DNA of 64,000 nucleotides. Origin: Thermodesulfobacteriota bacterium (lineage in GTDB: Bacteria; Desulfobacterota; Binatia; Bin18). Under the pieces are notes generated by a model that saw only the letters and a list, made by a program, of their open reading frames with translations, did not search any database and had not been told where the DNA came from. The stretch is from NCBI GenBank assembly GCA_964291405.2, contig OZ219926.1:2048001-2112000 (forward strand). Reading direction: 5' to 3'. The number at the start of each line of letters is the position of its first letter. The first letter of the stretch is position 1. The position numbers and the translations under genes were made by a program. Below are positions 1 to 64,000 of this stretch, piece by piece.

Positions 1-90
1 TGAGAGAGCCGACCGCATTATCGATACAGGATAGGCCACGGAGGGCGCGGCCTGACTCAGACTTCCCGGCCGCGCTCCCCTACTCCCCTT

Positions 91-1374
91 TTATTCCACC
101 TTTTGCACCAGTTCGATACCGAACTGTTCGGCGGCATTGCCGCCTAGCATACGGGCCATGCTGGCCTCGTCGATATGGGCCTGGCCCAGGGTCTCAATCG
201 CCTCCCAGGCGCTGGTCGTATCCTGCTGCGGATAGCGTGAGCCCCAGACGATCTTGTGGGCAAAGGTATGGGGCAACTGCTGGATCAGCCGCTCCTCGGC
301 GTCAAAGGCGAGCAGTACCCGGCCCTCTTCCCACATGTCTTCCACATCGGTCCGCACCGGGTAGTAGTGCAGGGGCGGAATCGTCAGGACGGACGCTTCC
401 ATCTTCTCCAGCACCTCTTCCATCCAGGACGCCTGGCCGCCGGCCATCACCACCTTCAGCTTCGGGTAGCGCTGCATGACGGTAAAACCGATCAGGGTCG
501 CGGCAACGAACATATGGTTATCCAGCCATGGGGACAGGATCGGCGCGACCGGATGCCCGATCGGCTGCTGGGCTCCGAAGGTAAAATTCGGCCCGTTGCC
601 ACCGCCCGCAAACGGGCCGCCGCCAGCCTCCCTGAACAGGGTGACCTGCGTGAGCCGGCGGTTGACCTTCTCGATAAACGGGGCGTGGGAGGTCCACTCC
701 GGGTTCCATAAGCCGCTTGCCGGATGGACGGCGAGCGTCAGGTCGAGGCGCTCAAGCTCGGCCCAGAACGGGTCGTAGTAGGGATGGGTATAATAGCGTC
801 CCTGAACGAACAGCGGCCGGAGAAACACGCCTCGAAAGCACGGCATGGATACGATCCGTTGCAGTTCCGCCAGCGCATAATCCATATTTTGCAGGGGAAT
901 CATGGCCGCGGCGTACAGGCGGTCGGGCGCGGCCTGGCAGAAGTCGGCGATCCAGTTGTTATACGCCCGGGCGAGCGCGTTGGCGCTGTCCGGGTCCTTG
1001 ATCAGGGGGAAGCCCTCGGCAAACCAGGTCGGGTAGAGCAAGGTCTGATCCACGCCCATGGCGTCCATGTCTCGCAGCCGGGCCTGGGGATCAGACGCTC
1101 CCTCGGTCACGGCGTGCCGGGTATCGGGGTCGAGCTCCCCGATCTGCTCGCAGGTCATGCCCGGTCGCCAGATGGCGTAGCGGGGGATGTTGGGATTGAC
1201 CTGATCATGGTAGGCCTCGCCGTTTATTTTGAGGTAGGAGGCGTACTGGCCGTCTTCCCGCCACAGAGAGAATTTGCCCAGGGCGCGATAGTCCGGCTCT
1301 AAATAGTTCTCCCAGATCGCGGGTGACTCGACAATATGGGAGTTGGCATCAAAAACGGCAAAGCGCTTGGTCAT
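91..1374 (-). CDS. Amidohydrolase_2-family protein, probably catalytically degenerate
   Basis: Family motifs present (RLRDMDAMGVDQ..YPT, AYNNW, MLGGNA) but ligand motifs are altered (FDANSH, WGSRYPQQD). Its ATG overlaps the upstream gene's stop (ATGA). Confidence 0.85.
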   Translation of the reverse strand: MTKRFAVFDANSHIVESPAIWENYLEPDYRALGKFSLWREDGQYASYLKINGEAYHDQVNPNIPRYAIWRPGMTCEQIGELDPDTRHAVTEGASDPQARLRDMDAMGVDQTLLYPTWFAEGFPLIKDPDSANALARAYNNWIADFCQAAPDRLYAAAMIPLQNMDYALAELQRIVSMPCFRGVFLRPLFVQGRYYTHPYYDPFWAELERLDLTLAVHPASGLWNPEWTSHAPFIEKVNRRLTQVTLFREAGGGPFAGGGNGPNFTFGAQQPIGHPVAPILSPWLDNHMFVAATLIGFTVMQRYPKLKVVMAGGQASWMEEVLEKMEASVLTIPPLHYYPVRTDVEDMWEEGRVLLAFDAEERLIQQLPHTFAHKIVWGSRYPQQDTTSAWEAIETLGQAHIDEASMARMLGGNAAEQFGIELVQKVE

Positions 1375-2819
1375 GCCCAGGCTCCCTCGGCGGCCCGGCC
1401 GTTCCCGTTGGGCTGTCTGCCGCGTTCCCGCGGAGGCCGGATGAGCGCGGCCTCGGGCTCCAGGGCCCGCTTAACCTCATCCTCGGTCGGCCACCAGGCC
1501 GGCCGTTCAATTTCGGTCACCCGTTCCCGAATGAAGGTTTTCGGGGCCTCGATATGATAGAGCTGACGCGCGTTCTCTCCCAGGAATTTGCTCTGGTGAG
1601 ACACCGACAGCTCACACGAGCGCATGGTCTCAAGCGCCCGCCACACATCGTCGCCGTCGTGATGGTACACATCGGACGACCAGGCCAGGATGTCTTTATA
1701 GAACTCGGGCAGACGCGAGGGCGGAGCCTCATCGCCCTCAAAGCCGGTTACGCAGTGCGCGAAAAAGGTTTCGCTCGGCAGACGTTTGAGCGGTGCCAGC
1801 TCGCGCTCGTTGCGGTACAGCTTGTAGAACTTATCGCAGCGGTCGAGCAGAAAGCTCAGCCAGGTCGAGGAAGCCTCAAACACCGCGGCCCGTATCCTGG
1901 GATGACGCTCAAAAAAGCCCGACATCAGGACCATGGTGACCCACAGCGCGGCCTCGGCCTGAAAGTTCTGCACATTGGTCAGAAACGAGTGCGGCAGACC
2001 CGCAGAGATAATGGTCCGGGCGATCAACTCCGCGCCCGAGTACTGTTCGGCATACCCGGCCGGCTTGAGCGAGCCAAAGGCCGGAAAGGGATGCATGCCG
2101 TACACCACGCCGGTCTCTTCCATGGCCCGCCACACCTGCTCATACTTGGGCTGGAGCGGGTAATTGCCCATGGCGTCAACGGGTCGGACCAGACCCACCC
2201 GACAGCCCTTTTTCGCCACCCGATAGACTTCCTGGGCCGCGTACTTCGGGTCCTGCATGGGCAGCATGGCCGCAAAAAAGAGACGCTCGGGGTCTTCCTG
2301 ACAGTAGTCATACGCCCACTCGTTATAGGCTTTGCACATGGCCTTGGCCCCGAGCGCGTTTTGCAACCACGGATAGGTGTCGATATCGGTCGGGATAATC
2401 ATCACCTGGTCTATCCCCTGGATGTCCATATCCCGCAGCCGTTCCCGCGGTTTATACGACCCCTTGTGGTCCAGATAGTCGGCCTGCTCGACCGTCAGCG
2501 CCGTCTTGGGATCCAGGTTGCGGACGTACAGGGCGCGCTGGATATCGTGTTTGAGCCCCGGCCCGGCAAAGGAGATGGCGTGGATACGGCCCCGCCGGCC
2601 ACCGATCAGTTGGGAACCGATACCCGACCCCGGCACGCCGTTCACAATCAGTTGCTTGCTCTCGGCATCAAACCACATGGTGGTCTTGAGAGCCTCCAGT
2701 TCGTCTTTGGTCAGCCAATCCTTGGCCCGCTCCCAAATCCAGGGCGGCTCGGTTACATGGGCGTCGCAGTCAAAGGTCGGGAAGTCTTTGGTCATGGGAG
2801 CGAATTTTTGAATCGGCAT
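1371..2819 (-). CDS. Amidohydrolase_2-family metal-dependent hydrolase/hydratase/decarboxylase
   Basis: FDCDAHVTEP, RLRDMDIQGID, HPF, FEASS and WSSDVYHHD motifs. Start set at ATG 2819 behind an AAGGA RBS. Confidence 0.88.
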   Translation of the reverse strand: MPIQKFAPMTKDFPTFDCDAHVTEPPWIWERAKDWLTKDELEALKTTMWFDAESKQLIVNGVPGSGIGSQLIGGRRGRIHAISFAGPGLKHDIQRALYVRNLDPKTALTVEQADYLDHKGSYKPRERLRDMDIQGIDQVMIIPTDIDTYPWLQNALGAKAMCKAYNEWAYDYCQEDPERLFFAAMLPMQDPKYAAQEVYRVAKKGCRVGLVRPVDAMGNYPLQPKYEQVWRAMEETGVVYGMHPFPAFGSLKPAGYAEQYSGAELIARTIISAGLPHSFLTNVQNFQAEAALWVTMVLMSGFFERHPRIRAAVFEASSTWLSFLLDRCDKFYKLYRNERELAPLKRLPSETFFAHCVTGFEGDEAPPSRLPEFYKDILAWSSDVYHHDGDDVWRALETMRSCELSVSHQSKFLGENARQLYHIEAPKTFIRERVTEIERPAWWPTEDEVKRALEPEAALIRPPRERGRQPNGNGRAAEGAWA

Positions 2820-2842
2820 GTCCGAGTCCTTTCTGCGAGGAT

Positions 2843-3664
2843 TCACCCGACCAACCTGGACACAAAGCTTGTGATAAAGGCGTTTACCTGGTCCGGGACT
2901 TCGAGCTGGAGGAAGTGGCCCGCGCCAATGGCCTGGGCAAACTCGACCTGCTTGAAACAGGATTTCAGATGCTTCAGGTCGGCGGCCTGCGGGAAGGTGT
3001 CCGCCATCCAGGGGCCGACCATGACCAGCGTTGGCTGCGACATGGCAGCGGCCGGCGTGGCGGAGTCAGAAGCCATCAGCCGGATCTCTTTGACGCGCAC
3101 ATCTACAGGCGTACGACAGGCCTCACCGACCGCCGTCCCGACCATCGCCCGGTCGGCCTGGGGACCAAAAAAGCTGGTATACAGCTCGCGGAAATAGGTC
3201 TCGCCGTCCGGGGCTGTCAGTTTCTCTACCATCTCGGCGTAAAACCGCTCGGTCCCGGTTGTGGGGTTGGCAAGGTCGGCCCCGGGCATCACCGCAGAGT
3301 CGACCAGGATAAAGGCGCGCACCAAATCCGGGTAGTCATGGCTGAAGGCGACACCCGCCGGGGCGCCACCGGCGTGCGCAATCGCTACGGTGTTGGTGAA
3401 ACCTTCGTGGCGGGCCAGGGCCGCGATGTCCGCGGCGTGCTGCTGGGACGTATGGCCGGAACCCGGCGTGGTCGATTGGCCCATACCGCGCCGGTCCATG
3501 CGGAGAACGCGGTGGGAGTCCTGAAAGTAAGCAGCCTGCTCCTCCCAGTGGTTCAGATTCGAGCACCAACCGTGGATGAAAATCAGGTCGGGATTGCCAC
3601 AATCCTTGCCTTCGACTTTGTAGTGCAACTCTGCTCCGTCTTCAGTTCTGAATGTCGGCATCAT
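2843..3664 (-). CDS. Alpha/beta hydrolase fold protein
   Basis: FIHGW, DRRGMG-S and GAGHFLQLE motifs. The nucleophile elbow reads AHAGGA (no Ser). Confidence 0.85.
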   Translation of the reverse strand: MMPTFRTEDGAELHYKVEGKDCGNPDLIFIHGWCSNLNHWEEQAAYFQDSHRVLRMDRRGMGQSTTPGSGHTSQQHAADIAALARHEGFTNTVAIAHAGGAPAGVAFSHDYPDLVRAFILVDSAVMPGADLANPTTGTERFYAEMVEKLTAPDGETYFRELYTSFFGPQADRAMVGTAVGEACRTPVDVRVKEIRLMASDSATPAAAMSQPTLVMVGPWMADTFPQAADLKHLKSCFKQVEFAQAIGAGHFLQLEVPDQVNAFITSFVSRLVG

Positions 3665-3763
3665 GTCCTCCTTAGTGAGAGTTACGTCATATCATATTGA
3701 GACCACTTGACCACTCGCCTCCGTGGCTCTGTGTGTGGTCTTTCCGACGGCCCGGCTTCCCTC

Positions 3764-3803
3764 CAACTGAGACAGTTGACAGGCCATAGGCGCTCATCAT
3801 ACT
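3764..3803 (+). promoter_or_regulatory. Candidate sigma70 promoter with a palindrome overlapping -35
   Basis: TTGACA (3776-3781)-N16-CATACT (3798-3803). CAACTG-AGA-CAGTTG inverted repeat at 3764-3778. Confidence 0.4.
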
Positions 3804-3863
3804 AACAGCGCGCATGACCCAGGAAAGCGATTGGTATGATTGCCTGTGAACGAGGGAGACAGC

Positions 3864-5435
3864 ATGACGACGAAGATGACGAAACGCCAATTCCTGCAAT
3901 CCATCGGAGCCGCGGCCGGGGTGGCCGCGGTGTATCGGAGCATGGATGCGCTGGGCCTTGCAGGAGCGAGCACAGTCCAGGCGGCCACGCTCGATCTGTC
4001 GCCCGGCTCAGGAGACGGGAAGAGCGTCGTTATCCTGGGGGCCGGTATCTCCGGCCTTGTGGCTGCCTATGAATTATCAAAAGCAGGCTATGACTGCACG
4101 ATTTTGGAGGCTACTAATCGGGCCGGCGGGCGTAACCTGACGGCCCGTAGCGGCGATATCATCAGAGAGGAAGGTAGCCGGCAATGGGTGGGCTTTGACC
4201 CGGAGGAGAATCTCTACGCGAATCTCGGGCCGGCCCGCATTCCCCATCACCACACAGTCATACTCGGCTACTGTAAGGAGTTCGGCGTTGATCTCGAAGT
4301 CTTTACCAACGACAACCGGGCGGCCTTTTTCCACAACCTGGAACACTTCGACGGCAAGCCCGTAGTGGCGCGGCAAGTCATGACGGATACGCGCGGGTAT
4401 CTCGCTGAACTCCTGGCCAAGGCGGTGAACCGCAATGCATTGGACGATGTGCTGACGGGTGAGGATAAGGAGCGCCTCCTTGACCTGCTCAGAAGCTATG
4501 GCGACTTGGACGTCGCAGACGACCTCTATACCGGCTCAGATCGTGGCGGGTATCAGGGGGAACACATTCATGCCGGTCTTGCGCCTGGGGAGGTGAACGA
4601 CCCGCTCGATTTCAGCCAACTGCTCAGCTCGGACTTCTGGGAATACAAGCTCTACTTCAGCCAATTTCTCGATCAAAACCCCACCTTATTGCAGCCCGTC
4701 GGCGGAATGGATGCCATTGTTGATGCCTTTGAGGAGCGGCTGGAGCATCTGATCCGGTATCGGAGCATCGTCGAGGAGATTCGGAAGACTACCAACGGCG
4801 TTCGTATCGTGTATAGGCGCCGACGGCGGCGCGGTCTGAGAATCCAGGATGCGGACTTTGCGATCTGCACCATCCCCGCGCCCGTTCTAAAGGACATTCC
4901 CAACGACTTTTCACCTGATACACAATCCGCGATTGCGTCAATAGAGTTCAGCAATGCGGTCAAAATCGGTTTCCAGGCCCGTCGGCGTTTCTGGGAGGAA
5001 GATCACGGTATCTATGGCGGTATTTCCTGGACCGACCAAGATATTACGCAGATATGGTATCCGTCCTGCGGCTATCAGCGGGCCAAGGGGATCATCCTGG
5101 GCGCCTATATCTGGGACGATGAGCCCGGCCGGCGCTATACTGCCATGAGCCCGGCCGAGCGTTTACAGGCCGCCATCGTCGAAGGCGAGGCCCTCCATCC
5201 CGGCTATGAGGCAGAGATAGAAGCAGGGGTCAGCCGGGCCTGGGCCAAGGTGCGCTTCCAGCGAGGCGGCTGGCCCGCTAGTTATCAGGCACCCGCGCGT
5301 CTGCGCGAGCCCGATGGGGCGATCTATTTCGCAGGTGATCAGTTGAGCGCCTTGCCCGGGTGGCAAGAGGGGGCGGCCCTGGCCGCTCAGGCGGCGGTGC
5401 AGGCCATCAACGAACGGGTTACGGCCACTACCTGA
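3864..5435 (+). CDS. Flavin monoamine oxidase / L-amino-acid oxidase family protein with Tat-like leader
   Basis: ILGAGISGL..A..L Rossmann motif, EATNRAGGR, IYFAGD..S..PGWQEGA. N-terminal TKRQFL followed by a hydrophobic stretch. Confidence 0.88.
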   Translation: MTTKMTKRQFLQSIGAAAGVAAVYRSMDALGLAGASTVQAATLDLSPGSGDGKSVVILGAGISGLVAAYELSKAGYDCTILEATNRAGGRNLTARSGDIIREEGSRQWVGFDPEENLYANLGPARIPHHHTVILGYCKEFGVDLEVFTNDNRAAFFHNLEHFDGKPVVARQVMTDTRGYLAELLAKAVNRNALDDVLTGEDKERLLDLLRSYGDLDVADDLYTGSDRGGYQGEHIHAGLAPGEVNDPLDFSQLLSSDFWEYKLYFSQFLDQNPTLLQPVGGMDAIVDAFEERLEHLIRYRSIVEEIRKTTNGVRIVYRRRRRRGLRIQDADFAICTIPAPVLKDIPNDFSPDTQSAIASIEFSNAVKIGFQARRRFWEEDHGIYGGISWTDQDITQIWYPSCGYQRAKGIILGAYIWDDEPGRRYTAMSPAERLQAAIVEGEALHPGYEAEIEAGVSRAWAKVRFQRGGWPASYQAPARLREPDGAIYFAGDQLSALPGWQEGAALAAQAAVQAINERVTATT

Positions 5436-5548
5436 ACGGGCGACCGAATGTGAGAAGCGACCGCCTCCTGGATACTGGCCTCAGCGACCGGTCCGGGCCT
5501 GGTTCTCTAGAGGCTCCCAACCTGACAGTACCGACCGCCGCGTCGGTC

Positions 5549-6532
5549 CTAGACATTCGGGAGAATGTCATGTACGAGGCGCCGCATATCCCCGATGGTC
5601 TTTGCGGTCGGCGTCCCACTGAACGGCGGCCACAGGAGTGGCATCGTCATCCCGGCATCCCGATACCGTTTGAGATTGTCCGTGATCTGCTCAGTCGTAC
5701 CGACCAGCGTTGGCGTCAGCTTGCCCCGTGGCGTCTGATCCGTTTTGTCGCGGGTGATCTCAAACGGTAGCATGCTCGAAATTTCGATACCGTCGATGGT
5801 ATGCCCACCGCCGAGCTTCTCCAACTCGTCCTTGATGGCGGTCCGCCAGGCAGCGATCGCTTCCGGGGTGTCCATGATCCCGATCCACCCTTCAAGGCCA
5901 TACTTGGCCACTCGCGCTGCCGCGAGATCGGGCCGGCCTAAGCCTCCAAAAAACATCGGTGGCCGCGGCTTTTGAACCGGCTTCACGCCAAAGCCACATT
6001 TTGGAAAGTCGACGAATTCTCCGTGGTACTCGAACAACTCGTTGGTCCAGACCCCCTGCATCACTTCGATCGTTTCTCTCACGTGCGTGTTGCGTTTCTT
6101 ATAGATATGAGCCGCGCTTGACGCGGCGAACTCCTCTGGCATCCAGCCCGAGCCGACGCCGACGTTCAGCCGCCCGCCCGAGAGGTGATCCCAGGTCGCG
6201 AGCTCTGCTGCCAACACGCCGGGAGCGCGATAGGGCGTGACAATGATGCTGACCCCCAACCGCACGCGCTTGGTAATAGCCGCCAGATACGGAATGAGCG
6301 GCATGCCGTGCAGGAACTCCGCCCGGGCGCTCACGGGCAGCGCCTTCGGAAATTCCGACATGAAGCCAAACGACTTTTCGAGTTCCTGACGGTCCGAGGC
6401 TTCGGGTACCACGATACGGTCCAGCGACCACACCGAGTCGAATGCAAGGTCCTCCGCTTCCCGGGCCAGGTCTACGATTTCGCTGACCGTGATCTTGTCA
6501 CGGAGATTCGGCAGATACAGCGCGAGCTTCAT
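5549..6532 (-). CDS. LLM class flavin-dependent (possibly F420) oxidoreductase
   Basis: AEDLAFDSVW, LAAITKRVRLG, DHLSGGRLNVGVGSGW..EEF, PVQKPRPP. AAGGAG RBS before ATG 6532. Confidence 0.9.
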   Translation of the reverse strand: MKLALYLPNLRDKITVSEIVDLAREAEDLAFDSVWSLDRIVVPEASDRQELEKSFGFMSEFPKALPVSARAEFLHGMPLIPYLAAITKRVRLGVSIIVTPYRAPGVLAAELATWDHLSGGRLNVGVGSGWMPEEFAASSAAHIYKKRNTHVRETIEVMQGVWTNELFEYHGEFVDFPKCGFGVKPVQKPRPPMFFGGLGRPDLAAARVAKYGLEGWIGIMDTPEAIAAWRTAIKDELEKLGGGHTIDGIEISSMLPFEITRDKTDQTPRGKLTPTLVGTTEQITDNLKRYRDAGMTMPLLWPPFSGTPTAKTIGDMRRLVHDILPNV

Positions 6533-6698
6533 AGTAAGGTCTCCTTTATTGGTCGTATTCTCTATGGATTGCTCAAGTCTTTTACCTGTTGCCGGGTGCA
6601 TCTTTCTGCGTCGCTCGATTATTGTCAAGGTTCAGCTAACACCGTTGACGGAATATCACAGCGTAGCTATTGAAATGTAGTGACATAAGGTTAGATCG

Positions 6699-6989
6699 TT
6701 GCACTGGACATGGGACAAAAACAAGAACCGCATCAACACGCAAAAGCATGGCCTGAGCTTTGAGACGGCACGGCTCGTGTTCGATGATCCGTTCATGGCA
6801 CATCGACCCGACCCGCATGCGGACGAGGAGCGCTGGCACACGATTGGCATGATCGGTGATGTGGTCGTGATTGTGTCATACACCTGGCCCACACCAGAAC
6901 CCGGAACCGGTGTTGAAGTAGGACGCATCATCAGCGCCCGGAAAGCAACGGCGCACGAAAGGAGAGCCTATGAAGAGGGGAACTTCTAG
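6699..6989 (+). CDS. brnT: BrnT-family toxin (DUF497)
   Basis: WD..KN..N..KHG.SFE.A..VF.DP, EERW..IG and RIISARKA...ER..Y signature. Confidence 0.9.
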   Translation: MHWTWDKNKNRINTQKHGLSFETARLVFDDPFMAHRPDPHADEERWHTIGMIGDVVVIVSYTWPTPEPGTGVEVGRIISARKATAHERRAYEEGNF

Positions 6990-7272
6990 GAAACTCACCA
7001 AGGCGCAAAAGGCGGAGCTCCAAGCACTTGCGGCGCTGCCCGACGGGCAGATTGATACGAGCGACATCCCCGAGATTCGGGATTGGTCCGGCGCGCGGCG
7101 CAATCTCCTGTATCGGCCGGTGAAGCAACAGATCACCCTGCGGCTGGATGCCGACGTGGTGGCGTGGTTCAAAGCGAACGCCCCCGGCGGCCGGGGCTAC
7201 CAGACAGAGATCAACCGGGTGCTGCGCAAGCACGCTACATCTCCGAGAACTGAGTCCCGTAGGTCGAGTTAG
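6970..7272 (+). CDS. brnA: BrnA-family antitoxin (DUF4415)
   Basis: IDTSDIPE, RPVKQQITLRLDADVVAWFK, GYQTEINRVLR. Overlaps the toxin gene. Confidence 0.9.
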   Translation: MKRGTSRKLTKAQKAELQALAALPDGQIDTSDIPEIRDWSGARRNLLYRPVKQQITLRLDADVVAWFKANAPGGRGYQTEINRVLRKHATSPRTESRRSS

Positions 7273-7336
7273 CTGTGGGCGTAACCCGACGGCCCACGTT
7301 TACCTTGTCGGATTACGCTCTGCTAATCCGACCTAC
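7259..7336. repeat. Inverted doublet of GTAG-type REP sequences (REPIN/BIME-like)
   Basis: GTAGGTCGAGTTAGCTGTGGGCGTAACCCGAC on + (7259-7290) and GTAGGTCGGATTAGCAGAGCGTAATCCGAC on - (7307-7336). Each is a GTAG head plus an internal palindrome. Confidence 0.8.
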
Positions 7337-7390
7337 AAGACTGAGCAGAGCAGCGAGGGGATCGATATTGAGGGTTACAGCGGTTCGTCC

Positions 7391-8404
7391 CTAGCAGCCA
7401 TGCATGTCGTCGATCTTGGGGTAAATGTCGGCAAAGCGCTTTATCGGCTCCTGCTGATCCACAAACTCGTCACGGATATCCCACGTCATCAAATCCTGAT
7501 AGCGGGCTACGACGTCACGGTCCGTATTTACGAGAAATATCGGAGTTTCCCGGCGCGGGCGATGTTTGGTCAGAAAAAACCTCATTCCCAAATCGGATAA
7601 TGGCAGTGAGTATCCAAGGATGAATACTCTTTCTGCTTTCTGTAGCGCATGCCCTGCTTCTCGCCAAAGCCGCCTAACGGTTTCGTTGTTGAAGTACGTG
7701 TTCTTCTCGGTGGCCGGCGGGATGATAAGCAGTTCTTTGTCTCGTGACTGCGGGCGTCGAAAATGAATATCGCTCCACCTTTTATCGCCAAAAGGAAGGT
7801 CTTCTGAATAGAGGATAGTTTCGCCGAAAAAGTCATCCCTTCCCGAATAGTACCAGTTTATGGAGCCATGGAGTTTCAGGAACGAAAACGTCTTCAGGAA
7901 ACCCTCGCTCCATATTCCAACTCCAGATCTTGCTTGCACATCGAAGAAGTACGGCGGGTACATCTGCCCCGCGAGGATTCCTTTCCCTTTATCAGTCGCC
8001 TGTACTTGCTTGGAAGCTCGCTCGACCAGCGTATCGTAGTTGAGCGTGATAACAGTCGCTTGTTCCCGGTGCCACGACCCGATAAGGCCGTTCAGCCATG
8101 ACGGCGCTTCGGTTTGCGACGCTCGCGCCGTTTGCTCTTCGATGACCGCTCCGATTTGATGGCGTATGAGCCCCGCCAGCGATTTGTTGGAGTCATTCTC
8201 GTATTCGGTCAGCCAAGGTTGCCGTTGCGACAGGTAGGTAATCCACAACTCGATGTTCTTATTCAGGTCTATCAACGGCCCAGGCAGCGAGCATTCGGGT
8301 TCCCAGAGTCGTCTGGTTACCTCGCCGGTTAGATCTGCCAGGGTTGGCATTCCGGAATGAATGGCTTTAGAAAACCCAGCTCCCAGGATGAACGCGTCGT
8401 TCAT
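7391..8404 (-). CDS. SIR2-like (SIR2_2) domain protein
   Basis: FILGAGFS, ITLNYDTLVE, LKLHGSINW and ILGYSLP.SD motifs. GAGGA RBS before ATG 8404. Confidence 0.82.
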   Translation of the reverse strand: MNDAFILGAGFSKAIHSGMPTLADLTGEVTRRLWEPECSLPGPLIDLNKNIELWITYLSQRQPWLTEYENDSNKSLAGLIRHQIGAVIEEQTARASQTEAPSWLNGLIGSWHREQATVITLNYDTLVERASKQVQATDKGKGILAGQMYPPYFFDVQARSGVGIWSEGFLKTFSFLKLHGSINWYYSGRDDFFGETILYSEDLPFGDKRWSDIHFRRPQSRDKELLIIPPATEKNTYFNNETVRRLWREAGHALQKAERVFILGYSLPLSDLGMRFFLTKHRPRRETPIFLVNTDRDVVARYQDLMTWDIRDEFVDQQEPIKRFADIYPKIDDMHGC

Positions 8405-8589
8405 GCGCGATCCTCTAGCCCAAGACGATGGTCTGCTGCCAGTGCAAGAGTTGCCGGCGCTCCGGCACCGCGGTTCTGCCGCGCTCAAAGGCGACACTGT
8501 CCATCCACCGCTTTATTGTCCGCGCGTCCATACCGCGACTATACGCGGCGCCGTATGGATGAGCAATTCTTTTGAGCCGACCGAGTCGG

Positions 8590-10050
8590 TCACGCCTCTT
8601 CCGCTTTAGCGTAGCCGAGGCTGCGGATGTCCTGCCCGTGTCCCTGCCGGGTGATGGTGTATTTGCTGACCAGATAGATAGAAATCCAGGGTAGGCTCAG
8701 GCTGAGAACGACATGGAAAATGGCCAAATTGCGTATTGGCTCCTGCATGGCCTCCACGCTCGGATTGGGAACCGAGAAGCCGAAGGCCGACAGCAGCAGA
8801 CCCACGATGAGCACCCCACCGGCGCTGATCATCTTCTGGGCCAGGGCCGGTCCCGTGGTCAACAGGCCCTCGCTGCGGCGACCGGTCTGGCGTTGGCTTT
8901 CCTCCACGATATCCGCGGTCATGGAGCCGACCAGGATAAATCCCGTCACCACTAGTGATACCACGAATGTGCTGTGCAGCAAGAGCAACCACCACAACAC
9001 GTCGGTTCCATTGGCCGGAAACAACGCGACGGACACCAGCGGGTCGAGCAGCCGCAGTACAACCGGCAGCGGTCCCAGCGTGGCCGACAGCAGAAACAGG
9101 CCGATCGCGGTGCGCTTCTTGTCTCGCCCGCGCGTCAGCGGATAGACCAGCAGCCCGCAACTGATGGCAACGAGCATATGGACGACCGGAAAGACCTGGA
9201 CGTGCTCCGGTGTCCACTGCCAGAAATACAGATCATAATAGCGGTCCGTATTGCTGTGCAGGCCGACGTACAGAGCAAAGACCAGCCCCGCGGCAAACAG
9301 CATCAACCACGAACGGTTCGACAGCGTCTCGACGATTTCCCGGCTCAGCTGGCGCAGGCTGAACCCACCGGCGGACTCATCCTCGGGAACGTGCAGGGCG
9401 GGGATGTGGCGGTGCAGGCCGAGCGTTGAGGTCATGCCGGTCGCGAAAATGATCACCCCCCCTATCCAGGCCATGCTGCGATAGCCGTCCGGGTTCAGAT
9501 AAGCCCGCGAGCCCTGATACTCGGCGGTCTCCGGCAATAAAAAGGCCAGCGTCAGCCAGGCGAACCCGGCGCCCCCAAACCAGCCGTAGGAAGTACTCCA
9601 GCCGACCAGTTGCGTCCGCTGGTCGTAGTCCTTGGTGAGTTCCGGACCGAGGGCGGCCCGCGGGATTTCATATAAGGTCATCGACACCCGCACGGCCACG
9701 GCCAGACACAGCAGCCGCACGAACAGGCCGTTCTGGCTCATATCGGACGGCGGCTGGAGCAGCGCGTAGAACGAGACGGCAAACGGCAAAATGCCAGCAT
9801 ACATGAAGGGGTGGCGTCGACCCCAGCGCGTACGCACCCGGTCCGACCAGACGCCGACCAGCGGGTCGGTGATCGCATCGACCACCAGAGCCAGGGCCAA
9901 GGCCAGTCCGGCCAGGGCCGGGTCCAGTCCCAGCACCTGATTGTAGTAGACCAGCACCCAGCCGCCGAAGACGTGGTTCTTCACGCCGCTGGCGATGGCG
10001 CCGAACCCGAACGCGTTCAGAGTGCCACGGCTGGCGCGGTGGGTGTACAC
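8590..10050 (-). CDS. MFS transporter, GPH/MFS_2 (MelB-like) family
   Basis: About 12 hydrophobic segments. DAITDPLVG..SDR..TRWGRRHPF, ELTKDYDQRT and TGRRSEG motifs. Confidence 0.9.
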   Translation of the reverse strand: MYTHRASRGTLNAFGFGAIASGVKNHVFGGWVLVYYNQVLGLDPALAGLALALALVVDAITDPLVGVWSDRVRTRWGRRHPFMYAGILPFAVSFYALLQPPSDMSQNGLFVRLLCLAVAVRVSMTLYEIPRAALGPELTKDYDQRTQLVGWSTSYGWFGGAGFAWLTLAFLLPETAEYQGSRAYLNPDGYRSMAWIGGVIIFATGMTSTLGLHRHIPALHVPEDESAGGFSLRQLSREIVETLSNRSWLMLFAAGLVFALYVGLHSNTDRYYDLYFWQWTPEHVQVFPVVHMLVAISCGLLVYPLTRGRDKKRTAIGLFLLSATLGPLPVVLRLLDPLVSVALFPANGTDVLWWLLLLHSTFVVSLVVTGFILVGSMTADIVEESQRQTGRRSEGLLTTGPALAQKMISAGGVLIVGLLLSAFGFSVPNPSVEAMQEPIRNLAIFHVVLSLSLPWISIYLVSKYTITRQGHGQDIRSLGYAKAEEA

Positions 10051-10056
10051 GACCGG

Positions 10057-11886
10057 CTACGTGAGCTCCACGCCCTCCAGACGGCCGGTGGATCGCCAGT
10101 CGTCGAGGATACGGAAAAACTTGATGGGTCCGGCCCCATAGGTGCCGGCGAAAAATCCGTTGTCAGTATCAAGCTTGCCCTCGTTGTTGTAATAGCCCGG
10201 TGTGCACTCGGCATAAAACCGTTCGGCAATGCGCGACTTGTCCTTCATCTCGGCCAGCCACATGTCTTCGGCTTCGAGCGTGGCCTCAATCCGGGTTGCG
10301 TCTCGCTGGCGGGCCTGGTCGAGGATATAGGTGACGTGCTTGGCCTGCTCGTTCAGGGCATGCGGGACGTTGACCGACAGGGCGGTCTGGGTGAAGCCGA
10401 GGAAAAAACAGTTCGGGAACCCGTTGGCCTGGAGTCCGAACAGGGTGCGCCAGCCCTTGGCCCACTTGTCGCTCAAGGAAAGGCCGTTACGACCAATGAT
10501 GTCGTAGCCGGCCCGGCGGGTATAGCTGGTGCCGACCTCGAAGCCGGTGGCAAAAACGATGCAATCGACCGGGTACTCGGTCCCGTTGGCCACGATACCT
10601 CGCTCGGTGATGCGCTCAATGCCCCGGCCGTCGGTATCGACCAGGATCACGTTCGGCCGGTTGAAGGTCGGCAGGTATTCGTCGTGGAAGCAGGGCCGTT
10701 TGCAGAACTGCCGGTACCAGGGCTTGAGGGCCTCGGCCGTGTTCGGATCGTTGACGATGGCCTCGGCCCGGTCGCGCACCTGATTCATCTTCTGGAAGTC
10801 GAGCAGCTCCATGAGTTGGCCCTTCTCCCGTGAGGTGAGACGCCGCCCCAGCTCGCGGGAAGCCGTCTTGGCGGCAATACCGGTCAGGTTGCGGAAAATC
10901 TCGGTCCAGCCGTCGGCCACGAGGTCTTCGTCCTGGTCGCCACCGCTAACCAGAATGTTGAAGTTGTCCATGCGTCGCTGCTGCCAGCCCGGTTCGAGTT
11001 GCTGGGCAAAGTCCGGCCCGGTTTCCCGGTTGTTACGCACGTCAATGGACGAGGGGGTACGCTGGAACACATAGAGATGCTTGGCCCACTCGCCGAGGTG
11101 GGGAATGCACTGCACCGCGGTCGCGCCCGTGCCGATGATGGCGACACGTTTATCGCTCAGGCCGGTGAGATTCCCATCCGAGTCGCCACCGGTATAGTCA
11201 TAGTCCCAGCGGCTGGTGTGAAAGGTATGGCCCTTGAAGCTGGTGATGCCGGGGATACCGGGCAGCTTGGGCCGGTTGAGCGGCCCGTTGGCCATGGCCA
11301 CGAATTGCGCCCGGATGGCGTCGCCCCGGTCGGTATGAATAATCCAGCGCCCGCTCGTGTCGTCCCAGCGCATGTCGCTCACCCCGGTTTGGAGGCAGGC
11401 GTTTTTGTACAGGTCGTAGTGGCGGGCGATGGCCTTGCTGTGCTCAAAGATTTCGGGCGCGTACGAGTATTTATGCTTGGGGATATAGTTCAGCTCTTCG
11501 AGCAGCGGCAGATAGCAGTACGACTCAACATCGCACATGGCACCGGGATAGCGATTCCAATACCAGGTGCCGCCAAAGTCACCGGCCTTCTCAATGACTC
11601 GGATATCGTTAAAGCCGGCCTCGCGCAGTCGGCCTCCCATCAGCAGTCCGCCGAAACCGCCGCCGATGATGGCCACCTGGACCTCGTCATGAAGCGGGTC
11701 GCGCTCGACCCACTCGGTATAGGGGTCGTCGGTATAGCTGGCAAATTCGTCAGCAACTTCCTGGTACTGGGCGTTGCCGTCCTCGCGCAGCCGCTTGTCG
11801 CGCTCGTAGCGATATTTGGCCCGCAGTTCGTTCGGGTCAAAGCCTAATTTTTCTTTTGGGTCATCCCCCAACAGGTCGATGCTCAT
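10057..11886 (-). CDS. Type I Baeyer-Villiger monooxygenase
   Basis: GGGFGG, GGTWYWNRYPG..CD, fingerprint FKGHTFHTSRWDY, second Rossmann GTGATA, ATGF. Confidence 0.93.
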   Translation of the reverse strand: MSIDLLGDDPKEKLGFDPNELRAKYRYERDKRLREDGNAQYQEVADEFASYTDDPYTEWVERDPLHDEVQVAIIGGGFGGLLMGGRLREAGFNDIRVIEKAGDFGGTWYWNRYPGAMCDVESYCYLPLLEELNYIPKHKYSYAPEIFEHSKAIARHYDLYKNACLQTGVSDMRWDDTSGRWIIHTDRGDAIRAQFVAMANGPLNRPKLPGIPGITSFKGHTFHTSRWDYDYTGGDSDGNLTGLSDKRVAIIGTGATAVQCIPHLGEWAKHLYVFQRTPSSIDVRNNRETGPDFAQQLEPGWQQRRMDNFNILVSGGDQDEDLVADGWTEIFRNLTGIAAKTASRELGRRLTSREKGQLMELLDFQKMNQVRDRAEAIVNDPNTAEALKPWYRQFCKRPCFHDEYLPTFNRPNVILVDTDGRGIERITERGIVANGTEYPVDCIVFATGFEVGTSYTRRAGYDIIGRNGLSLSDKWAKGWRTLFGLQANGFPNCFFLGFTQTALSVNVPHALNEQAKHVTYILDQARQRDATRIEATLEAEDMWLAEMKDKSRIAERFYAECTPGYYNNEGKLDTDNGFFAGTYGAGPIKFFRILDDWRSTGRLEGVELT

Positions 11887-12023
11887 GCGTCTCTCCTCGG
11901 TCCTACTTCCCAGTATACCGTTGATTCCTCAACGGGTTGCTCTGCATAATGCGCGAGCAGTCTAAAGAATATTCGCTGGTGCGTCTATTGGGCCACCGGA
12001 CGCCCATGTTGGAGGATACCCGC

Positions 12024-12761
12024 GTGAGTCAGCCCGCAGAATATGATGCCATTGCCGAAGCCTACCAGGACTCCAAGCGACTACCGTTTCGAGAATATGT
12101 CGAACGCTATACCCTGTTCGACATGCTGGGCGATGTGCGCGGGAAGGCAGTGCTGGACGTTGCCTGTGGCGAGGGATTCTACACGCGTCTGATCAAACAG
12201 GCCGGGGCCGCGGAGGTCACGGGCGTCGATATCTCCGCGGCGATGATCCAACTGGCGGAACAAGAAGAGCGGCGAGATCCCCTGGGCTGCCGCTATCTGC
12301 ACTGGGACGTGGCGCAGTTTGAGCCGTCCAGACCTGTTGACGTGGTCGTGGCCATGTATCTGCTGAGCTATGCCAGCAGCCGGGAAATGCTCCATCGCTT
12401 CTGCCAAGTCTGTTCCGATGCGCTCCGACCGGGCGGTCGGCTGGTCGGTATCAAAGACAACATCCATAGTCCTCTCGGGGGCAGGGTGTCGCCGACAAAA
12501 TACGGAATTGAAAGAACGTTTACAGCCCCCCTGACTGAGGGTGACGCCGTGCCCTATACCCTCACCAACGAAGACGGGCAAACGTTTTCGTTCACCAATT
12601 TCTTCTTCAAACCGGAAACCTATCAAGACGCCTTTCGGGCGGCCGGGTTTCGAGAGTTCGAGTGGGTCCCCGTCGCGATACACCCGTCCCAGCGCACCGA
12701 TCCCTTCTGGAACGACTTCCTGCGGGACCCGCCGCTGATCGCCTTTTCCGCGTTGAAATAA
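12024..12761 (+). CDS. Class I SAM-dependent methyltransferase
   Basis: VLDVACGEG, GVDIS..MI and LRPGG motifs. GGAGG RBS before GTG 12024. Confidence 0.88.
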   Translation: MSQPAEYDAIAEAYQDSKRLPFREYVERYTLFDMLGDVRGKAVLDVACGEGFYTRLIKQAGAAEVTGVDISAAMIQLAEQEERRDPLGCRYLHWDVAQFEPSRPVDVVVAMYLLSYASSREMLHRFCQVCSDALRPGGRLVGIKDNIHSPLGGRVSPTKYGIERTFTAPLTEGDAVPYTLTNEDGQTFSFTNFFFKPETYQDAFRAAGFREFEWVPVAIHPSQRTDPFWNDFLRDPPLIAFSALK

Positions 12762-12763
12762 GG

Positions 12764-13984
12764 CTAGGGAATCGTTCTTGCCAGGCGAAAGCCGAGGCTG
12801 ATATTGCGGTCGCTAGGCTCATAGCGGAAGCGATTTACCACACGACACGAGTCGGCGCGGCTGCGCCACCCTCCGCCGCGACCAACCCGGCTGCTACCCG
12901 TGGCCGGGCCTTGGGAGTCCGTGACCGAATCGGCGGGGTAGTCTCCATACCAGTCCGCCACCCACTCCCAGACGTTGCCATGCATATCATACAGCCCCCA
13001 CTGGTTGGGCTGATAACTCCCGACCGGGGCGGGTCCGCTGGCGACACCGTCCGAGCAGGCCGTGTTTCGCCATCTCAGGCCCGAACTGCTGTCGGCGTGA
13101 TTCGCATACTGGCAGAGTCCAGACTCCGCATCGCCAAAGTGATACCGCGTCTGCGTCCCGGCCCGGGCCGCGTACTCCCATTCGGCTTCGGTCGGCAGCC
13201 GGTAGGTCGTCTCTCCCGTCCGTGCGTTCAACTCCGCGATAAAGGTCTCGACCTCCTCCCAGGAAACCCCCTCCACCGGGCAGGTATCGCCGCAGTGGCG
13301 GAAAAACGACGGATTGTCTCCCATCACCGCTCGCCACTGCGCTTGGGTGACTTCGTATTTCCCCAGGTAAAACGGCTGGCTGATCGTCACCTGGTGGAGT
13401 GTTTCGTCCTCTTCATGGTCCTCCGCTTCCGCCGGCGAGCCCATTTGGAACGTGCCCGCCTCAATCCGCACAAATTCCATCGCGAGGCTGTTGATCAGAT
13501 CCTCGCCCTCGAGCCCGAGCACCATCTCCAGGTGTTGCGTGCTCTGGTTCCACTCAAACCGCACGCTCTCCCCAGGCGATGGAAAATCCAGCACCCGGAC
13601 CTGGGCGCTCGCCCCTTTTACAAACTCCTCCCCGGTAGTCGCCACCTCGAACGTACTCCGCGCAAACTCCACCCCACCATCGTAGGCCACGGCGGTGTGA
13701 GTCCCATCATCCAGATGCGCCCAGTTCCAGACCGTACTAAAGCCGTTGTTTGTGTCGCCACACACCCCGGCGGTATCGGACCGCTCACGGCGGTACGGCA
13801 GGGGAATCGGGTCGCCATCGTTGAAACGGACTGTAATCAGTCCGCTGGCTTCACACTTCCAGCCCGAGATAACTCCGATACCTGACAATTTGGCTCCATT
13901 GCCGGGAATCTCAAGCATGGCGGCATGAGCCAGAGCCGGAACCAGGACAACAACGAGGCCACAGAGACGGAGTAAGAGATGCAT
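12764..13984 (-). CDS. Secreted protein: unannotated N-terminal module plus formylglycine-generating-enzyme (SUMF1/FGE-sulfatase) domain
   Basis: Signal peptide ending AHA. C-terminal F.MGS, YEVTQAQW, RLPTEAEWEYAAR, GLYDMHGNVWEW, GFRLA. Confidence 0.88.
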   Translation of the reverse strand: MHLLLRLCGLVVVLVPALAHAAMLEIPGNGAKLSGIGVISGWKCEASGLITVRFNDGDPIPLPYRRERSDTAGVCGDTNNGFSTVWNWAHLDDGTHTAVAYDGGVEFARSTFEVATTGEEFVKGASAQVRVLDFPSPGESVRFEWNQSTQHLEMVLGLEGEDLINSLAMEFVRIEAGTFQMGSPAEAEDHEEDETLHQVTISQPFYLGKYEVTQAQWRAVMGDNPSFFRHCGDTCPVEGVSWEEVETFIAELNARTGETTYRLPTEAEWEYAARAGTQTRYHFGDAESGLCQYANHADSSSGLRWRNTACSDGVASGPAPVGSYQPNQWGLYDMHGNVWEWVADWYGDYPADSVTDSQGPATGSSRVGRGGGWRSRADSCRVVNRFRYEPSDRNISLGFRLARTIP

Positions 13985-14077
13985 CAAGTCCTCCTCACCG
14001 AGCGATGAATGGGGTTCGATATAGCACACGACTCTGGCGGCTTCACGGGCGGCGGGTAAGTGCGACCAGGCTCCTAC

Positions 14078-14494
14078 TCACTCTCTGCCAAGACGTTCCA
14101 AGGCTTCACGGGCAGTCACCGTGGGGATGCTGTGGACCTCCCCAAGTGCGAGCATGTGTTTCTTATCACCGGAGACGATCAAGTCGGCTTTCCCGGCGAT
14201 TGCCGCAGCCAAAATCGGGTTATCCTTTGGGTCGGGGGATAAGTGCACGCCGGGAGGCTCGTCAAGGACAAGGGCGCGGGTACCGAGGTTCTCAACAATA
14301 GCTACCGCTTCATCGGTGTCGATAAACCTATGGAGGCGGGGTCGGGCGAGAACATCGGCAAGTTCGGCCAGTTGTGCGGTTGACGTGACAAGCTCAAACT
14401 CACCGCGCAGCCATGCCTGATACAATCGGTCGGGTGGAGTGCCCTTAGTGATAAGGGCACCGATCAGGATATTGGTATCAAGCACGACCCGCAC
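14078..14494 (-). CDS. PIN-domain TA toxin (VapC-like)
   Basis: RVVLDTNILI, DPKDNPILAAA..G.AD.IVSGDKKH. GTG start overlaps the upstream antitoxin. Confidence 0.88.
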   Translation of the reverse strand: MRVVLDTNILIGALITKGTPPDRLYQAWLRGEFELVTSTAQLAELADVLARPRLHRFIDTDEAVAIVENLGTRALVLDEPPGVHLSPDPKDNPILAAAIAGKADLIVSGDKKHMLALGEVHSIPTVTAREALERLGRE

Positions 14495-14714
14495 GTGCGG
14501 CGTCCACTTCCTCGTCAATCAGGTCAAGGATGGCCTGTTGGTCCTGTCCGGCGTTGTGGTCCTTGATCTGACGCACGGTGAGGTCCAACACGCGGCGACG
14601 CACGGCTTCATCAACGAACCGGGACAAGTCGCCCTTCTTACCGCCGGTACGGGCTAAAAAGGTGCGAACCGCCCGGTCCGTCTGTTCAGGGATAGAGAGA
14701 TTCCAACGGGTCAT
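14478..14714 (-). CDS. Ribbon-helix-helix antitoxin
   Basis: RWNLSIP..TD..VR.FLA..GGKKGDLSRFVDEAV has an RHH-type pattern. Lies upstream of and overlaps the PIN gene. Confidence 0.8.
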   Translation of the reverse strand: MTRWNLSIPEQTDRAVRTFLARTGGKKGDLSRFVDEAVRRRVLDLTVRQIKDHNAGQDQQAILDLIDEEVDAARAGRA

Positions 14715-14730
14715 AGATCAACTTTCCACA

Positions 14731-14785
14731 TATATGCATATACACTTATGCGCTTACGCTACCACGCCCCGGCCCGTACCGTCAA
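14731..14785 (-). promoter_or_regulatory. Candidate TA promoter and palindromic operator
   Basis: Minus strand TTGACG (14785-14780)-N18-TAGCGT (14761-14756). Perfect 12-bp palindrome TATATGCATATA at 14731-14742, between promoter and start codon. Confidence 0.45.
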
Positions 14786-14906
14786 TTTCCCGCATGGAGT
14801 TACCGCTAATACTTCCGGTGATGGCTAGGTTTTTGTCACGGGCCTGTATACTATGCGGTAATTAAGGCGTGTTATCAGGGGTTATCACCCCGGAAGGAGC
14901 AGGGCT

Positions 14907-15278
14907 ATGCGACTCCAACTGGCGCTCAACGTTCGTGACCTCAATGAGGCGGTCGAGTATTACTCGAAGCTTTTTGCCGTCAAACCGCACAAACTGAGAG
15001 ATGGCTATGCAAATTTTGCGATTGATACGCCGCCGCTCAAGCTGGTCTTGTTCGAGAACCCGGAGGCCGAGGAACGGCTGAATCATCTCGGGGTCGAGGT
15101 GTTTGATGAGGCCGAGGTTGCTTCTGCGGCAGAGCGGTTCGAGGCCGCGGGTATTGCGCCCGAGGTCCAGCGCAATAAGACGTGTTGCCACGCGACCCAG
15201 AACAAGGTGTGGGCCCTGGAACCGCAGGGACTGCGCTGGGAATGGTATCGGATCACCGACGATGAACCTGCGGAGTGA
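14907..15278 (+). CDS. ArsI/CadI-family VOC (glyoxalase-like) metalloenzyme
   Basis: RLQLALNV.DL, GYANFAI..PPLKLVL.E, LNHLGVEV, TCCHA.QNKVW, WEWY. Confidence 0.85.
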   Translation: MRLQLALNVRDLNEAVEYYSKLFAVKPHKLRDGYANFAIDTPPLKLVLFENPEAEERLNHLGVEVFDEAEVASAAERFEAAGIAPEVQRNKTCCHATQNKVWALEPQGLRWEWYRITDDEPAE

Positions 15279-15281
15279 GGT

Positions 15282-15770
15282 ATGAGCGCGATGAATATGG
15301 AAGAGCTGGCCAAACGCCTCCAGGTGTTGGAAGACATTGAGGCGATTAAAAAAATGAAGGCTGAATTCCATGCCCTGTGTGATGAGGGCTATCAGGACCT
15401 GGACGGGATCATAGATTTTTTTGTCGAGGATGGGGTGTGGGACGGAGAGGCGTTTGGCAGGTATGAAGGCCGGGCCGCTATCCGGGCGCTTTTTGCGGAC
15501 GTGCCGAAAACGCTGCCGTTTGTCCGCCATCAGGTCATGAATCCGATTATTGAGGTCAACGGCGATACCGCGACCGGCCAGTGGTATTTATTCCAGCCGA
15601 CGACCATGGTCGGGGACGATGGGGCGCAAGCCGTCTGGGGCTCGGCCAAATACGACGAGACGTATGTCCGGGTGGATGGGAAATGGAAGTTTCAGCGGCT
15701 CGGGGTCACATTGGGATTCTGGACGCCCTACGACCAAGGCTGGGCGAAGAAGTGGACGATCCTGGATTAG
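15282..15770 (+). CDS. SnoaL-like/NTF2-family protein (LinA/BaiE-like)
   Basis: RLQVLEDIEAIK, F.EDGVWD, GRAAI, HQVMNPIIEVNGDTATG.W, YVRVDGKWKF. Confidence 0.85.
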   Translation: MSAMNMEELAKRLQVLEDIEAIKKMKAEFHALCDEGYQDLDGIIDFFVEDGVWDGEAFGRYEGRAAIRALFADVPKTLPFVRHQVMNPIIEVNGDTATGQWYLFQPTTMVGDDGAQAVWGSAKYDETYVRVDGKWKFQRLGVTLGFWTPYDQGWAKKWTILD

Positions 15771-15785
15771 CGGAAGGAAAGATAC

Positions 15786-17588
15786 ATGGATAAACCGTCG
15801 GGCATCATGGAAAAGCCCCTGATTGACCCCCTGAGCTGGCTCTCTCCATCTGCCAAGCCGCAGGCGTATTACGATGCCATAAAGCAGAAGTTCGCCGAGG
15901 AGCGAAACCTCCGGCTGGACTACCGACCGGAAGGCACGACGCAGTATACCTCTGACCTGACCGGCGTACTGGCGAAATACGAAGAGGACCCCTACGGAGG
16001 CCCGGTCATCCCGCGTGATCCCCTCGACGATCAGGTGGAATGCCTGTTTATCGGTGGCGGCTTTTCCGCCCTGCTCACCTCTGCCCGGCTGCGCAAATGT
16101 GGGGTGGAGAGCATCCGTATTGTGGAACGGGGGGCCGATGTGGGCGGCACCTGGTACTGGAACCGCTATCCAGGCGTGGCGTGTGACGTGCCGTCGTATG
16201 ACTATCTGCCGCTGCTCGACGAGATGGACTACGTGCCCAAAGATCGCTTTGCCAAGGGGCCCGAGATTTACGCCCACTGCCAGGCAATCGCCAAGAAATA
16301 CGATCTGTACCAGTCAGCGGTTTTCCAGACGACGGTGACGTCTACCATATGGGACGAAGCGGAAGAGCTGTGGCATATCCGAACCGACCGGGGCGACCAT
16401 ATGCGGGCGCAGTTCGTGATCTGTGCCAATGGCACCCTGTCCAAGCCCAAGCTGACCAGGATCGCCGGCATGGAGTCCTTTCAGGGTCACTCCTTTCACA
16501 CCTCGCGCTGGGACTATGACTATACCGGGGAAGACCTGTCGGGTCTGGCGGGCAAAGTCGTCGGGATTATCGGTACTGGGGCGACCGCGGTCCAGGCGGT
16601 TCCCGGCTTGGGGGAAGCAGCCAAGGAATTATATGTATTCCAGCGTACGCCGTCTTCGATTGACATCCGCGACGATCATCCGACCGACCCCAACTGGGCC
16701 CGGAAGCTGCAACCCGGTTGGCAGACCGAGCGACGGAACATGATGCGCAAAATCATGGACCCCCAGTTGACCGAGGAGCAGAAGGCCCAGCGTGCCGCGC
16801 TTCCCCGCGAGGAGATCATCCGCCGCCAGGAGAACGCCAATATCGACTACATGCTGCGTATCCACCAGCGCATCGACGAGATTGTGCAGGATCGGGCAAC
16901 CGCCGAGGCGCTCAAGCCGTGGTATATGTTCATGTGTAAGCGCCCGTGCTTCCACAACGACTATTTGCCGACCTTCAACCGGCCCAACGTCCATCTCGTC
17001 GATACCCACGGCAAGGGCGTCACCGAGATTACTGCAAAGGGACCGGTGTTTGAGGGGAAACAGTACGCGCTTGACCTGCTCATCTATGCAACCGGCTTTG
17101 AGGTCCAAAAAACCGGGATTTACAACCAGATCAAGGGAGTCGGCGGGCGTGAGCTAACTGAGAAATACAGCACTGGCATCCGTACCCTGTTTGGTCTCCA
17201 TACCCAGGGCTACCCGAATCTGTTCATCATGGGTGGCTATCAGTCTTCGTTCCAGTTCAATCTGACGGATATTCTCAACACCGAGGGCGATCATATCTCG
17301 GCCTGTATCGACTATGTCCGCCGCAATGGCTATCGGTCGATAGACCCGACTCCCGAGGCAGAGGAGTGGTGGGTACAGGAAGTCATCAAGCACCGGGGAA
17401 AGACCAGCCGGAACCGGGACTGTACGCCCGGCTACTACAACTTCGAGGGTGAGTTCAACCGCCGCCAGGACGGGAACTACAACGGCGGGTTCCACCGCTA
17501 TGTGCACTTCATGCAGGAAGCCCGACAGAAGATGGATAAGCACTTCGTTTTCACCAAGATAGAGGTGACTGCCAGCCGGGCGCTTTAA
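15786..17588 (+). CDS. Type I Baeyer-Villiger monooxygenase (paralog of 10057-11886)
   Basis: GGTWYWNRYPG..CD, FQGHSFHTSRWDY, GTGATA, CKRPCFH, CTPGYYN.EG. Confidence 0.93.
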   Translation: MDKPSGIMEKPLIDPLSWLSPSAKPQAYYDAIKQKFAEERNLRLDYRPEGTTQYTSDLTGVLAKYEEDPYGGPVIPRDPLDDQVECLFIGGGFSALLTSARLRKCGVESIRIVERGADVGGTWYWNRYPGVACDVPSYDYLPLLDEMDYVPKDRFAKGPEIYAHCQAIAKKYDLYQSAVFQTTVTSTIWDEAEELWHIRTDRGDHMRAQFVICANGTLSKPKLTRIAGMESFQGHSFHTSRWDYDYTGEDLSGLAGKVVGIIGTGATAVQAVPGLGEAAKELYVFQRTPSSIDIRDDHPTDPNWARKLQPGWQTERRNMMRKIMDPQLTEEQKAQRAALPREEIIRRQENANIDYMLRIHQRIDEIVQDRATAEALKPWYMFMCKRPCFHNDYLPTFNRPNVHLVDTHGKGVTEITAKGPVFEGKQYALDLLIYATGFEVQKTGIYNQIKGVGGRELTEKYSTGIRTLFGLHTQGYPNLFIMGGYQSSFQFNLTDILNTEGDHISACIDYVRRNGYRSIDPTPEAEEWWVQEVIKHRGKTSRNRDCTPGYYNFEGEFNRRQDGNYNGGFHRYVHFMQEARQKMDKHFVFTKIEVTASRAL

Positions 17589-18034
17589 TGGGTAACGAGC
17601 TCTTGGAGTTCCTCCGGGGTGGGCGTGGTCTCAAACTGCGGCAGAGTCGAAGACAACTCGTCCCACGGCTGGGCGCTCGCCGTCCAGATATCGGCGGCGA
17701 GTTCTAGCCCGTTGGGGTCATCCAGGCTGGCGGCACTGATGCCGCGGATCTCCGGAATCAGATCAGCTCGGGCCGAGACGGGAGACCCGCACTCGGCACA
17801 GAACCCCCGGTGGGTCTTAGACCCGCTCGTCCCCGTACAGACATACTCCTTCGGGGCACCCTTGGTGAACTGCACGGCCGCCTTGGAGAAAACCACATTC
17901 ACGGCAGCACCGCCTCCCGTGGAGCGTTGACAATCTCGACAGTGACACTTCCACGTAAACAGCGGCTCCGCCGTGCACGAATACCGTATCGCCCCACAGG
18001 CACATCCACCCGTCAACGGAACAGCAACAGCCAT
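17585..18034 (-). CDS. GFA (glutathione-dependent formaldehyde-activating / CENP-V) family protein
   Basis: GGCACGAIRY, CHCRDCQR and FCAECGS zinc motifs. Confidence 0.9.
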   Translation of the reverse strand: MAVAVPLTGGCACGAIRYSCTAEPLFTWKCHCRDCQRSTGGGAAVNVVFSKAAVQFTKGAPKEYVCTGTSGSKTHRGFCAECGSPVSARADLIPEIRGISAASLDDPNGLELAADIWTASAQPWDELSSTLPQFETTPTPEELQELVTH

Positions 18035-18270
18035 AAGAATATATTCCCTTCTTGTTACAACCTTATCACTTCAACAGAAGCGACCAGGGTATGCATTCAG
18101 CCTGCTGAGCGCGACTATACCAGGCGAAACCTGCCGGCTCCAGGGTCGCCACACAGACTTGTCTTGCGTTTCAGCCGGCCTGAATTATACTCTGCGCAAG
18201 CTGGGGCGGTACGTGGAAATCGTGGGAATGGGTATCAGCCTCAAGCCAACGCGAAAAAAAGGGGAACACA

Positions 18271-19233
18271 ATGACCATGACTGATCGACTCGACCCGGAG
18301 CTGGCCGCGCCGCTCGAAACCTTTCTCCACCTGACCGGAGGCGGGCTCAACCTGCACGATATCCCGGCCACTCGGCGCACGATGGAGGAGATGGCCGAAG
18401 CGCAGATGGCCAAGGCGCCCCCCATCACGGGCATCACCACCGCAGACCGGCAGGTGCCCGGATCTGACGGAGAGGTGTTCGTTCGTATTTATCAGCCAAC
18501 CGAGCGGCCCGACACGCTGCCGGCACTCCTCTGGATTCACGGCGGTGGCTATGTGCTGGGCAGCGTTGAGCGGGATGACCTGCTGGCCGCGCATCTGGCC
18601 AAGGTCGCGCAGTGCGTGGTGGTATCGGTTGAGTACCGGCTCGCTCCCGAGCACCCCTTCCCGGCTCCGGTCGAGGATTGTTATGCCGCGCTCAAATGGC
18701 TGGCGGCCCATACTGAAGAACTCGGTGTTGAGCCCTCCCGGATTGCCATTGGCGGGGCGAGTGCCGGCGGGGGTCTGGCTGCCGGATTGGCGCTGTTGAC
18801 ACGCGACCGGGCCGAGGTCGAACTGGCCTTTCAACTGCTGATCTATCCCATGATTGACGATCGTAACGTCGCCCCCGCCAGCGACACGCTGCCCGATACC
18901 TTTGTGTGGACCCGGGAAAACAATCTCATGGGCTGGCGCGCCTACCTGGGACGAGAGCCCGGCGGAGCAGATGTGTCGCCGTACGCCGCGGCCGCTCGGG
19001 CCGACGACCTCGCGGGTTTACCGCCGGCCTATATTCCGGTGGGTGACCTCGACTTGTTCCTGGACGAGAACATCGAGTATGCACAGCGTCTGCTGACGGC
19101 TGGAGTGCCGACCGAACTGCACGTCTATCCGGGCGGCTATCACGGCTTTAACGGTTTTGACCCTGGTGCGGAGATTGCCCAGCGCTTCAATAATGAACGC
19201 GATGAGGCGTTGAGGCGGATACTCCACCGTTAA
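18271..19233 (+). CDS. HSL-family alpha/beta hydrolase (esterase/lactonase)
   Basis: HGGGY, YRLAPEHPFPA, GASAGG and HGF motifs. Confidence 0.92.
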   Translation: MTMTDRLDPELAAPLETFLHLTGGGLNLHDIPATRRTMEEMAEAQMAKAPPITGITTADRQVPGSDGEVFVRIYQPTERPDTLPALLWIHGGGYVLGSVERDDLLAAHLAKVAQCVVVSVEYRLAPEHPFPAPVEDCYAALKWLAAHTEELGVEPSRIAIGGASAGGGLAAGLALLTRDRAEVELAFQLLIYPMIDDRNVAPASDTLPDTFVWTRENNLMGWRAYLGREPGGADVSPYAAAARADDLAGLPPAYIPVGDLDLFLDENIEYAQRLLTAGVPTELHVYPGGYHGFNGFDPGAEIAQRFNNERDEALRRILHR

Positions 19234-20075
19234 TCGAACCAGTGGATGGGATTCCGTCGCTCGACTTGGCCCAGCATGATCGAAGCGGTCGTATAGCCCA
19301 GCAGGCATTGTAGCGGACGGCTCAACGAACGCACGGTCTCCAGCGGAATCGAGAGATAGGCGTTCTCCTGTTGGCGCAACCAGGCGCAGCAGTAGGACAA
19401 CGACAGGGCGCGGCGTTGCTGGTCGCTGGTATTGGCGCCACCTCCATGCCACATCCCACCGTCAAAGAGCAGCACCCATCCGGCCGGCATGACAATATTA
19501 ATCGGCGGTATCGCCGGGACCTGTTCCTCCGTGGCAGTGTGGCTGCCGGGCAGCAACTCGGTACCACCGTTGGCTACGGTGTAGGCATCGATTGCCCACA
19601 GGGTGCCAACCATGAGCGGTGGGCGCGGACGCGGCAGGGGGTAGACACTGTCGTCCCGATGCAGCCCCTGGGAGGTTTCGCCGGGAAGCAGGGTGATACC
19701 GGTCGCGGAGCTGAGCTGAATCTGGCTCTGCAAATAGCCTTCGATAATGGCGATAACCCTGGGATGGGTGCACAGGTCGTCCGCAGTGCGCATCTTCTTC
19801 ATGAAATTGTAAATGCGTTTGGTGCGAAAGCCCTCGAAGTCGGTTATCCCCAAGGGGGTGGTGGCATGAATCGTATCCATCGCCGCTCCGATTTCCGCCG
19901 CCTTGTTCGCGCTGAGCAACCCTTCAAGAATGAGATAGCCGTCACGTCTGAGCGCGTGAATGTCTGCCGCGACCGCCGCTCGCTCCTCCGGACTGGAGAG
20001 TCCCTTAAGCCGTTGGGTGTCGCGAGCATCGGCATCGAATGGATTCCCCGCCTTGCGGGCGCTCGACTCACTCAT
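19230..20075 (-). CDS. Phytanoyl-CoA dioxygenase family Fe(II)/2OG enzyme
   Basis: LHRD (HxD), NGGT.LLPGSH, WHGGGAN, WLRQQEN. Confidence 0.88.
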   Translation of the reverse strand: MSESSARKAGNPFDADARDTQRLKGLSSPEERAAVAADIHALRRDGYLILEGLLSANKAAEIGAAMDTIHATTPLGITDFEGFRTKRIYNFMKKMRTADDLCTHPRVIAIIEGYLQSQIQLSSATGITLLPGETSQGLHRDDSVYPLPRPRPPLMVGTLWAIDAYTVANGGTELLPGSHTATEEQVPAIPPINIVMPAGWVLLFDGGMWHGGGANTSDQQRRALSLSYCCAWLRQQENAYLSIPLETVRSLSRPLQCLLGYTTASIMLGQVERRNPIHWFD

Positions 20076-20308
20076 AGTTACGGCCCTTCCATCCTCAGGC
20101 GTGCTGGAGCACGCGGTCTCCGTAGGGGGGCTATAGTGAATACCAGAGCCTGTCAAGTTCTGAGGAAAGGGCATTTTTTGAGTTATGGTGCAAGGAAAAT
20201 TCTGAGACCCCTATCGAACCCCGTCTGAATATGATTTGTAATGCATTTACCCGGCTGGACGACTGCTGGGTTGTTGCGTTTATTTTCTGGCCAGAGGAGG
20301 CAATTGTT

Positions 20309-20572
20309 GTGAGGCTATTTATTGGGAATCTCTCATGGGACGCCACCCCGGCCGATCTCGAAGCGTTATTCGGCGAAGTCGGGACGGTCACCTCAGCGAA
20401 TATTATTACCGATAGGGAAAGCGGGCGCTCTCGCGGGTTTGGCTTTGTTGAAATGGAAAACGACGAGGAAGCCCGGACGGCGATTGAGCGTCTGCATGAC
20501 TATGAATTTATGGGGCGACCCCTGACGGTTAACGAAGCCCGACCCAGGGAGCGTCGCGAGCGCCGGTGGTAG
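20309..20572 (+). CDS. RRM-domain RNA-binding protein
   Basis: RNP2 LFIGNL, RNP1 RGFGFVEM, VNEARPR. AGGAGG RBS before GTG 20309. Confidence 0.93.
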   Translation: MRLFIGNLSWDATPADLEALFGEVGTVTSANIITDRESGRSRGFGFVEMENDEEARTAIERLHDYEFMGRPLTVNEARPRERRERRW

Positions 20573-20576
20573 AGGT

Positions 20577-20798
20577 ATGCCAGGAAGAGCAAAACCAACC
20601 AGTTTTCTCAAGCGCCAACGGGAACAGTACCGTCAGCAAAAGCAAAAAGAGAAGGCGGAACGCAGGCGCGAGGCCAAAGCCCGCAAAGCGGCCAATGTAC
20701 GCGCCGAGGGAGACGAGGATCCCGATATTGCCGGTATTCGACCCGGCCCGCAGCCTCTTCCCGAGCAGTGGAATGTGATCGAGGAAGAAGAGGAGTAA
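20577..20798 (+). CDS. Small hypothetical protein (basic coiled coil with acidic/Pro-rich tail)
   Basis: GAGG RBS, 4 nt after the RRM stop. SFLKRQREQ...KAERR...DPDIAGIRPGPQP. Confidence 0.7.
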   Translation: MPGRAKPTSFLKRQREQYRQQKQKEKAERRREAKARKAANVRAEGDEDPDIAGIRPGPQPLPEQWNVIEEEEE

Positions 20799-20968
20799 GC
20801 CCGCCTGATTTCAGCGCCTCAGCAGCATCGAGGCGCTGACCAGTCCGGGGGTTTTCTTCCTATCCGTGCCGTTTTTTCACACTGCTGCCAACTCGGTGCT
20901 GCTCCTTGTTGCCTGAGAGACAAGCGAGAACAGGCGGCTCCATTATCTATGGAGACACAGTCTAGTGC

Positions 20969-21706
20969 TTACAGGAAGGGCTCCAACGCGGCAGCCCGCG
21001 TTGGAATGGCGTTTCGCGCGTGGTCGAGGCGCTGTTGGCGTGCGGCCTGACGGACGAGATCGATTCCCTGGACGGCCGTGGGGTGCTGTTCGAGGAAGGT
21101 CCGGGCTTGTCGGTGCTGCTCAAGCCAGGCTTGACTGACATACCAGACTTCCTGTTCGCCGACGGCAATGCGGGTGTCCTGGCCTTCCCACACCAGCCAG
21201 GACAGGGCGTAGGACCAGTCAGTCACACTGGATTCCTTCCAGCTCGAATCCGGTAAGGAGCGGATATCGAGGCCGTCCCACTGGGTGGTGAGTCCCTGGG
21301 GTTTCCCGTATTTATTCACCACGGCCAAGCGCATGGGAGCGCGGTATTCCAGGTCATAGAGTTCGGTATCGTCGGTCTCAATCGCATGCTGGACCGCTTC
21401 GGGCACCAACTCGATACCAAGCGCATACAGGCCGAAATCGCGATCAATCCGAAAGGTCACAGTCCGCGTCTGCCAGGTGGCGTACAATACGATTTCAGGC
21501 CCCGAGCGGATGGTGGCCGCGGCTTTCAGGTCGCCACCTGCTATGCGTTCCAGGTCGGGTAATTGCTCTATTTGCGTCAGCGTTGACTGCCACTCCACAC
21601 CGAGCGGAAGGTGCGCTGTCGGTTGGGCGTGCGCAAACGAGAAGATACTCCCCAGCAGGAGAAATATCGCAGTGAACAAACGGAGCGGCATGAAAGAAGT
21701 CTCCAT
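20969..21706 (-). CDS. Hypothetical exported protein
   Basis: Signal-peptide-like N-terminus ending AHA. No recognised motif. Alternative start at 21691. Confidence 0.65.
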   Translation of the reverse strand: METSFMPLRLFTAIFLLLGSIFSFAHAQPTAHLPLGVEWQSTLTQIEQLPDLERIAGGDLKAAATIRSGPEIVLYATWQTRTVTFRIDRDFGLYALGIELVPEAVQHAIETDDTELYDLEYRAPMRLAVVNKYGKPQGLTTQWDGLDIRSLPDSSWKESSVTDWSYALSWLVWEGQDTRIAVGEQEVWYVSQAWLEQHRQARTFLEQHPTAVQGIDLVRQAARQQRLDHARNAIPTRAAALEPFL

Positions 21707-21728
21707 TCGTGGCAGGTTTCGCCCTTCA

Positions 21729-21756
21729 CTAACCCCCAACCCCTAACCCCTAACTA
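21729..21756. repeat. Heptamer tandem repeat (CTAACCC-like, x4)
   Basis: CTAACCC CCAACCC CTAACCC CTAACTA directly after the stop of the acyl-CoA dehydrogenase gene. Confidence 0.65.
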
Positions 21757-22884
21757 TCAGTAGCCATCAAAGCGGGCGACCCGCTCCCGGTGATAGGCGG
21801 CCGCGCCAAAGGCGAACTCGTTCCACTTGGCCCGTTTGAACCAGAAGTGCATATCGTGCTCCCAGGTAAAACCAATCCCGCCGTGCATCTGCACGGCCTT
21901 GTTGGTCGTGCGTGTATAGATCTCGGATAGGCGGGCCTTGGCAATAGACGCCGCGCGAGACGCATCGCTGGCGCGGGTGTCAAACGCGTAGGCGGCATAC
22001 CAGACCAAGGACCGGGCCGGTTCGATCTCGCTCACCATTTCGGCAGCCATGTGTTTGAGAGCCTGGAAGGAGGCAATCGGCCGGTTAAACTGTTCACGGA
22101 CTTTGGTGTACTCGACCGCCATGTCGAGCGCCTGCTGGGCGCCTCCAAGACTGTCGGCGGAGAGGGCAACACAGGCCAGATCCTGAAGTCGGGCAAGCAG
22201 TTTCCAGCCTTTTCCTACCTTGCCAAGGAAGCCAGAGATCGGCACCTCCTTGAACCGGACCTCGTACACCCGGCGCGTCCGATCAAAAATATCCAGCGGC
22301 CGGATGGTCAGACCCGGGGCGTCCCGCTCGACCAGCACCAGACTAACGCCTTTTTCATCTTTTCCACTGGTGCGGACGGCCACTACCAGGATGTCGGCCA
22401 CAGCGGCAAAGGGGACGAACATCTTGGTACCGCTCAGCGTATAGCCGTTGCGTTTTTTCCTGGCCTTGAGGCGAATGCCGGCAGCGTCCAGGCGATCGCT
22501 GGATTCGAGAAAAGCCAGGGTGCCGACGGCGTCGCCCGAGGCAAGCCGGGGCAACCAGGCCTTTTTCTGAGCAGAGCTCCCGTCGCGCATCAGGGCGAAG
22601 GTGGCAATGGCTGAAGAAAACAGAAACGGACCCGGCACGACGGCTCTGCCAATCTCTTCGAGCAGCAGGGCCATATCAAGCAACCCAAGCCCGAGGCCGC
22701 CGAATTTTTCCGGAACAAGCAGACCGGTCCAACCCAGCTCTGCCATTTTCCGATGCAACTCAGGGGAAAATCCGTGCTCGTCGTCTAAGAGCGCTCGCAC
22801 GAACTGGGGGGAGCATTCCTGGGTCAGAAACTCCCGGGCTGAGTGCTGGAGAAGGTCTTGTTCTTCCGATAAGCCGAAGTCCAC
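21757..22884 (-). CDS. Acyl-CoA dehydrogenase family protein (partner subunit type)
   Basis: MDFGLSEEQ, G.KMFV, REQFNRPIASFQALKH, QMHGGIGFTWEH. Confidence 0.92.
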   Translation of the reverse strand: MDFGLSEEQDLLQHSAREFLTQECSPQFVRALLDDEHGFSPELHRKMAELGWTGLLVPEKFGGLGLGLLDMALLLEEIGRAVVPGPFLFSSAIATFALMRDGSSAQKKAWLPRLASGDAVGTLAFLESSDRLDAAGIRLKARKKRNGYTLSGTKMFVPFAAVADILVVAVRTSGKDEKGVSLVLVERDAPGLTIRPLDIFDRTRRVYEVRFKEVPISGFLGKVGKGWKLLARLQDLACVALSADSLGGAQQALDMAVEYTKVREQFNRPIASFQALKHMAAEMVSEIEPARSLVWYAAYAFDTRASDASRAASIAKARLSEIYTRTTNKAVQMHGGIGFTWEHDMHFWFKRAKWNEFAFGAAAYHRERVARFDGY

Positions 22885-22905
22885 GATGATTCCCAGGAGT
22901 GTGCG

Positions 22906-24096
22906 TTAGCGCGACTTGGGCATGCCAAGCCCACGTTCGCTAATGATGTTTTTCTGAATCTGGGACGTTCCGCCCCCGATAATGAGCCCTAGCGTGAACA
23001 TAAATTCATACGGCCAGATGCCATTGTCGATCACGTGTGAGGCCCCCCGGTTGAGCGGGGCGTAGGAGCTCATGATCTCAAGGGCCAACGTGCAAATATC
23101 GTGGTTCAGTTCGGTTCCGACCAATTTATTCACCATAGCACCGATACCGGGCTTGCGGCCTTTGGTAGCGTCCGTGAGTTGCCGAAAGGAGTGATATTTC
23201 ATGGCTTCGACCCGCGTTGTCAGATCGGCCAACTGCTGGCGGATGCTCGGGTCTTCTGCCGCGGGCTGGCCATAGCGACTGTGGCTGCGGGCCAGGCGGA
23301 TAAGGTTTTGCATCATGAGCTGAGTACGGGTGGTCGAGCCCAGCATATTGCGTTCATGAAACAGGGTGGCATTGGCGACCAGCCAGCCCTGGTTAAGTTC
23401 GCCGACCAGATTCTCACGCGGGACGCGGACATTCTCGAGAAAGACCTCATTAAAGCCGGCGTCACCCGTCATTTGGACCAGGGGACGGACCGTGATCCCC
23501 GGCGTCTTCATATCGATCAAAATATAGGAGATACCGCGATGCTTGGGCGCATCCGGGTCGGTCCGCACCAGACAGAACATCCAGTCTGAGAATTGGGCCC
23601 CTGAGGTCCAGACCTTTTGGCCGTTGACAATGAATTCATCGCCCACGAGTTCGGCTCTGGTCCGCAGCGAGGCCAAGTCCGAGCCCGAACCGGGCTCGGA
23701 ATAGCCCTGGCACCAAATCTCTTCCGCGGTGAGGACCTTGGGCAAATAGCGCCGTTTCTGCTCTTCCGTACCAACTTGCAGCAGAGTGGGACCGAGCATG
23801 GTCAAACCGGACGCGCCGATCAGACCCGGCGCACGCGCCAGGACCAGTTCTTCATTCACAATGGTCTGGCGCATAATATCGGTGTCGCCCTGACCACCGT
23901 AGGCCTTGGGCCAGCCTAAGGCGACATAGCCGGCCTCATACAGCCGGCGCTGCCAGTCCTTGGCACGCTGGGTGCGCCGCGGGTCGTGCGGCGGCAAGTC
24001 GCTCAGAGTTTTGTCTTTTTTCGGCACGTTGGCCTTGAGCCAGGTTCGTACCGTTTTCCGAAACGCCTCGTCCTCTTTGGAATATGCCAGGTCCAC
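22906..24096 (-). CDS. Acyl-CoA dehydrogenase family protein
   Basis: WCQGYSEPGSGSDLASL, NGQKVWTS, FNEVF, TLFHER, IGGGTSQIQKNII. Confidence 0.93.
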   Translation of the reverse strand: MDLAYSKEDEAFRKTVRTWLKANVPKKDKTLSDLPPHDPRRTQRAKDWQRRLYEAGYVALGWPKAYGGQGDTDIMRQTIVNEELVLARAPGLIGASGLTMLGPTLLQVGTEEQKRRYLPKVLTAEEIWCQGYSEPGSGSDLASLRTRAELVGDEFIVNGQKVWTSGAQFSDWMFCLVRTDPDAPKHRGISYILIDMKTPGITVRPLVQMTGDAGFNEVFLENVRVPRENLVGELNQGWLVANATLFHERNMLGSTTRTQLMMQNLIRLARSHSRYGQPAAEDPSIRQQLADLTTRVEAMKYHSFRQLTDATKGRKPGIGAMVNKLVGTELNHDICTLALEIMSSYAPLNRGASHVIDNGIWPYEFMFTLGLIIGGGTSQIQKNIISERGLGMPKSR

Positions 24097-24116
24097 GCAG
24101 GCTCTCCCTTCAATGC

Positions 24117-25229
24117 CTAGAGATTATACAAGCGCTTGGCATTCTCGCCGATGATTTTTTGCTGGGCGTGGGTCGGGAGTTTTGCACAGGAGGCTTTCAC
24201 TTCATTGACCACACCGGGAAAGGTGCAGTCGAAGTGAGGATAGTCCGACCCCCAAATGACACACTCCTCAAGCCCCAGCTCGGCAATGCTGCTCAGCGTG
24301 CTCTCGTCCGGGTCCATGGAGATGAAGCACTGCTCGCGAAAATGTTCGCTCGGGCGCTTTGTGAGCCACGGGACATAATGGCCCATGGTGTCAAAATGGC
24401 TGTCCATACGGTCCAGCCAATAGCCGAGCCAGCCGACCCCGGACTCCAGAAACGCGACTTTGAGATCGGGAAACCGGGACAGCACACCGCCACAGATAAT
24501 GTCCATACAGGCCCCCTGCTGTTCCCAGGGGTGGCAGACCATATGAAAAAAGAACGGGTCCTTGTAGCGCTCTTGGCCCAGGGTTGGCATCTTGGTGCCA
24601 AAACTGCCATGAATGGCAACTGGAACATCGAGTTCCTGGGCTTCCTGCCAGAGGGGATGATAGGCCGGGTCGTTGAGCCGACGGCCGTTAAACGGATTGG
24701 GCCGAATAAAGACGCCGCGCATACCGAGCTCTTTGACAACGCGGCGCATTTCGGTAACGGCCGCCTCGACATCCTGGAGGGGCAGCGGAGCCACGCCGTA
24801 AAAACGCTGCGGGTAGGCTTTGCAGAAGTCGGCCAGCCAGTTGTTATAGGCTCGACAGGCCGCGGCCGCGACCTGAGGGTCGGTGATGTCGCCGTAGATG
24901 AGCCATAGCGTCGGATAGAAAAAGGCGACCTCAATACCCTCAAGGTCCATGTCTTTGATCCGTTCGTGCGGGTCGTAGCCGCCGGGGACAATCTCGTCCC
25001 AGGACATCGTGCGCGCCCGCTGGGCGTCCGACATGCCCCCGGGCGTGCAGGCCGCGGCAATCGCCATGTTGCGGTCGCGTCGCAGCTCGCCGTTAATTTT
25101 GAGACAGTCGATCCCTTCCGCATCCTTAGCAATCTGAATCACCTGTGTTCGGTAAGCCGGCTCGGTATATTCTTGCCAAACGCTCGGGGGCTCAAGCAGG
25201 TGGCCGTCTGCGTCAATGATAGTTGCCAT
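24117..25229 (-). CDS. Amidohydrolase_2-family protein
   Basis: IDADGHLLEP, FLESGVGW, WGSDYPHFD, IIGENA.RLY. Confidence 0.9.
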   Translation of the reverse strand: MATIIDADGHLLEPPSVWQEYTEPAYRTQVIQIAKDAEGIDCLKINGELRRDRNMAIAAACTPGGMSDAQRARTMSWDEIVPGGYDPHERIKDMDLEGIEVAFFYPTLWLIYGDITDPQVAAAACRAYNNWLADFCKAYPQRFYGVAPLPLQDVEAAVTEMRRVVKELGMRGVFIRPNPFNGRRLNDPAYHPLWQEAQELDVPVAIHGSFGTKMPTLGQERYKDPFFFHMVCHPWEQQGACMDIICGGVLSRFPDLKVAFLESGVGWLGYWLDRMDSHFDTMGHYVPWLTKRPSEHFREQCFISMDPDESTLSSIAELGLEECVIWGSDYPHFDCTFPGVVNEVKASCAKLPTHAQQKIIGENAKRLYNL

Positions 25230-25257
25230 GACTCCCTCCTATGAGTAATGCGGCAGA

Positions 25258-25689
25258 CTATTGGGGCGGCTCCGGCGGCAGGACGCGCAAATGATTGCTG
25301 ATCCGCTCGTAAGTCCCCCCCTCTTCTACCAGCCCCTTTAAGGACACCACACAACACTCGTCCTTGTCGCTCAATTCCTGCCAATCAACGGATTGGGGGG
25401 GAATGCCGATCTTCACGATGACGGTATCGACCGACAGGATAAACTCTTCCAGGGCAGCAAAGATTTTTACCTGCGGCTCCAGCGGAGAAACAACGATCTC
25501 CTTGTAGGGCAGAGGCAGGCGTTCCTCAGGGACGAGCTCATAGTCCAGGGTCACGCGCAGGACATCTTCAGCCGGACGGGTAAGTTCCGCATTCGAAATT
25601 TCAATGAGGGGTTTATATACCTCGGGCTCGGAGCAACCGCCTACGAGGACAACAAACGGCAAGAGATGGAGCATGAAAAATCTATGCAT
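25258..25689 (-). CDS. Hypothetical lipoprotein
   Basis: Hydrophobic leader with lipobox-like VGGC. No known motif. Confidence 0.55.
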   Translation of the reverse strand: MHRFFMLHLLPFVVLVGGCSEPEVYKPLIEISNAELTRPAEDVLRVTLDYELVPEERLPLPYKEIVVSPLEPQVKIFAALEEFILSVDTVIVKIGIPPQSVDWQELSDKDECCVVSLKGLVEEGGTYERISNHLRVLPPEPPQ

Positions 25690-25809
25690 AACATCTTTTC
25701 CACATCTTTTTTCGTGCTTGTGGCTTATCACGTGCATAAGGGGAAGAAAAACCCGCATATGGAACGGCTCGCCTCTCGAGCGTGGTCAGGAGCCGAGCCA
25801 GCTCTCGCT

Positions 25810-26628
25810 TCATGGCTTGATTGCGGTCGCGTAGAGCACATTCGCTTCGACCGCTGCCACGCCATCGGCACGGATAGAGACGAGATTGGCCGTGCGGACC
25901 TGCTCACGCTCGGCCGGCTCCAACTGCTCAATCGTCCCTCTGTAGCCCGACCCGAGAACGGCAGCCCACCAGTCTTCCGGCGAGCGAAGGGCATGGATGC
26001 CTATCTCGCTGTCGGCCTGCACGTCGTGGACACCGCCCTCTTTCAGCATGGCCCGCAGGGTGGCGGAGTCGGAGATGCGGTCCCAGGGGTTGAAGCCCTT
26101 GTAGAGCTCGGGGCGGACTGCGGCGACGGCGTCCCAAAATGCCGTGTTGGCAGGCTCAAAGAAACGCGGCCCCCAGGTTGTGATAGCGAGCACTCCCCCC
26201 GGAGCGACCATACGCCAGAGTTCCCTGACCGCCCCAGGCATATCGGGAATAAAGAATATACCAAACACACACACCACGGCATCGAAGTGGCCGTCGGGCA
26301 GATCGAGATCCAACATATCACCGGCCCGGAACTCTATGTTCTCAATCCCCTGTCGCGTGGCCTTGGCGCGCGCCAGTTTCAACAGACCCTCGGCAAGGTC
26401 AACCCCGAGCACGGAGCCATTAGGCGCCACCTTTTTCGCCGCGGGTATCGCCGACGCCCCACTGCCGCAGCAGACATCGAGGCAGCGGGCGCCCGACGAC
26501 AGGTCGAGCCGGTCGATCGTCCGCCGGCCGAAGCGGTCCCAGAACGAGTTGGCACTCAGGTCGTAGGCGTCAGCCGCCGCGTTATAGGTCTTGGCCGCTT
26601 TTATCTTGGCCTCACTCGGTGTCGGCAT
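25810..26628 (-). CDS. Class I SAM-dependent methyltransferase (UbiE-like fold)
   Basis: CLDVCCGSG, GVDL, FDAVVCVFGIFF.PD, PGG. Confidence 0.88.
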   Translation of the reverse strand: MPTPSEAKIKAAKTYNAAADAYDLSANSFWDRFGRRTIDRLDLSSGARCLDVCCGSGASAIPAAKKVAPNGSVLGVDLAEGLLKLARAKATRQGIENIEFRAGDMLDLDLPDGHFDAVVCVFGIFFIPDMPGAVRELWRMVAPGGVLAITTWGPRFFEPANTAFWDAVAAVRPELYKGFNPWDRISDSATLRAMLKEGGVHDVQADSEIGIHALRSPEDWWAAVLGSGYRGTIEQLEPAEREQVRTANLVSIRADGVAAVEANVLYATAIKP

Positions 26629-26683
26629 AGCTGCGTGTTCCTGCTTCTGGTGTAGCGCTATCGGCCAGACGCGCTCCGCCGCA

Positions 26684-27577
26684 CTACACTAAGCGCACAT
26701 CCCGGGCGAATTTTTCCATCATGTTCATCATGTCCGCATACGTCCGGGTGAAATTGAAGAAGGCCAGATACAGATAGCTTGCTCCGAGTTCCTGGTAGCG
26801 GGGAATATCGTCAAGGATCTCGTCCGGCTTCTTGCCACGTGGAGAAACACACAGGGTAATCTCGGAGAGGTCGCGGCCAGCCCGTGTCGCTTTTTCTTTG
26901 AGTTTCTCTACCCGCTCGGCAAACTCTTGCGGACTGAACACCACGGCTGGCCAGCCGTCGCCGTATTCGACAACACGGCGCAACGCCGGACCGGTATGGC
27001 CACCAATCCAAATGGGCGGATGGGGCTTTTGGACGGGGCGCGGCTCACAGCCGACCTCGCTGAATTGGTGAAAGCGACCCGTAAACGAGGGGTTTTCGTT
27101 GGTCCATAACTCTTTCATGACTGCGATGGCTTCTTCGCTGAGCGGGCCGCGGTCAGCAAAGGGCGCATTCAGAATGTTGAACTCCTCCTCCATCCAACCG
27201 ACCCCCACGCCGCAGATGATCCGCCCGGCCGATAAGACATCGAGGGTGGCCAGCGTCTTTGCCGTAACAACGGCGTTGCGGTGCGGCAGCACGAGCACGG
27301 CCGTGCCTAAGCGGACCTTGTTGGTGCAGGCGGCCACAAAACTCAGCACGCTTAGGGGTTCAAGCAGAGGTGCCTGCGGGTCGAGGGGAAAGGCGCCGTT
27401 CGGACTGTAGGGATAGCGAGAGGCAATCTGCTTTGGCGTAATAATATGATCGGCGACCCAGACAGAATCAAAGCCCAACGCTTCGGCAGTTTGGGCCGTG
27501 GTCTTGAGGCGGTTGAGGACATCCCCTCGTGCCAGTGGTCCAAGATGGGGGAGAAACGCGCCGTACTGCATAGTCAT
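26684..27577 (-). CDS. LLM class oxidoreductase, probably F420-dependent (Rv2161c-like)
   Basis: AEALGFDSVWVADH, LGTAVLVLPHR, GVGVGWMEEEF, PVQKPHPPIWIGG. Confidence 0.9.
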   Translation of the reverse strand: MTMQYGAFLPHLGPLARGDVLNRLKTTAQTAEALGFDSVWVADHIITPKQIASRYPYSPNGAFPLDPQAPLLEPLSVLSFVAACTNKVRLGTAVLVLPHRNAVVTAKTLATLDVLSAGRIICGVGVGWMEEEFNILNAPFADRGPLSEEAIAVMKELWTNENPSFTGRFHQFSEVGCEPRPVQKPHPPIWIGGHTGPALRRVVEYGDGWPAVVFSPQEFAERVEKLKEKATRAGRDLSEITLCVSPRGKKPDEILDDIPRYQELGASYLYLAFFNFTRTYADMMNMMEKFARDVRLV

Positions 27578-27719
27578 CCTCCGCGAGCAGAAAATCCATC
27601 CCCTGCTACCATACCCTCAGATGAAATGCCAATCGTTTGATAGGTACCAGCAGGCTGTCGACTCGGGTCTTGTAGCCATCTCCGTGAGGACGTGCTACAG
27701 AGCGGTACCGAGGCCAGCC

Positions 27720-28457
27720 ATGCCGAGTGACGTCAGGGATGCAAAGAGTAAACGTGTTCAGCATCTCCATGGTATTAAGGAACACGTTTACTCTTCAGGG
27801 AAAGCTGAGGGAGTTCGGGTCCTCCTGGTCCGACATGGAGAGACCATCTGGAATCAGGAAAACCGCTGGCAGGGCCAGGCCGATACGCCGCTCAGCCAGA
27901 CGGGCTATGACCAGGCGTGGCAACTCGCCCGGCGTTTCCAGCATGAAGAATGGTGTATTCAGGCGATTTACACCAGCGATCTCCGGCGGGCGCGGGACAC
28001 CGCAGATATTCTGGGCCAGGCGTTAGACGTCATGCCGGTCGAGGCGACGGCGTGGCGCGAAATGGATATTGGAACCTGGAGTGGACTGACAACCGCCGAG
28101 GTAGCAAACCGACACGCCGAGGAATGGGCACGGCTGCGACAGGGCGAAGACCTGCCACGCGGCGGAGGGGAAACATTCGCCCAGTTCCAAGGCCGCCTCG
28201 TGCAGTCGAGTCAACGTTTTGTCCGAGACCACAGGGGCGAACAGATTATCGTGGTGACCCACGGGGGCGCGGTGCGGGCTTTCCTGTTGCACTGTCGTGG
28301 TCTGAACATGAATCAATTCGGCCAGATTGAAAAAATTGGTAATACCGGCGTCAGCGAAGTCTCCCTCTTTCCAGGCGGAGAGGCCAAGATTCACATGATT
28401 AACAGCACTGCTCATCTCAACGGGGCGGTGCTGTCTGGCGAGACGGTTGACGCCTAG
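27720..28457 (+). CDS. Histidine phosphatase (PGM/CobC-like) with N-terminal extension containing a palindromic element
   Basis: LVRHGET.WN, SDL.RA..TA, GGET and VTHGG motifs. ATG 27720 is the last in-frame ATG/GTG/TTG before the RHG motif. Confidence 0.88.
   Translation: MPSDVRDAKSKRVQHLHGIKEHVYSSGKAEGVRVLLVRHGETIWNQENRWQGQADTPLSQTGYDQAWQLARRFQHEEWCIQAIYTSDLRRARDTADILGQALDVMPVEATAWREMDIGTWSGLTTAEVANRHAEEWARLRQGEDLPRGGGETFAQFQGRLVQSSQRFVRDHRGEQIIVVTHGGAVRAFLLHCRGLNMNQFGQIEKIGNTGVSEVSLFPGGEAKIHMINSTAHLNGAVLSGETVDA
27743..27796. repeat. 54-bp palindromic element, copy A
   Basis: AAAGAGTAAACGTGTTC-AGCATCTCCATGGTATTAAG-GAACACGTTTACTCTTC. 16 of 17 arm positions pair. Confidence 0.9.
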
Positions 28458-28470
28458 AGCAGAGTCACAT

Positions 28471-28540
28471 TAGGGGCCAGGGATTGAGAGTTGGGGGCTC
28501 GGTTTTCCCAATCTCTAATCCTCAGTTCCCAACACCCAAT
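28471..28540. repeat. Degenerate heptamer repeats in inverted arrangement (STRR-like)
   Basis: TAGGGGC CAGGGAT TGAGAGT TGGGGGC followed by AATCTCT AATCCTC AGTTCCC AACACCC, intergenic. Confidence 0.5.
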
Positions 28541-28566
28541 CTGAGGATAGCTCGCTGTTACATTTT

Positions 28567-30808
<2,242 letters not shown>

Positions 30809-32398
30809 TTATAAACGGATCAGTTGGGCCGACAGAATAGGGTCGAGTCTGCGTAACGCGGCCAGAACCTCAGGCGAGACCTGGTCATCGACATGAATCA
30901 GGGAGATGGCTTCTCCGCCGATTTTCTCCCGCCCCAGTTCTAGACCGGCAATATTGATTCCCAAGGTGCCGAGGAGGGTACCCACCTGGCCGACCACACC
31001 AGGAACATCTTTGTTGTTCAGCAGCAGAATCGTTCCCTCGGGAACCGCTTCCAGATGAAAATGATTGACCCGCACTAGGCGCACGGTCTGATTGCTGAAG
31101 ACCGCCCCCGCGGCAGAGTTGACACTGTCCCTGGTCTGCACGCTGACATCGATGGAATTTAAAAAATCACTGGGAGTGCTGCTGCGCGACTCGATGACGC
31201 GGATACCGCGCTCACGCGCGACAAGCGGCGCGTTCACCACATTAATCGCCTGTTCGAGAATCGGGCTGAGCACCCCGCGCAGAACCGCCGCGGTGGCTGG
31301 TGCGACCTCATACGCGGTGATTTCCCCGCTGTACTCGATATGGATCTCGCGCGGGGCGTGCGGCGTAATCTGGGCGAGAAAGCTGCCGAGCTTTTCGCCC
31401 AGGAAGAGATACGGTTCCAAAATAGCCAGTTGCTCGTGGCTCAGCGCGGGGAAATTCACCGCGTTCTGAATCACCCCGCGCTGGAGGAAATGAGCGACCT
31501 GGTCGGCAATGGCAATCGCGACGTTGATCTGAGCCTCGTCTGTGGCGGCGCCCAAATGCGGAGTGCAGATCACATCTTGTCGCTGCAAGAGGGGATGGTC
31601 TGCCGGGGGCGGCTCGTCAACAAAGACATCCAGGGCTGCGCCCGTGACTTTACCACTCTCCAGCGCTTCAAGCAGGGCGGCTTCGACGACGATCCCACCC
31701 CGTGCGCAGTTGATAATGCGCACCCCGTCTTTCATCTGGGCTAGGGCGTGAGCATCGATCAGACCGCGTGTTTCCTTGGTCAGCGGCGTGTGTACGCTAA
31801 TAAAATCCGCTTGCCGATAGAGTTCCTCAAGCGGGACGAGTTCGACGTTCATTCTGGCGGCCGCTTCTGAGGTGACGAAAGGATCGTAGGCGACGACTCG
31901 CATCCGTAGCCCTAGGGCACGTTCGGCGACAATAGTTCCGATATTGCCCAGGCCGACCAAGCCGAGCACTTTATTGCAGACTTCGGTTCCCGTGAATTGT
32001 GAACGCTGCCAGTGACCGGCCTTGAGCGAGGCGGTGGCTTGCGGAATATTGCGCGCCAGGGCGAGGAGCAGAGAGATGGCGTGCTCGGCCGTGGTGACGT
32101 TGTTCCCGCCCGGCGTGTTCATGACGACGATGCCACGTCTGGTTGCGGCCTCAACATCGATGTTATCAACGCCGATGCCGGCCCGCCCGATCACGCGCAG
32201 GTTTTGGGCTGCCGTGATGACATCCGGCGTGACTCGTGTCCCGCTCCGAATAATCAGGCCCTGATACGGGGCGATCCGCTCGGCAAGTCCCTGGTCTGTT
32301 AGTCCTGGTTGAACGGCACAGTCGATATCCGACTGGGCTTGCAGCCGCTCTACCCCCTGAGGGGCGAGCGGATCGGTAATAAGCACTTTATGTGACAT
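30809..32398 (-). CDS. serA: D-3-phosphoglycerate dehydrogenase (with ASB/ACT domains)
   Basis: RAGIGVDNID, GLGNIG, NCARGG, TPHLGAAT, C-terminal ACT (DVPGVVG). Confidence 0.95.
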   Translation of the reverse strand: MSHKVLITDPLAPQGVERLQAQSDIDCAVQPGLTDQGLAERIAPYQGLIIRSGTRVTPDVITAAQNLRVIGRAGIGVDNIDVEAATRRGIVVMNTPGGNNVTTAEHAISLLLALARNIPQATASLKAGHWQRSQFTGTEVCNKVLGLVGLGNIGTIVAERALGLRMRVVAYDPFVTSEAAARMNVELVPLEELYRQADFISVHTPLTKETRGLIDAHALAQMKDGVRIINCARGGIVVEAALLEALESGKVTGAALDVFVDEPPPADHPLLQRQDVICTPHLGAATDEAQINVAIAIADQVAHFLQRGVIQNAVNFPALSHEQLAILEPYLFLGEKLGSFLAQITPHAPREIHIEYSGEITAYEVAPATAAVLRGVLSPILEQAINVVNAPLVARERGIRVIESRSSTPSDFLNSIDVSVQTRDSVNSAAGAVFSNQTVRLVRVNHFHLEAVPEGTILLLNNKDVPGVVGQVGTLLGTLGINIAGLELGREKIGGEAISLIHVDDQVSPEVLAALRRLDPILSAQLIRL

Positions 32399-32422
32399 GC
32401 GGGTACTCGTCGCTCGGGTCAA

Positions 32423-33577
32423 TCATTCGACGGGCGGCCAACTTGGTAAGAGAACGGCTTCGGCGGCTCGGACGCCACTGCCCAACGTCAGCGTGGCTCC
32501 AAACCGACTCAGGGCCATTTCAAGGCTGCTGATCGCCGTAATGACATCAAAAGGTCCGGCATAGCCAAGGTGAGAAATGCGCACGATTTTCCCTTTGAGA
32601 TGGTCCTGTCCACCGGCAAGATCAACACCCATACGGTCGCGCATATAGGTCAGCAAACGCACGCCATCAACTGTGGACGGGAGCCATATGCCTGTTGCAG
32701 CCTGGCTTGGATGAGTCTCGGCCAAGAGACGGAGGCCCAGGGCACGCACGGCGGCATGGGTCGCGGTCATCAACAAGGTGTGGCGAGCCCAGACCTGTTC
32801 GAGCCCTTCTGCCTGGAGTTGCTGGAGCGCTTCGTGTAAGCCGCTAATCAGCGAAATAGCCGGGGTGTAGGCGGTGGTATGTTTGGCTTGTTCCGTGCGC
32901 TCCTTTTGCAGATCAAAGTAGAAACGGGGAAGCTGTGCCCGTTCCGTATGCTGCCAGGCTTTCGGGCTGAGGGCGATAAACGCCAGCCCTGGGGGCAGCA
33001 TCAGGGCCTTTTGTGAGCCGGTAATGAATACATCAATCCCGGAGCGGTCCATGGGGATATCGATTGCGCCAACCGCAGTAATGCCATCGACAATGAGCAG
33101 GGTCTCAGAGTCCCGCGTCAGGGCGGCGATGTCTCGGACCGGGTGGAGGACCGTTGTCGAAGTCTCACTGGCCTGCATCAGAATAGCCTTGGCTTTGGGC
33201 TGATGCCGTAAAGCCTTGGCTACCGCCTCGACCGTCACGGCCTGCCCCCATTCGACCGTAATCTCTTCGGTTTGCACACCGAATGCCGCGCAGATTTTCA
33301 GCCAGCGTTGGCCGAATTTCCCACCATTGACCACAATGACACGGTCTCCGGGCGAGCAGGTATTCGTGATGGCCGCTTCCATCGCCCCGGAGCCCGAGGC
33401 CGCCAGGATGAGCACGTCCTGGGTGGTTTGGAACAGCCATTGGAGGCCGCGCTGTACTTCAGCAAAGAGTCGGCTGAATTCGGGGGTCCGATGATGAATG
33501 AGGGGCTGCGACATACGCAGCAAGACATCAGGCGGCACCTGAGTCGGCCCCGGAGTGAGTAAATATCGCTTTAACAT
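32423..33577 (-). CDS. Class V PLP aminotransferase (alanine-glyoxylate/serine-pyruvate family; possible phosphoserine aminotransferase)
   Basis: LLTPGPT, HHR..EF, SETST, GSQKAL.LPPG, RISHLG. Directly upstream of serA. Confidence 0.9.
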   Translation of the reverse strand: MLKRYLLTPGPTQVPPDVLLRMSQPLIHHRTPEFSRLFAEVQRGLQWLFQTTQDVLILAASGSGAMEAAITNTCSPGDRVIVVNGGKFGQRWLKICAAFGVQTEEITVEWGQAVTVEAVAKALRHQPKAKAILMQASETSTTVLHPVRDIAALTRDSETLLIVDGITAVGAIDIPMDRSGIDVFITGSQKALMLPPGLAFIALSPKAWQHTERAQLPRFYFDLQKERTEQAKHTTAYTPAISLISGLHEALQQLQAEGLEQVWARHTLLMTATHAAVRALGLRLLAETHPSQAATGIWLPSTVDGVRLLTYMRDRMGVDLAGGQDHLKGKIVRISHLGYAGPFDVITAISSLEMALSRFGATLTLGSGVRAAEAVLLPSWPPVE

Positions 33578-33753
33578 CGGTATGCCCACGCTACACGCAT
33601 AAAAAAGCCCGGATGGGCTCCCCGTATCCAGGCTGTCAGCTCTCCCTCCCTCCTTGATCAAGACATGATGTATCGAAGCCGTGAGGCGGAGTCAATGCTC
33701 CTGCCTGACCCTTATATCCGCTCCTAACCTGCCTAAAAGTCTTTGGTTTTCGC

Positions 33754-33782
33754 TTGACACGAAAAATGGCGCATACTATAGT
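33754..33782 (+). promoter_or_regulatory. sigma70 promoter of the dcw cluster
   Basis: TTGACA (33754-33759)-N17-TATAGT (33777-33782), near consensus, upstream of mraZ. Confidence 0.8.
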
Positions 33783-33783
33783 C

Positions 33784-33810
33784 GTGGGAGAAAGTGGGAG
33801 AAAGTGGGGA
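33784..33810 (+). promoter_or_regulatory. MraZ-binding direct repeats
   Basis: GTGGGAG-AAA-GTGGGAG-AAA-GTGGGGA with 10-bp period, matching the known (G)TGGG MraZ box arrangement. Confidence 0.85.
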
Positions 33811-33823
33811 TTAGGGTAGATTC

Positions 33824-34294
33824 GTGTTTCGCGGGAGTTTTGAACATACTATTGACGAGAAAGGAAGGGTCAGTATCCCCTCGAAATTTCGAGAGATATT
33901 GGTTGGGCGGAACGATGCTCGACTGATTGTCACGAAATTTATCTTGGCATCCTTCCGCTGTCTTGATGTTTACCCCTATGCGGAATGGGAAAGCTTTGAG
34001 CAGGACCTGAGGAAAAAGCCCCGTTTTGATCAAAACTTCTTAAAAATCGAGACCTTTTATCTCTCTAATGCTCAGGAATGTGCCGTTGATAAGCAGGGCC
34101 GTATTTTAATTCCCCCGCTCCTCAGAGAATATGCCAGCCTGAAGAAGGACGTCATGTTTGCCGCTGCTCTTGAGAAATTTCGCATATGGGACAAGGCTGT
34201 ATGGCAAGAATTTAATGAAGAGTCTGAAAAAGATCTTGCCCAAGATCCACGGTTATTCAGTAATTTGAACGCAGGTATGGCAGCAGACATATAG
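33824..34294 (+). CDS. mraZ: Transcriptional regulator MraZ
   Basis: FRG.FEHTIDEKGR.SIP and DKQGRILIP..LR. First gene of the dcw cluster. Confidence 0.95.
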   Translation: MFRGSFEHTIDEKGRVSIPSKFREILVGRNDARLIVTKFILASFRCLDVYPYAEWESFEQDLRKKPRFDQNFLKIETFYLSNAQECAVDKQGRILIPPLLREYASLKKDVMFAAALEKFRIWDKAVWQEFNEESEKDLAQDPRLFSNLNAGMAADI

Positions 34295-34307
34295 GAACAG
34301 GTCCAAG

Positions 34308-35318
34308 ATGAGCAGAGCCTCCATGCACGCAGCATCTCTCTCTTCAGACTCGGTTCAGCCGATCCAAGCGGCCGGGCACATTCCGGTCATGCTGGAGCAG
34401 GTCCTCTCCTTTCTGCAACCTTGTCTTGGCGGTGATATTCTCGACGGGACGCTCGGGGGAGGCGGACACGCTGCGGCGCTGTTGGAGTCCAGTTGTGGAA
34501 AAGGCAGGCTGCTGGGGCTTGACCGTGATCCACGGGCGCTGCTGGTCGCGCGACGACGGTTAGCGCCGTTCGTCGGTCAGCATGTCACCCTTCATGCGAA
34601 TTTCAGCCAAGCGGCGGCTGTCCTGCGTGAGATGGGATGGGCAGGAGTCGATTGCATACTCCTTGACCTGGGGTTTTCCTCACTCCAAGTCGAAGACGGG
34701 GAGCGCGGCTTTAGTTTTTTACGCCCGGGGCCTCTCGATATGCGGATGGACCAAAGTGGCGGGCAGAGCGCCGCGGATATTGTGAATGCGTCCAGTGAAG
34801 AAGAATTACACCGTATTCTCCGAGAATACGGAGAAGAGCGGGCGGCCAGGGCGATTACCCGGGCAATCCTCCAGGGACGTGTACACGGGCCGATCACAAC
34901 GACGACGACTCTTGTAAAAATTATCGAGCGCAGTGTCCGCAGGCCCGCCCGCCATCAGCGGCATCGGGTCCATGCGGCGACACAGACCTTTCAGGCACTG
35001 CGCATCGCAGTAAATCAAGAACTCCAGCACTTAGCCGTATTCTTGCAGGAAGGATATACATTGCTGCGGCCTGGAGGGCGTATGGTGGTACTCTCCTACC
35101 ACTCGCTTGAAGATCGTCTGGTGAAAACCGCCTTCCGGCGCTGGGCCTCCGCCTGTATCTGTCCACCCCAACTCCAGGTATGTGCCTGTGACTGGAAACC
35201 GCAGGTCCAGGTGTTAACCCCAAAGCCGCTGACACCAACCGGCCAGGAGGTCATGGAGAATCCGCGGGCGCGGAGTGCACGCTTGCGCGCAGTGGAGCGA
35301 TGCGAAGGAGGAGGATGA
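34308..35318 (+). CDS. rsmH: 16S rRNA m4C1402 methyltransferase
   Basis: HIPVML, DGTLGGGGH, RGFSF..GPLDMRM, FQALRI.VN.EL, NPRARSA.LR. Confidence 0.96.
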   Translation: MSRASMHAASLSSDSVQPIQAAGHIPVMLEQVLSFLQPCLGGDILDGTLGGGGHAAALLESSCGKGRLLGLDRDPRALLVARRRLAPFVGQHVTLHANFSQAAAVLREMGWAGVDCILLDLGFSSLQVEDGERGFSFLRPGPLDMRMDQSGGQSAADIVNASSEEELHRILREYGEERAARAITRAILQGRVHGPITTTTTLVKIIERSVRRPARHQRHRVHAATQTFQALRIAVNQELQHLAVFLQEGYTLLRPGGRMVVLSYHSLEDRLVKTAFRRWASACICPPQLQVCACDWKPQVQVLTPKPLTPTGQEVMENPRARSARLRAVERCEGGG

Positions 35319-35590
35319 TGTGGAAGTTGCCCGGATGGGTTAAGTATGGCGTACTTGTAGCTGTCGGGCTGGCCCTGGTCCTGTCCCACCTCTGGATTCG
35401 ACTTCAGGTGGTCTCTACGGGATATACGCTTGCAGATACGCGACAGCTCATCAACGCCTTGCAAGAGGAACACCATGCCCTCACGATAGAATGGGAAGCG
35501 GCCACGGCCCCCAGTCACTTGTCTCAGCTCGCCGGCGAGCGGCTTGAACTCTCTGTGCCTCGCCCTGAGCAGATCGTTATCCTGCCGTAG
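35315..35590 (+). CDS. ftsL: Cell division protein FtsL
   Basis: Small protein with a single TM and coiled coil, between rsmH and ftsI. Confidence 0.8.
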   Translation: MMWKLPGWVKYGVLVAVGLALVLSHLWIRLQVVSTGYTLADTRQLINALQEEHHALTIEWEAATAPSHLSQLAGERLELSVPRPEQIVILP

Positions 35591-35599
35591 GAGGACCGC

Positions 35600-37558
35600 A
35601 TGTCGAGACGGATCGGTCTAATGGCGGGGATGTTGGGGTTGGGCCTGCTTCTTATTGTCGCCCGTCTTGTCCACCTCACAGTGGTGCAGAGGGATACGCT
35701 CGCGCAGCGGGCTGCTGGACAGTATCGCCACCGTGAGACCGTTACGCCACAGCGGGGTGCTATTGTTGATAGCAACGGACGGCGGTTGGCCTTTAGCGTT
35801 GGGGCTGAATCCCTCTATGTCCATCCGGCAAAACTCCCGGCCGACGTGGATGACATGGTTCCCGTGCTGGCCCGACATCTCTCTCTGCCCGCACAACAGG
35901 TCGACGCCATCCTCCATTCCTCCAAGCCGTTTGTCTGGCTCAAACGCGGGGTTTTCCCCCAAGAGGCCAGCCGTATCAAGACGCTCCGCGTGTCTGGCCT
36001 TGACAGCAAGAGCACTCAGCGCCGTGTGTACCCATACCGGACCTTAGCCGCCCCCCTGCTCGGATTTGTCAACGTGGATGCGCGAGGCTTGGAGGGGATC
36101 GAAAAGGCGTATAATCGCTATTTGCTTGGTCCAGTGAGTCATACTCTGGGTGAGCGTGACGGGCGTCAACGAGCGATCTTGATCCGTGGCGGCAGTCAGC
36201 AACCTGAAACATTCCGCGTGCGTTTGACTCTAGATACGACCCTCCAGTACGTGGCTGAGCGCGAATTGGAACGTGCCGTGCGGCACAGTCGGGCTGCGGC
36301 TGGGTCTGTAGTCATACTTGACCCTCAGACGTTTGCGATTCTTGCGCTGGCTCAGGTGCCGACCTTCGATCCGAATACGCCCGGAGATTTCCCACCTGAG
36401 ATGCGTCGTAACCGGGTGATCAGCGACTATTACGAGCCCGGATCGACGCTCAAGGCATTATTAGTTGCCGCCGCCCTGGATGCCAGACAAGTCAGCGAAA
36501 CCGACCCCATTTTTTGTGAACACGGGGCCTATCGAGTTGGCGGGCATACGATCCACGACGTTCATCCCTACGGCGAGCTCAACGTTGACGGGGTCTTGAC
36601 CAAATCGAGCAATATTGGCGCAGCGAAGATCGGCGAGCTATTGGGGAAGGAACGCTACTATAACTACCTTCGGGCCTTTGGGCTCGGACAGAAAACCGGC
36701 GTTGATTTGCCTGGAGAGATAAGCGGCGATCTCCCTTCGCTCCGGGCCTGGTCTCGGATCAGGCTGGTAACGGCCAGCTTTGGGCAGGGGGTGGCAGTGA
36801 CTCCCCTGCAGTTGGCTTGTGCCTATGCGGCGCTCGCCAACGACGGTATGCTCATGCGTCCCTATGTGGTGAGCGAAATAGTGAGCAGCACAGGGGAAGT
36901 CGTCCACGCCAACGGTCCTATCCCGATCAGGCAGGTGATTCAACCTGAAACCGCGCGGCGCATGCGGACCTTGCTTGCGCACGTTGTCGAGCCGGGGGGA
37001 ACGGGCCGACGTGCACACATTCAAGGGTTTCGGGTGGCGGGAAAAACGGGGACCTCGCAAAAACATGACCCCCGTGGCGGGTATTCGGAGACCGGTCGAA
37101 TCGCGTCCTTTATTGGCATGGTTCCCGCCGATCAGCCTCGACTGGTGATTTTAGCAGTCATCGACGAGCCCAAGACGGCCACCTACGGAGGGACGGTTGC
37201 GGCCCCAGTATTTCAAGGGATTGCCCGGCAATCCCTTGCCTACCTTGGGGTCGCGGGAAGTACGGGAGAAGGCGCAGACGTCCAATGGGCAGGCAGTCCA
37301 CATTTCTCGACCGCCAAGCTTTCCGCCGAACCCGCGTTTTCGCCCGAAGCCTATAGCACAGCAGGGGAGGACTCGTTAGCCAACCGCTCTGCCGACGACT
37401 TTATTGGTCTCAGTCTGCGGGCGGCCATGCGGAAAGCGTCTGCGAGCGGGCTGCGGGTCGTTACCCACGGGAGCGGATATGTCACGGACCAGAGGGTCCG
37501 AAATAAGGCGCAGACTGGCGAAGCGGTGTATGAACTCAGACTGGAAGCGGACGAGTGA
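35600..37558 (+). CDS. ftsI: Class B penicillin-binding protein FtsI
   Basis: RGAI.D.NG, EPGSTLK (SxxK), KSSN (SxN), GKTGT. C-terminal PASTA-like remnant. Confidence 0.95.
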   Translation: MSRRIGLMAGMLGLGLLLIVARLVHLTVVQRDTLAQRAAGQYRHRETVTPQRGAIVDSNGRRLAFSVGAESLYVHPAKLPADVDDMVPVLARHLSLPAQQVDAILHSSKPFVWLKRGVFPQEASRIKTLRVSGLDSKSTQRRVYPYRTLAAPLLGFVNVDARGLEGIEKAYNRYLLGPVSHTLGERDGRQRAILIRGGSQQPETFRVRLTLDTTLQYVAERELERAVRHSRAAAGSVVILDPQTFAILALAQVPTFDPNTPGDFPPEMRRNRVISDYYEPGSTLKALLVAAALDARQVSETDPIFCEHGAYRVGGHTIHDVHPYGELNVDGVLTKSSNIGAAKIGELLGKERYYNYLRAFGLGQKTGVDLPGEISGDLPSLRAWSRIRLVTASFGQGVAVTPLQLACAYAALANDGMLMRPYVVSEIVSSTGEVVHANGPIPIRQVIQPETARRMRTLLAHVVEPGGTGRRAHIQGFRVAGKTGTSQKHDPRGGYSETGRIASFIGMVPADQPRLVILAVIDEPKTATYGGTVAAPVFQGIARQSLAYLGVAGSTGEGADVQWAGSPHFSTAKLSAEPAFSPEAYSTAGEDSLANRSADDFIGLSLRAAMRKASASGLRVVTHGSGYVTDQRVRNKAQTGEAVYELRLEADE

Positions 37559-39117
37559 GGTGTGATGTGACGTGGTTGCGGCAGCTCCTGCCTCTTGATG
37601 CATCCGGGTTCACTGACCTCGCATTCCAGATTCATGGCCCGGCCGATATTCCGATCGAGTCGCTGGTGTATGACTCTCGCCGAGTGATGCCAGGGGCGCT
37701 CTTTTTTGCCCTTCCGGGAACAAAGACAGAGGGGACGGCCTTTCTTGAACAAGCGCTTGACCTGGGGGCACGGGCCGTTGTCGCTCCGCCAGGTACGGAG
37801 GTGCCCCCAGGTGTAACCCTTATCACCTCAGAGCAGCCACGACGGCTCCTTGGGGCAATCGCCGATCAGTTTTATCAGCGGCCGAGTGAACGGCTGACCC
37901 TGATCGGGGTGACTGGAACAAGTGGGAAAACAACAACAACGTATGTGTTGGAAGCTATAGGCAAAGCGCTGGGCTGGTCGGTTGGCGTAATCGGAACGGT
38001 GAACTATCGCTATGCAGATCAGGAGCGGCCCGCTGCCCTGACCACCCCGGAGGCGGTTGAACTGCAAGCCCTCTTATCCGACATGGTCAGAGCTGGAGTG
38101 AGTCATGTCATTATGGAGGTCTCGTCTCATGCCTTGGCCCAAGAGCGGGTCTGGGGCTGTCGCTGGGACGGTGGAGTCTTTACAAACCTTGGCCGTGACC
38201 ATCTCGATTACCATCTGAATACGGCGGCGTATTTTGCCGCAAAGGCACAGCTTTTTCGTAACGGGCTGGCCAAGTCGCCAAAACGTAGCCGCTTTGCGGT
38301 CATCAACACGGATGACCCTTGGGGCCAGAAGCTACTTACAGAGCAATTTGCCTATCCCGTGCTGACCTATAGCCTCCACCAGGATGCGACGGTCTCTGTC
38401 CGGCACGTCAACTATAGTTTGGCTGGCGTCCGGGCTGAGTTGCAGGTCGGACAAGAGATGCTTTCCGCAGCGTCGCCTTTGATTGGCGAGCCACACGTTT
38501 ATAACATCCTTGCGGCTGTCACTGTTGCACACGCCCTTGGAGCCCCACTCAAACAGGTGAGTGAAGGGATCGCTCAATGTCGCCATGTTCCAGGCCGCCT
38601 GGAAGCCCTCTCGGTCGGACAACAATTTGAGGTCTTCGTCGATTATGCCCATAAGCCCGACGCGCTGGAGAAGGCGCTGGCAGCCTTGCGGTCCCTCACA
38701 GCAAAGCGGCTGATCACCGTCTTCGGCTGCGGCGGAGATCGAGACAGAGGCAAGCGGCCGCTGATGGGCGAAGTCGCCGGCCGTTTGAGTGACGTGGTAG
38801 TTTTAACCTCGGACAATCCCCGAACCGAAAACCCGGACCAGATATTAACGGAAACGGAACCGGGACTCAGTCGGACTGGGATGACCCGCGAGGAGTCCAA
38901 CCGGGTGAGGGGAGCGGATATCCTCATAGGCTCGTATATGGTCATTGCCGATCGACGCAGCGCTATCCGACGGGCGCTGGACGAAGCCCAAGCGGGCGAT
39001 GTGGTCGTCATTGCCGGGAAGGGACACGAGGATTATCAGATTATCGGCACGACGCGCTCTCATTTTGATGATGCGGAAGAGGTCCGGCACTATCTGTCGG
39101 TGGAGGGCTGTGCGTAA
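37555..39117 (+). CDS. murE: UDP-MurNAc-tripeptide synthetase (meso-DAP type)
   Basis: [38 protein letters not shown]. Confidence 0.96.
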
Positions 39118-40193
39118 TGCTGTACGCCTTTCTCTACGCCCTCCATACGACCTACTCCGGGTTTAACGTCTTTCGCTATATTACGTTCAGAACCCTGTTG
39201 GCGGGCTTATTGGCTCTGAGCGTTTCCTTTATCCTCGGGCCGTGGCTGATTGCGCGCCTGACCGCGCTTAAGGCGGGTCAGCCCATCCGCTCAGATGGAC
39301 CCGCGGCGCATCTGAGTAAAGCTGGCACGCCGACCATGGGAGGGACGTTGATCCTGTTCTCTCTCACGCTGGCGACCCTCTTGTTGGCGGACTTAACCAA
39401 TCCGTACGTCTGGTTGGTGCTGGGCGTTACTATCGGTTTTGGTTTGATTGGATTTCTCGACGATTACAAAAAACTCAGCCAGCAGAACTCGGCCGGTTTA
39501 CGTGGGAGGTATAAACTCCTGGCGCAATGTGTGATTGCCCTGGCCGCGGCCTGGTGGCTGTTTGTACAGCCGGGCTTTGACACCACGCTGACCATTCCTT
39601 TCCTCAAAGACGTTCGGCCGGCCCTGGGCTGGTGGTATATTCCCTTTGCTGCCCTTGTGGTGGTAGGAGCCTCGAATGCGGTCAATCTCACTGATGGTCT
39701 GGATGGGTTGGCCATTGGGCCGGTGATGATCGCTGGGGTGACCTATGCCATTTTCACCTATGTGAGCGGGCATAGTGGAATGGCGGAGTACTTACAGGTG
39801 CCCTATGTGGCAGGCTCCGGGGAGGTGGCCGTTTTCTGTGGAGCCCTAGCGGCCGCCGGGCTGGGCTTTTTGTGGTTTAACGCCTACCCGGCCCAGATGT
39901 TTATGGGTGATGTGGGCTCCCTCTCCCTCGGGGCGGCGCTGGGTATTGTTGCGCTGATCAGTAAACAGGAGATCGTTCTGGCGGTCGTGGGCGGTGTTTT
40001 TGTGATTGAGGCGGCCTCGGTCATCTTTCAGGTGAGCTCGTATAAATTGAGGCGGAAACGCATCTTCCGCATGGCTCCACTACACCACCATTTTGAGTTG
40101 CTGGGCTGGCCAGAGCCGCTTATCATCGTCCGCTTTTGGATTGTTTCCATTATCTGTGCGCTCGCTGCATTAAGCACGCTCAAACTGCGCTGA
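39117..40193 (+). CDS. mraY: Phospho-MurNAc-pentapeptide transferase
   Basis: [35 protein letters not shown]. Confidence 0.97.
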
Positions 40194-40203
40194 GAAAACA
40201 AAT

Positions 40204-41538
40204 ATGAATCTGACAGAGAAAACTGTAGTGATCATTGGCCTGGGGCGAACGGGGGAAAGCGTGGCGCGTTGTGTTCTTGCTCACGGCGGCCACGTCCGTA
40301 TCGCAGATAGTCATGCCGATGCGGTCGCAGCAGCACACACCCAGTTCGATATAGAAATCCGCTCGGACGACGACGCTGACGGACTCCTGCGTGGAGTGCA
40401 GCTCGCGATTCCCAGTCCTGGTGTGCCGGTGACCCACCCCCTACTGCGGGAGGCGGTCCAGCGGCAGGTTGCGGTGCAGAGTGAAATCGAGTTGGCCTAT
40501 CGGCTTCTGGCCTGTCCGGTTGTGGCCGTCACCGGTACGAACGGGAAAAGCACAACGACGGCCCTTCTTGGAGAGATGATCCAGCAGTCCGGTCAGGAGA
40601 CCTTTATTGGCGGGAACTTGGGAACCCCGCTGATTGACGCTGTGGGAACAGCCAGTGCGGTTGCGGTTGCCGAGATTTCCAGCTTTCAACTCGAATGGGT
40701 CGAGCAGTTCCGTCCACAGATTGGTGTCTTTCTCAATCTGAGTGAAGATCACCTCGATCGACACGGCAGTTTTGAACAATATGGCCGGACCAAACGGCGC
40801 TTATTTGCTCAGCAGCGTCGGTCTGATTGGGTGGTTATGAATCGAGACGACGCCCGCGTCCAGGCGTTGTGTCACGGGCTCCCCGGACGACTGTTTTCTT
40901 TTGGCTGGACTCCTGTGACCGGAGACAAGAGCGAAGGGACCTGGGTTGAGGCGGAGACCCTCGTTCTTCGTCACGCCGGCCGCGAAATGCGCTATGCGAT
41001 TGATGACATCCAACTCCGTGGGAGGCATAATATTGCCAACGTCATGGCCGCGGTGAGTGCGGCAACGTTGTGGGGGGTCCCCCCAACTGTCATCCAGGCC
41101 GTATTAGCCTCTTTTACTGGCTTACCACACCGGCTTGAACTCGTCGCGGAGAAAAACGGGGTGGCCTATATCAATGACTCCAAAGGGACGAATATCGACG
41201 CCGTGGTCCAGTCACTCAACAGTTTTTCTGAGCCGGTTATTCTACTGGCTGGCGGGGTGGAGAAAGGCGGCGATTATCGTCCCCTTCGAGAGGTCGTCCA
41301 GACCAAGGTGAAAAAACTCATTCTCTTTGGCCAAGCTCAACGCTCCTTATGCGCGGCCTTGGGGCAGGACACCGAAACACTGCTGGTCGATTCATTGGAC
41401 GAGGCGGTTCAGGCCGCCCACCGGGGAGCCCGAGCGGGGGATATCGTCCTCCTCTCTCCGGCCTGCGCGAGTTTTGATCAATTCCAGAACTATGCCCATC
41501 GTGGGGAGGCGTTCCGGTCCTACGTTGCAGCGCTATGA
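40204..41538 (+). CDS. murD: UDP-MurNAc-L-Ala:D-Glu ligase
   Basis: TGTNGKSTT, EISSFQLE, DHLDRH, NDSKGTN, LSPACASFDQF. Confidence 0.96.
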   Translation: MNLTEKTVVIIGLGRTGESVARCVLAHGGHVRIADSHADAVAAAHTQFDIEIRSDDDADGLLRGVQLAIPSPGVPVTHPLLREAVQRQVAVQSEIELAYRLLACPVVAVTGTNGKSTTTALLGEMIQQSGQETFIGGNLGTPLIDAVGTASAVAVAEISSFQLEWVEQFRPQIGVFLNLSEDHLDRHGSFEQYGRTKRRLFAQQRRSDWVVMNRDDARVQALCHGLPGRLFSFGWTPVTGDKSEGTWVEAETLVLRHAGREMRYAIDDIQLRGRHNIANVMAAVSAATLWGVPPTVIQAVLASFTGLPHRLELVAEKNGVAYINDSKGTNIDAVVQSLNSFSEPVILLAGGVEKGGDYRPLREVVQTKVKKLILFGQAQRSLCAALGQDTETLLVDSLDEAVQAAHRGARAGDIVLLSPACASFDQFQNYAHRGEAFRSYVAAL

Positions 41539-42701
41539 AGATGCTTGACGAAATACTCTCCGGGCAGTTCACAGACGCCCAAACCACACAGCCGATCCGT
41601 CGTGGTCCGGTTGACTCATGGCTGCTCGGAGCGGTGCTCCTGTTGATCTTGAGTGGGGAGTTATTTGTCTTGAACACGACGTATTTTTATGCGTTTGACC
41701 GTTTCGATGATACCTATCTGTTTGTCCGGAAACATAACGTCGCCTTAGTGATCGGCGGTCTTGGCGGTCTCGTGGCCCTGGCGCTCCCTTCGACGGTATT
41801 CCGTACCCTCACCTATCCGGCGTTAATCGGAGCATTCGTCAGCCTCTGCCTTGTCTTGCTACCGGGCTTCGGCCACGGCAACGTGCAGCGCTGGCTGTCC
41901 TTTGGAGCGCTAAATTTTCAGCCCTCTGAATTCGCTAAGGGAGCCGTCGTGCTCTATCTGGCCTATGCACTTACGAAAAAGGCGGACCGTATACACAGCT
42001 TTGTGTATGGCCTGCTTCCGCCCCTTTTGGTGGTCGGGTGTATCGCGGCGCTCATTGCCCTGGAGCCAGATTTAGGAGGGGCCGTATTCATCAGCCTTCT
42101 TTTAGCCGCTTTGCTTTTTGTTGCTGGCACGCGGATTCGGCATCTCGCCGTGCTGGCTTTCGTCGGGCTGCTGTGTCTCAGCTACGGAGTCCTGAGTGCA
42201 GATTATCGGACTGATCGTTTCTTGACGTTTCTGAACCAGTCGGCGGATTTGCAGGGTGAAGGCTATCAACTCGATCAGTCCCGCCTCGCCTTTGGGGCAG
42301 GTGGGGTCTCTGGGGTTGGGCTTGGAGAAAGTCGCCAGAAGATGTTTTATTTGCCAGAGGCCCACACGGACTTTATCTTCGCCGTGATTGGCGAAGAAAC
42401 CGGCTTATGGGGTACCACAGGCATCGTCCTCCTCTTTGGTCTCTTGGGTGCTCGGGGGCTCCGGGTCGCGTCGCACCACCCTACACAGTTTGGTCGTTTA
42501 CTCGCATTTGGCTGTACCTTCCTGATCGTCTGTCAGGCTGGAATCAATATGGCGGTTGTCATTGGCCTGCTCCCGATAACCGGACTGCCGTTGCCCTTCA
42601 TCAGCTACGGAGGGTCTGCATTAGTCATTATCCTTTTCTGTACTGGCATATTGCTTGGACTCTCGCGTGAAGTCCGGGGGAAGGAGAGTGCCCATGCCTA
42701 G
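41535..42701 (+). CDS. ftsW: SEDS peptidoglycan polymerase FtsW
   Basis: FQPSEFAK, EPDLG, LPEAHTDFIF.VIGEE.G, LPFISYGGS. Confidence 0.95.
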   Translation: MKMLDEILSGQFTDAQTTQPIRRGPVDSWLLGAVLLLILSGELFVLNTTYFYAFDRFDDTYLFVRKHNVALVIGGLGGLVALALPSTVFRTLTYPALIGAFVSLCLVLLPGFGHGNVQRWLSFGALNFQPSEFAKGAVVLYLAYALTKKADRIHSFVYGLLPPLLVVGCIAALIALEPDLGGAVFISLLLAALLFVAGTRIRHLAVLAFVGLLCLSYGVLSADYRTDRFLTFLNQSADLQGEGYQLDQSRLAFGAGGVSGVGLGESRQKMFYLPEAHTDFIFAVIGEETGLWGTTGIVLLFGLLGARGLRVASHHPTQFGRLLAFGCTFLIVCQAGINMAVVIGLLPITGLPLPFISYGGSALVIILFCTGILLGLSREVRGKESAHA

Positions 42702-43845
42702 AGCGCCCCGACTCCTTCTTGCAGCGGGAGGTACCGGCGGACACCTCTTTCCTGGAGTTGCTGTGGCAGAGCTTGCGCAGCGACAGGCCGGTGCTGCGGT
42801 GTTGTTTGTTGGCACCTCCGGCGGAATGGAAAAGGATGTCATCCCGCAGCTTGGATTTTCTCTACGTTTCATCCCTGCTGAACAACTCCGCGGACGAACG
42901 AGGTGGGGGAAAATCCGCGCCATAGGAGTCGCTGGCTATGGTGTTGGGGCCGCCTGGCGCATCATTCGTGAGTTCGCTCCCGACGTGATCTTCAGCATCG
43001 GGGGCTATGCGTCTGCTCCGACCGTCTTGGCTGGCTGGCTGCAGCGTATTCCCTGCGTTCTACTTGAGCCCAACGCGATTCCTGGGCTGGCCAATCGCTT
43101 CCTGAGTTGGTTTGCCGCCCGCGTCTGTCTTGGATTTGAAACGGCCGCCCGCTTTTTCCCGAGACACAAAGTTGTCCATACCGGCAATCCGGTGCGATCT
43201 GTCTTACGGCCAACACTTCAGCCGACTGTAGCAGATAAGCCCTTTACCATTCTCGTCTTTGGTGGCAGTGCCGGAGCCCATCGGCTCAACCTCATCGCGC
43301 CGCAGGCCTTGGCCCGGTTACACAAGACCCAGAGTGGACAAAAGGGTGTGGACCCAGCGCCAGCGATACAGATCATCCATCAGACCGGCCAGGCCGAGTA
43401 CGCGTCCGTCTCAGCCTCGTATGCGACTGTAGGGATAGCGGCACGGGTGGTCCCGTTTATTGACGCCATGCAGGAAGTATATGCTGAGGCCGACCTCGTC
43501 ATTTGCCGAGCTGGAGCAATAACGGCCGCAGAGCTGACTCTGCTCGGAAAGCCGGCCATCCTTATTCCCTACCCATACGCGGCAGACGACCACCAACGAG
43601 CCAATGCCGAGGCCCTTGTGCAGGCGGGCGCAGCGGTGATGCTCCTGGACCACACACTGTCCCCCGAGTTGCTCGAACAGACGATTGCGCGCCTCGTCCA
43701 GCATAGAGACACCTTAGGAAATATGGCCCGAGCAGCGGCGACTTTAGGCTGCCCCGACGCGACCGCCGCTGTCGTCCAGACCTGTTTTGCCTGTACCCCT
43801 TATATGTCTTCTTCAGGTCAGGAGGTTTCGTGTCAAGAAAGATGA
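42694..43845 (+). CDS. murG: Lipid II GlcNAc transferase
   Basis: [36 protein letters not shown]. Confidence 0.96.
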
Positions 43846-45485
43846 AGGAACGGGAACCGGACGGTCCTGCAGACCGATGGGCGGCAAAGAGTGAACATGT
43901 CCTCCCATCAACCAAAAAAGCCGGACACGTTTACTCTTTCGAAGCTAGTACGCCGCCACCCGTGGCCGTGGGTCTCCAGATGCCACAAAGAGTGAACATG
44001 TCCTCCCATCAACCAAAAAAGCCGGACACGTTTACTCTTTCCACCCGAACCGCCCTTCCCCCCCGCGCGACTGCGGTGTCCGAGACGCCGGTCTTGTTTA
44101 ATACCAACCGGCGGATTCACTTTGTCGGTATTGGCGGAGTCGGGATGAGCGGTATAGCCGAGGTCTTACTCAATCTCGGTTATCAAATTAGTGGCTCGGA
44201 TCTGACCGAATCCGAAACAACGCGGCGATTGAAACACAACGGGGCACATATTGTGTATGGTCACCAACCACAGCATGTGCATTCCGATACCGATGTTGTG
44301 GTCATCTCGTCAGCTGTCAAATATGCGAATCCGGAAGTCGTGCGGGCTCGTGCACTCAGTATTCCAGTCATTCCACGGGCCGAAATGCTGGCTGAGCTGA
44401 TGCGCCTCAAATACGGCATTGCGGTTGCCGGGACGCATGGGAAGACGACGACGACTTCCTTAATCGCAACCTCCCTCGCCCATGCCCACTTTGATCCAAC
44501 CATGGTTATTGGTGGACGGCTCAACGTGCTGGGGTCTAATGCCCGGTTGGGGCAGGGACGTTTTCTGGTTGCTGAAGCCGACGAGAGTGATGGGACGTTT
44601 CTCCTACTCAGCCCAACGATTGTTGTGGTGACCAATATTGATCCCGAGCACCTTGACTACTATGGACATATGGATCGCGTCCAAGCCGCCTATCTTGACT
44701 TTATCAATCGGATTCCCTTTTACGGCCGCGCCGTGCTGTGCCTGGACAGCGTGCATGTCCGTGCGCTGCTTCCCCAGGTACGCAAGCGGTTTGTCACCTA
44801 TGGCCTGAGTCCGGAGGCGGATGTGCAGGCCAAACAACTGACGGTCTCCGGCCTCACCACACGGTGTGAGGTCTGGCGCGGAACAGAGCGCCTGGGCGAT
44901 ATCCAACTGAACCTGCCTGGCCGTCACGCTGCGCTGAATGCCCTGGCGGCAGTGGCGGTCGCCCTTGAGCTGGAGATTCCGTTTTCTCAAGTCCAGGAAG
45001 CCCTGCACAAATTTACCGGTATTCAGCGACGCTTTGAGATCAAGGGAGAAGCAGCGGAGGTGTTGGTGGTTGACGACTACGCCCATCACCCGGAAGAATT
45101 ACGCGCCACCTTACGGGCCGCTAGGGAGGGCTTTGGTCGCCGTTTGGTCGCGCTCTTCCAACCCCATCGCTACTCACGCACCGCTTATCTGTTCGACGAC
45201 TTCCTGTCTGCGTTTGATGATGCGGACGTTTTGGTCCTGACGGAAATTTACCCCGCTGGTGAGGAGCCGCAGACTGATATCTCGGGGGAAAAACTCTATC
45301 AAGCCATCAAACGGCGTGGCCATGCTGAGGTCTATTTTGTCCCGCACCGCGCAGAGCTGGCACAGACGGCGCAGACCATCGTCCGGGCGGGGGACTTAGT
45401 GTTGACATTAGGGGCCGGTGATATTGTCCAGACCGGGCCCGAGTTGCTCGCACAACTGCGGAGTGGAGGCGTCAATGCAAGCTGA
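43842..45485 (+). CDS. murC: UDP-MurNAc:L-Ala ligase with about 85-aa N-terminal extension
   Basis: [43 protein letters not shown]. Start uncertain: GTG 43830, ATG 43842 (ATGA-coupled to the murG stop) or ATG 43998. Confidence 0.93.
43886..43939. repeat. 54-bp palindromic element, copy B
   Basis: AAAGAGTGAACATGTCC-TCCCATCAACCAAAAAAGCC-GGACACGTTTACTCTTT. 15 Watson-Crick pairs, 1 G.T and 1 mismatch. Confidence 0.9.
43987..44040. repeat. 54-bp palindromic element, copy C (identical to B)
   Basis: Exact direct repeat of copy B, 101 bp downstream. Identity extends to 56 bp (43885-43940 = 43986-44041). Confidence 0.92.
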
Positions 45486-46413
45486 GTTGCGGACGGCGTT
45501 GAAGACGCAGCTGCGACGCGTCCTCGGTCCGTGCGTGCGCTTTGATGTTGGTCTGGCCCGCTACACGTCTTTTCGTATTGGTGGGCCGGCCGATATTTTT
45601 GTCGAACCAAACACCCCGGAAGAGCTTCAGGTGCTGATGCGCCTGGTGACGGAATGCGGAGTCCCCTGCTTCCTCCTCGGAGGGGGGACGAATGTCCTCG
45701 TCAGTGACAAAGGGGTCCGCGGGGTCGTGATTCGGCTGGGGCGGGGTTTCGACTACGCAGCGTGGGAGATCCAGCCCGAGCGGCAGCAGACCGCGCAGGT
45801 TCGTGTCGGTGCCGGCCGTTCATTAGGCCGATTCGTACGAGAGGCTGCACGCAAAGGGTATGGGGGAGTGGAATTTGCCGAGGGGATTCCTGGACGCGTG
45901 GGGGGAGGCCTCTTGATGAATGCTGGGGCCTTTGGGGGCGAGTTGAGTGAAGTGGTTGAGACCATCACGGGGGTGACCCACACAGGCCAGTCTCTGCGGT
46001 TGTCCAATGCCTCGGTTGGCTTTTCCTATAGAACGACCGCACTCCCGCCGCAATGTATTGTGAGTGAGGTGATGTTCCGGCTCCGCCAAAAGCCCCAAGC
46101 CAGCATTACGGCCGCGATGCAACAGGCGCGCGAAAAACGGAACCGCAGGCAACCCCACGGATACCCGAACGCTGGGTCCATTTTTAAGAATCCGCCGGGA
46201 CGCTATGCGGGGCGCATGATTGAGGCGGTGGGCTGTAAGGGCAGCCGCCAGGGCCAAGCTCAGGTCTCCGAGCAGCATGCCAATTTTATTGTGAATACGG
46301 GAGGTGCCACGGCGAGCCAGGTATGGCGCCTCATAGAACAGGTGCAACGCCAGGTATGGCAAGAAGAACGGGTCTGGCTTGAGCCCGAGGTCCGGCGGGT
46401 TGGAGAATGGTAG
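45475..46413 (+). CDS. murB: UDP-N-acetylenolpyruvoylglucosamine reductase
   Basis: [23 protein letters not shown]...[21 protein letters not shown]. Confidence 0.95.
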
Positions 46414-47342
46414 CCGAGATGAAATCCAAACAGCGCGTCGGGGTGCTCTGGGGCGGACTGTCGGCGGAACGGGAGATTTCCCGCATGACGGGAGAGGCGG
46501 TCTGTGCAGCGCTGGAGACTCGCGGCTATCGCGTCCAGGCTATCCCGGTTGAAGCCGATGGCGCCTGGATTGCTCAGGCGCAAAAGACGGATGTCATTTT
46601 TATCGCCCTGCATGGGAAGTTCGGAGAAGATGGGGCTGTGCAAGGCGTCCTGGAAACCCTGGGGATTCCATACACGGGGTCCAGCGTCATGGCGAGTGCC
46701 GTCGCCATGAATAAGCCGATGGCAAAGCGGATTTGGCAAACCCATGATTTACCAACGCCCGACTGGCAGATTGTTGAGCAGGGGATGCCGGCTGAGCAGG
46801 TCGTGCCCTCCTACCCGGTCGTGGTCAAACCGGTTGCGGAAGGGTCGAGTGTTGGCGTAAGTATCGTCCGCTCCGAGGCGAGGCTCACGCCCGCCCTGAC
46901 GCAGGCGTTTCAGTATGACACTGCGTGTTTGGTGGAAGCCTATATTCCCGGGAAAGAGGTAACTGTCGGGATTCTCAAGGGACAGGCGATTGGGGCAATG
47001 GAAGTGGTTGCCAAAGGTGAATTCCATTCCTATGAGGTCAAATATACGCCGGGTCGGGAAGAATTTCTCATGCCGGCCCCGCTGCCGGAAGCAACCTATA
47101 CCCAGGTCCTCAAGCTGGCACGGCAGGCGCATTATGCCCTCGAGTGCAGCGGATATAGTCGAGTCGATATACGAGTGAGTCCGGCTGGGGAGATTTTCTT
47201 GATCGAGTTGAACTCGCTGCCTGGCTTGACAGGATTGAGTTATTTACCACGCATCGCCGCCCATCATGGACTGTCCTATGAGGATCTCGTGGAGGCTATC
47301 CTACAGCAGGCAACTCTCCATATTCCGCGAGGAGAAGTATGA
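46407..47342 (+). CDS. ddl: D-alanine--D-alanine ligase
   Basis: GG.SAEREIS, LHG..GEDG..QG, EGSS.G, E.NSLPGLT..S. Confidence 0.95.
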   Translation: MVAEMKSKQRVGVLWGGLSAEREISRMTGEAVCAALETRGYRVQAIPVEADGAWIAQAQKTDVIFIALHGKFGEDGAVQGVLETLGIPYTGSSVMASAVAMNKPMAKRIWQTHDLPTPDWQIVEQGMPAEQVVPSYPVVVKPVAEGSSVGVSIVRSEARLTPALTQAFQYDTACLVEAYIPGKEVTVGILKGQAIGAMEVVAKGEFHSYEVKYTPGREEFLMPAPLPEATYTQVLKLARQAHYALECSGYSRVDIRVSPAGEIFLIELNSLPGLTGLSYLPRIAAHHGLSYEDLVEAILQQATLHIPRGEV

Positions 47343-48217
47343 GACCCCCAGCCCGCAAAAAGTTCTCGATCTTTCTCCGGCTATGGCAGGCCATAGCCCA
47401 ACGGATTCTGATACCCGTCCGGTCTCTCATCCTATTGGGGCTCGTTTGTGTCGGTTGCACCATCGGGGGGGTCGTCTTGGTACACTATGCCGAGCAGCAC
47501 CCGTACTTCGCCGCGACAGATATTGTTGTCTCAACTGACGGTAGACTCACACCGGACGAGATCAGACAGTGGGCAGGGACGGCACCGGGGATGAATATTA
47601 TCGCTCTGGACGTCCAGGCAGTGGAGCAGCGTTTACGGCAACACCCCTGGGTCCACACGGCCGCTGTCACCCGGGAGTTCCCGCAGCGTATTTATCTGAC
47701 TATCCGGGAGCGTCACCCGATAGCGCGCATCCGGCGTCCAGAAGCCGCGTATCTGGATGGGAACGGTGACAGCTTTGTCGCTCCCACATCGAGTGCGCAC
47801 GATCTGCCGTATGTGAGCGGACTTGAGCGGGTTCCCCTGGAAACGCAGACTGTCAGGACGGTCCTAGCCGGAGCGCGGTTGTGTCTCTCGCTGATACAGG
47901 AATGGAACGTTGCACTGTCTGAAATTCATTGGGACGACCGGCGAGGATATACGCTGTTTTTGTCCGACCGTCAGGTCGTGATTCGGCTGGGTCAGCAGAT
48001 CCGCCCCACCGTGTTTGTGCTGATGCAACGGGTACTGGAGCGCTGGCCGCGAGACCGACGGGCAACCGTTTTTGATGCGCGCTTTACTGATCAGATTGTG
48101 GTATCCCCTCTTCCATTGAGACTGGATAAGGGGAAAAAGAGGAAACGTGTCCAGCATCTCCTGTCTACTGGAGGACACGTTTCCTCTTTGAGACGTGGAC
48201 TTAACTCGCACGCTTAG
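47339..48217 (+). CDS. ftsQ: Cell division protein FtsQ with C-terminal extension containing a palindromic element
   Basis: Single TM, POTRA (HPWV..A.V.R.FP...I.ER.P.A) and D.RF.DQIVV end motif. Lies between ddl and ftsA. Confidence 0.88.
   Translation: MRPPARKKFSIFLRLWQAIAQRILIPVRSLILLGLVCVGCTIGGVVLVHYAEQHPYFAATDIVVSTDGRLTPDEIRQWAGTAPGMNIIALDVQAVEQRLRQHPWVHTAAVTREFPQRIYLTIRERHPIARIRRPEAAYLDGNGDSFVAPTSSAHDLPYVSGLERVPLETQTVRTVLAGARLCLSLIQEWNVALSEIHWDDRRGYTLFLSDRQVVIRLGQQIRPTVFVLMQRVLERWPRDRRATVFDARFTDQIVVSPLPLRLDKGKKRKRVQHLLSTGGHVSSLRRGLNSHA
48136..48189. repeat. 54-bp palindromic element, copy D
   Basis: AAAGAGGAAACGTGTCC-AGCATCTCCTGTCTACTGGA-GGACACGTTTCCTCTTT. All 17 arm positions pair. 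Confidence 0.9.
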
Positions 48218-48226
48218 GGAGGCGGT

Positions 48227-49462
48227 ATGGAGAACATGGAGAACAAAGATTCCCTATTGGTGAGTGTTGATATTGGGACGTATCAGACATCTGTGGTCGT
48301 TGCGGAAAGAACGCAAGATGGGCTGGCCGTTTTGGGGATGGGGACCGCACCGTCTCAAGGCGTACGCAAGGGCCTCGTCACCAATGTTGAGAACGCGGCC
48401 CAGGGGCTACAACAGGCGGTGGCTGAAGCCGAGGCCAATGCAAGCTGCGAAATTCATAATGTGTTTGTCAGCCTGACCGGTGGACATATGGAGGGAATTT
48501 CGAGTCAGGGCGTTGTCCGAATCAAAGGTGGCGAGGTGTCTGCAGACGATGTGCAGGAAGTGGTTGCGGTAGCCCGGACGATCGCCCTACCCCCGGAGTG
48601 TGAGATTTTGCACGTCTTTCCACAGGGGTTTCTGGTGGATGGACAAGAGCGGGGCCGCGACCCCGTTGGGGCGAGTGGCGTGCGGCTTGAGACCGATGTC
48701 CATATTGTCAGCGTTTCTTCAACCGCTCTGTACGCCCTCCAGAAATGCTGTGAGCGGGCAGGGCTCTATCTCAACGGTGTGTACTATGGCGCGCTAGCAG
48801 CAGCCGAGGCCGTCTTGACTCCGGAGGAGAAAGAGCTGGGTGTTGTGGTGATCGACATTGGGGCGGGCACGACCAGTGTGGCAGCTTTTTGTCAAGGCGT
48901 CGTCTATTATACTGCGGTCCTGCCGGTTGGTGGGGAAAACGTGACCAACGATCTGGCCGTGGGACTCTGTATTCCAGTGGCAGAGGCAGAACGGCTGAAA
49001 CAGCAGCACGGCTGTGCTTTGACCAGCCTGATTGCGCCGGGCGAGGTGATTGAGATGCCTCGCATCGGCGAGCGTGATGCTGCTCCGCTCCCACGGCGAA
49101 AAATGAGCGAGATTATTGAACCGCGGATTGAAGAGATCTTTGAGCTCGTCCGAGAGCAACTTGATTTTGGTGGCCTCTCAGACCGGCTCGGCGCGGGTGT
49201 GGTCATCACTGGCGGGAGTGCGCTCCTTGAGGGTGTACCGGATCTCGCCCAACGCGTCTTCCGTATGGCGGCGCGGCGTGGCGCGCCTCGGTGGACGAGC
49301 GATGCGGTTGATCCAGCCCAGAGCCCTATGTATGCGGCCAACATCGGCCTGATCCTGTGTCATGCGCAGGATACGCTCCGCCCTCTGGCTCAGGTACGGA
49401 ACGGACAGAACTGGCAACATATGCGAGAACGGGTCGTCGAATGGTTTCGGGAATTTTTTTAG
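48227..49462 (+). CDS. ftsA: Cell division protein FtsA
   Basis: DIGT, DIGAGTT, AERLK, VITGG, C-terminal amphipathic helix WFREFF. Confidence 0.95.
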   Translation: MENMENKDSLLVSVDIGTYQTSVVVAERTQDGLAVLGMGTAPSQGVRKGLVTNVENAAQGLQQAVAEAEANASCEIHNVFVSLTGGHMEGISSQGVVRIKGGEVSADDVQEVVAVARTIALPPECEILHVFPQGFLVDGQERGRDPVGASGVRLETDVHIVSVSSTALYALQKCCERAGLYLNGVYYGALAAAEAVLTPEEKELGVVVIDIGAGTTSVAAFCQGVVYYTAVLPVGGENVTNDLAVGLCIPVAEAERLKQQHGCALTSLIAPGEVIEMPRIGERDAAPLPRRKMSEIIEPRIEEIFELVREQLDFGGLSDRLGAGVVITGGSALLEGVPDLAQRVFRMAARRGAPRWTSDAVDPAQSPMYAANIGLILCHAQDTLRPLAQVRNGQNWQHMRERVVEWFREFF

Positions 49463-49514
49463 ACCATAGCCTCTCCTGCGGAGGCATGCTAACTGAAGAT
49501 GAAGGAGGTGGGAG

Positions 49515-50702
49515 ATGATTGAGTTTGTGGAGAATGAGGGTAGTGGGGCTCAGCTCCGTATCATTGGGATTGGAGGGGCTGGAGGGAATGCCATCAATAC
49601 GATGATCAGTGGTGGGCTGTCCGGCGTTGACTTTATTGTGGCGAATACTGACGCGCAAGCGTTGCGGGTCAATTTGGCACCGACCAAGATTCAACTTGGA
49701 TCCGAGTTGACCAAAGGACTCGGAGCGGGCGCCAATCCTGAGATCGGTCGCAATGCCACGCTGGAAACCGAGGACGAGCTGCGGCAGCAGCTAGTTGGGG
49801 CCGATATGGTCTTCGTTACGGCGGGGATGGGCGGAGGAACCGGCACCGGTGGGGCACCCATTGTTGCTCGGCTGGCAAAGGAAAGTGGAGCGTTGACCGT
49901 TGGAGTTGTGACTAAGCCGTTTCTCTTTGAGGGGAAGCGACGCATGCGGCAGGCCGATGAGGGTATCCACGAGTTGAAAGAAAATGTGGATACTCTGATT
50001 TGTATTCCGAACCAACGTTTATTGGCGGTGGCGAGCCGCAGCCAGCCACTCATCGAAGCCTTTCACAAGGCGGATGAGGTTTTACTCCAGGCCGTTCGAG
50101 GCATTTCTGACCTGATTATGGTAAGTGGTCTGATTAACCTCGACTTTGCAGACGTGCGGACCATCATGGCCGAGATGGGGATGGCAATTATGGGGGCCTC
50201 TACAGCGAGTGGAGAGAACCGGGCAGAAGAGGCCGCACGTCGGGCCATTGCCAGCCCGCTGCTTGAAGATATTTCCATTAGTGGGGCACGCGGCGTGCTG
50301 ATCAATGTGACCGGTGGACGGAGTCTCACCCTGCACGAAGTCAATGAGGCGGCCTCGCTGATCCAAGAAGAAGCGGCTGAAGATGCCAACATTATCTTTG
50401 GTGCGGTCATTGACGAGACCATGGAGGAAGAGCTGCTCATTACGGTCATTGCCACCGGATTTGGCGAAAAGGAATTGGAGCGACCGAAAACGCCAACGCT
50501 CAGCGCGGTGTCTGGTGGAAAACGGAATACAAAAGGATCGCTCGGAACGTTTGATCCAGCAGTGCTGGAACAACCAGCCTATGCACGGAGACGCACACTC
50601 GGGCAAAGCTCGGTCGTTCCTTCGGCAAAAAATATGGACTCGGAGCAGAGCGATGAGCTTGCCGAAGGTATGCCCGTGTTTCTCAGAAAGCAGGCGAATT
50701 AA
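49515..50702 (+). CDS. ftsZ: Cell division protein FtsZ
   Basis: GGGTGTG tubulin signature, NLDFADV, C-terminal P.FLRKQA. Confidence 0.98.
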   Translation: MIEFVENEGSGAQLRIIGIGGAGGNAINTMISGGLSGVDFIVANTDAQALRVNLAPTKIQLGSELTKGLGAGANPEIGRNATLETEDELRQQLVGADMVFVTAGMGGGTGTGGAPIVARLAKESGALTVGVVTKPFLFEGKRRMRQADEGIHELKENVDTLICIPNQRLLAVASRSQPLIEAFHKADEVLLQAVRGISDLIMVSGLINLDFADVRTIMAEMGMAIMGASTASGENRAEEAARRAIASPLLEDISISGARGVLINVTGGRSLTLHEVNEAASLIQEEAAEDANIIFGAVIDETMEEELLITVIATGFGEKELERPKTPTLSAVSGGKRNTKGSLGTFDPAVLEQPAYARRRTLGQSSVVPSAKNMDSEQSDELAEGMPVFLRKQAN

Positions 50703-50797
50703 GAGGAGCGACCCTATTCGGCCATGCATAATGCGGGCTTCCGGCCCGCACTCCGGAGCCCTGACTCCCCTGCGTTTGGGAGGAGAACGCTGCTTTT

Positions 50798-52594
50798 ATG
50801 TGGCTGACCACCGAACGGGCGCGTAACCGTCTGGCGGCTGAAAAGTCCATTTTTTCAGCCGCCATTGATGGAGACATTCCGCTCTGCCTTATTTATCCGA
50901 ACGAGTACGCGGTCGGGATGTCAAATCTGGGTTTCCAGGCTGCCTATAAAATCTTTACCCAACATGAGAGCTGCCGCTGTGAGCGAGCGTTTCTCCCTGA
51001 CCCGGACGAGGCCGCCGCGTTGAGGCGGACTGGGGCGCCGCTAGCCTCGCTCGAGACCCAGCGACCCCTGGCCGATTTTGAAATCTTGGCTTTCTCGATT
51101 TCGTTTGAAACGGACTATCTGCATATCCTTGATATTCTGGCGGCCGCGCATATTCCTCTTCGGGCCGCGGAACGAACTTCTCGCCACCCCTTGGTCATTG
51201 CCGGCGGACCAGCAACCTTTCTCAACCCCGAGCCTATTGCCGATTTTATTGATCTGTTCCTGATCGGTGAAGGTGAGGAAATGATTCCAGAGTTTCTGGA
51301 GCGCTATGCGTCTTTGGAGCGGGAGACGAACGACCCGGCACTGCGCTTGCAGGCGCTCAGTACCATAGTCGGCGCCTATGTGCCAGCCTTGTTCCATCCA
51401 GCGTATAATGCAACTGGGCATCTGGCCCAGGTGACTCAGGTGACACCGCCTGCCCGGACTCCTCATACGGTCCAGGAGGTGCAGGCGAGCAGTCAGGCGC
51501 TGACTGTACAGCGGCGCTTAGTCATGGATTTGGACGCCTATCCGACAACGTCGCAGCTCCTAACCCAGGAAACCGTTTTTGGCGATATGTTTCTCATTGA
51601 GGCGAGTCGAGGCTGTGAGTGGGGCTGTCGGTTTTGTGCAGCCGGCTTTATGTATCGACCCGTTCGCTATCGCAGTACGGCAGCCTTAACACAACAAGCG
51701 ACACAAGGCTTACAGGAACGACAGACCATTGGCCTAGTTGGAGCGGAGATGGCCAGCCAGCCGGGCATTGCCGGCCTGTGCGAGTTTATTGGTCAGGCCG
51801 GTGGCCGCGCGTCTCCGTCCTCCTTAAAAGCCGATGTGATTACCCAGGATTTGGCGCGCGCAGTTGGACACAATAATACCCATTCGGTCACTGTCGCTCC
51901 GGAAGCGGGCTCGGAGCGGATGCGCCGGGTGATTAATAAGAACTTGACTGAGTCGGAGATCCTTCGCGCAACAGAGCTGTTAGTCGGTGGAGGGGTCCAA
52001 GCCCTTAAGCTGTACTTCATGATGGGCCTGCCAACCGAGACCCAGGACGACGTTGATGCCATTGGAACGCTGACGCGGAAAATTCACAGCCGATTTTGCG
52101 GCAAACGGGCCAGGATTGGAAGAATTACCTTATCGATCAATGCCTTTGTGCCCAAGCCGTGGACTCCCCTTCAGTGGGAGCCCATGGAGGAACTCCCCGC
52201 TCTCCGGCGCAAGATGGCACGCTTGCAGAAACAACTTGCTCGTCTGCCACGAGTGACGGTCGATATCGAGTCGCCGCGGGAGGCCTACTACCAGACCGTG
52301 CTTTCGCGTGGAGATCGGCGCGTCGGTCGGCTACTACTCGATATCCACACGCACGGGGGTGACTGGTGGAGCGTAGTCCAACGCTGGCGGCGTAAGGCAA
52401 AACGTCGGCCCGGCGCTCTCAATCCCGACTTTTTTGTCCATCGTCGGTATGACTCCGAGGAACGGCTGCCCTGGGATTTTATCGATCATGGGGTGGACAA
52501 ACACTATCTGTGGGTCGAATGGCGTAAGGCATTATTGGAACGGCAAACGCCACCGTGTGATGTGACTTCGTGCCGGAGTTGCGCCGCGTGTTAG
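50798..52594 (+). CDS. Radical SAM protein with B12-binding-like N-terminus and C-terminal Cys motif
   Basis: YPN.Y.VGMSNLG, CEWGCRFC (CxxxCxxC), KLYFM.GLP.E, LPWD.ID, CDVTSCRSCAAC. Confidence 0.9.
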   Translation: MWLTTERARNRLAAEKSIFSAAIDGDIPLCLIYPNEYAVGMSNLGFQAAYKIFTQHESCRCERAFLPDPDEAAALRRTGAPLASLETQRPLADFEILAFSISFETDYLHILDILAAAHIPLRAAERTSRHPLVIAGGPATFLNPEPIADFIDLFLIGEGEEMIPEFLERYASLERETNDPALRLQALSTIVGAYVPALFHPAYNATGHLAQVTQVTPPARTPHTVQEVQASSQALTVQRRLVMDLDAYPTTSQLLTQETVFGDMFLIEASRGCEWGCRFCAAGFMYRPVRYRSTAALTQQATQGLQERQTIGLVGAEMASQPGIAGLCEFIGQAGGRASPSSLKADVITQDLARAVGHNNTHSVTVAPEAGSERMRRVINKNLTESEILRATELLVGGGVQALKLYFMMGLPTETQDDVDAIGTLTRKIHSRFCGKRARIGRITLSINAFVPKPWTPLQWEPMEELPALRRKMARLQKQLARLPRVTVDIESPREAYYQTVLSRGDRRVGRLLLDIHTHGGDWWSVVQRWRRKAKRRPGALNPDFFVHRRYDSEERLPWDFIDHGVDKHYLWVEWRKALLERQTPPCDVTSCRSCAAC

Positions 52595-52610
52595 CCAGAG
52601 GGCGCGGGCG

Positions 52611-52997
52611 ATGATTTTTGGTATCGGCAATGACTTGGCCGAGGTCAATCGCGTCCGGGACGCGCTCGAACGTCCCCGAACGGGCCGGCGCTTCCGCGAG
52701 CGCGTCTTCACTGCTGGTGAGCAGGCCTATTGCGAGCGCCGGGGTAAAGGCAAGTATCAGAGTTACGCCGCACGCTTTGCGGCCAAAGAAGCCACAATGA
52801 AAGCGCTTGGACGCGGTTGGGGCCGTGTTGTCGGCTGGCGCGATGTTGAGGTCGTGCGGCAGCGGGGTTCACGTCCTAAGATTGTCCTGCACGGTAAGGC
52901 AAAAGCGTACGCCGCCGAGCAACGTATCCGCCGCTTACACTTGGCGCTAACCCACACGGCGACATTGGCAGAAGCCCAAGTCATGGCTGAGTTGTAA
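52611..52997 (+). CDS. acpS: Holo-[acyl-carrier-protein] synthase
   Basis: GIG.D..E, FT..E..YC, ARFAAKEA..KALG, L.LTH. Confidence 0.93.
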   Translation: MIFGIGNDLAEVNRVRDALERPRTGRRFRERVFTAGEQAYCERRGKGKYQSYAARFAAKEATMKALGRGWGRVVGWRDVEVVRQRGSRPKIVLHGKAKAYAAEQRIRRLHLALTHTATLAEAQVMAEL

Positions 52998-53004
52998 GCA
53001 TTGG

Positions 53005-53029
53005 AGGGGTGCGACGACCGCACCCCTCT
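53005..53029. terminator. GC-rich hairpin between convergent genes
   Basis: GAGGGGTGCG-ACGAC-CGCACCCCTC, 10-bp stem between the acpS and E2 stops. No clear U-tract. Confidence 0.55.
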
Positions 53030-53039
53030 GCTCGACCCG

Positions 53040-54254
53040 CTATCTGGCGTCGAGTGAAATCCTGTTCCCGTGGGCCAGCAGGTCGCCCACGGTCTGGAGA
53101 AACGCTCCGGCAGGGGCTCCATCTATCACGCGATGATCGAACGTTAGGCTCAAGACCATCATCGAACGCTTGGTGATCTCGCTGCGATAGATCACCGGTT
53201 TTTCAACAATCCGACCAACGCCGAGAATACCGGACTGCGGGGCATTGATGATAGGCGTAAAAGCATCAACGCCGTACATACCGAGGTTGGAGACCGTAAA
53301 CGTCCCACCCGATACTTCTTCGAGCTTGAGCTGACTCGCTCGGGCTTTCTCGGCTAAGGTTTTGGCCTCTGCGGCAATGTCCTTGAGCGATTTTTTGTCT
53401 ACATCCCGGACGACCGGAACGATCAAGCCCTCGTCCAGAGCCACCGCTAGTCCCACGTGGATGTCGCCGTGTACATGGATGATATTCCCTTCGAGGGAGG
53501 CGTTCATGCGCGGGTGCTGTCTGAGGGCATGGGCACAGGCCTGCACAATAAAGTCGGTATACGTGACGTTGAATTCCTGACGAACTTCTTGCCGGCGATC
53601 GATCAACTGCGTGACATCGACCTCGGTACTGATCGTGAGCTGAGCACTGCCCTGGAGGCTTTGATGCATGCGCTCGGCAATCACTTTCCGCATGCCGCGT
53701 AAAGGAATATCTTCCGCGGCTGCCGGCGTTGCGGCTGGTGCAGGCGACGGAGCGGCTTGACCTCCGCTATCAATGATTTTCTGTACATCTTCACGGGTGA
53801 TCCGACCGCGTGGGCCGGTCCCGGTCACGCCGGAGAGATCGATGCTGTGTTCTTTTGCCAGCTTCCGGGCTGCGGGAGTGACGGGCACGCGGCCGCGCTT
53901 CTCTTCCGCCGCCGGGGGTGCCGCTGAAGCTACTACTGGAGCGGGCTCAGGCGGCGCGGCCACCGGGGCGGCTGCCGCGTCTGCATATCGCGCGGCGACC
54001 TCAGCCACCTCTTCGCCTGCTTCCGCAATAATGGCGACAGGCAGCCCAACGCCAACCACGGCTTCGACGGCATACAGCAATTTGGCGACCGTTCCATCCG
54101 CGGTCGCTTCGACTTCATACAGCACTTTTTCGGTTTCGACCTCAAACAGGGCCTCGCCGGCTTTGATCGCGTCGCCCTCGGATTTGAACCACTGTTGGAT
54201 TGTGCCTTCGGTCATGGTCAGGCCGAACTTTGGCATTACGACTTCTACGGCCAC
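53040..54254 (-). CDS. 2-oxoacid/acetoin dehydrogenase E2, dihydrolipoamide acyltransferase
   Basis: Lipoyl domain VETEK, E3-binding TPAARKLA...GTGP.GRI, catalytic DHRVIDG. GTG start. Confidence 0.93.
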   Translation of the reverse strand: MAVEVVMPKFGLTMTEGTIQQWFKSEGDAIKAGEALFEVETEKVLYEVEATADGTVAKLLYAVEAVVGVGLPVAIIAEAGEEVAEVAARYADAAAAPVAAPPEPAPVVASAAPPAAEEKRGRVPVTPAARKLAKEHSIDLSGVTGTGPRGRITREDVQKIIDSGGQAAPSPAPAATPAAAEDIPLRGMRKVIAERMHQSLQGSAQLTISTEVDVTQLIDRRQEVRQEFNVTYTDFIVQACAHALRQHPRMNASLEGNIIHVHGDIHVGLAVALDEGLIVPVVRDVDKKSLKDIAAEAKTLAEKARASQLKLEEVSGGTFTVSNLGMYGVDAFTPIINAPQSGILGVGRIVEKPVIYRSEITKRSMMVLSLTFDHRVIDGAPAGAFLQTVGDLLAHGNRISLDAR

Positions 54255-54291
54255 AGGTGTATCCTTTCTTTCCGCGGAAGCTGACGCGGCG

Positions 54292-55260
54292 CTAGCCCAG
54301 CATCTCCTTGACAGTCGCGGTAATTTTCTTGTCGTTGGGAAGGATAAATTTTTCCATAGGAGGGCTGAACGGGATCGGGACATCCGGGGCAGCCAGGCGT
54401 TTAACTGGAGCGTCCAGGGAGTCAAAGCCCTTATCCGCAATAACGGCAGAAATTTCGGCTGCCGCACCACAGCGCAGATGGCCCTCATCAACCACCAGGA
54501 CGTTATGCGTCTTGGCCACAGAGGAGAGGATGGTCTCCTCATCCAGCGGAATCAGGCTGCGCGGGTCTATGACTTCGGCAGAAATCCCATCCTCTTCCAA
54601 AGATTTTGCGGCCTTGAGCGCTTGGGGGACCATATAGCCAATGGCAATAATGGTGACGTCTGAGCCTTCACGTTTCACCGCAGCTTGCCCGATGGGCACA
54701 AGATACTCCTCTTCCGGGACTTCTTCTCTGCTTCGGCCCAGCTTGAGGTGCTCAAAGACCAGGACGGGGTTATTGTCCCGAATGGCGCTTTTGAGGAGGC
54801 CCTTCATATCATAGGCACCCGAGGGAACCACAATTTTGAGCCCTGGCACACTCATGAACTGGGAATAGACCGTCTCGGAATGCTGGGCGGCTGCCGAGCC
54901 AACCGCACCGCACACAGCCCGGAAGGTAATAGGCATGTCGGCTTGGCCACCCGACATATAGCGCAGCTTGGCCGCCTGATTACAGACCTGATCCCAGCAG
55001 CAGTAGAAAAAGCTGGCAAACTCGATTTCAACAATCGGCCGCATCCCTGCCATAGCTGCGCCCACCCCAGCGCCCGCATAGCCGGCTTCTGAAATGGGAG
55101 CGTTCAGAATCCGCTCGGCGCCGAACTCATCTGTCAAGCCGCTGGTTGCGCCAAAGGCACCAACCCAGATGTCCAGACCCATCATGAAGGTTGTCGAGTC
55201 GTGTCGGAGTTCCTCGGCGAGGGCCGTATTAATCGCTTGAATAAAATTCATTTCAGGCAT
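54292..55260 (-). CDS. 2-oxoacid/acetoin dehydrogenase E1 beta
   Basis: PISE, GMRPIVE, AAQHSE, AIRD.NPV, EVID.RSL.PLD. Confidence 0.93.
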   Translation of the reverse strand: MPEMNFIQAINTALAEELRHDSTTFMMGLDIWVGAFGATSGLTDEFGAERILNAPISEAGYAGAGVGAAMAGMRPIVEIEFASFFYCCWDQVCNQAAKLRYMSGGQADMPITFRAVCGAVGSAAAQHSETVYSQFMSVPGLKIVVPSGAYDMKGLLKSAIRDNNPVLVFEHLKLGRSREEVPEEEYLVPIGQAAVKREGSDVTIIAIGYMVPQALKAAKSLEEDGISAEVIDPRSLIPLDEETILSSVAKTHNVLVVDEGHLRCGAAAEISAVIADKGFDSLDAPVKRLAAPDVPIPFSPPMEKFILPNDKKITATVKEMLG

Positions 55261-55270
55261 GATTTCCCCC

Positions 55271-56257
55271 CTAGGCAGCTGAGAACATATCGTCCAGGGC
55301 TTCCTCGGGCTCCGGATACGGGCTGTCTTGAGCAAACTGGACGGCGTCGTCAATGGCTTGCTTCACCTCGGCCTGGACTGCATCGATCTCTTCCTGGCTG
55401 AAGGTGTCCGGCACGAAACGCTGCTCAAAGGTAATGAGCGGACAGCGCCTCTTCCACGCTTCTATTTCGTCTGAGGGACGATAGCTGCGCTTGCCGAGAA
55501 AGGCTTCCTCGCCCACCACGTGGCCTTCCCAACGGTAGGTTTTACATTCAATCAAGGTCGGGCCTTCGCCCCTACGCGCGCGTTCGACCGCCTCGCTGGT
55601 GGCTTCGTAGACCTCGACGACGTCATTGCCGTTGACCACAACGCCGGGCATATCGTGGCCACGTGCCCGGTCGGCAATATCTTTGACCGAAGTCACGTCC
55701 TTACCGGCGGTGAACTCTCCGTACAAATTGTTTTCACACACATAGATCACGGGCAGCTTCCAGGACGAGGCGATATTGAGTGACTCGTGAAACGTGCCCT
55801 CGTTCGAGGCGCCATCACCGAAGAAACAGGCAGCGACCTCACCGCTGCCGCGCACTTTTGCCGCCAGACCCGCACCGGTCGCAATCGGTAAACCGGCGCC
55901 CACAATACCGTTCGCGCCCAGGATACCCAGGTCAAAATTGGCGATATGCATGGAGCCGCCCTTGCCCTTACAGTAACCAGTCTTTTTCCCGAACAACTCA
56001 GCCATCATGGGTTTGACTTCGCCACCCTTGGCGATCAAGTGGCCGTGACCGCGGTGGGTACTGGTAATATAGTCTTGCTCGGTTAAGGCGGCGGCGACTC
56101 CGGTGGCCGAGGCTTCTTCGCCAATCGAGACGTGAACAAAGCCGGGTATTTGCCCCTCTTGAAAAATATCACGCACACGGGACTCAAACTGCCGGATCGT
56201 TTGCATCGTACGATACATATCGAGCAGCTTGTCTGTACTCATGGTGGTATCCGCCAT
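55271..56257 (-). CDS. 2-oxoacid/acetoin dehydrogenase E1 alpha (TPP-dependent)
   Basis: STHRGHGH, GKGGSMH, GDGA..EG.FHE..N, ENN.YG, TYR..GH. Confidence 0.93.
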   Translation of the reverse strand: MADTTMSTDKLLDMYRTMQTIRQFESRVRDIFQEGQIPGFVHVSIGEEASATGVAAALTEQDYITSTHRGHGHLIAKGGEVKPMMAELFGKKTGYCKGKGGSMHIANFDLGILGANGIVGAGLPIATGAGLAAKVRGSGEVAACFFGDGASNEGTFHESLNIASSWKLPVIYVCENNLYGEFTAGKDVTSVKDIADRARGHDMPGVVVNGNDVVEVYEATSEAVERARRGEGPTLIECKTYRWEGHVVGEEAFLGKRSYRPSDEIEAWKRRCPLITFEQRFVPDTFSQEEIDAVQAEVKQAIDDAVQFAQDSPYPEPEEALDDMFSAA

Positions 56258-56429
56258 AGACATTTCCTCCTTTTGGGTTTGCGCGGAAAGCCCCGTCTTC
56301 ATAGTCTGAAACAGGGGCGAAGGTCAACAACGCCGTCGCGAGGAGGCTCATGTATGACATATAATTCGACGGAAACCGGAAGAGATGGGACTGTTACCTT
56401 GAGTGTACAGTTCTTCAAGGAAGTCTTTG

Positions 56430-57176
56430 TTAGGAATCCTTTACCGCAGGGTTAGGGTTTTTATCTGTCGCGGCTTTCTTTTCTTCTCCGAGTTGCTGTA
56501 GTGCTCCCATTCGTTGTTCTCGGTCATGCTTTGCAACATACCAGTCGGCAAAAAGCGTCTCGATGAGTTCGATCAGAAGCTGGGCCTCTTCAGGCTCCAC
56601 AGGAACAATTAAGTCCACGTCCTTTTCCATGTGTGCGCCGATATTGCCGACACTACGCACCGTATGAATTGCTGCCCATGTCGCCGCATCTACCTCCTCT
56701 TTAATAGCTTCTATCTCTTGCCAAAGATTGGGCTTATCATTCACGCTCCAGAAGTCTCGGATCATACCCTGTAAACATCTTCGGCTTAGCGTTGCTGAGG
56801 CCTTGGGGCTTAGATCTCGAATGCGGCACGCTTCATAATAATCTTCAACAATTTGAGGGGGAATGTAGCTAGGCTGTGGTTTTGCAGAGGACTCAGGGCG
56901 GAGTTGCCATGTATTAAGACATTCGCCCCATTTAGCGTAGAAAATCTCGCCGCTCTGGCTCCTTCTCACCTCCTCCAATCTATGCCAGTACACAGTAACG
57001 ACAAGCTCTCGGCAAGTCTGATTTGGGCATACAGAGGAAGACAATCGCAATCCTGTAGAGCCGTCCTTAACCCGCCCATCTGGAAAGCTAAAAAATATAT
57101 TGTCATGTTGAACATCGGCGTCCTGGAGAACTATGTCATGCTGACAGTATGGGCATGTGTAGCTATTAACGGGCAT
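56430..57176 (-). CDS. DUF4145 (HEPN-like) protein with N-terminal Zn-ribbon-like Cys pairs
   Basis: CPYC and CPNQTC; DYYEAC..LSPKASATLSRRCLQGMIRDFW; RSVGNIGAH. Visibly more AT-rich than its flanks. Confidence 0.8.
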   Translation of the reverse strand: MPVNSYTCPYCQHDIVLQDADVQHDNIFFSFPDGRVKDGSTGLRLSSSVCPNQTCRELVVTVYWHRLEEVRRSQSGEIFYAKWGECLNTWQLRPESSAKPQPSYIPPQIVEDYYEACRIRDLSPKASATLSRRCLQGMIRDFWSVNDKPNLWQEIEAIKEEVDAATWAAIHTVRSVGNIGAHMEKDVDLIVPVEPEEAQLLIELIETLFADWYVAKHDREQRMGALQQLGEEKKAATDKNPNPAVKDS

Positions 57177-57319
57177 TGGAACTGCTCCTGTGTAGAGTAC
57201 GGTTAAGCGACCTCAGTGAGGCGATTTATAACTCGACATTATCGGGAGGTCAGGTTGAGACCTATCCGGCTACAAAAAACTGGTCTTTCAATCTCGTTGC
57301 AGGCTCGACAGAAGGACCG

Positions 57320-57889
57320 CTATTGCGGCGGAAGGAAGGCCGACACGGCAATAGCCTTGCCGCCTGGAGGGAACACGGTACCGTCTTCGCTCTTTATCCG
57401 CTCATGCTGATACTTGTCTCTTGACGGGTTCGTCAAAATGGCAACGCTGCGGTCAGCGAGGTTCACAATCCAATATTCCGGGATACCGCTTGCCGCATAC
57501 ACCTGGGCCTTCTGCCCCTGATCGTAGACCGGGTAGCTGTCTGCGACTTCTATGACGTCCATAACTTGGTCCGCCCGCGGATGGTGTTGAGCGTAATCGG
57601 CTGGATCGGGTTGACAGATGACAATATCCGGTTCGGGCTCGCTCCAATCGTTCAAAACAATCGGCACTTGGACACGAATATAGGCGGTATCCCCCACGAC
57701 CGGCAAAAGCGTAAATAAGAGACGGTGCATGGTAGCCGCATGGGGGCTGTTCTGTGGACTCATCGTAATAATGACTCCGTCGAGCAGTTCAACCCGCTCA
57801 TCTGCCAGGAGATGAGACTCTGCCAGGCGGTGGTACTCTTGACGGGTAAAACGATGAGGCACTGGAGCTGCCGGCACGCTATGCGTCAT
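57320..57889 (-). CDS. Uma2-family (DUF820) PD-(D/E)xK nuclease-like protein
   Basis: RFT..EYHRL, ELLDG.I..MSP, SEPEPD, IEVADS, K..YA..GIPEYWIVNL. Confidence 0.88.
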   Translation of the reverse strand: MTHSVPAAPVPHRFTRQEYHRLAESHLLADERVELLDGVIITMSPQNSPHAATMHRLLFTLLPVVGDTAYIRVQVPIVLNDWSEPEPDIVICQPDPADYAQHHPRADQVMDVIEVADSYPVYDQGQKAQVYAASGIPEYWIVNLADRSVAILTNPSRDKYQHERIKSEDGTVFPPGGKAIAVSAFLPPQ

Positions 57890-57955
57890 GGACCTAGTCT
57901 AGTCTCCTTGGTGAGGGAAGACAATAAAGTGGATTCGTGTTTCCACGAGACCCCG

Positions 57956-59395
57956 TCAGGTCTTCACCCGCACGCGATAGCCGATTTTCACCTCGCCGTT
58001 CTTCGGCACCGTGACCTCAAAACGCAGAGTATATGCATCGGGCTTTTCGTATTGCTCCGGGGTAGAAGCGACGACTTCCCAGTCACCGTACATAGGCTCT
58101 TCGACGTGGACCCGCACGTCTTCGTCCTTGTGATTGCGGACGACGATTTGCCAGCTCACCTCTGACGAGCGGCGTGACAGACGGGTAAAGCTCGTTTGGC
58201 GGCGCTCGCCAACGACGTCAAAGGCCTCGCCCGTTTTCATGCTGACGGTTTCGTCTTTGGGCGTGTGGTCAATGCTGTCCTCGCCGACAAACTGGAGGCT
58301 GCCTTGCGTGTCGGCTTTGTACACGCGGATGGTCCCTTTGGGTAAGGGTATTCCGAGGCGGTTTTTCTCAGCGTTTTCGATTTCGAGATAGACGCTCACT
58401 TTTTGTTGAGGAGGAGGCGTGTCAAACGTGGTACGTACGTAATGGGGCTGACCGCGGAGAACGAGGCGTTTGGTAATGGGAATGCCCACGGCGGATAAAA
58501 GCGCCATCTGCTTGGTCTGGTTGTTTTGGACCGTGGTTGGTCGATCCAGGGCATAGAGGTGGTATTCGAAAAAGGATTCTTCCTGAAACTGCGGCTCTGA
58601 AGAAGCGCTAGCCGAGGCGGCCATCGCGATGACCCGCTCGCGGAGAACTTCCGGCTGAACCCGATTGATATCACCGGCTACCAGCTTAAGCGTCGCGTTG
58701 CGATACGTGGTACCGGATTTATTCTCAATAGAGACCCAGCCAGACAGGTCTGCCTGACTGTCGTCGCTGTTGAGGGCAAGAACATAATCGGCCTGCCACG
58801 TCATGTCATTGGTGAGGTAGGAGGCTTCAATGGTGTGCGTGCTGGCAGCCTGAGCCTGGAGCAGCCACACGAGCGTTGGCTGGGCGATCAGGTTGGCCGG
58901 AATCTGGGGGAGAATCACTCTGCCCGGCAAACCAATCGAGATTTCGTCTCCTACTTGATAAATCGGGGAGTCGTTCGTGGCGAGCAGGGTGGCGGCCACG
59001 AGTTCATCTTTGCCGGTAAAATAGTTCTTGTCGAGCAGCCTGACTTCTTTGCCCACATATTTTTCGAGTAAGGTCTCCGGGCTGAGCAGGTCGTATTCAT
59101 AATTCTGCTCCAGGACCTGAAAGTTTTCCGAGTCGGGCCGCGACCGAATAAGCACCGTTGTCGGCATAATCCGGGCCGCGACATCCATAAACTGAAGGTG
59201 GGTCAACCCCTCAGCCAGTTCAATCTCACGGACATCTTTGACCAGTCCAAGGTTGGAATTATAGATCGTCAGCGAGACCTGGGTCTGATCAGCGTGGGTA
59301 CTCGTGAGCGGAGCGGCTGAGAGAAGGTGAGCACAAAAGACCTCGAAAACAAAAAGACTCGTAGCAAGAATCGCACTAGGCTGAAGGCGTTGCAT
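57956..59395 (-). CDS. DUF4139-domain exported protein
   Basis: Signal peptide; LTIYN..LGLV.D.R, EQNYEYDL, SYLT..M.WQADY, PLPKG.IRVY, GED.IDHTP. Confidence 0.85.
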   Translation of the reverse strand: MQRLQPSAILATSLFVFEVFCAHLLSAAPLTSTHADQTQVSLTIYNSNLGLVKDVREIELAEGLTHLQFMDVAARIMPTTVLIRSRPDSENFQVLEQNYEYDLLSPETLLEKYVGKEVRLLDKNYFTGKDELVAATLLATNDSPIYQVGDEISIGLPGRVILPQIPANLIAQPTLVWLLQAQAASTHTIEASYLTNDMTWQADYVLALNSDDSQADLSGWVSIENKSGTTYRNATLKLVAGDINRVQPEVLRERVIAMAASASASSEPQFQEESFFEYHLYALDRPTTVQNNQTKQMALLSAVGIPITKRLVLRGQPHYVRTTFDTPPPQQKVSVYLEIENAEKNRLGIPLPKGTIRVYKADTQGSLQFVGEDSIDHTPKDETVSMKTGEAFDVVGERRQTSFTRLSRRSSEVSWQIVVRNHKDEDVRVHVEEPMYGDWEVVASTPEQYEKPDAYTLRFEVTVPKNGEVKIGYRVRVKT

Positions 59396-59500
59396 AGGCG
59401 GTACAGTCACTCGTCCTTTCTCCCCGGATGCTTTCAGCATAGCGGGTTTTCCGTACGAACACCAAAAAGACGACAGGATCGCAGAAAATTCACTGAGCTC

Positions 59501-60325
59501 CTATGCCATCTCAAAGCGAGTCAACAAACCCCGTTTCTTGGCCTGATAGAGCGCGTACTGAAAATAGGCAATGGAAAGGACAAACAGCACCGCCGTCAAA
59601 CCGAGAGATATCAGCAGCGGCTGCCAGGCTAATTCCCCGGTTGCAATGGCGTATCGCAGTCCTTCAAACACATGTGTACTGGGCAGGGTGATGGCAATAC
59701 CCTGAACCCAGCCCGGCATACTGTCGAGCGGATAAAAGACACAACTAAAAGGCTGAATAATAAATCCTACTGACCAGGCCAGGATCTGAATACGGAGACC
59801 GTAGCGAAAGATCAGGGCAGCGATGAGAATACCGATGACCCAGCCGAAGAGCAGCAGGACGCTGGTGAAGACGGCGAGAGCCGTGCCGCCAATATCCATA
59901 ATATTAAAGGCGTACAGGCCCCAGGCGAGGAGGGTGAGAAAAAGAAAACTCAGGATGCAGCGAATGAGGCCAATAAGACCAACCGCCACAAAGAGTTCGA
60001 CCGAGGTGACTGGCGAGGCAAACAGGTTGTAGACGTTGCGACTCCAGAAATCTTCGAGGATAAACGTCCCAACATCGGTCTGCGCCCGCCAGAACAAACT
60101 CCACAGCACGGCCCCGCCAAGAAAGAACTCCATGACTCCGGAGAACGAAGACGTTGACGCGATGAACATGCTGGTGAATCCCCACAATAAGAGGGAGATG
60201 ACCGGCCAGTACACAATGTCAAAAATACGGTCCAGACTGCGATAGCACAGACAGGTAAACTTATAGACCAAGCCCCAAATTGCCATGGTTGAAAAGCCAT
60301 AATCCTGAGAGTTCACAAAACGCAC
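59501..60325 (-). CDS. ABC-2 type transporter permease
   Basis: About 6 TM segments, VFYP..SMP.W.Q motif. Downstream of the ABC ATPase. Confidence 0.88.
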   Translation of the reverse strand: MRFVNSQDYGFSTMAIWGLVYKFTCLCYRSLDRIFDIVYWPVISLLLWGFTSMFIASTSSFSGVMEFFLGGAVLWSLFWRAQTDVGTFILEDFWSRNVYNLFASPVTSVELFVAVGLIGLIRCILSFLFLTLLAWGLYAFNIMDIGGTALAVFTSVLLLFGWVIGILIAALIFRYGLRIQILAWSVGFIIQPFSCVFYPLDSMPGWVQGIAITLPSTHVFEGLRYAIATGELAWQPLLISLGLTAVLFVLSIAYFQYALYQAKKRGLLTRFEMA

Positions 60326-60330
60326 GCGGC

Positions 60331-61251
60331 TCAGAGCTCCCCTCGAGCGACCTTGATGAAGACATCCTCAAGCGTTGGGCGTGAGACATGGATGTCGACA
60401 ATAGGGCTACCGCTCTGTGTCAAGTGCCGGAGTAAGGGGTCGAGTTGGTGGGTTGGATCATCGAGGACAAAACGCAAGGCGTGATCTCCGTTCTGCTCAA
60501 TCCGAGATATGCCATTCAGTTGACGGATGGGGGTGAGATCAGACCCGGCTTGAAAGGTTACCTCTACGACCTGGTGCGGAATGAGCCGCTTAATATGAGC
60601 AGCCGTATCAACTCGGAGAATCTCGCCTTGACTTAAAAAGGCAATCCTCCCACACAACTCTTCGACTTCGTTCATATTATGTGAGGTGAACAGAATGGTT
60701 GTTTTTCGTTCCTGTTGAACGGCTTGCAGCGCCCGCCGGGTTTTTTCAGCAATGTCCGGATCGAGGCCAACGGTACACTCATCGAGCAGCAAGAGCTCCG
60801 GGTCGTTCAGAAAGCCTTTACACAAGGTGACGCGGGTATGTTGGCCCGAGCTGAGGTGCTGTAAGCGGCGTTTGGCCAGGTCTGTAATCTCGAAGCGTTC
60901 GAGCAGTTCGTCGATTTTCCGGGGAAGATGTCTGACGCCATAGATGTGGCCATAAACCATCAGATTTTCCCACACGGTCAGCACGCCGTTCATACTGGTA
61001 AACGCCGCGGCCACATTCATCCGACGCCGAATGGCAACGTGGTTGGAGGCAAAATCGTGATCGAAAATTCGGATTGAACCGCTGTCGGCAATGATGAGGC
61101 CAAGCAGGATATTGATCGTGGTGGATTTCCCTGCTCCGTTCGGACCGAGCAAGCCAAAAAATTCTCCCCGCTCCACATCTAACGAGAGACCCCGGAGGGC
61201 TTCAACCGTACCATAACGTTTCCGCAGGTCACGGATTTCAAGGAGAGCCAT
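60331..61251 (-). CDS. ABC transporter ATP-binding protein
   Basis: Walker A GPNGAGKST, LSSGQ, LLLDE, SH. Confidence 0.93.
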   Translation of the reverse strand: MALLEIRDLRKRYGTVEALRGLSLDVERGEFFGLLGPNGAGKSTTINILLGLIIADSGSIRIFDHDFASNHVAIRRRMNVAAAFTSMNGVLTVWENLMVYGHIYGVRHLPRKIDELLERFEITDLAKRRLQHLSSGQHTRVTLCKGFLNDPELLLLDECTVGLDPDIAEKTRRALQAVQQERKTTILFTSHNMNEVEELCGRIAFLSQGEILRVDTAAHIKRLIPHQVVEVTFQAGSDLTPIRQLNGISRIEQNGDHALRFVLDDPTHQLDPLLRHLTQSGSPIVDIHVSRPTLEDVFIKVARGEL

Positions 61252-61315
61252 GGGCGAGTAATGAGAGAGGTATAAGCGGCGCGAATATGGAGCGAGGTAC
61301 ACCCGCCCCATACGC

Positions 61316-62566
61316 TTAGATCACGCCTTTTTCTTGAAGCTGGGCGACTTCTTCGCGGCTGAGTCCGGCAAAGTGGGTGTAAATCTGCTCGTTATCATGG
61401 CCAACGGGCACGGACCCACGCCAGATCTTGCCCGGTGTGGCGGAAAAGGACGGACTAACGCCAGTCCCTTTGACCCGGCCAACCTGATTGTCCTCCCACT
61501 CGACATGGACGTTCCGGGCCTCGTAGTGCGGATCTTCCGCCATATCCCTGCTGTTCATAATCGGACAGCAGGCGACCTGGGCAGCATTCATCTGTTCAAC
61601 CGCTTCCTCGACCGTTCGTTCGGCAATCCAGCCGCGCAGCAGGGCGTCAAACTCGATACCTTCCATGCCGTTGACATCGACACTGGCCCGCTGCCATTTC
61701 TCTTCTTCCGGGTCGAGATCCAGGACTCGGCACACCCGGGAAAAAACCGCCTGGCCGACCGCGCCGACCACCACCCAGCCATCGCTGGCCTGAAACGCAT
61801 CGTAGGGTTGAAACGCGGTGGCTTTATTACCCGTTCGCTCGCGGACAAAGCCATTGCTGAAATACTCGACCATCGTCCCCGAGAGCAGGCGGTGGATGGC
61901 CTCGAACTGCGAGATATCAACGACTTGCCCCGTGCCGGTGCGTTGTGCGGAAATATAGCCGGCCAGGGACGACCACAGGCAAAACAGGGCTGTAATATAG
62001 TCGGCCGTCCAGGGGTTGGCCCGTACCGGCGGATCAGGGTCGGGAAAGCCGGTCTGGTACATCAGTCCACCAAAAGCCTGGCCGATCATGTCGTACGAGG
62101 CCCGACTCAGGTAGTCCTGGTGACCGGACTGACCGTAGCCGGAGACATGGGCGATGACGAGCTTGGGGTTGGCCTGGAGCACGGCTTCATCGGTCAGGCC
62201 CCACTTGGCATAGGAGCCGGTCTTTGAACTCTCCATCCAGATGTCACACGACTTGACCAGCTTGAGAAACAGTTCCTTGCCCTCGGGCTTGCTGAAGTCC
62301 AGCGTGACATACCACTCGTTCCGCCGTTCCTGAATCCAGGTGGTGGCCACCTGCCCCTGGCCGTCTGTGGTTGGCAGTTGCATCCCCAGATGACGCCAGG
62401 ACGCGTCGCCCTCTCCGGTACGTTCGATCTGGATGACCTCGGCACCCATTTCCGCGGCCAAGGCCGCGGCAAACGGCTGGGCGACTAAAGTTCCGCTTGA
62501 TACAATCCGCACGCCCTGCAACGGGCCGAACTGTTCGGGTAGCAGTGATGCCGGACGAGTCTCCAT
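61316..62566 (-). CDS. Family III CoA-transferase (CaiB/BaiF)
   Basis: PLQGVRI, AEMGAEVI.IE, SGYGQ.G, YD...QA.GG, AD. Confidence 0.9.
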   Translation of the reverse strand: METRPASLLPEQFGPLQGVRIVSSGTLVAQPFAAALAAEMGAEVIQIERTGEGDASWRHLGMQLPTTDGQGQVATTWIQERRNEWYVTLDFSKPEGKELFLKLVKSCDIWMESSKTGSYAKWGLTDEAVLQANPKLVIAHVSGYGQSGHQDYLSRASYDMIGQAFGGLMYQTGFPDPDPPVRANPWTADYITALFCLWSSLAGYISAQRTGTGQVVDISQFEAIHRLLSGTMVEYFSNGFVRERTGNKATAFQPYDAFQASDGWVVVGAVGQAVFSRVCRVLDLDPEEEKWQRASVDVNGMEGIEFDALLRGWIAERTVEEAVEQMNAAQVACCPIMNSRDMAEDPHYEARNVHVEWEDNQVGRVKGTGVSPSFSATPGKIWRGSVPVGHDNEQIYTHFAGLSREEVAQLQEKGVI

Positions 62567-62723
62567 ACCGATCCTCCCATATATCCTGCAATATGCTGTC
62601 CATCCCTAACGGAAATCGAGAATGAAGAAAAGACTGCTTGAACGGCTGGGGACAAGGCTGTATACCGCAGAGCAGACCGGCCCGGAGTTATGCTCTCGGA
62701 TCGGTCAAGAATAAGGAGGACCT

Positions 62724-63032
62724 ATGTATAAAGTCATTGGGATTCTCAAGCGGCCTGAGGGGATGGGAATGGCAGATTTTCGCCGCTGGTGGTTGGAAGA
62801 ACACGCCCCCAAGGTGAAGCAATGGCCCGGCTTGAAACGGTATTGTATTAACCTGGCAACAACCGACGACCAGCGCTACGACGGCGTGGCCGAGGTCTGG
62901 TTTGAGACACAGGCAGATATGGACAAGGTCTTTGGGACCTCTGAAGGCCAGACGGCCAGAAACAGCGCGACGGGCGGCTCCGCGGAAATTGTGATCTTAT
63001 TAACGGAAGAAAACGTGATGGTGGACGGATAG
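62724..63032 (+). CDS. EthD-family protein
   Basis: F..WW..EH, PGL.RY and YDGVAEVWF motifs. AAGGAGG RBS. Confidence 0.85.
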   Translation: MYKVIGILKRPEGMGMADFRRWWLEEHAPKVKQWPGLKRYCINLATTDDQRYDGVAEVWFETQADMDKVFGTSEGQTARNSATGGSAEIVILLTEENVMVDG

Positions 63033-63060
63033 AGCGATAGAGAATAGAGAGAAGAGATAG

Positions 63061-63097
63061 ACAAGGGGGCGGTGTCCGGACCGCCCCTTTGTTTTTT
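63061..63097 (+). terminator. Rho-independent terminator
   Basis: ACAAGGGGGCGGT-GTCCGG-ACCGCCCCTTTGT followed by a T-run, between convergent genes. Confidence 0.75.
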
Positions 63098-63110
63098 AGC
63101 GATCAGTTTT

Positions 63111-64000
63111 TTAGCGATCCGTACTGCGCAAAACCTGTCCGGGTAAGCCCCCCTGATACTCGTCATCTTGGTACAGAACCTGGCCGGATACGACCGTCGT
63201 CTTGATCCCTTTGGATTTGGCAACAAAGCGTTTCCCGCCGCCGGGCAGGTCCCAGACATATTCCGGGTCTTTGGCATCGACCGTGTCGGGATCGAACAGC
63301 GTGAGGTCAGCCACCAGGCCCGGGGCAATGCGCCCCCGGTTGGGAATACCGAACAGATCGGCCGGGACTGAGGTCAGCCGCCGGACGCCCTCTTCAATGC
63401 TCAACACCTGATTGTCCCGCACCCAGCGACCGAGCAGATAGGTCGCGTACCCCGCATCGCACAACATGTCCACGTGCGCCCCACCGTCGGACAAGCCGAT
63501 CAGAAAGCGGGGGTCACTGACCAGATTTTTCACCCCTTCGGGTTCGAAATTGAACGCCTGAAGGTCGAACATCAACTCCAGGCGGTCGGCCACCGCCAGG
63601 TCAAGAAAAGCGTCAACCACATCCTTGCCCTGGTCGCGAGCAATCTCGGCCACCGTTTTCTTGCTGGCAACATGCGGTTTGACCGCTTCAGTGTGGGCAT
63701 CAATCACGGTCATCCGCCCCCACTGGCCGCGAAAGATCCGGCGCTTATCCATCTCTTCGCGAAAGGCGTTGCGAAAGCCCGGATCGGCATAAATCTGCAT
63801 CTGCTCTTCGACACTCTTGTTGAAGACATGGTGCCAGGCCGAAAAAATCGCGAAGATGAACGGGTTCTTCATATTGAACTGGACCCGCAGCGGGCGGCAG
63901 GTGACCTGCGGTACGGCTTTGTCCCAACCGAGGATAGGTTGGACCTTCTCCACGGCGTTGAGGTAGGACTCCGGCTTGCCCGGCTTATTGAACAGGGCCA
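63111..64000 (-). CDS. N-acyl-D-amino-acid deacylase-like amidohydrolase (5' end outside window)
   Basis: GLSDGGAH..M.CD, LTS.PA..FG..RG.I.PG..ADL..FDP, D.PGG. Frame stays open to the window edge. Confidence 0.85.
   Translation of the reverse strand, partial: ALFNKPGKPESYLNAVEKVQPILGWDKAVPQVTCRPLRVQFNMKNPFIFAIFSAWHHVFNKSVEEQMQIYADPGFRNAFREEMDKRRIFRGQWGRMTVIDAHTEAVKPHVASKKTVAEIARDQGKDVVDAFLDLAVADRLELMFDLQAFNFEPEGVKNLVSDPRFLIGLSDGGAHVDMLCDAGYATYLLGRWVRDNQVLSIEEGVRRLTSVPADLFGIPNRGRIAPGLVADLTLFDPDTVDAKDPEYVWDLPGGGKRFVAKSKGIKTTVVSGQVLYQDDEYQGGLPGQVLRSTDR

Follow-up and report, generated by a model that had tools for sequence, protein, structure and literature searches.

What are the four 54-bp palindromes that appear to sit in frame within protein genes along one stretch of a bacterial chromosome? 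The stretch, which we call the window, comprises 64,000 nucleotides of a 4.9-Mb Candidatus Binatia genome. The preliminary description of this DNA saw in them a non-autonomous mobile palindrome that adds peptides to essential proteins or, alternatively, an mRNA-structure or DNA-binding signal. The features concerned are the following.

27720..28457, plus strand: histidine phosphatase family gene with copy A (Pfam PF00300, E 4.7e-52)
27743..27796: copy A, 54-bp element, in frame at residues 8-26 of the histidine-phosphatase-family protein
42763..43845, plus strand: murG (NCBIfam TIGR01133, 286 bits, above cut-off)
43842..45485, plus strand: murC, long form (TIGR01082, 557.9 bits)
43886..43939: copy B, 54-bp element, lying past the murG stop and ahead of the conserved core of MurC
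43987..44040: copy C, 54-bp element, a second copy in the same spacer or extension as copy B
47339..48217, plus strand: ftsQ (292 residues), with copy D at residues 266-284
48136..48189: copy D, 54-bp element, in the C-terminal tail of FtsQ, in frame and nine codons short of the stop
48227..49462, plus strand: ftsA (TIGR01174, 389.7 bits)

All four copies are present as first described, with 17-nt arms and a 20-nt loop. Allowing up to two mismatches, the arm pattern matches the window eight times, as four pairs; shuffled sequences average 0.08 matches, and 0 of 100 shuffles reach eight. A scan of the source genome with the arm pattern yielded a family of about 147 paired copies, and all arm matches listed at up to three mismatches lie on its main contig (C3). 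The element consists of 17-bp terminal inverted arms, with the consensus AAAGAG[T/G]AAACGTGTCC, around a conserved loop of roughly 20 nt; taken alone, an arm is not palindromic. The length of 54 bp given in the preliminary description is the commonest but is not fixed: it is exact in 82 of the 147 copies, and the range is 51-58 bp. Small size and terminal inverted repeats are traits shared with MITEs, and the element contains no transposase gene.

The two arms vary together. Symmetric double changes number 88, against 24 ± 4 with shuffled partners, although 39 of the 88 represent a T/G subfamily split at arm position 7. The loop is found in both orientations genome-wide (54 forward, 74 reverse, 19 unclear) and has flipped in place at 7 of 23 orthologous sites. 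Loop orientation shows no switch along the chromosome of the kind that a bias tied to replication direction, as in IS200/IS605-type elements, would give; as loops flip in place, however, orientation says little on this point. The RNA hairpins predicted for the four window copies have energies between −22.6 and −31.1 kcal/mol (z scores from −3.5 to −5.2), and not one of 200 shuffles folds as stably. Rfam returned no match at the gathering score in the window and none at E up to 1 in 43800-48300. Intrinsic terminators (a short-loop, GC-rich hairpin with a T run) were considered and rejected, as the copies, with loops of about 20 nt, do not fit the terminator-like pattern of our scan. The same scan listed one partial fold within copy D, on the minus strand. 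A sequence-specific target was likewise set aside, the only signal seen being weak and symmetric: among the 128 oriented copies, 63 have G at −5 and 76 have C at +5.

The distribution of the family is narrow. Strict matches occur in the source genome, in 14 of 24 other genomes of its genus and in 0 of 16 genomes from 16 other genera, and a reversed-pattern control gave 0 matches in all 41 genomes. Among the genomes searched, pattern matching thus found the family only in a subclade of one genus. At least 116 loci were found, and among the 80 matches listed all lie in MAGs titled Candidatus Binatia; in public runs, the setting of Candidatus Binatia carrying the element is sponge and coral metagenomes. 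Carriers include at least 15 species-level genomes, with filled, empty, flipped and remnant states at single sites.

An exact or near-exact empty state exists in at least one close genome at 17 of the 23 orthologous sites; these 17 comprise all four window copies and 13 further sites in same-genus genomes. At these 17 sites the filled and empty forms differ by exactly the element, and no target-site duplication was found at any site examined, in keeping with the preliminary description. Exact empty sites without target duplication therefore indicate that the element moves. The AlaRS site is empty in 10 of 12 genomes, including three that are free of the family (G003, G008 and G012), which makes insertion the derived state. 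RimO site 1 is exactly empty in G002 and G004 while more distant genomes are filled; exact empty sites nested in this way among filled lineages could reflect strain recombination instead of excision. Short remnants such as AAATTT mark losses of the element. Judged from the alignments, these states show that the element inserts as an exact unit without target duplication and can later be either lost exactly or reduced to short palindromic remnants.

By their reading frames, copy A and copy D are each a genuine insertion of 18 codons in frame. Copy A is filled in the source genome, in G004 and, with its loop flipped, in G001; the site is exactly empty in G005 and G006, and the form in G002 falls 51 nt short of the filled one. 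In 6 of 6 aligned genomes the ATG at 27720 and its upstream GAGG ribosome-binding site are kept, with indels at the locus confined to the region upstream of the ATG. No in-frame start occurs between copy A and the RHG motif. The Pfam His_Phos_1 match begins at residue 34, and every NCBIfam match of this protein falls under the equivalog cut-off. Copy D is filled in 6 of 9 aligned genomes and exactly empty in G005, G006 and G011. The FtsQ tail reads ...LDKGK, 18 inserted residues, RRGLNSHA and stop in the source genome, versus ...LDKGKRRGLNSHA and stop in the empty genomes; the Pfam POTRA_1 (FtsQ-type) domain spans residues 59-125, and a weak match to an NCBIfam FtsQ model extends to residue 265. 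The ends of copy D can be placed at 48135/48136 and 48189/48190 because contigs of other copies run off there, and the GGGAGG ribosome-binding site of ftsA lies 26 nt past it. The public-run sequences compared with 43600-48400 were all contigs, not reads from within one population. Contigs of a relative from a run recorded as RNA cover parts of this stretch; they do not show transcription of the source strain.

The preliminary description placed all four copies inside open reading frames. For A and D the conserved frame bears this out; B and C are coding if translation of MurC begins at the murG stop, as is likely, and would then lie in an N-terminal extension of the protein. Copy B is filled in the source genome and G004 and exactly empty in 6 of 8 aligned genomes; copy C is filled in the source genome, G010 and G002 and exactly empty in 5 of 8. 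Both elements are missing from a minor-strain contig found in a public run (net −54 each). Each reads as an 18-residue peptide in the murC frame; the peptides first quoted are correct, copy C being read in the other open frame. The TGA that ends murG forms ATGA with an overlapping ATG in the murC frame, and by our reading of the translations a GGAGG-like ribosome-binding site and a start codon stand at the murG end. Other possible starts are GTG 43830, GTG 44076 and TTG 44094. The frame is open back to the murG end in 12 of 12 genus genomes examined, and in 5 of the 12 no start codon stands at the position of GTG 44076. In the extension, 68 of 122 non-element sites vary (23/40, 18/41 and 27/41 by codon position, a weak test result), and the sole length differences are the two 54-bp elements.

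Other proteins carry in-frame copies as well. These lie inside or between Pfam domains in MnmG, MnmE, AlaRS, Mfd and a UvrA-like protein, with further examples in a RimO/MiaB-like enzyme (two copies), an APH kinase and an FAD_binding_3 protein. Alignment of MnmG with E. coli 3CP2 leaves a gap of exactly 18 residues at the element, and empty orthologs exist for the in-frame copies of AlaRS and the RimO-like enzyme. By our tally, filled and remnant states are multiples of three in 34 of 34 cases at seven clearly coding sites and in 19 of 36 at six non-coding sites. Within the source genome the length bias is not significant (multiples of three in 18 of 21 genic and 50 of 80 intergenic copies, Fisher p = 0.066). 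From the conservation of frame, we infer that the inserted segments are translated.

Genome-wide, however, most copies are not coding but intergenic or at gene boundaries. With gene calls outside the 64-kb window supplied by our own crude caller, 80 of the 147 copies are intergenic, and 14% lie fully inside gene calls, versus 82% of 20,000 random windows. The earlier remark that intergenic copies are absent thus holds for the window but fails for the genome. Similarly, none of the four window copies is read in the arm-stop frame, as first noted, but this frame is not avoided elsewhere: it is widely used as a donated stop codon. In 33 genes the stop codon comes wholly or partly from the element, so that about 22% of copies donate a stop; 23 of the stops fall at arm positions 7-9, and the other 10 are completed by the element's first 1-2 nt. 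Pfam matches were obtained in 16 of 20 stop-donor genes scanned, and the C-terminal domains checked are complete. Five donor sites have empty orthologs, and there the element entered 0-6 codons ahead of the old stop. Stop-supplying copies outnumber C-terminal read-through copies by 36 to 3, far from a naive neutral expectation, and this excess may therefore reflect target bias or a benefit of an untranslated hairpin beside a stop codon.

On the strength of these comparisons of sequence, we consider it likely that the palindrome is a lineage-specific, non-autonomous mobile element. The mobilizing enzyme would act in trans, and copies would survive only where they do little harm: between genes, at the extreme ends of genes and in tolerant parts of proteins. 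The sequence of the element makes this possible. On either strand, one frame meets TAA or TGA at the third codon of the arm (...K-E-stop), so that an insertion in a gene's last few codons simply gives a new stop. Other frames can stay open, in which case a 54-bp copy leaves the downstream frame intact and adds 18 residues, most of them polar or basic (for example KSKRV...GHVYSF or ERVNVSS...DTFTL). Every copy can presumably form a stable RNA hairpin, which may alter mRNA stability or translation at some sites. In our view, such RNA effects are a side effect and not the reason why the family exists. The preliminary suggestion of mobility and peptide addition is thus supported by exact presence and absence and by in-frame coding.

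Several other explanations deserve consideration. We hold as a tentative possibility that the element is a hairpin transposon with its own mode of movement, marked by the lack of target duplication and of a Y1/RAYT partner, by exact loss and by a weak palindromic target. Such a transposon would land preferentially at or beside stop codons and could survive in any reading frame. If so, the "coding palindrome" lifestyle would have been invented independently in a sponge-associated phylum, the stop codons, termini and surface loops of essential proteins would be under active rewriting, and in-place loop inversion would switch the encoded peptide.

A second proposal, which we judge unlikely, is that the palindrome is an RNA or DNA hairpin signal that serves the host at gene ends and has spread by selection for that function, whether as an mRNA 3′-end stabilizer, an intercistronic insulator, a translation-termination device or a protein-binding site. 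REP hairpins near stop codons reportedly affect translation in E. coli. The stable hairpins and maintained arm symmetry would suit such a role, as would the placement of many copies: a stop codon falls within the first 9 nt or directly abuts the element in 35 of 147 copies (23 + 10 + 2), 17 of 60 intergenic element sides that face a gene end lie within 10 nt of the stop, and a ribosome-binding site often directly follows the 3′ arm. However, close species are filled or empty regardless of the gene, and only 5 of the 80 intergenic copies lie between convergent genes, compared with 25 between divergent ones. About a dozen copies appear, from their frames, to be translated inside enzymes; loop orientation relative to the gene varies (14 against 9 among stop donors, our tally); and neither the terminator-like pattern of the scan nor Rfam, even at E up to 1, gave a match. 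A signal of mRNA structure or DNA binding is thus possible for some copies but cannot explain the family.

It is quite improbable that a RAYT (Y1 HUH) transposase moves the element as a REP/REPIN-type unit, or that the element is some other "peel and paste" derivative of IS200/IS605. The palindromic form and absence of target duplication would fit, the exact empty sites are compatible with precise excision, and the source genome has one Y1_Tnp gene. Yet this sole locus is interrupted by another repeat, and the hairpins on its flanks belong to a different, GC-rich family. Within the genus, Y1_Tnp occurs in 7 of 14 genomes that bear the element and in 5 of 10 that lack it. REP sequences begin with GTAG, whereas the arms here begin with AAAGAG and are not individually palindromic. 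A RAYT/IS200 mobilizer was accordingly rejected, Y1_Tnp being tied to another repeat family with no co-occurrence across the 24 genus genomes, and the search linked no transposase to the element. In the source genome no autonomous element with the same arms was found: unpaired arms are degenerate or truncated, and no arm pair encloses a gene. A phage vector was also sought, with 0 matches in viral contigs.

Finally, it is extremely improbable that long open frames in GC-rich DNA only give the impression of coding and that all copies are untranslated: the MurC extension does evolve almost neutrally, and GTG 44076 could start a MurC of normal length (in such a protein the murC equivalog profile starts to match at residue 13), but this start is missing from 5 of 12 genomes, the frame stays open to the murG stop without indels across the 122 sites, copy A follows a conserved ATG and ribosome-binding site with no later start before RHG, the stop codon of ftsQ lies past copy D behind a conserved tail, and copies stand inside MnmG, AlaRS and RimO-like domains.

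As a mobile palindromic element, the family may be relevant in several ways. First, reports of coding palindromic selfish DNA come mainly from Rickettsia and a small number of other host-restricted bacteria, and the element would represent the same in an unrelated, uncultured lineage. A literature search returned no relevant work on palindromic elements in Binatia and nothing joining Binatota, sponge and transposase; papers on sponge-symbiont MITEs were irrelevant by title. Second, the comparative material is rich, with states inside AlaRS, MnmG, MnmE, Mfd, FtsQ and probably MurC. It allows insertions and losses to be dated, the tolerance of proteins for an 18-residue insert to be mapped and the mobilizing enzyme to be sought by genome carriage. 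Third, annotation in this clade must reckon with gene ends, starts and "insertions" in conserved proteins that are shaped by the element.

It is useful to contrast the family with known systems. Small hairpin-loop inversions occur in plastid DNA, where the spacer between short inverted repeats flips repeatedly and independently. The loop flips at 7 of 23 sites are alike, but plastid hairpins are non-mobile, whereas here the flip occurs in a mobile unit and changes the peptide in coding copies. The REP/BIME and REPIN-RAYT systems of proteobacteria are short, many-copy hairpin repeats, often just past stop codons in operons. They share with the element clustering with other small hairpins and the absence of target duplication; they differ from its long, perfect 17-bp stem, 20-nt loop and frequent translation, and no RAYT association was found for it. 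Classical MITEs are set apart by target-site duplication, not found here, and by a parent insertion sequence with the same terminal repeats, not found in the source genome.

REP, BIME and RUP are named in the available parts of PMC2229807 and PMC10969869. The former, as far as its available text goes, also describes the 107-bp form of the Neisseria Correia element, whose open frames are fused to host ORFs, and a related, stop-bearing form that is intergenic. Correia elements have a TA target duplication and IHF or promoter motifs, neither of which was seen in our element. In Coxiella burnetii, according to the available portion of PMC5896051, QMITE1 and QMITE2 run 1-50 bp into the 3′ ends of functional genes and sometimes provide a stop codon, as listed for ubiB and CBU_2020, or lengthen the protein at its C-terminus, as in EnhC. 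As described there, QMITEs have direct repeats plus TIRs and are longer; our element donates stops far more often (33 genes) and makes no target duplication.

The closest parallel is provided by the Rickettsia palindromic elements (RPEs; Ogata et al. 2000), which the available parts of PMC10969869 and PMC2229807 present as palindromic, non-autonomous elements found in frame in conserved housekeeping genes and between genes; the latter gives sizes of 105-146 bp. RPE families belong to Rickettsia and Wolbachia. On that partial account, both are palindromic repeats with open frames, both add a peptide segment lacking in homologs, both are genic and intergenic, and both live in host-associated lineages. 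The long stem-loop palindrome and the in-frame insertion into conserved protein genes are RPE features found here. The element is nevertheless shorter (54 bp) and belongs to an unrelated phylum; we claim no sequence relation, the two being set apart by size and host and not by direct comparison with RPE sequences. It also stands apart in the roughly 22% of copies that donate a stop and in its abundant filled, empty, flipped and remnant states. Overall, our verdict is that these palindromes form an undescribed family of a known kind, comparable to the elements of Rickettsia and Coxiella.

The four copies proposed in the preliminary description, each with two 17-nt arms around a 20-nt loop, were all recovered in the window:

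27743-27796: copy A, in the histidine phosphatase gene
43886-43939: copy B, between the murG stop and the MurC core
43987-44040: copy C, between the murG stop and the MurC core
48136-48189: copy D, in the FtsQ tail

With up to two mismatches, the arm pattern has eight matches in the window, making up four inverted pairs; shuffled sequence gave a mean of 0.08 matches, and eight were reached in 0 of 100 shuffles. Three copies folded as RNA form hairpins of −22.6 to −31.1 kcal/mol, a stability reached by none of 200 shuffles per sequence. A search of Rfam returned no match to a described RNA family, at the gathering score or at E values up to 1.

Allowing four mismatches per arm and pairing arms at 5–60 nt spacing, we counted 147 copies in the genome of origin (4.95 Mb in three contigs; main contig, C3, 57.8% G+C). 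All printed arm matches with at most three mismatches fall on C3. The length of 54 bp stands as the commonest size but not as a constant: the loop measures 20 nt in 82 copies, 21 in 34, 22 in nine, 23 in eight, 19 in six, 17 in four, 18 in three, and 24 in one. Loops are conserved and directional, reading either AGCATCT..ATGTCTATTGGA or the reverse complement of this, with an A-rich second type (TCCAATCAGACAAAAAAGCT) also present; we scored 54 copies as forward and 74 as reverse, leaving 19 unclear. Along C3, 85 of the 147 copies lie at 1.75–3.0 Mb, 36 of them within 2.25–2.5 Mb, and this copy-rich region adjoins the cumulative GC-skew minimum at ∼1.8–1.9 Mb, the putative origin. Copies are very sparse at 0.25–0.75 Mb and 4.0–4.75 Mb.

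The family also occurs in related genomes. An exact-pattern scan of public genomes gave at least 116 loci, and among the matches listed, 80 of 80 came from MAGs titled Candidatus Binatia. We surveyed strict matches in 41 genomes: the genome of origin (33 matches), 24 others of its genus, and 16 more, one from each of 16 further genera in the class. Fourteen of the 24 same-genus genomes carry 6–45 matches each, the 16 genomes from other genera carry none, and the reversed-pattern control had zero matches in all 41. The pattern was not found in a viral contig collection. Public runs containing the window stretch are labeled sponge, coral, or plain metagenome, or bear coded names.

The proposal that the palindrome is mobile is borne out by orthologous sites. 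When 23 element sites were aligned against same-genus genomes, 17, including those of all four window copies, were exactly or nearly empty in at least one close genome. At sites with an empty state, the element accounts for the whole difference between filled and empty forms, and the flanks are not duplicated. Copy A is filled in three of six aligned genomes, copy D in six of nine, copy B in two of eight, and copy C in three of eight, the B and C combinations differing. Insertion is the derived state: at the AlaRS site, only the genome of origin and its relative G002 have a copy, both with the odd arm variant AAAGCAG/CTGCTTT, and the site is empty in 10 others, including three (G003, G008, and G012) that are without the family. 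At the site orthologous to C3:2720289, four relatives (G001, G006, G007, and G010; loci L247, L268, L246, and L245) have a second copy ∼50 nt downstream that the genome of origin does not; thus, element content varies inside one spacer.

Element loss also appears to occur. At the first of the sites in a RimO-like gene, five genomes, among them the most distant that bear the element, have a copy; G002 and G004 have an empty site, and only AAATTT is left in G001 and G010. Other remnants measure 3, 6, 18, 23, 33, 36, 45, and 51 nt. Mini-palindromes of 22–23 nt, in which the outer arm halves are joined and the center is deleted, were seen at C3:2812971-2812992 and at the G010 ortholog of site 3433587, where the donated TAA stop is retained. 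Both these fused forms and the AAATTT-type remnants look like host deletion across the hairpin. Some genomes have a flipped loop at 7 of the 23 sites: 2921742, 2926115, 2493732, 2722844, 1017241, 3449046, and that of copy A, where the flip is in G001. At copy A and 2926115, the outer arm asymmetries have not moved, and the flip therefore took place within the element rather than by reinsertion.

As to what moves the element, a RAYT/IS200-type mover was rejected: in the only Y1_Tnp gene of the genome of origin (C3:981618-982403; L142:1016-1800), a 181-bp repeat separates two ORFs of 135 and 110 aa, the hairpin repeats around this gene are GC-rich and belong to another family (core TGCGGGCTGCCAGCCCGCA), and Y1 genes do not co-occur with the element (7 of 14 element-bearing versus 5 of 10 element-free genomes of the genus). 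The ∼181-bp repeat is present at C3:1016615-1016797 (L161:8615-8797), with five other copies at 98–99% identity near 981890, 1156519, 1385244, 1727453, and 4364593; that at 981890-982072 sits within the split Y1_Tnp locus. No pair of arms encloses a gene in the genome of origin, where solo arms are decayed copies. IS200/IS605 elements transpose as single-strand hairpins. The lack of target duplication combined with exact loss resembles such a mechanism, and exact loss could equally stem from recombination between strains. Flank bias is weak and symmetric, with G at −5 in 63 and C at +5 in 76 of 128 oriented copies, A almost never at −6, and T almost never at +6; by our reading, G was at −5 in all eight empty sites inspected.

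Genomic position was assessed with a codon log-odds gene caller that we trained on long ORFs (4374 genes covering 86.8% of the contig), and the counts depend on its calls. Of the 147 copies, 80 fall between genes, 46 extend across a gene end, and 21 are wholly within a called gene; for 20,000 random 54-nt windows, these classes took 9.8%, 8.3%, and 81.9%. The preliminary description, in which the palindrome was mobile and added peptides, is supported overall, but its statement that no copy is intergenic fails genome-wide. Among the gene-end overlaps, 10 involve 5′ ends, the element containing the predicted start of the gene (in three, the putative start is the arm's own GTG), and 36 involve 3′ ends. 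Of the latter, 23 genes stop at the TAA or TGA of arm positions 7–9 (...K-E-stop), 10 complete their stop with the first 1–2 nt of the element, and three stop deeper within it; two copies scored as intergenic directly abut a stop. A Pfam scan of 20 of 33 stop-donor genes, those in which the element supplies all or part of the stop (19 of the 23 arm-stop genes and one of the 10 first-nucleotide genes), gave matches for 16. In those checked among the 16, the C-terminal domain runs to the end of its profile no more than a few residues from the new stop, as in CoxG, two enoyl-CoA hydratases, two acyl-CoA dehydrogenases, RimM, and an AIR-synthase-related protein of 739 aa that we read as PurL. At five donor sites with an empty ortholog, insertion occurred 0, 0, 2, 4, and 5–6 codons upstream of the old stop. 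Three copies are read through within 60 nt of a stop (in FtsQ, YceD, and an outer-membrane efflux protein) versus 36 that end the gene, far short of a naive 60% read-through expectation (binomial p of ∼1e-11), which is rough because loops of one orientation have their own stops.

Genuine in-frame copies exist, with the strength of the case differing between genes. In FtsQ, the filled tail (...PLRLDKGK[KRKRVQHLLSTGGHVSSL]RRGLNSHA, then stop) and the tail of empty genomes (...PLRLDKGKRRGLNSHA, then stop) establish the insertion of copy D. For copy A, six of six genomes keep the ATG at 27720 together with a GAGG six bases before it, indels are confined to the region upstream of this ATG, no in-frame ATG, GTG, or TTG occurs between the copy and the RHG motif, and the phosphatase Pfam domain starts at residue 34. 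The gene divergent from the phosphatase (26684-27571, minus strand) encodes an F420-dependent LLM-class oxidoreductase (TIGR03619, 263 bits), and the two starts are separated by 148 nt of spacer (27572-27719), in which relatives show indels.

The reading of copies B and C as part of MurC is less secure. In its favor, 12 of 12 genus genomes examined have no stop in the murC frame as far back as the end of murG, a GGAGG-like site and a start codon can be read from translations at the murG end, and in the genome of origin, the long-form start overlaps the murG stop as ATGA. Five of the 12 lack a start codon at the position of the GTG at 44076, which would yield a MurC of normal length. Among eight genomes, the extension differs in length by the two 54-bp elements only, and 68 of its 122 nonelement sites vary. 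Against translation, these variable sites are spread nearly evenly over codon positions (23, 18, and 27), and the murC family profile does not begin until residue 13 of the short form. On balance, we regard translation of B and C as moderately probable.

Elsewhere in the genome, Pfam places copies within or beside protein domains as follows:

MnmG: copy inside the GIDA domain
MnmE: copy inside the helical domain
AlaRS: copy inside the catalytic domain
RimO/MiaB-like enzyme: copies inside and after the UPF0004 domain
Mfd: copy between domains
UvrA-like protein: copy between domains
APH domain protein: copy inside the APH domain
FAD_binding_3 protein: copy inside the FAD_binding_3 domain
UvrC: copy near the N-terminus
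NUDIX protein: copy near the N-terminus

Aligned to E. coli MnmG (3CP2), the MnmG protein shows an 18-residue gap exactly at the element. An additional test for internal copies, requiring an open frame with coding signal on both sides, returned 10, all counted before, and added none from those called intergenic. Across all genomes, filled or remnant states are multiples of three in 34 of 34 cases at seven clearly coding sites and in 19 of 36 at six noncoding sites, a tally of our own that is descriptive only because the genomes are related. Within the genome of origin alone, such lengths occur in 18 of 21 copies inside genes versus 50 of 80 intergenic ones, which is not significant (p = 0.066).

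Other small hairpins accompany the family. Copies of the AAAGAGG arm subtype in the genome of origin often have a small hairpin, CCCCTCTTGGGAGGG, before them and GTGCCGCG..AGCGC after, together making up mosaic clusters of different small palindromes at 10 loci (for example, C3:1001340-1001425, 3498297, 3669607, and 4668922). At the PurL stop site of G001 (L278; C3:1010395 in the genome of origin), a different palindrome, GGGGCGACG...CGTCGCCCC, lies between remnants of the element ends, which points to another hairpin family having nested in the element or taken its place.

It is useful to set the element beside known systems. Our literature search, including passages of the review PMC10969869, found no published description of it. 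Of the defining features of a classical MITE, target duplication is missing and no parent element was found in the genome of origin, and the element fails two defining tests of REP/RAYT systems. Rickettsia palindromic elements, as presented in PMC10969869 and PMC2229807, are in-frame palindromic repeats of 105–146 bp in housekeeping genes, with an unknown mover, and the Binatia element works the same way, as a palindrome in frame in housekeeping genes. Its location at gene ends is like that of Coxiella QMITEs, and MITE copies reaching into the 3′ ends of genes and providing them with a stop have already been reported in Coxiella (PMC5896051). The Binatia element is a member of neither group, and its family is notable for its very small size and for how often copies donate a stop codon or have the loop inverted in place.
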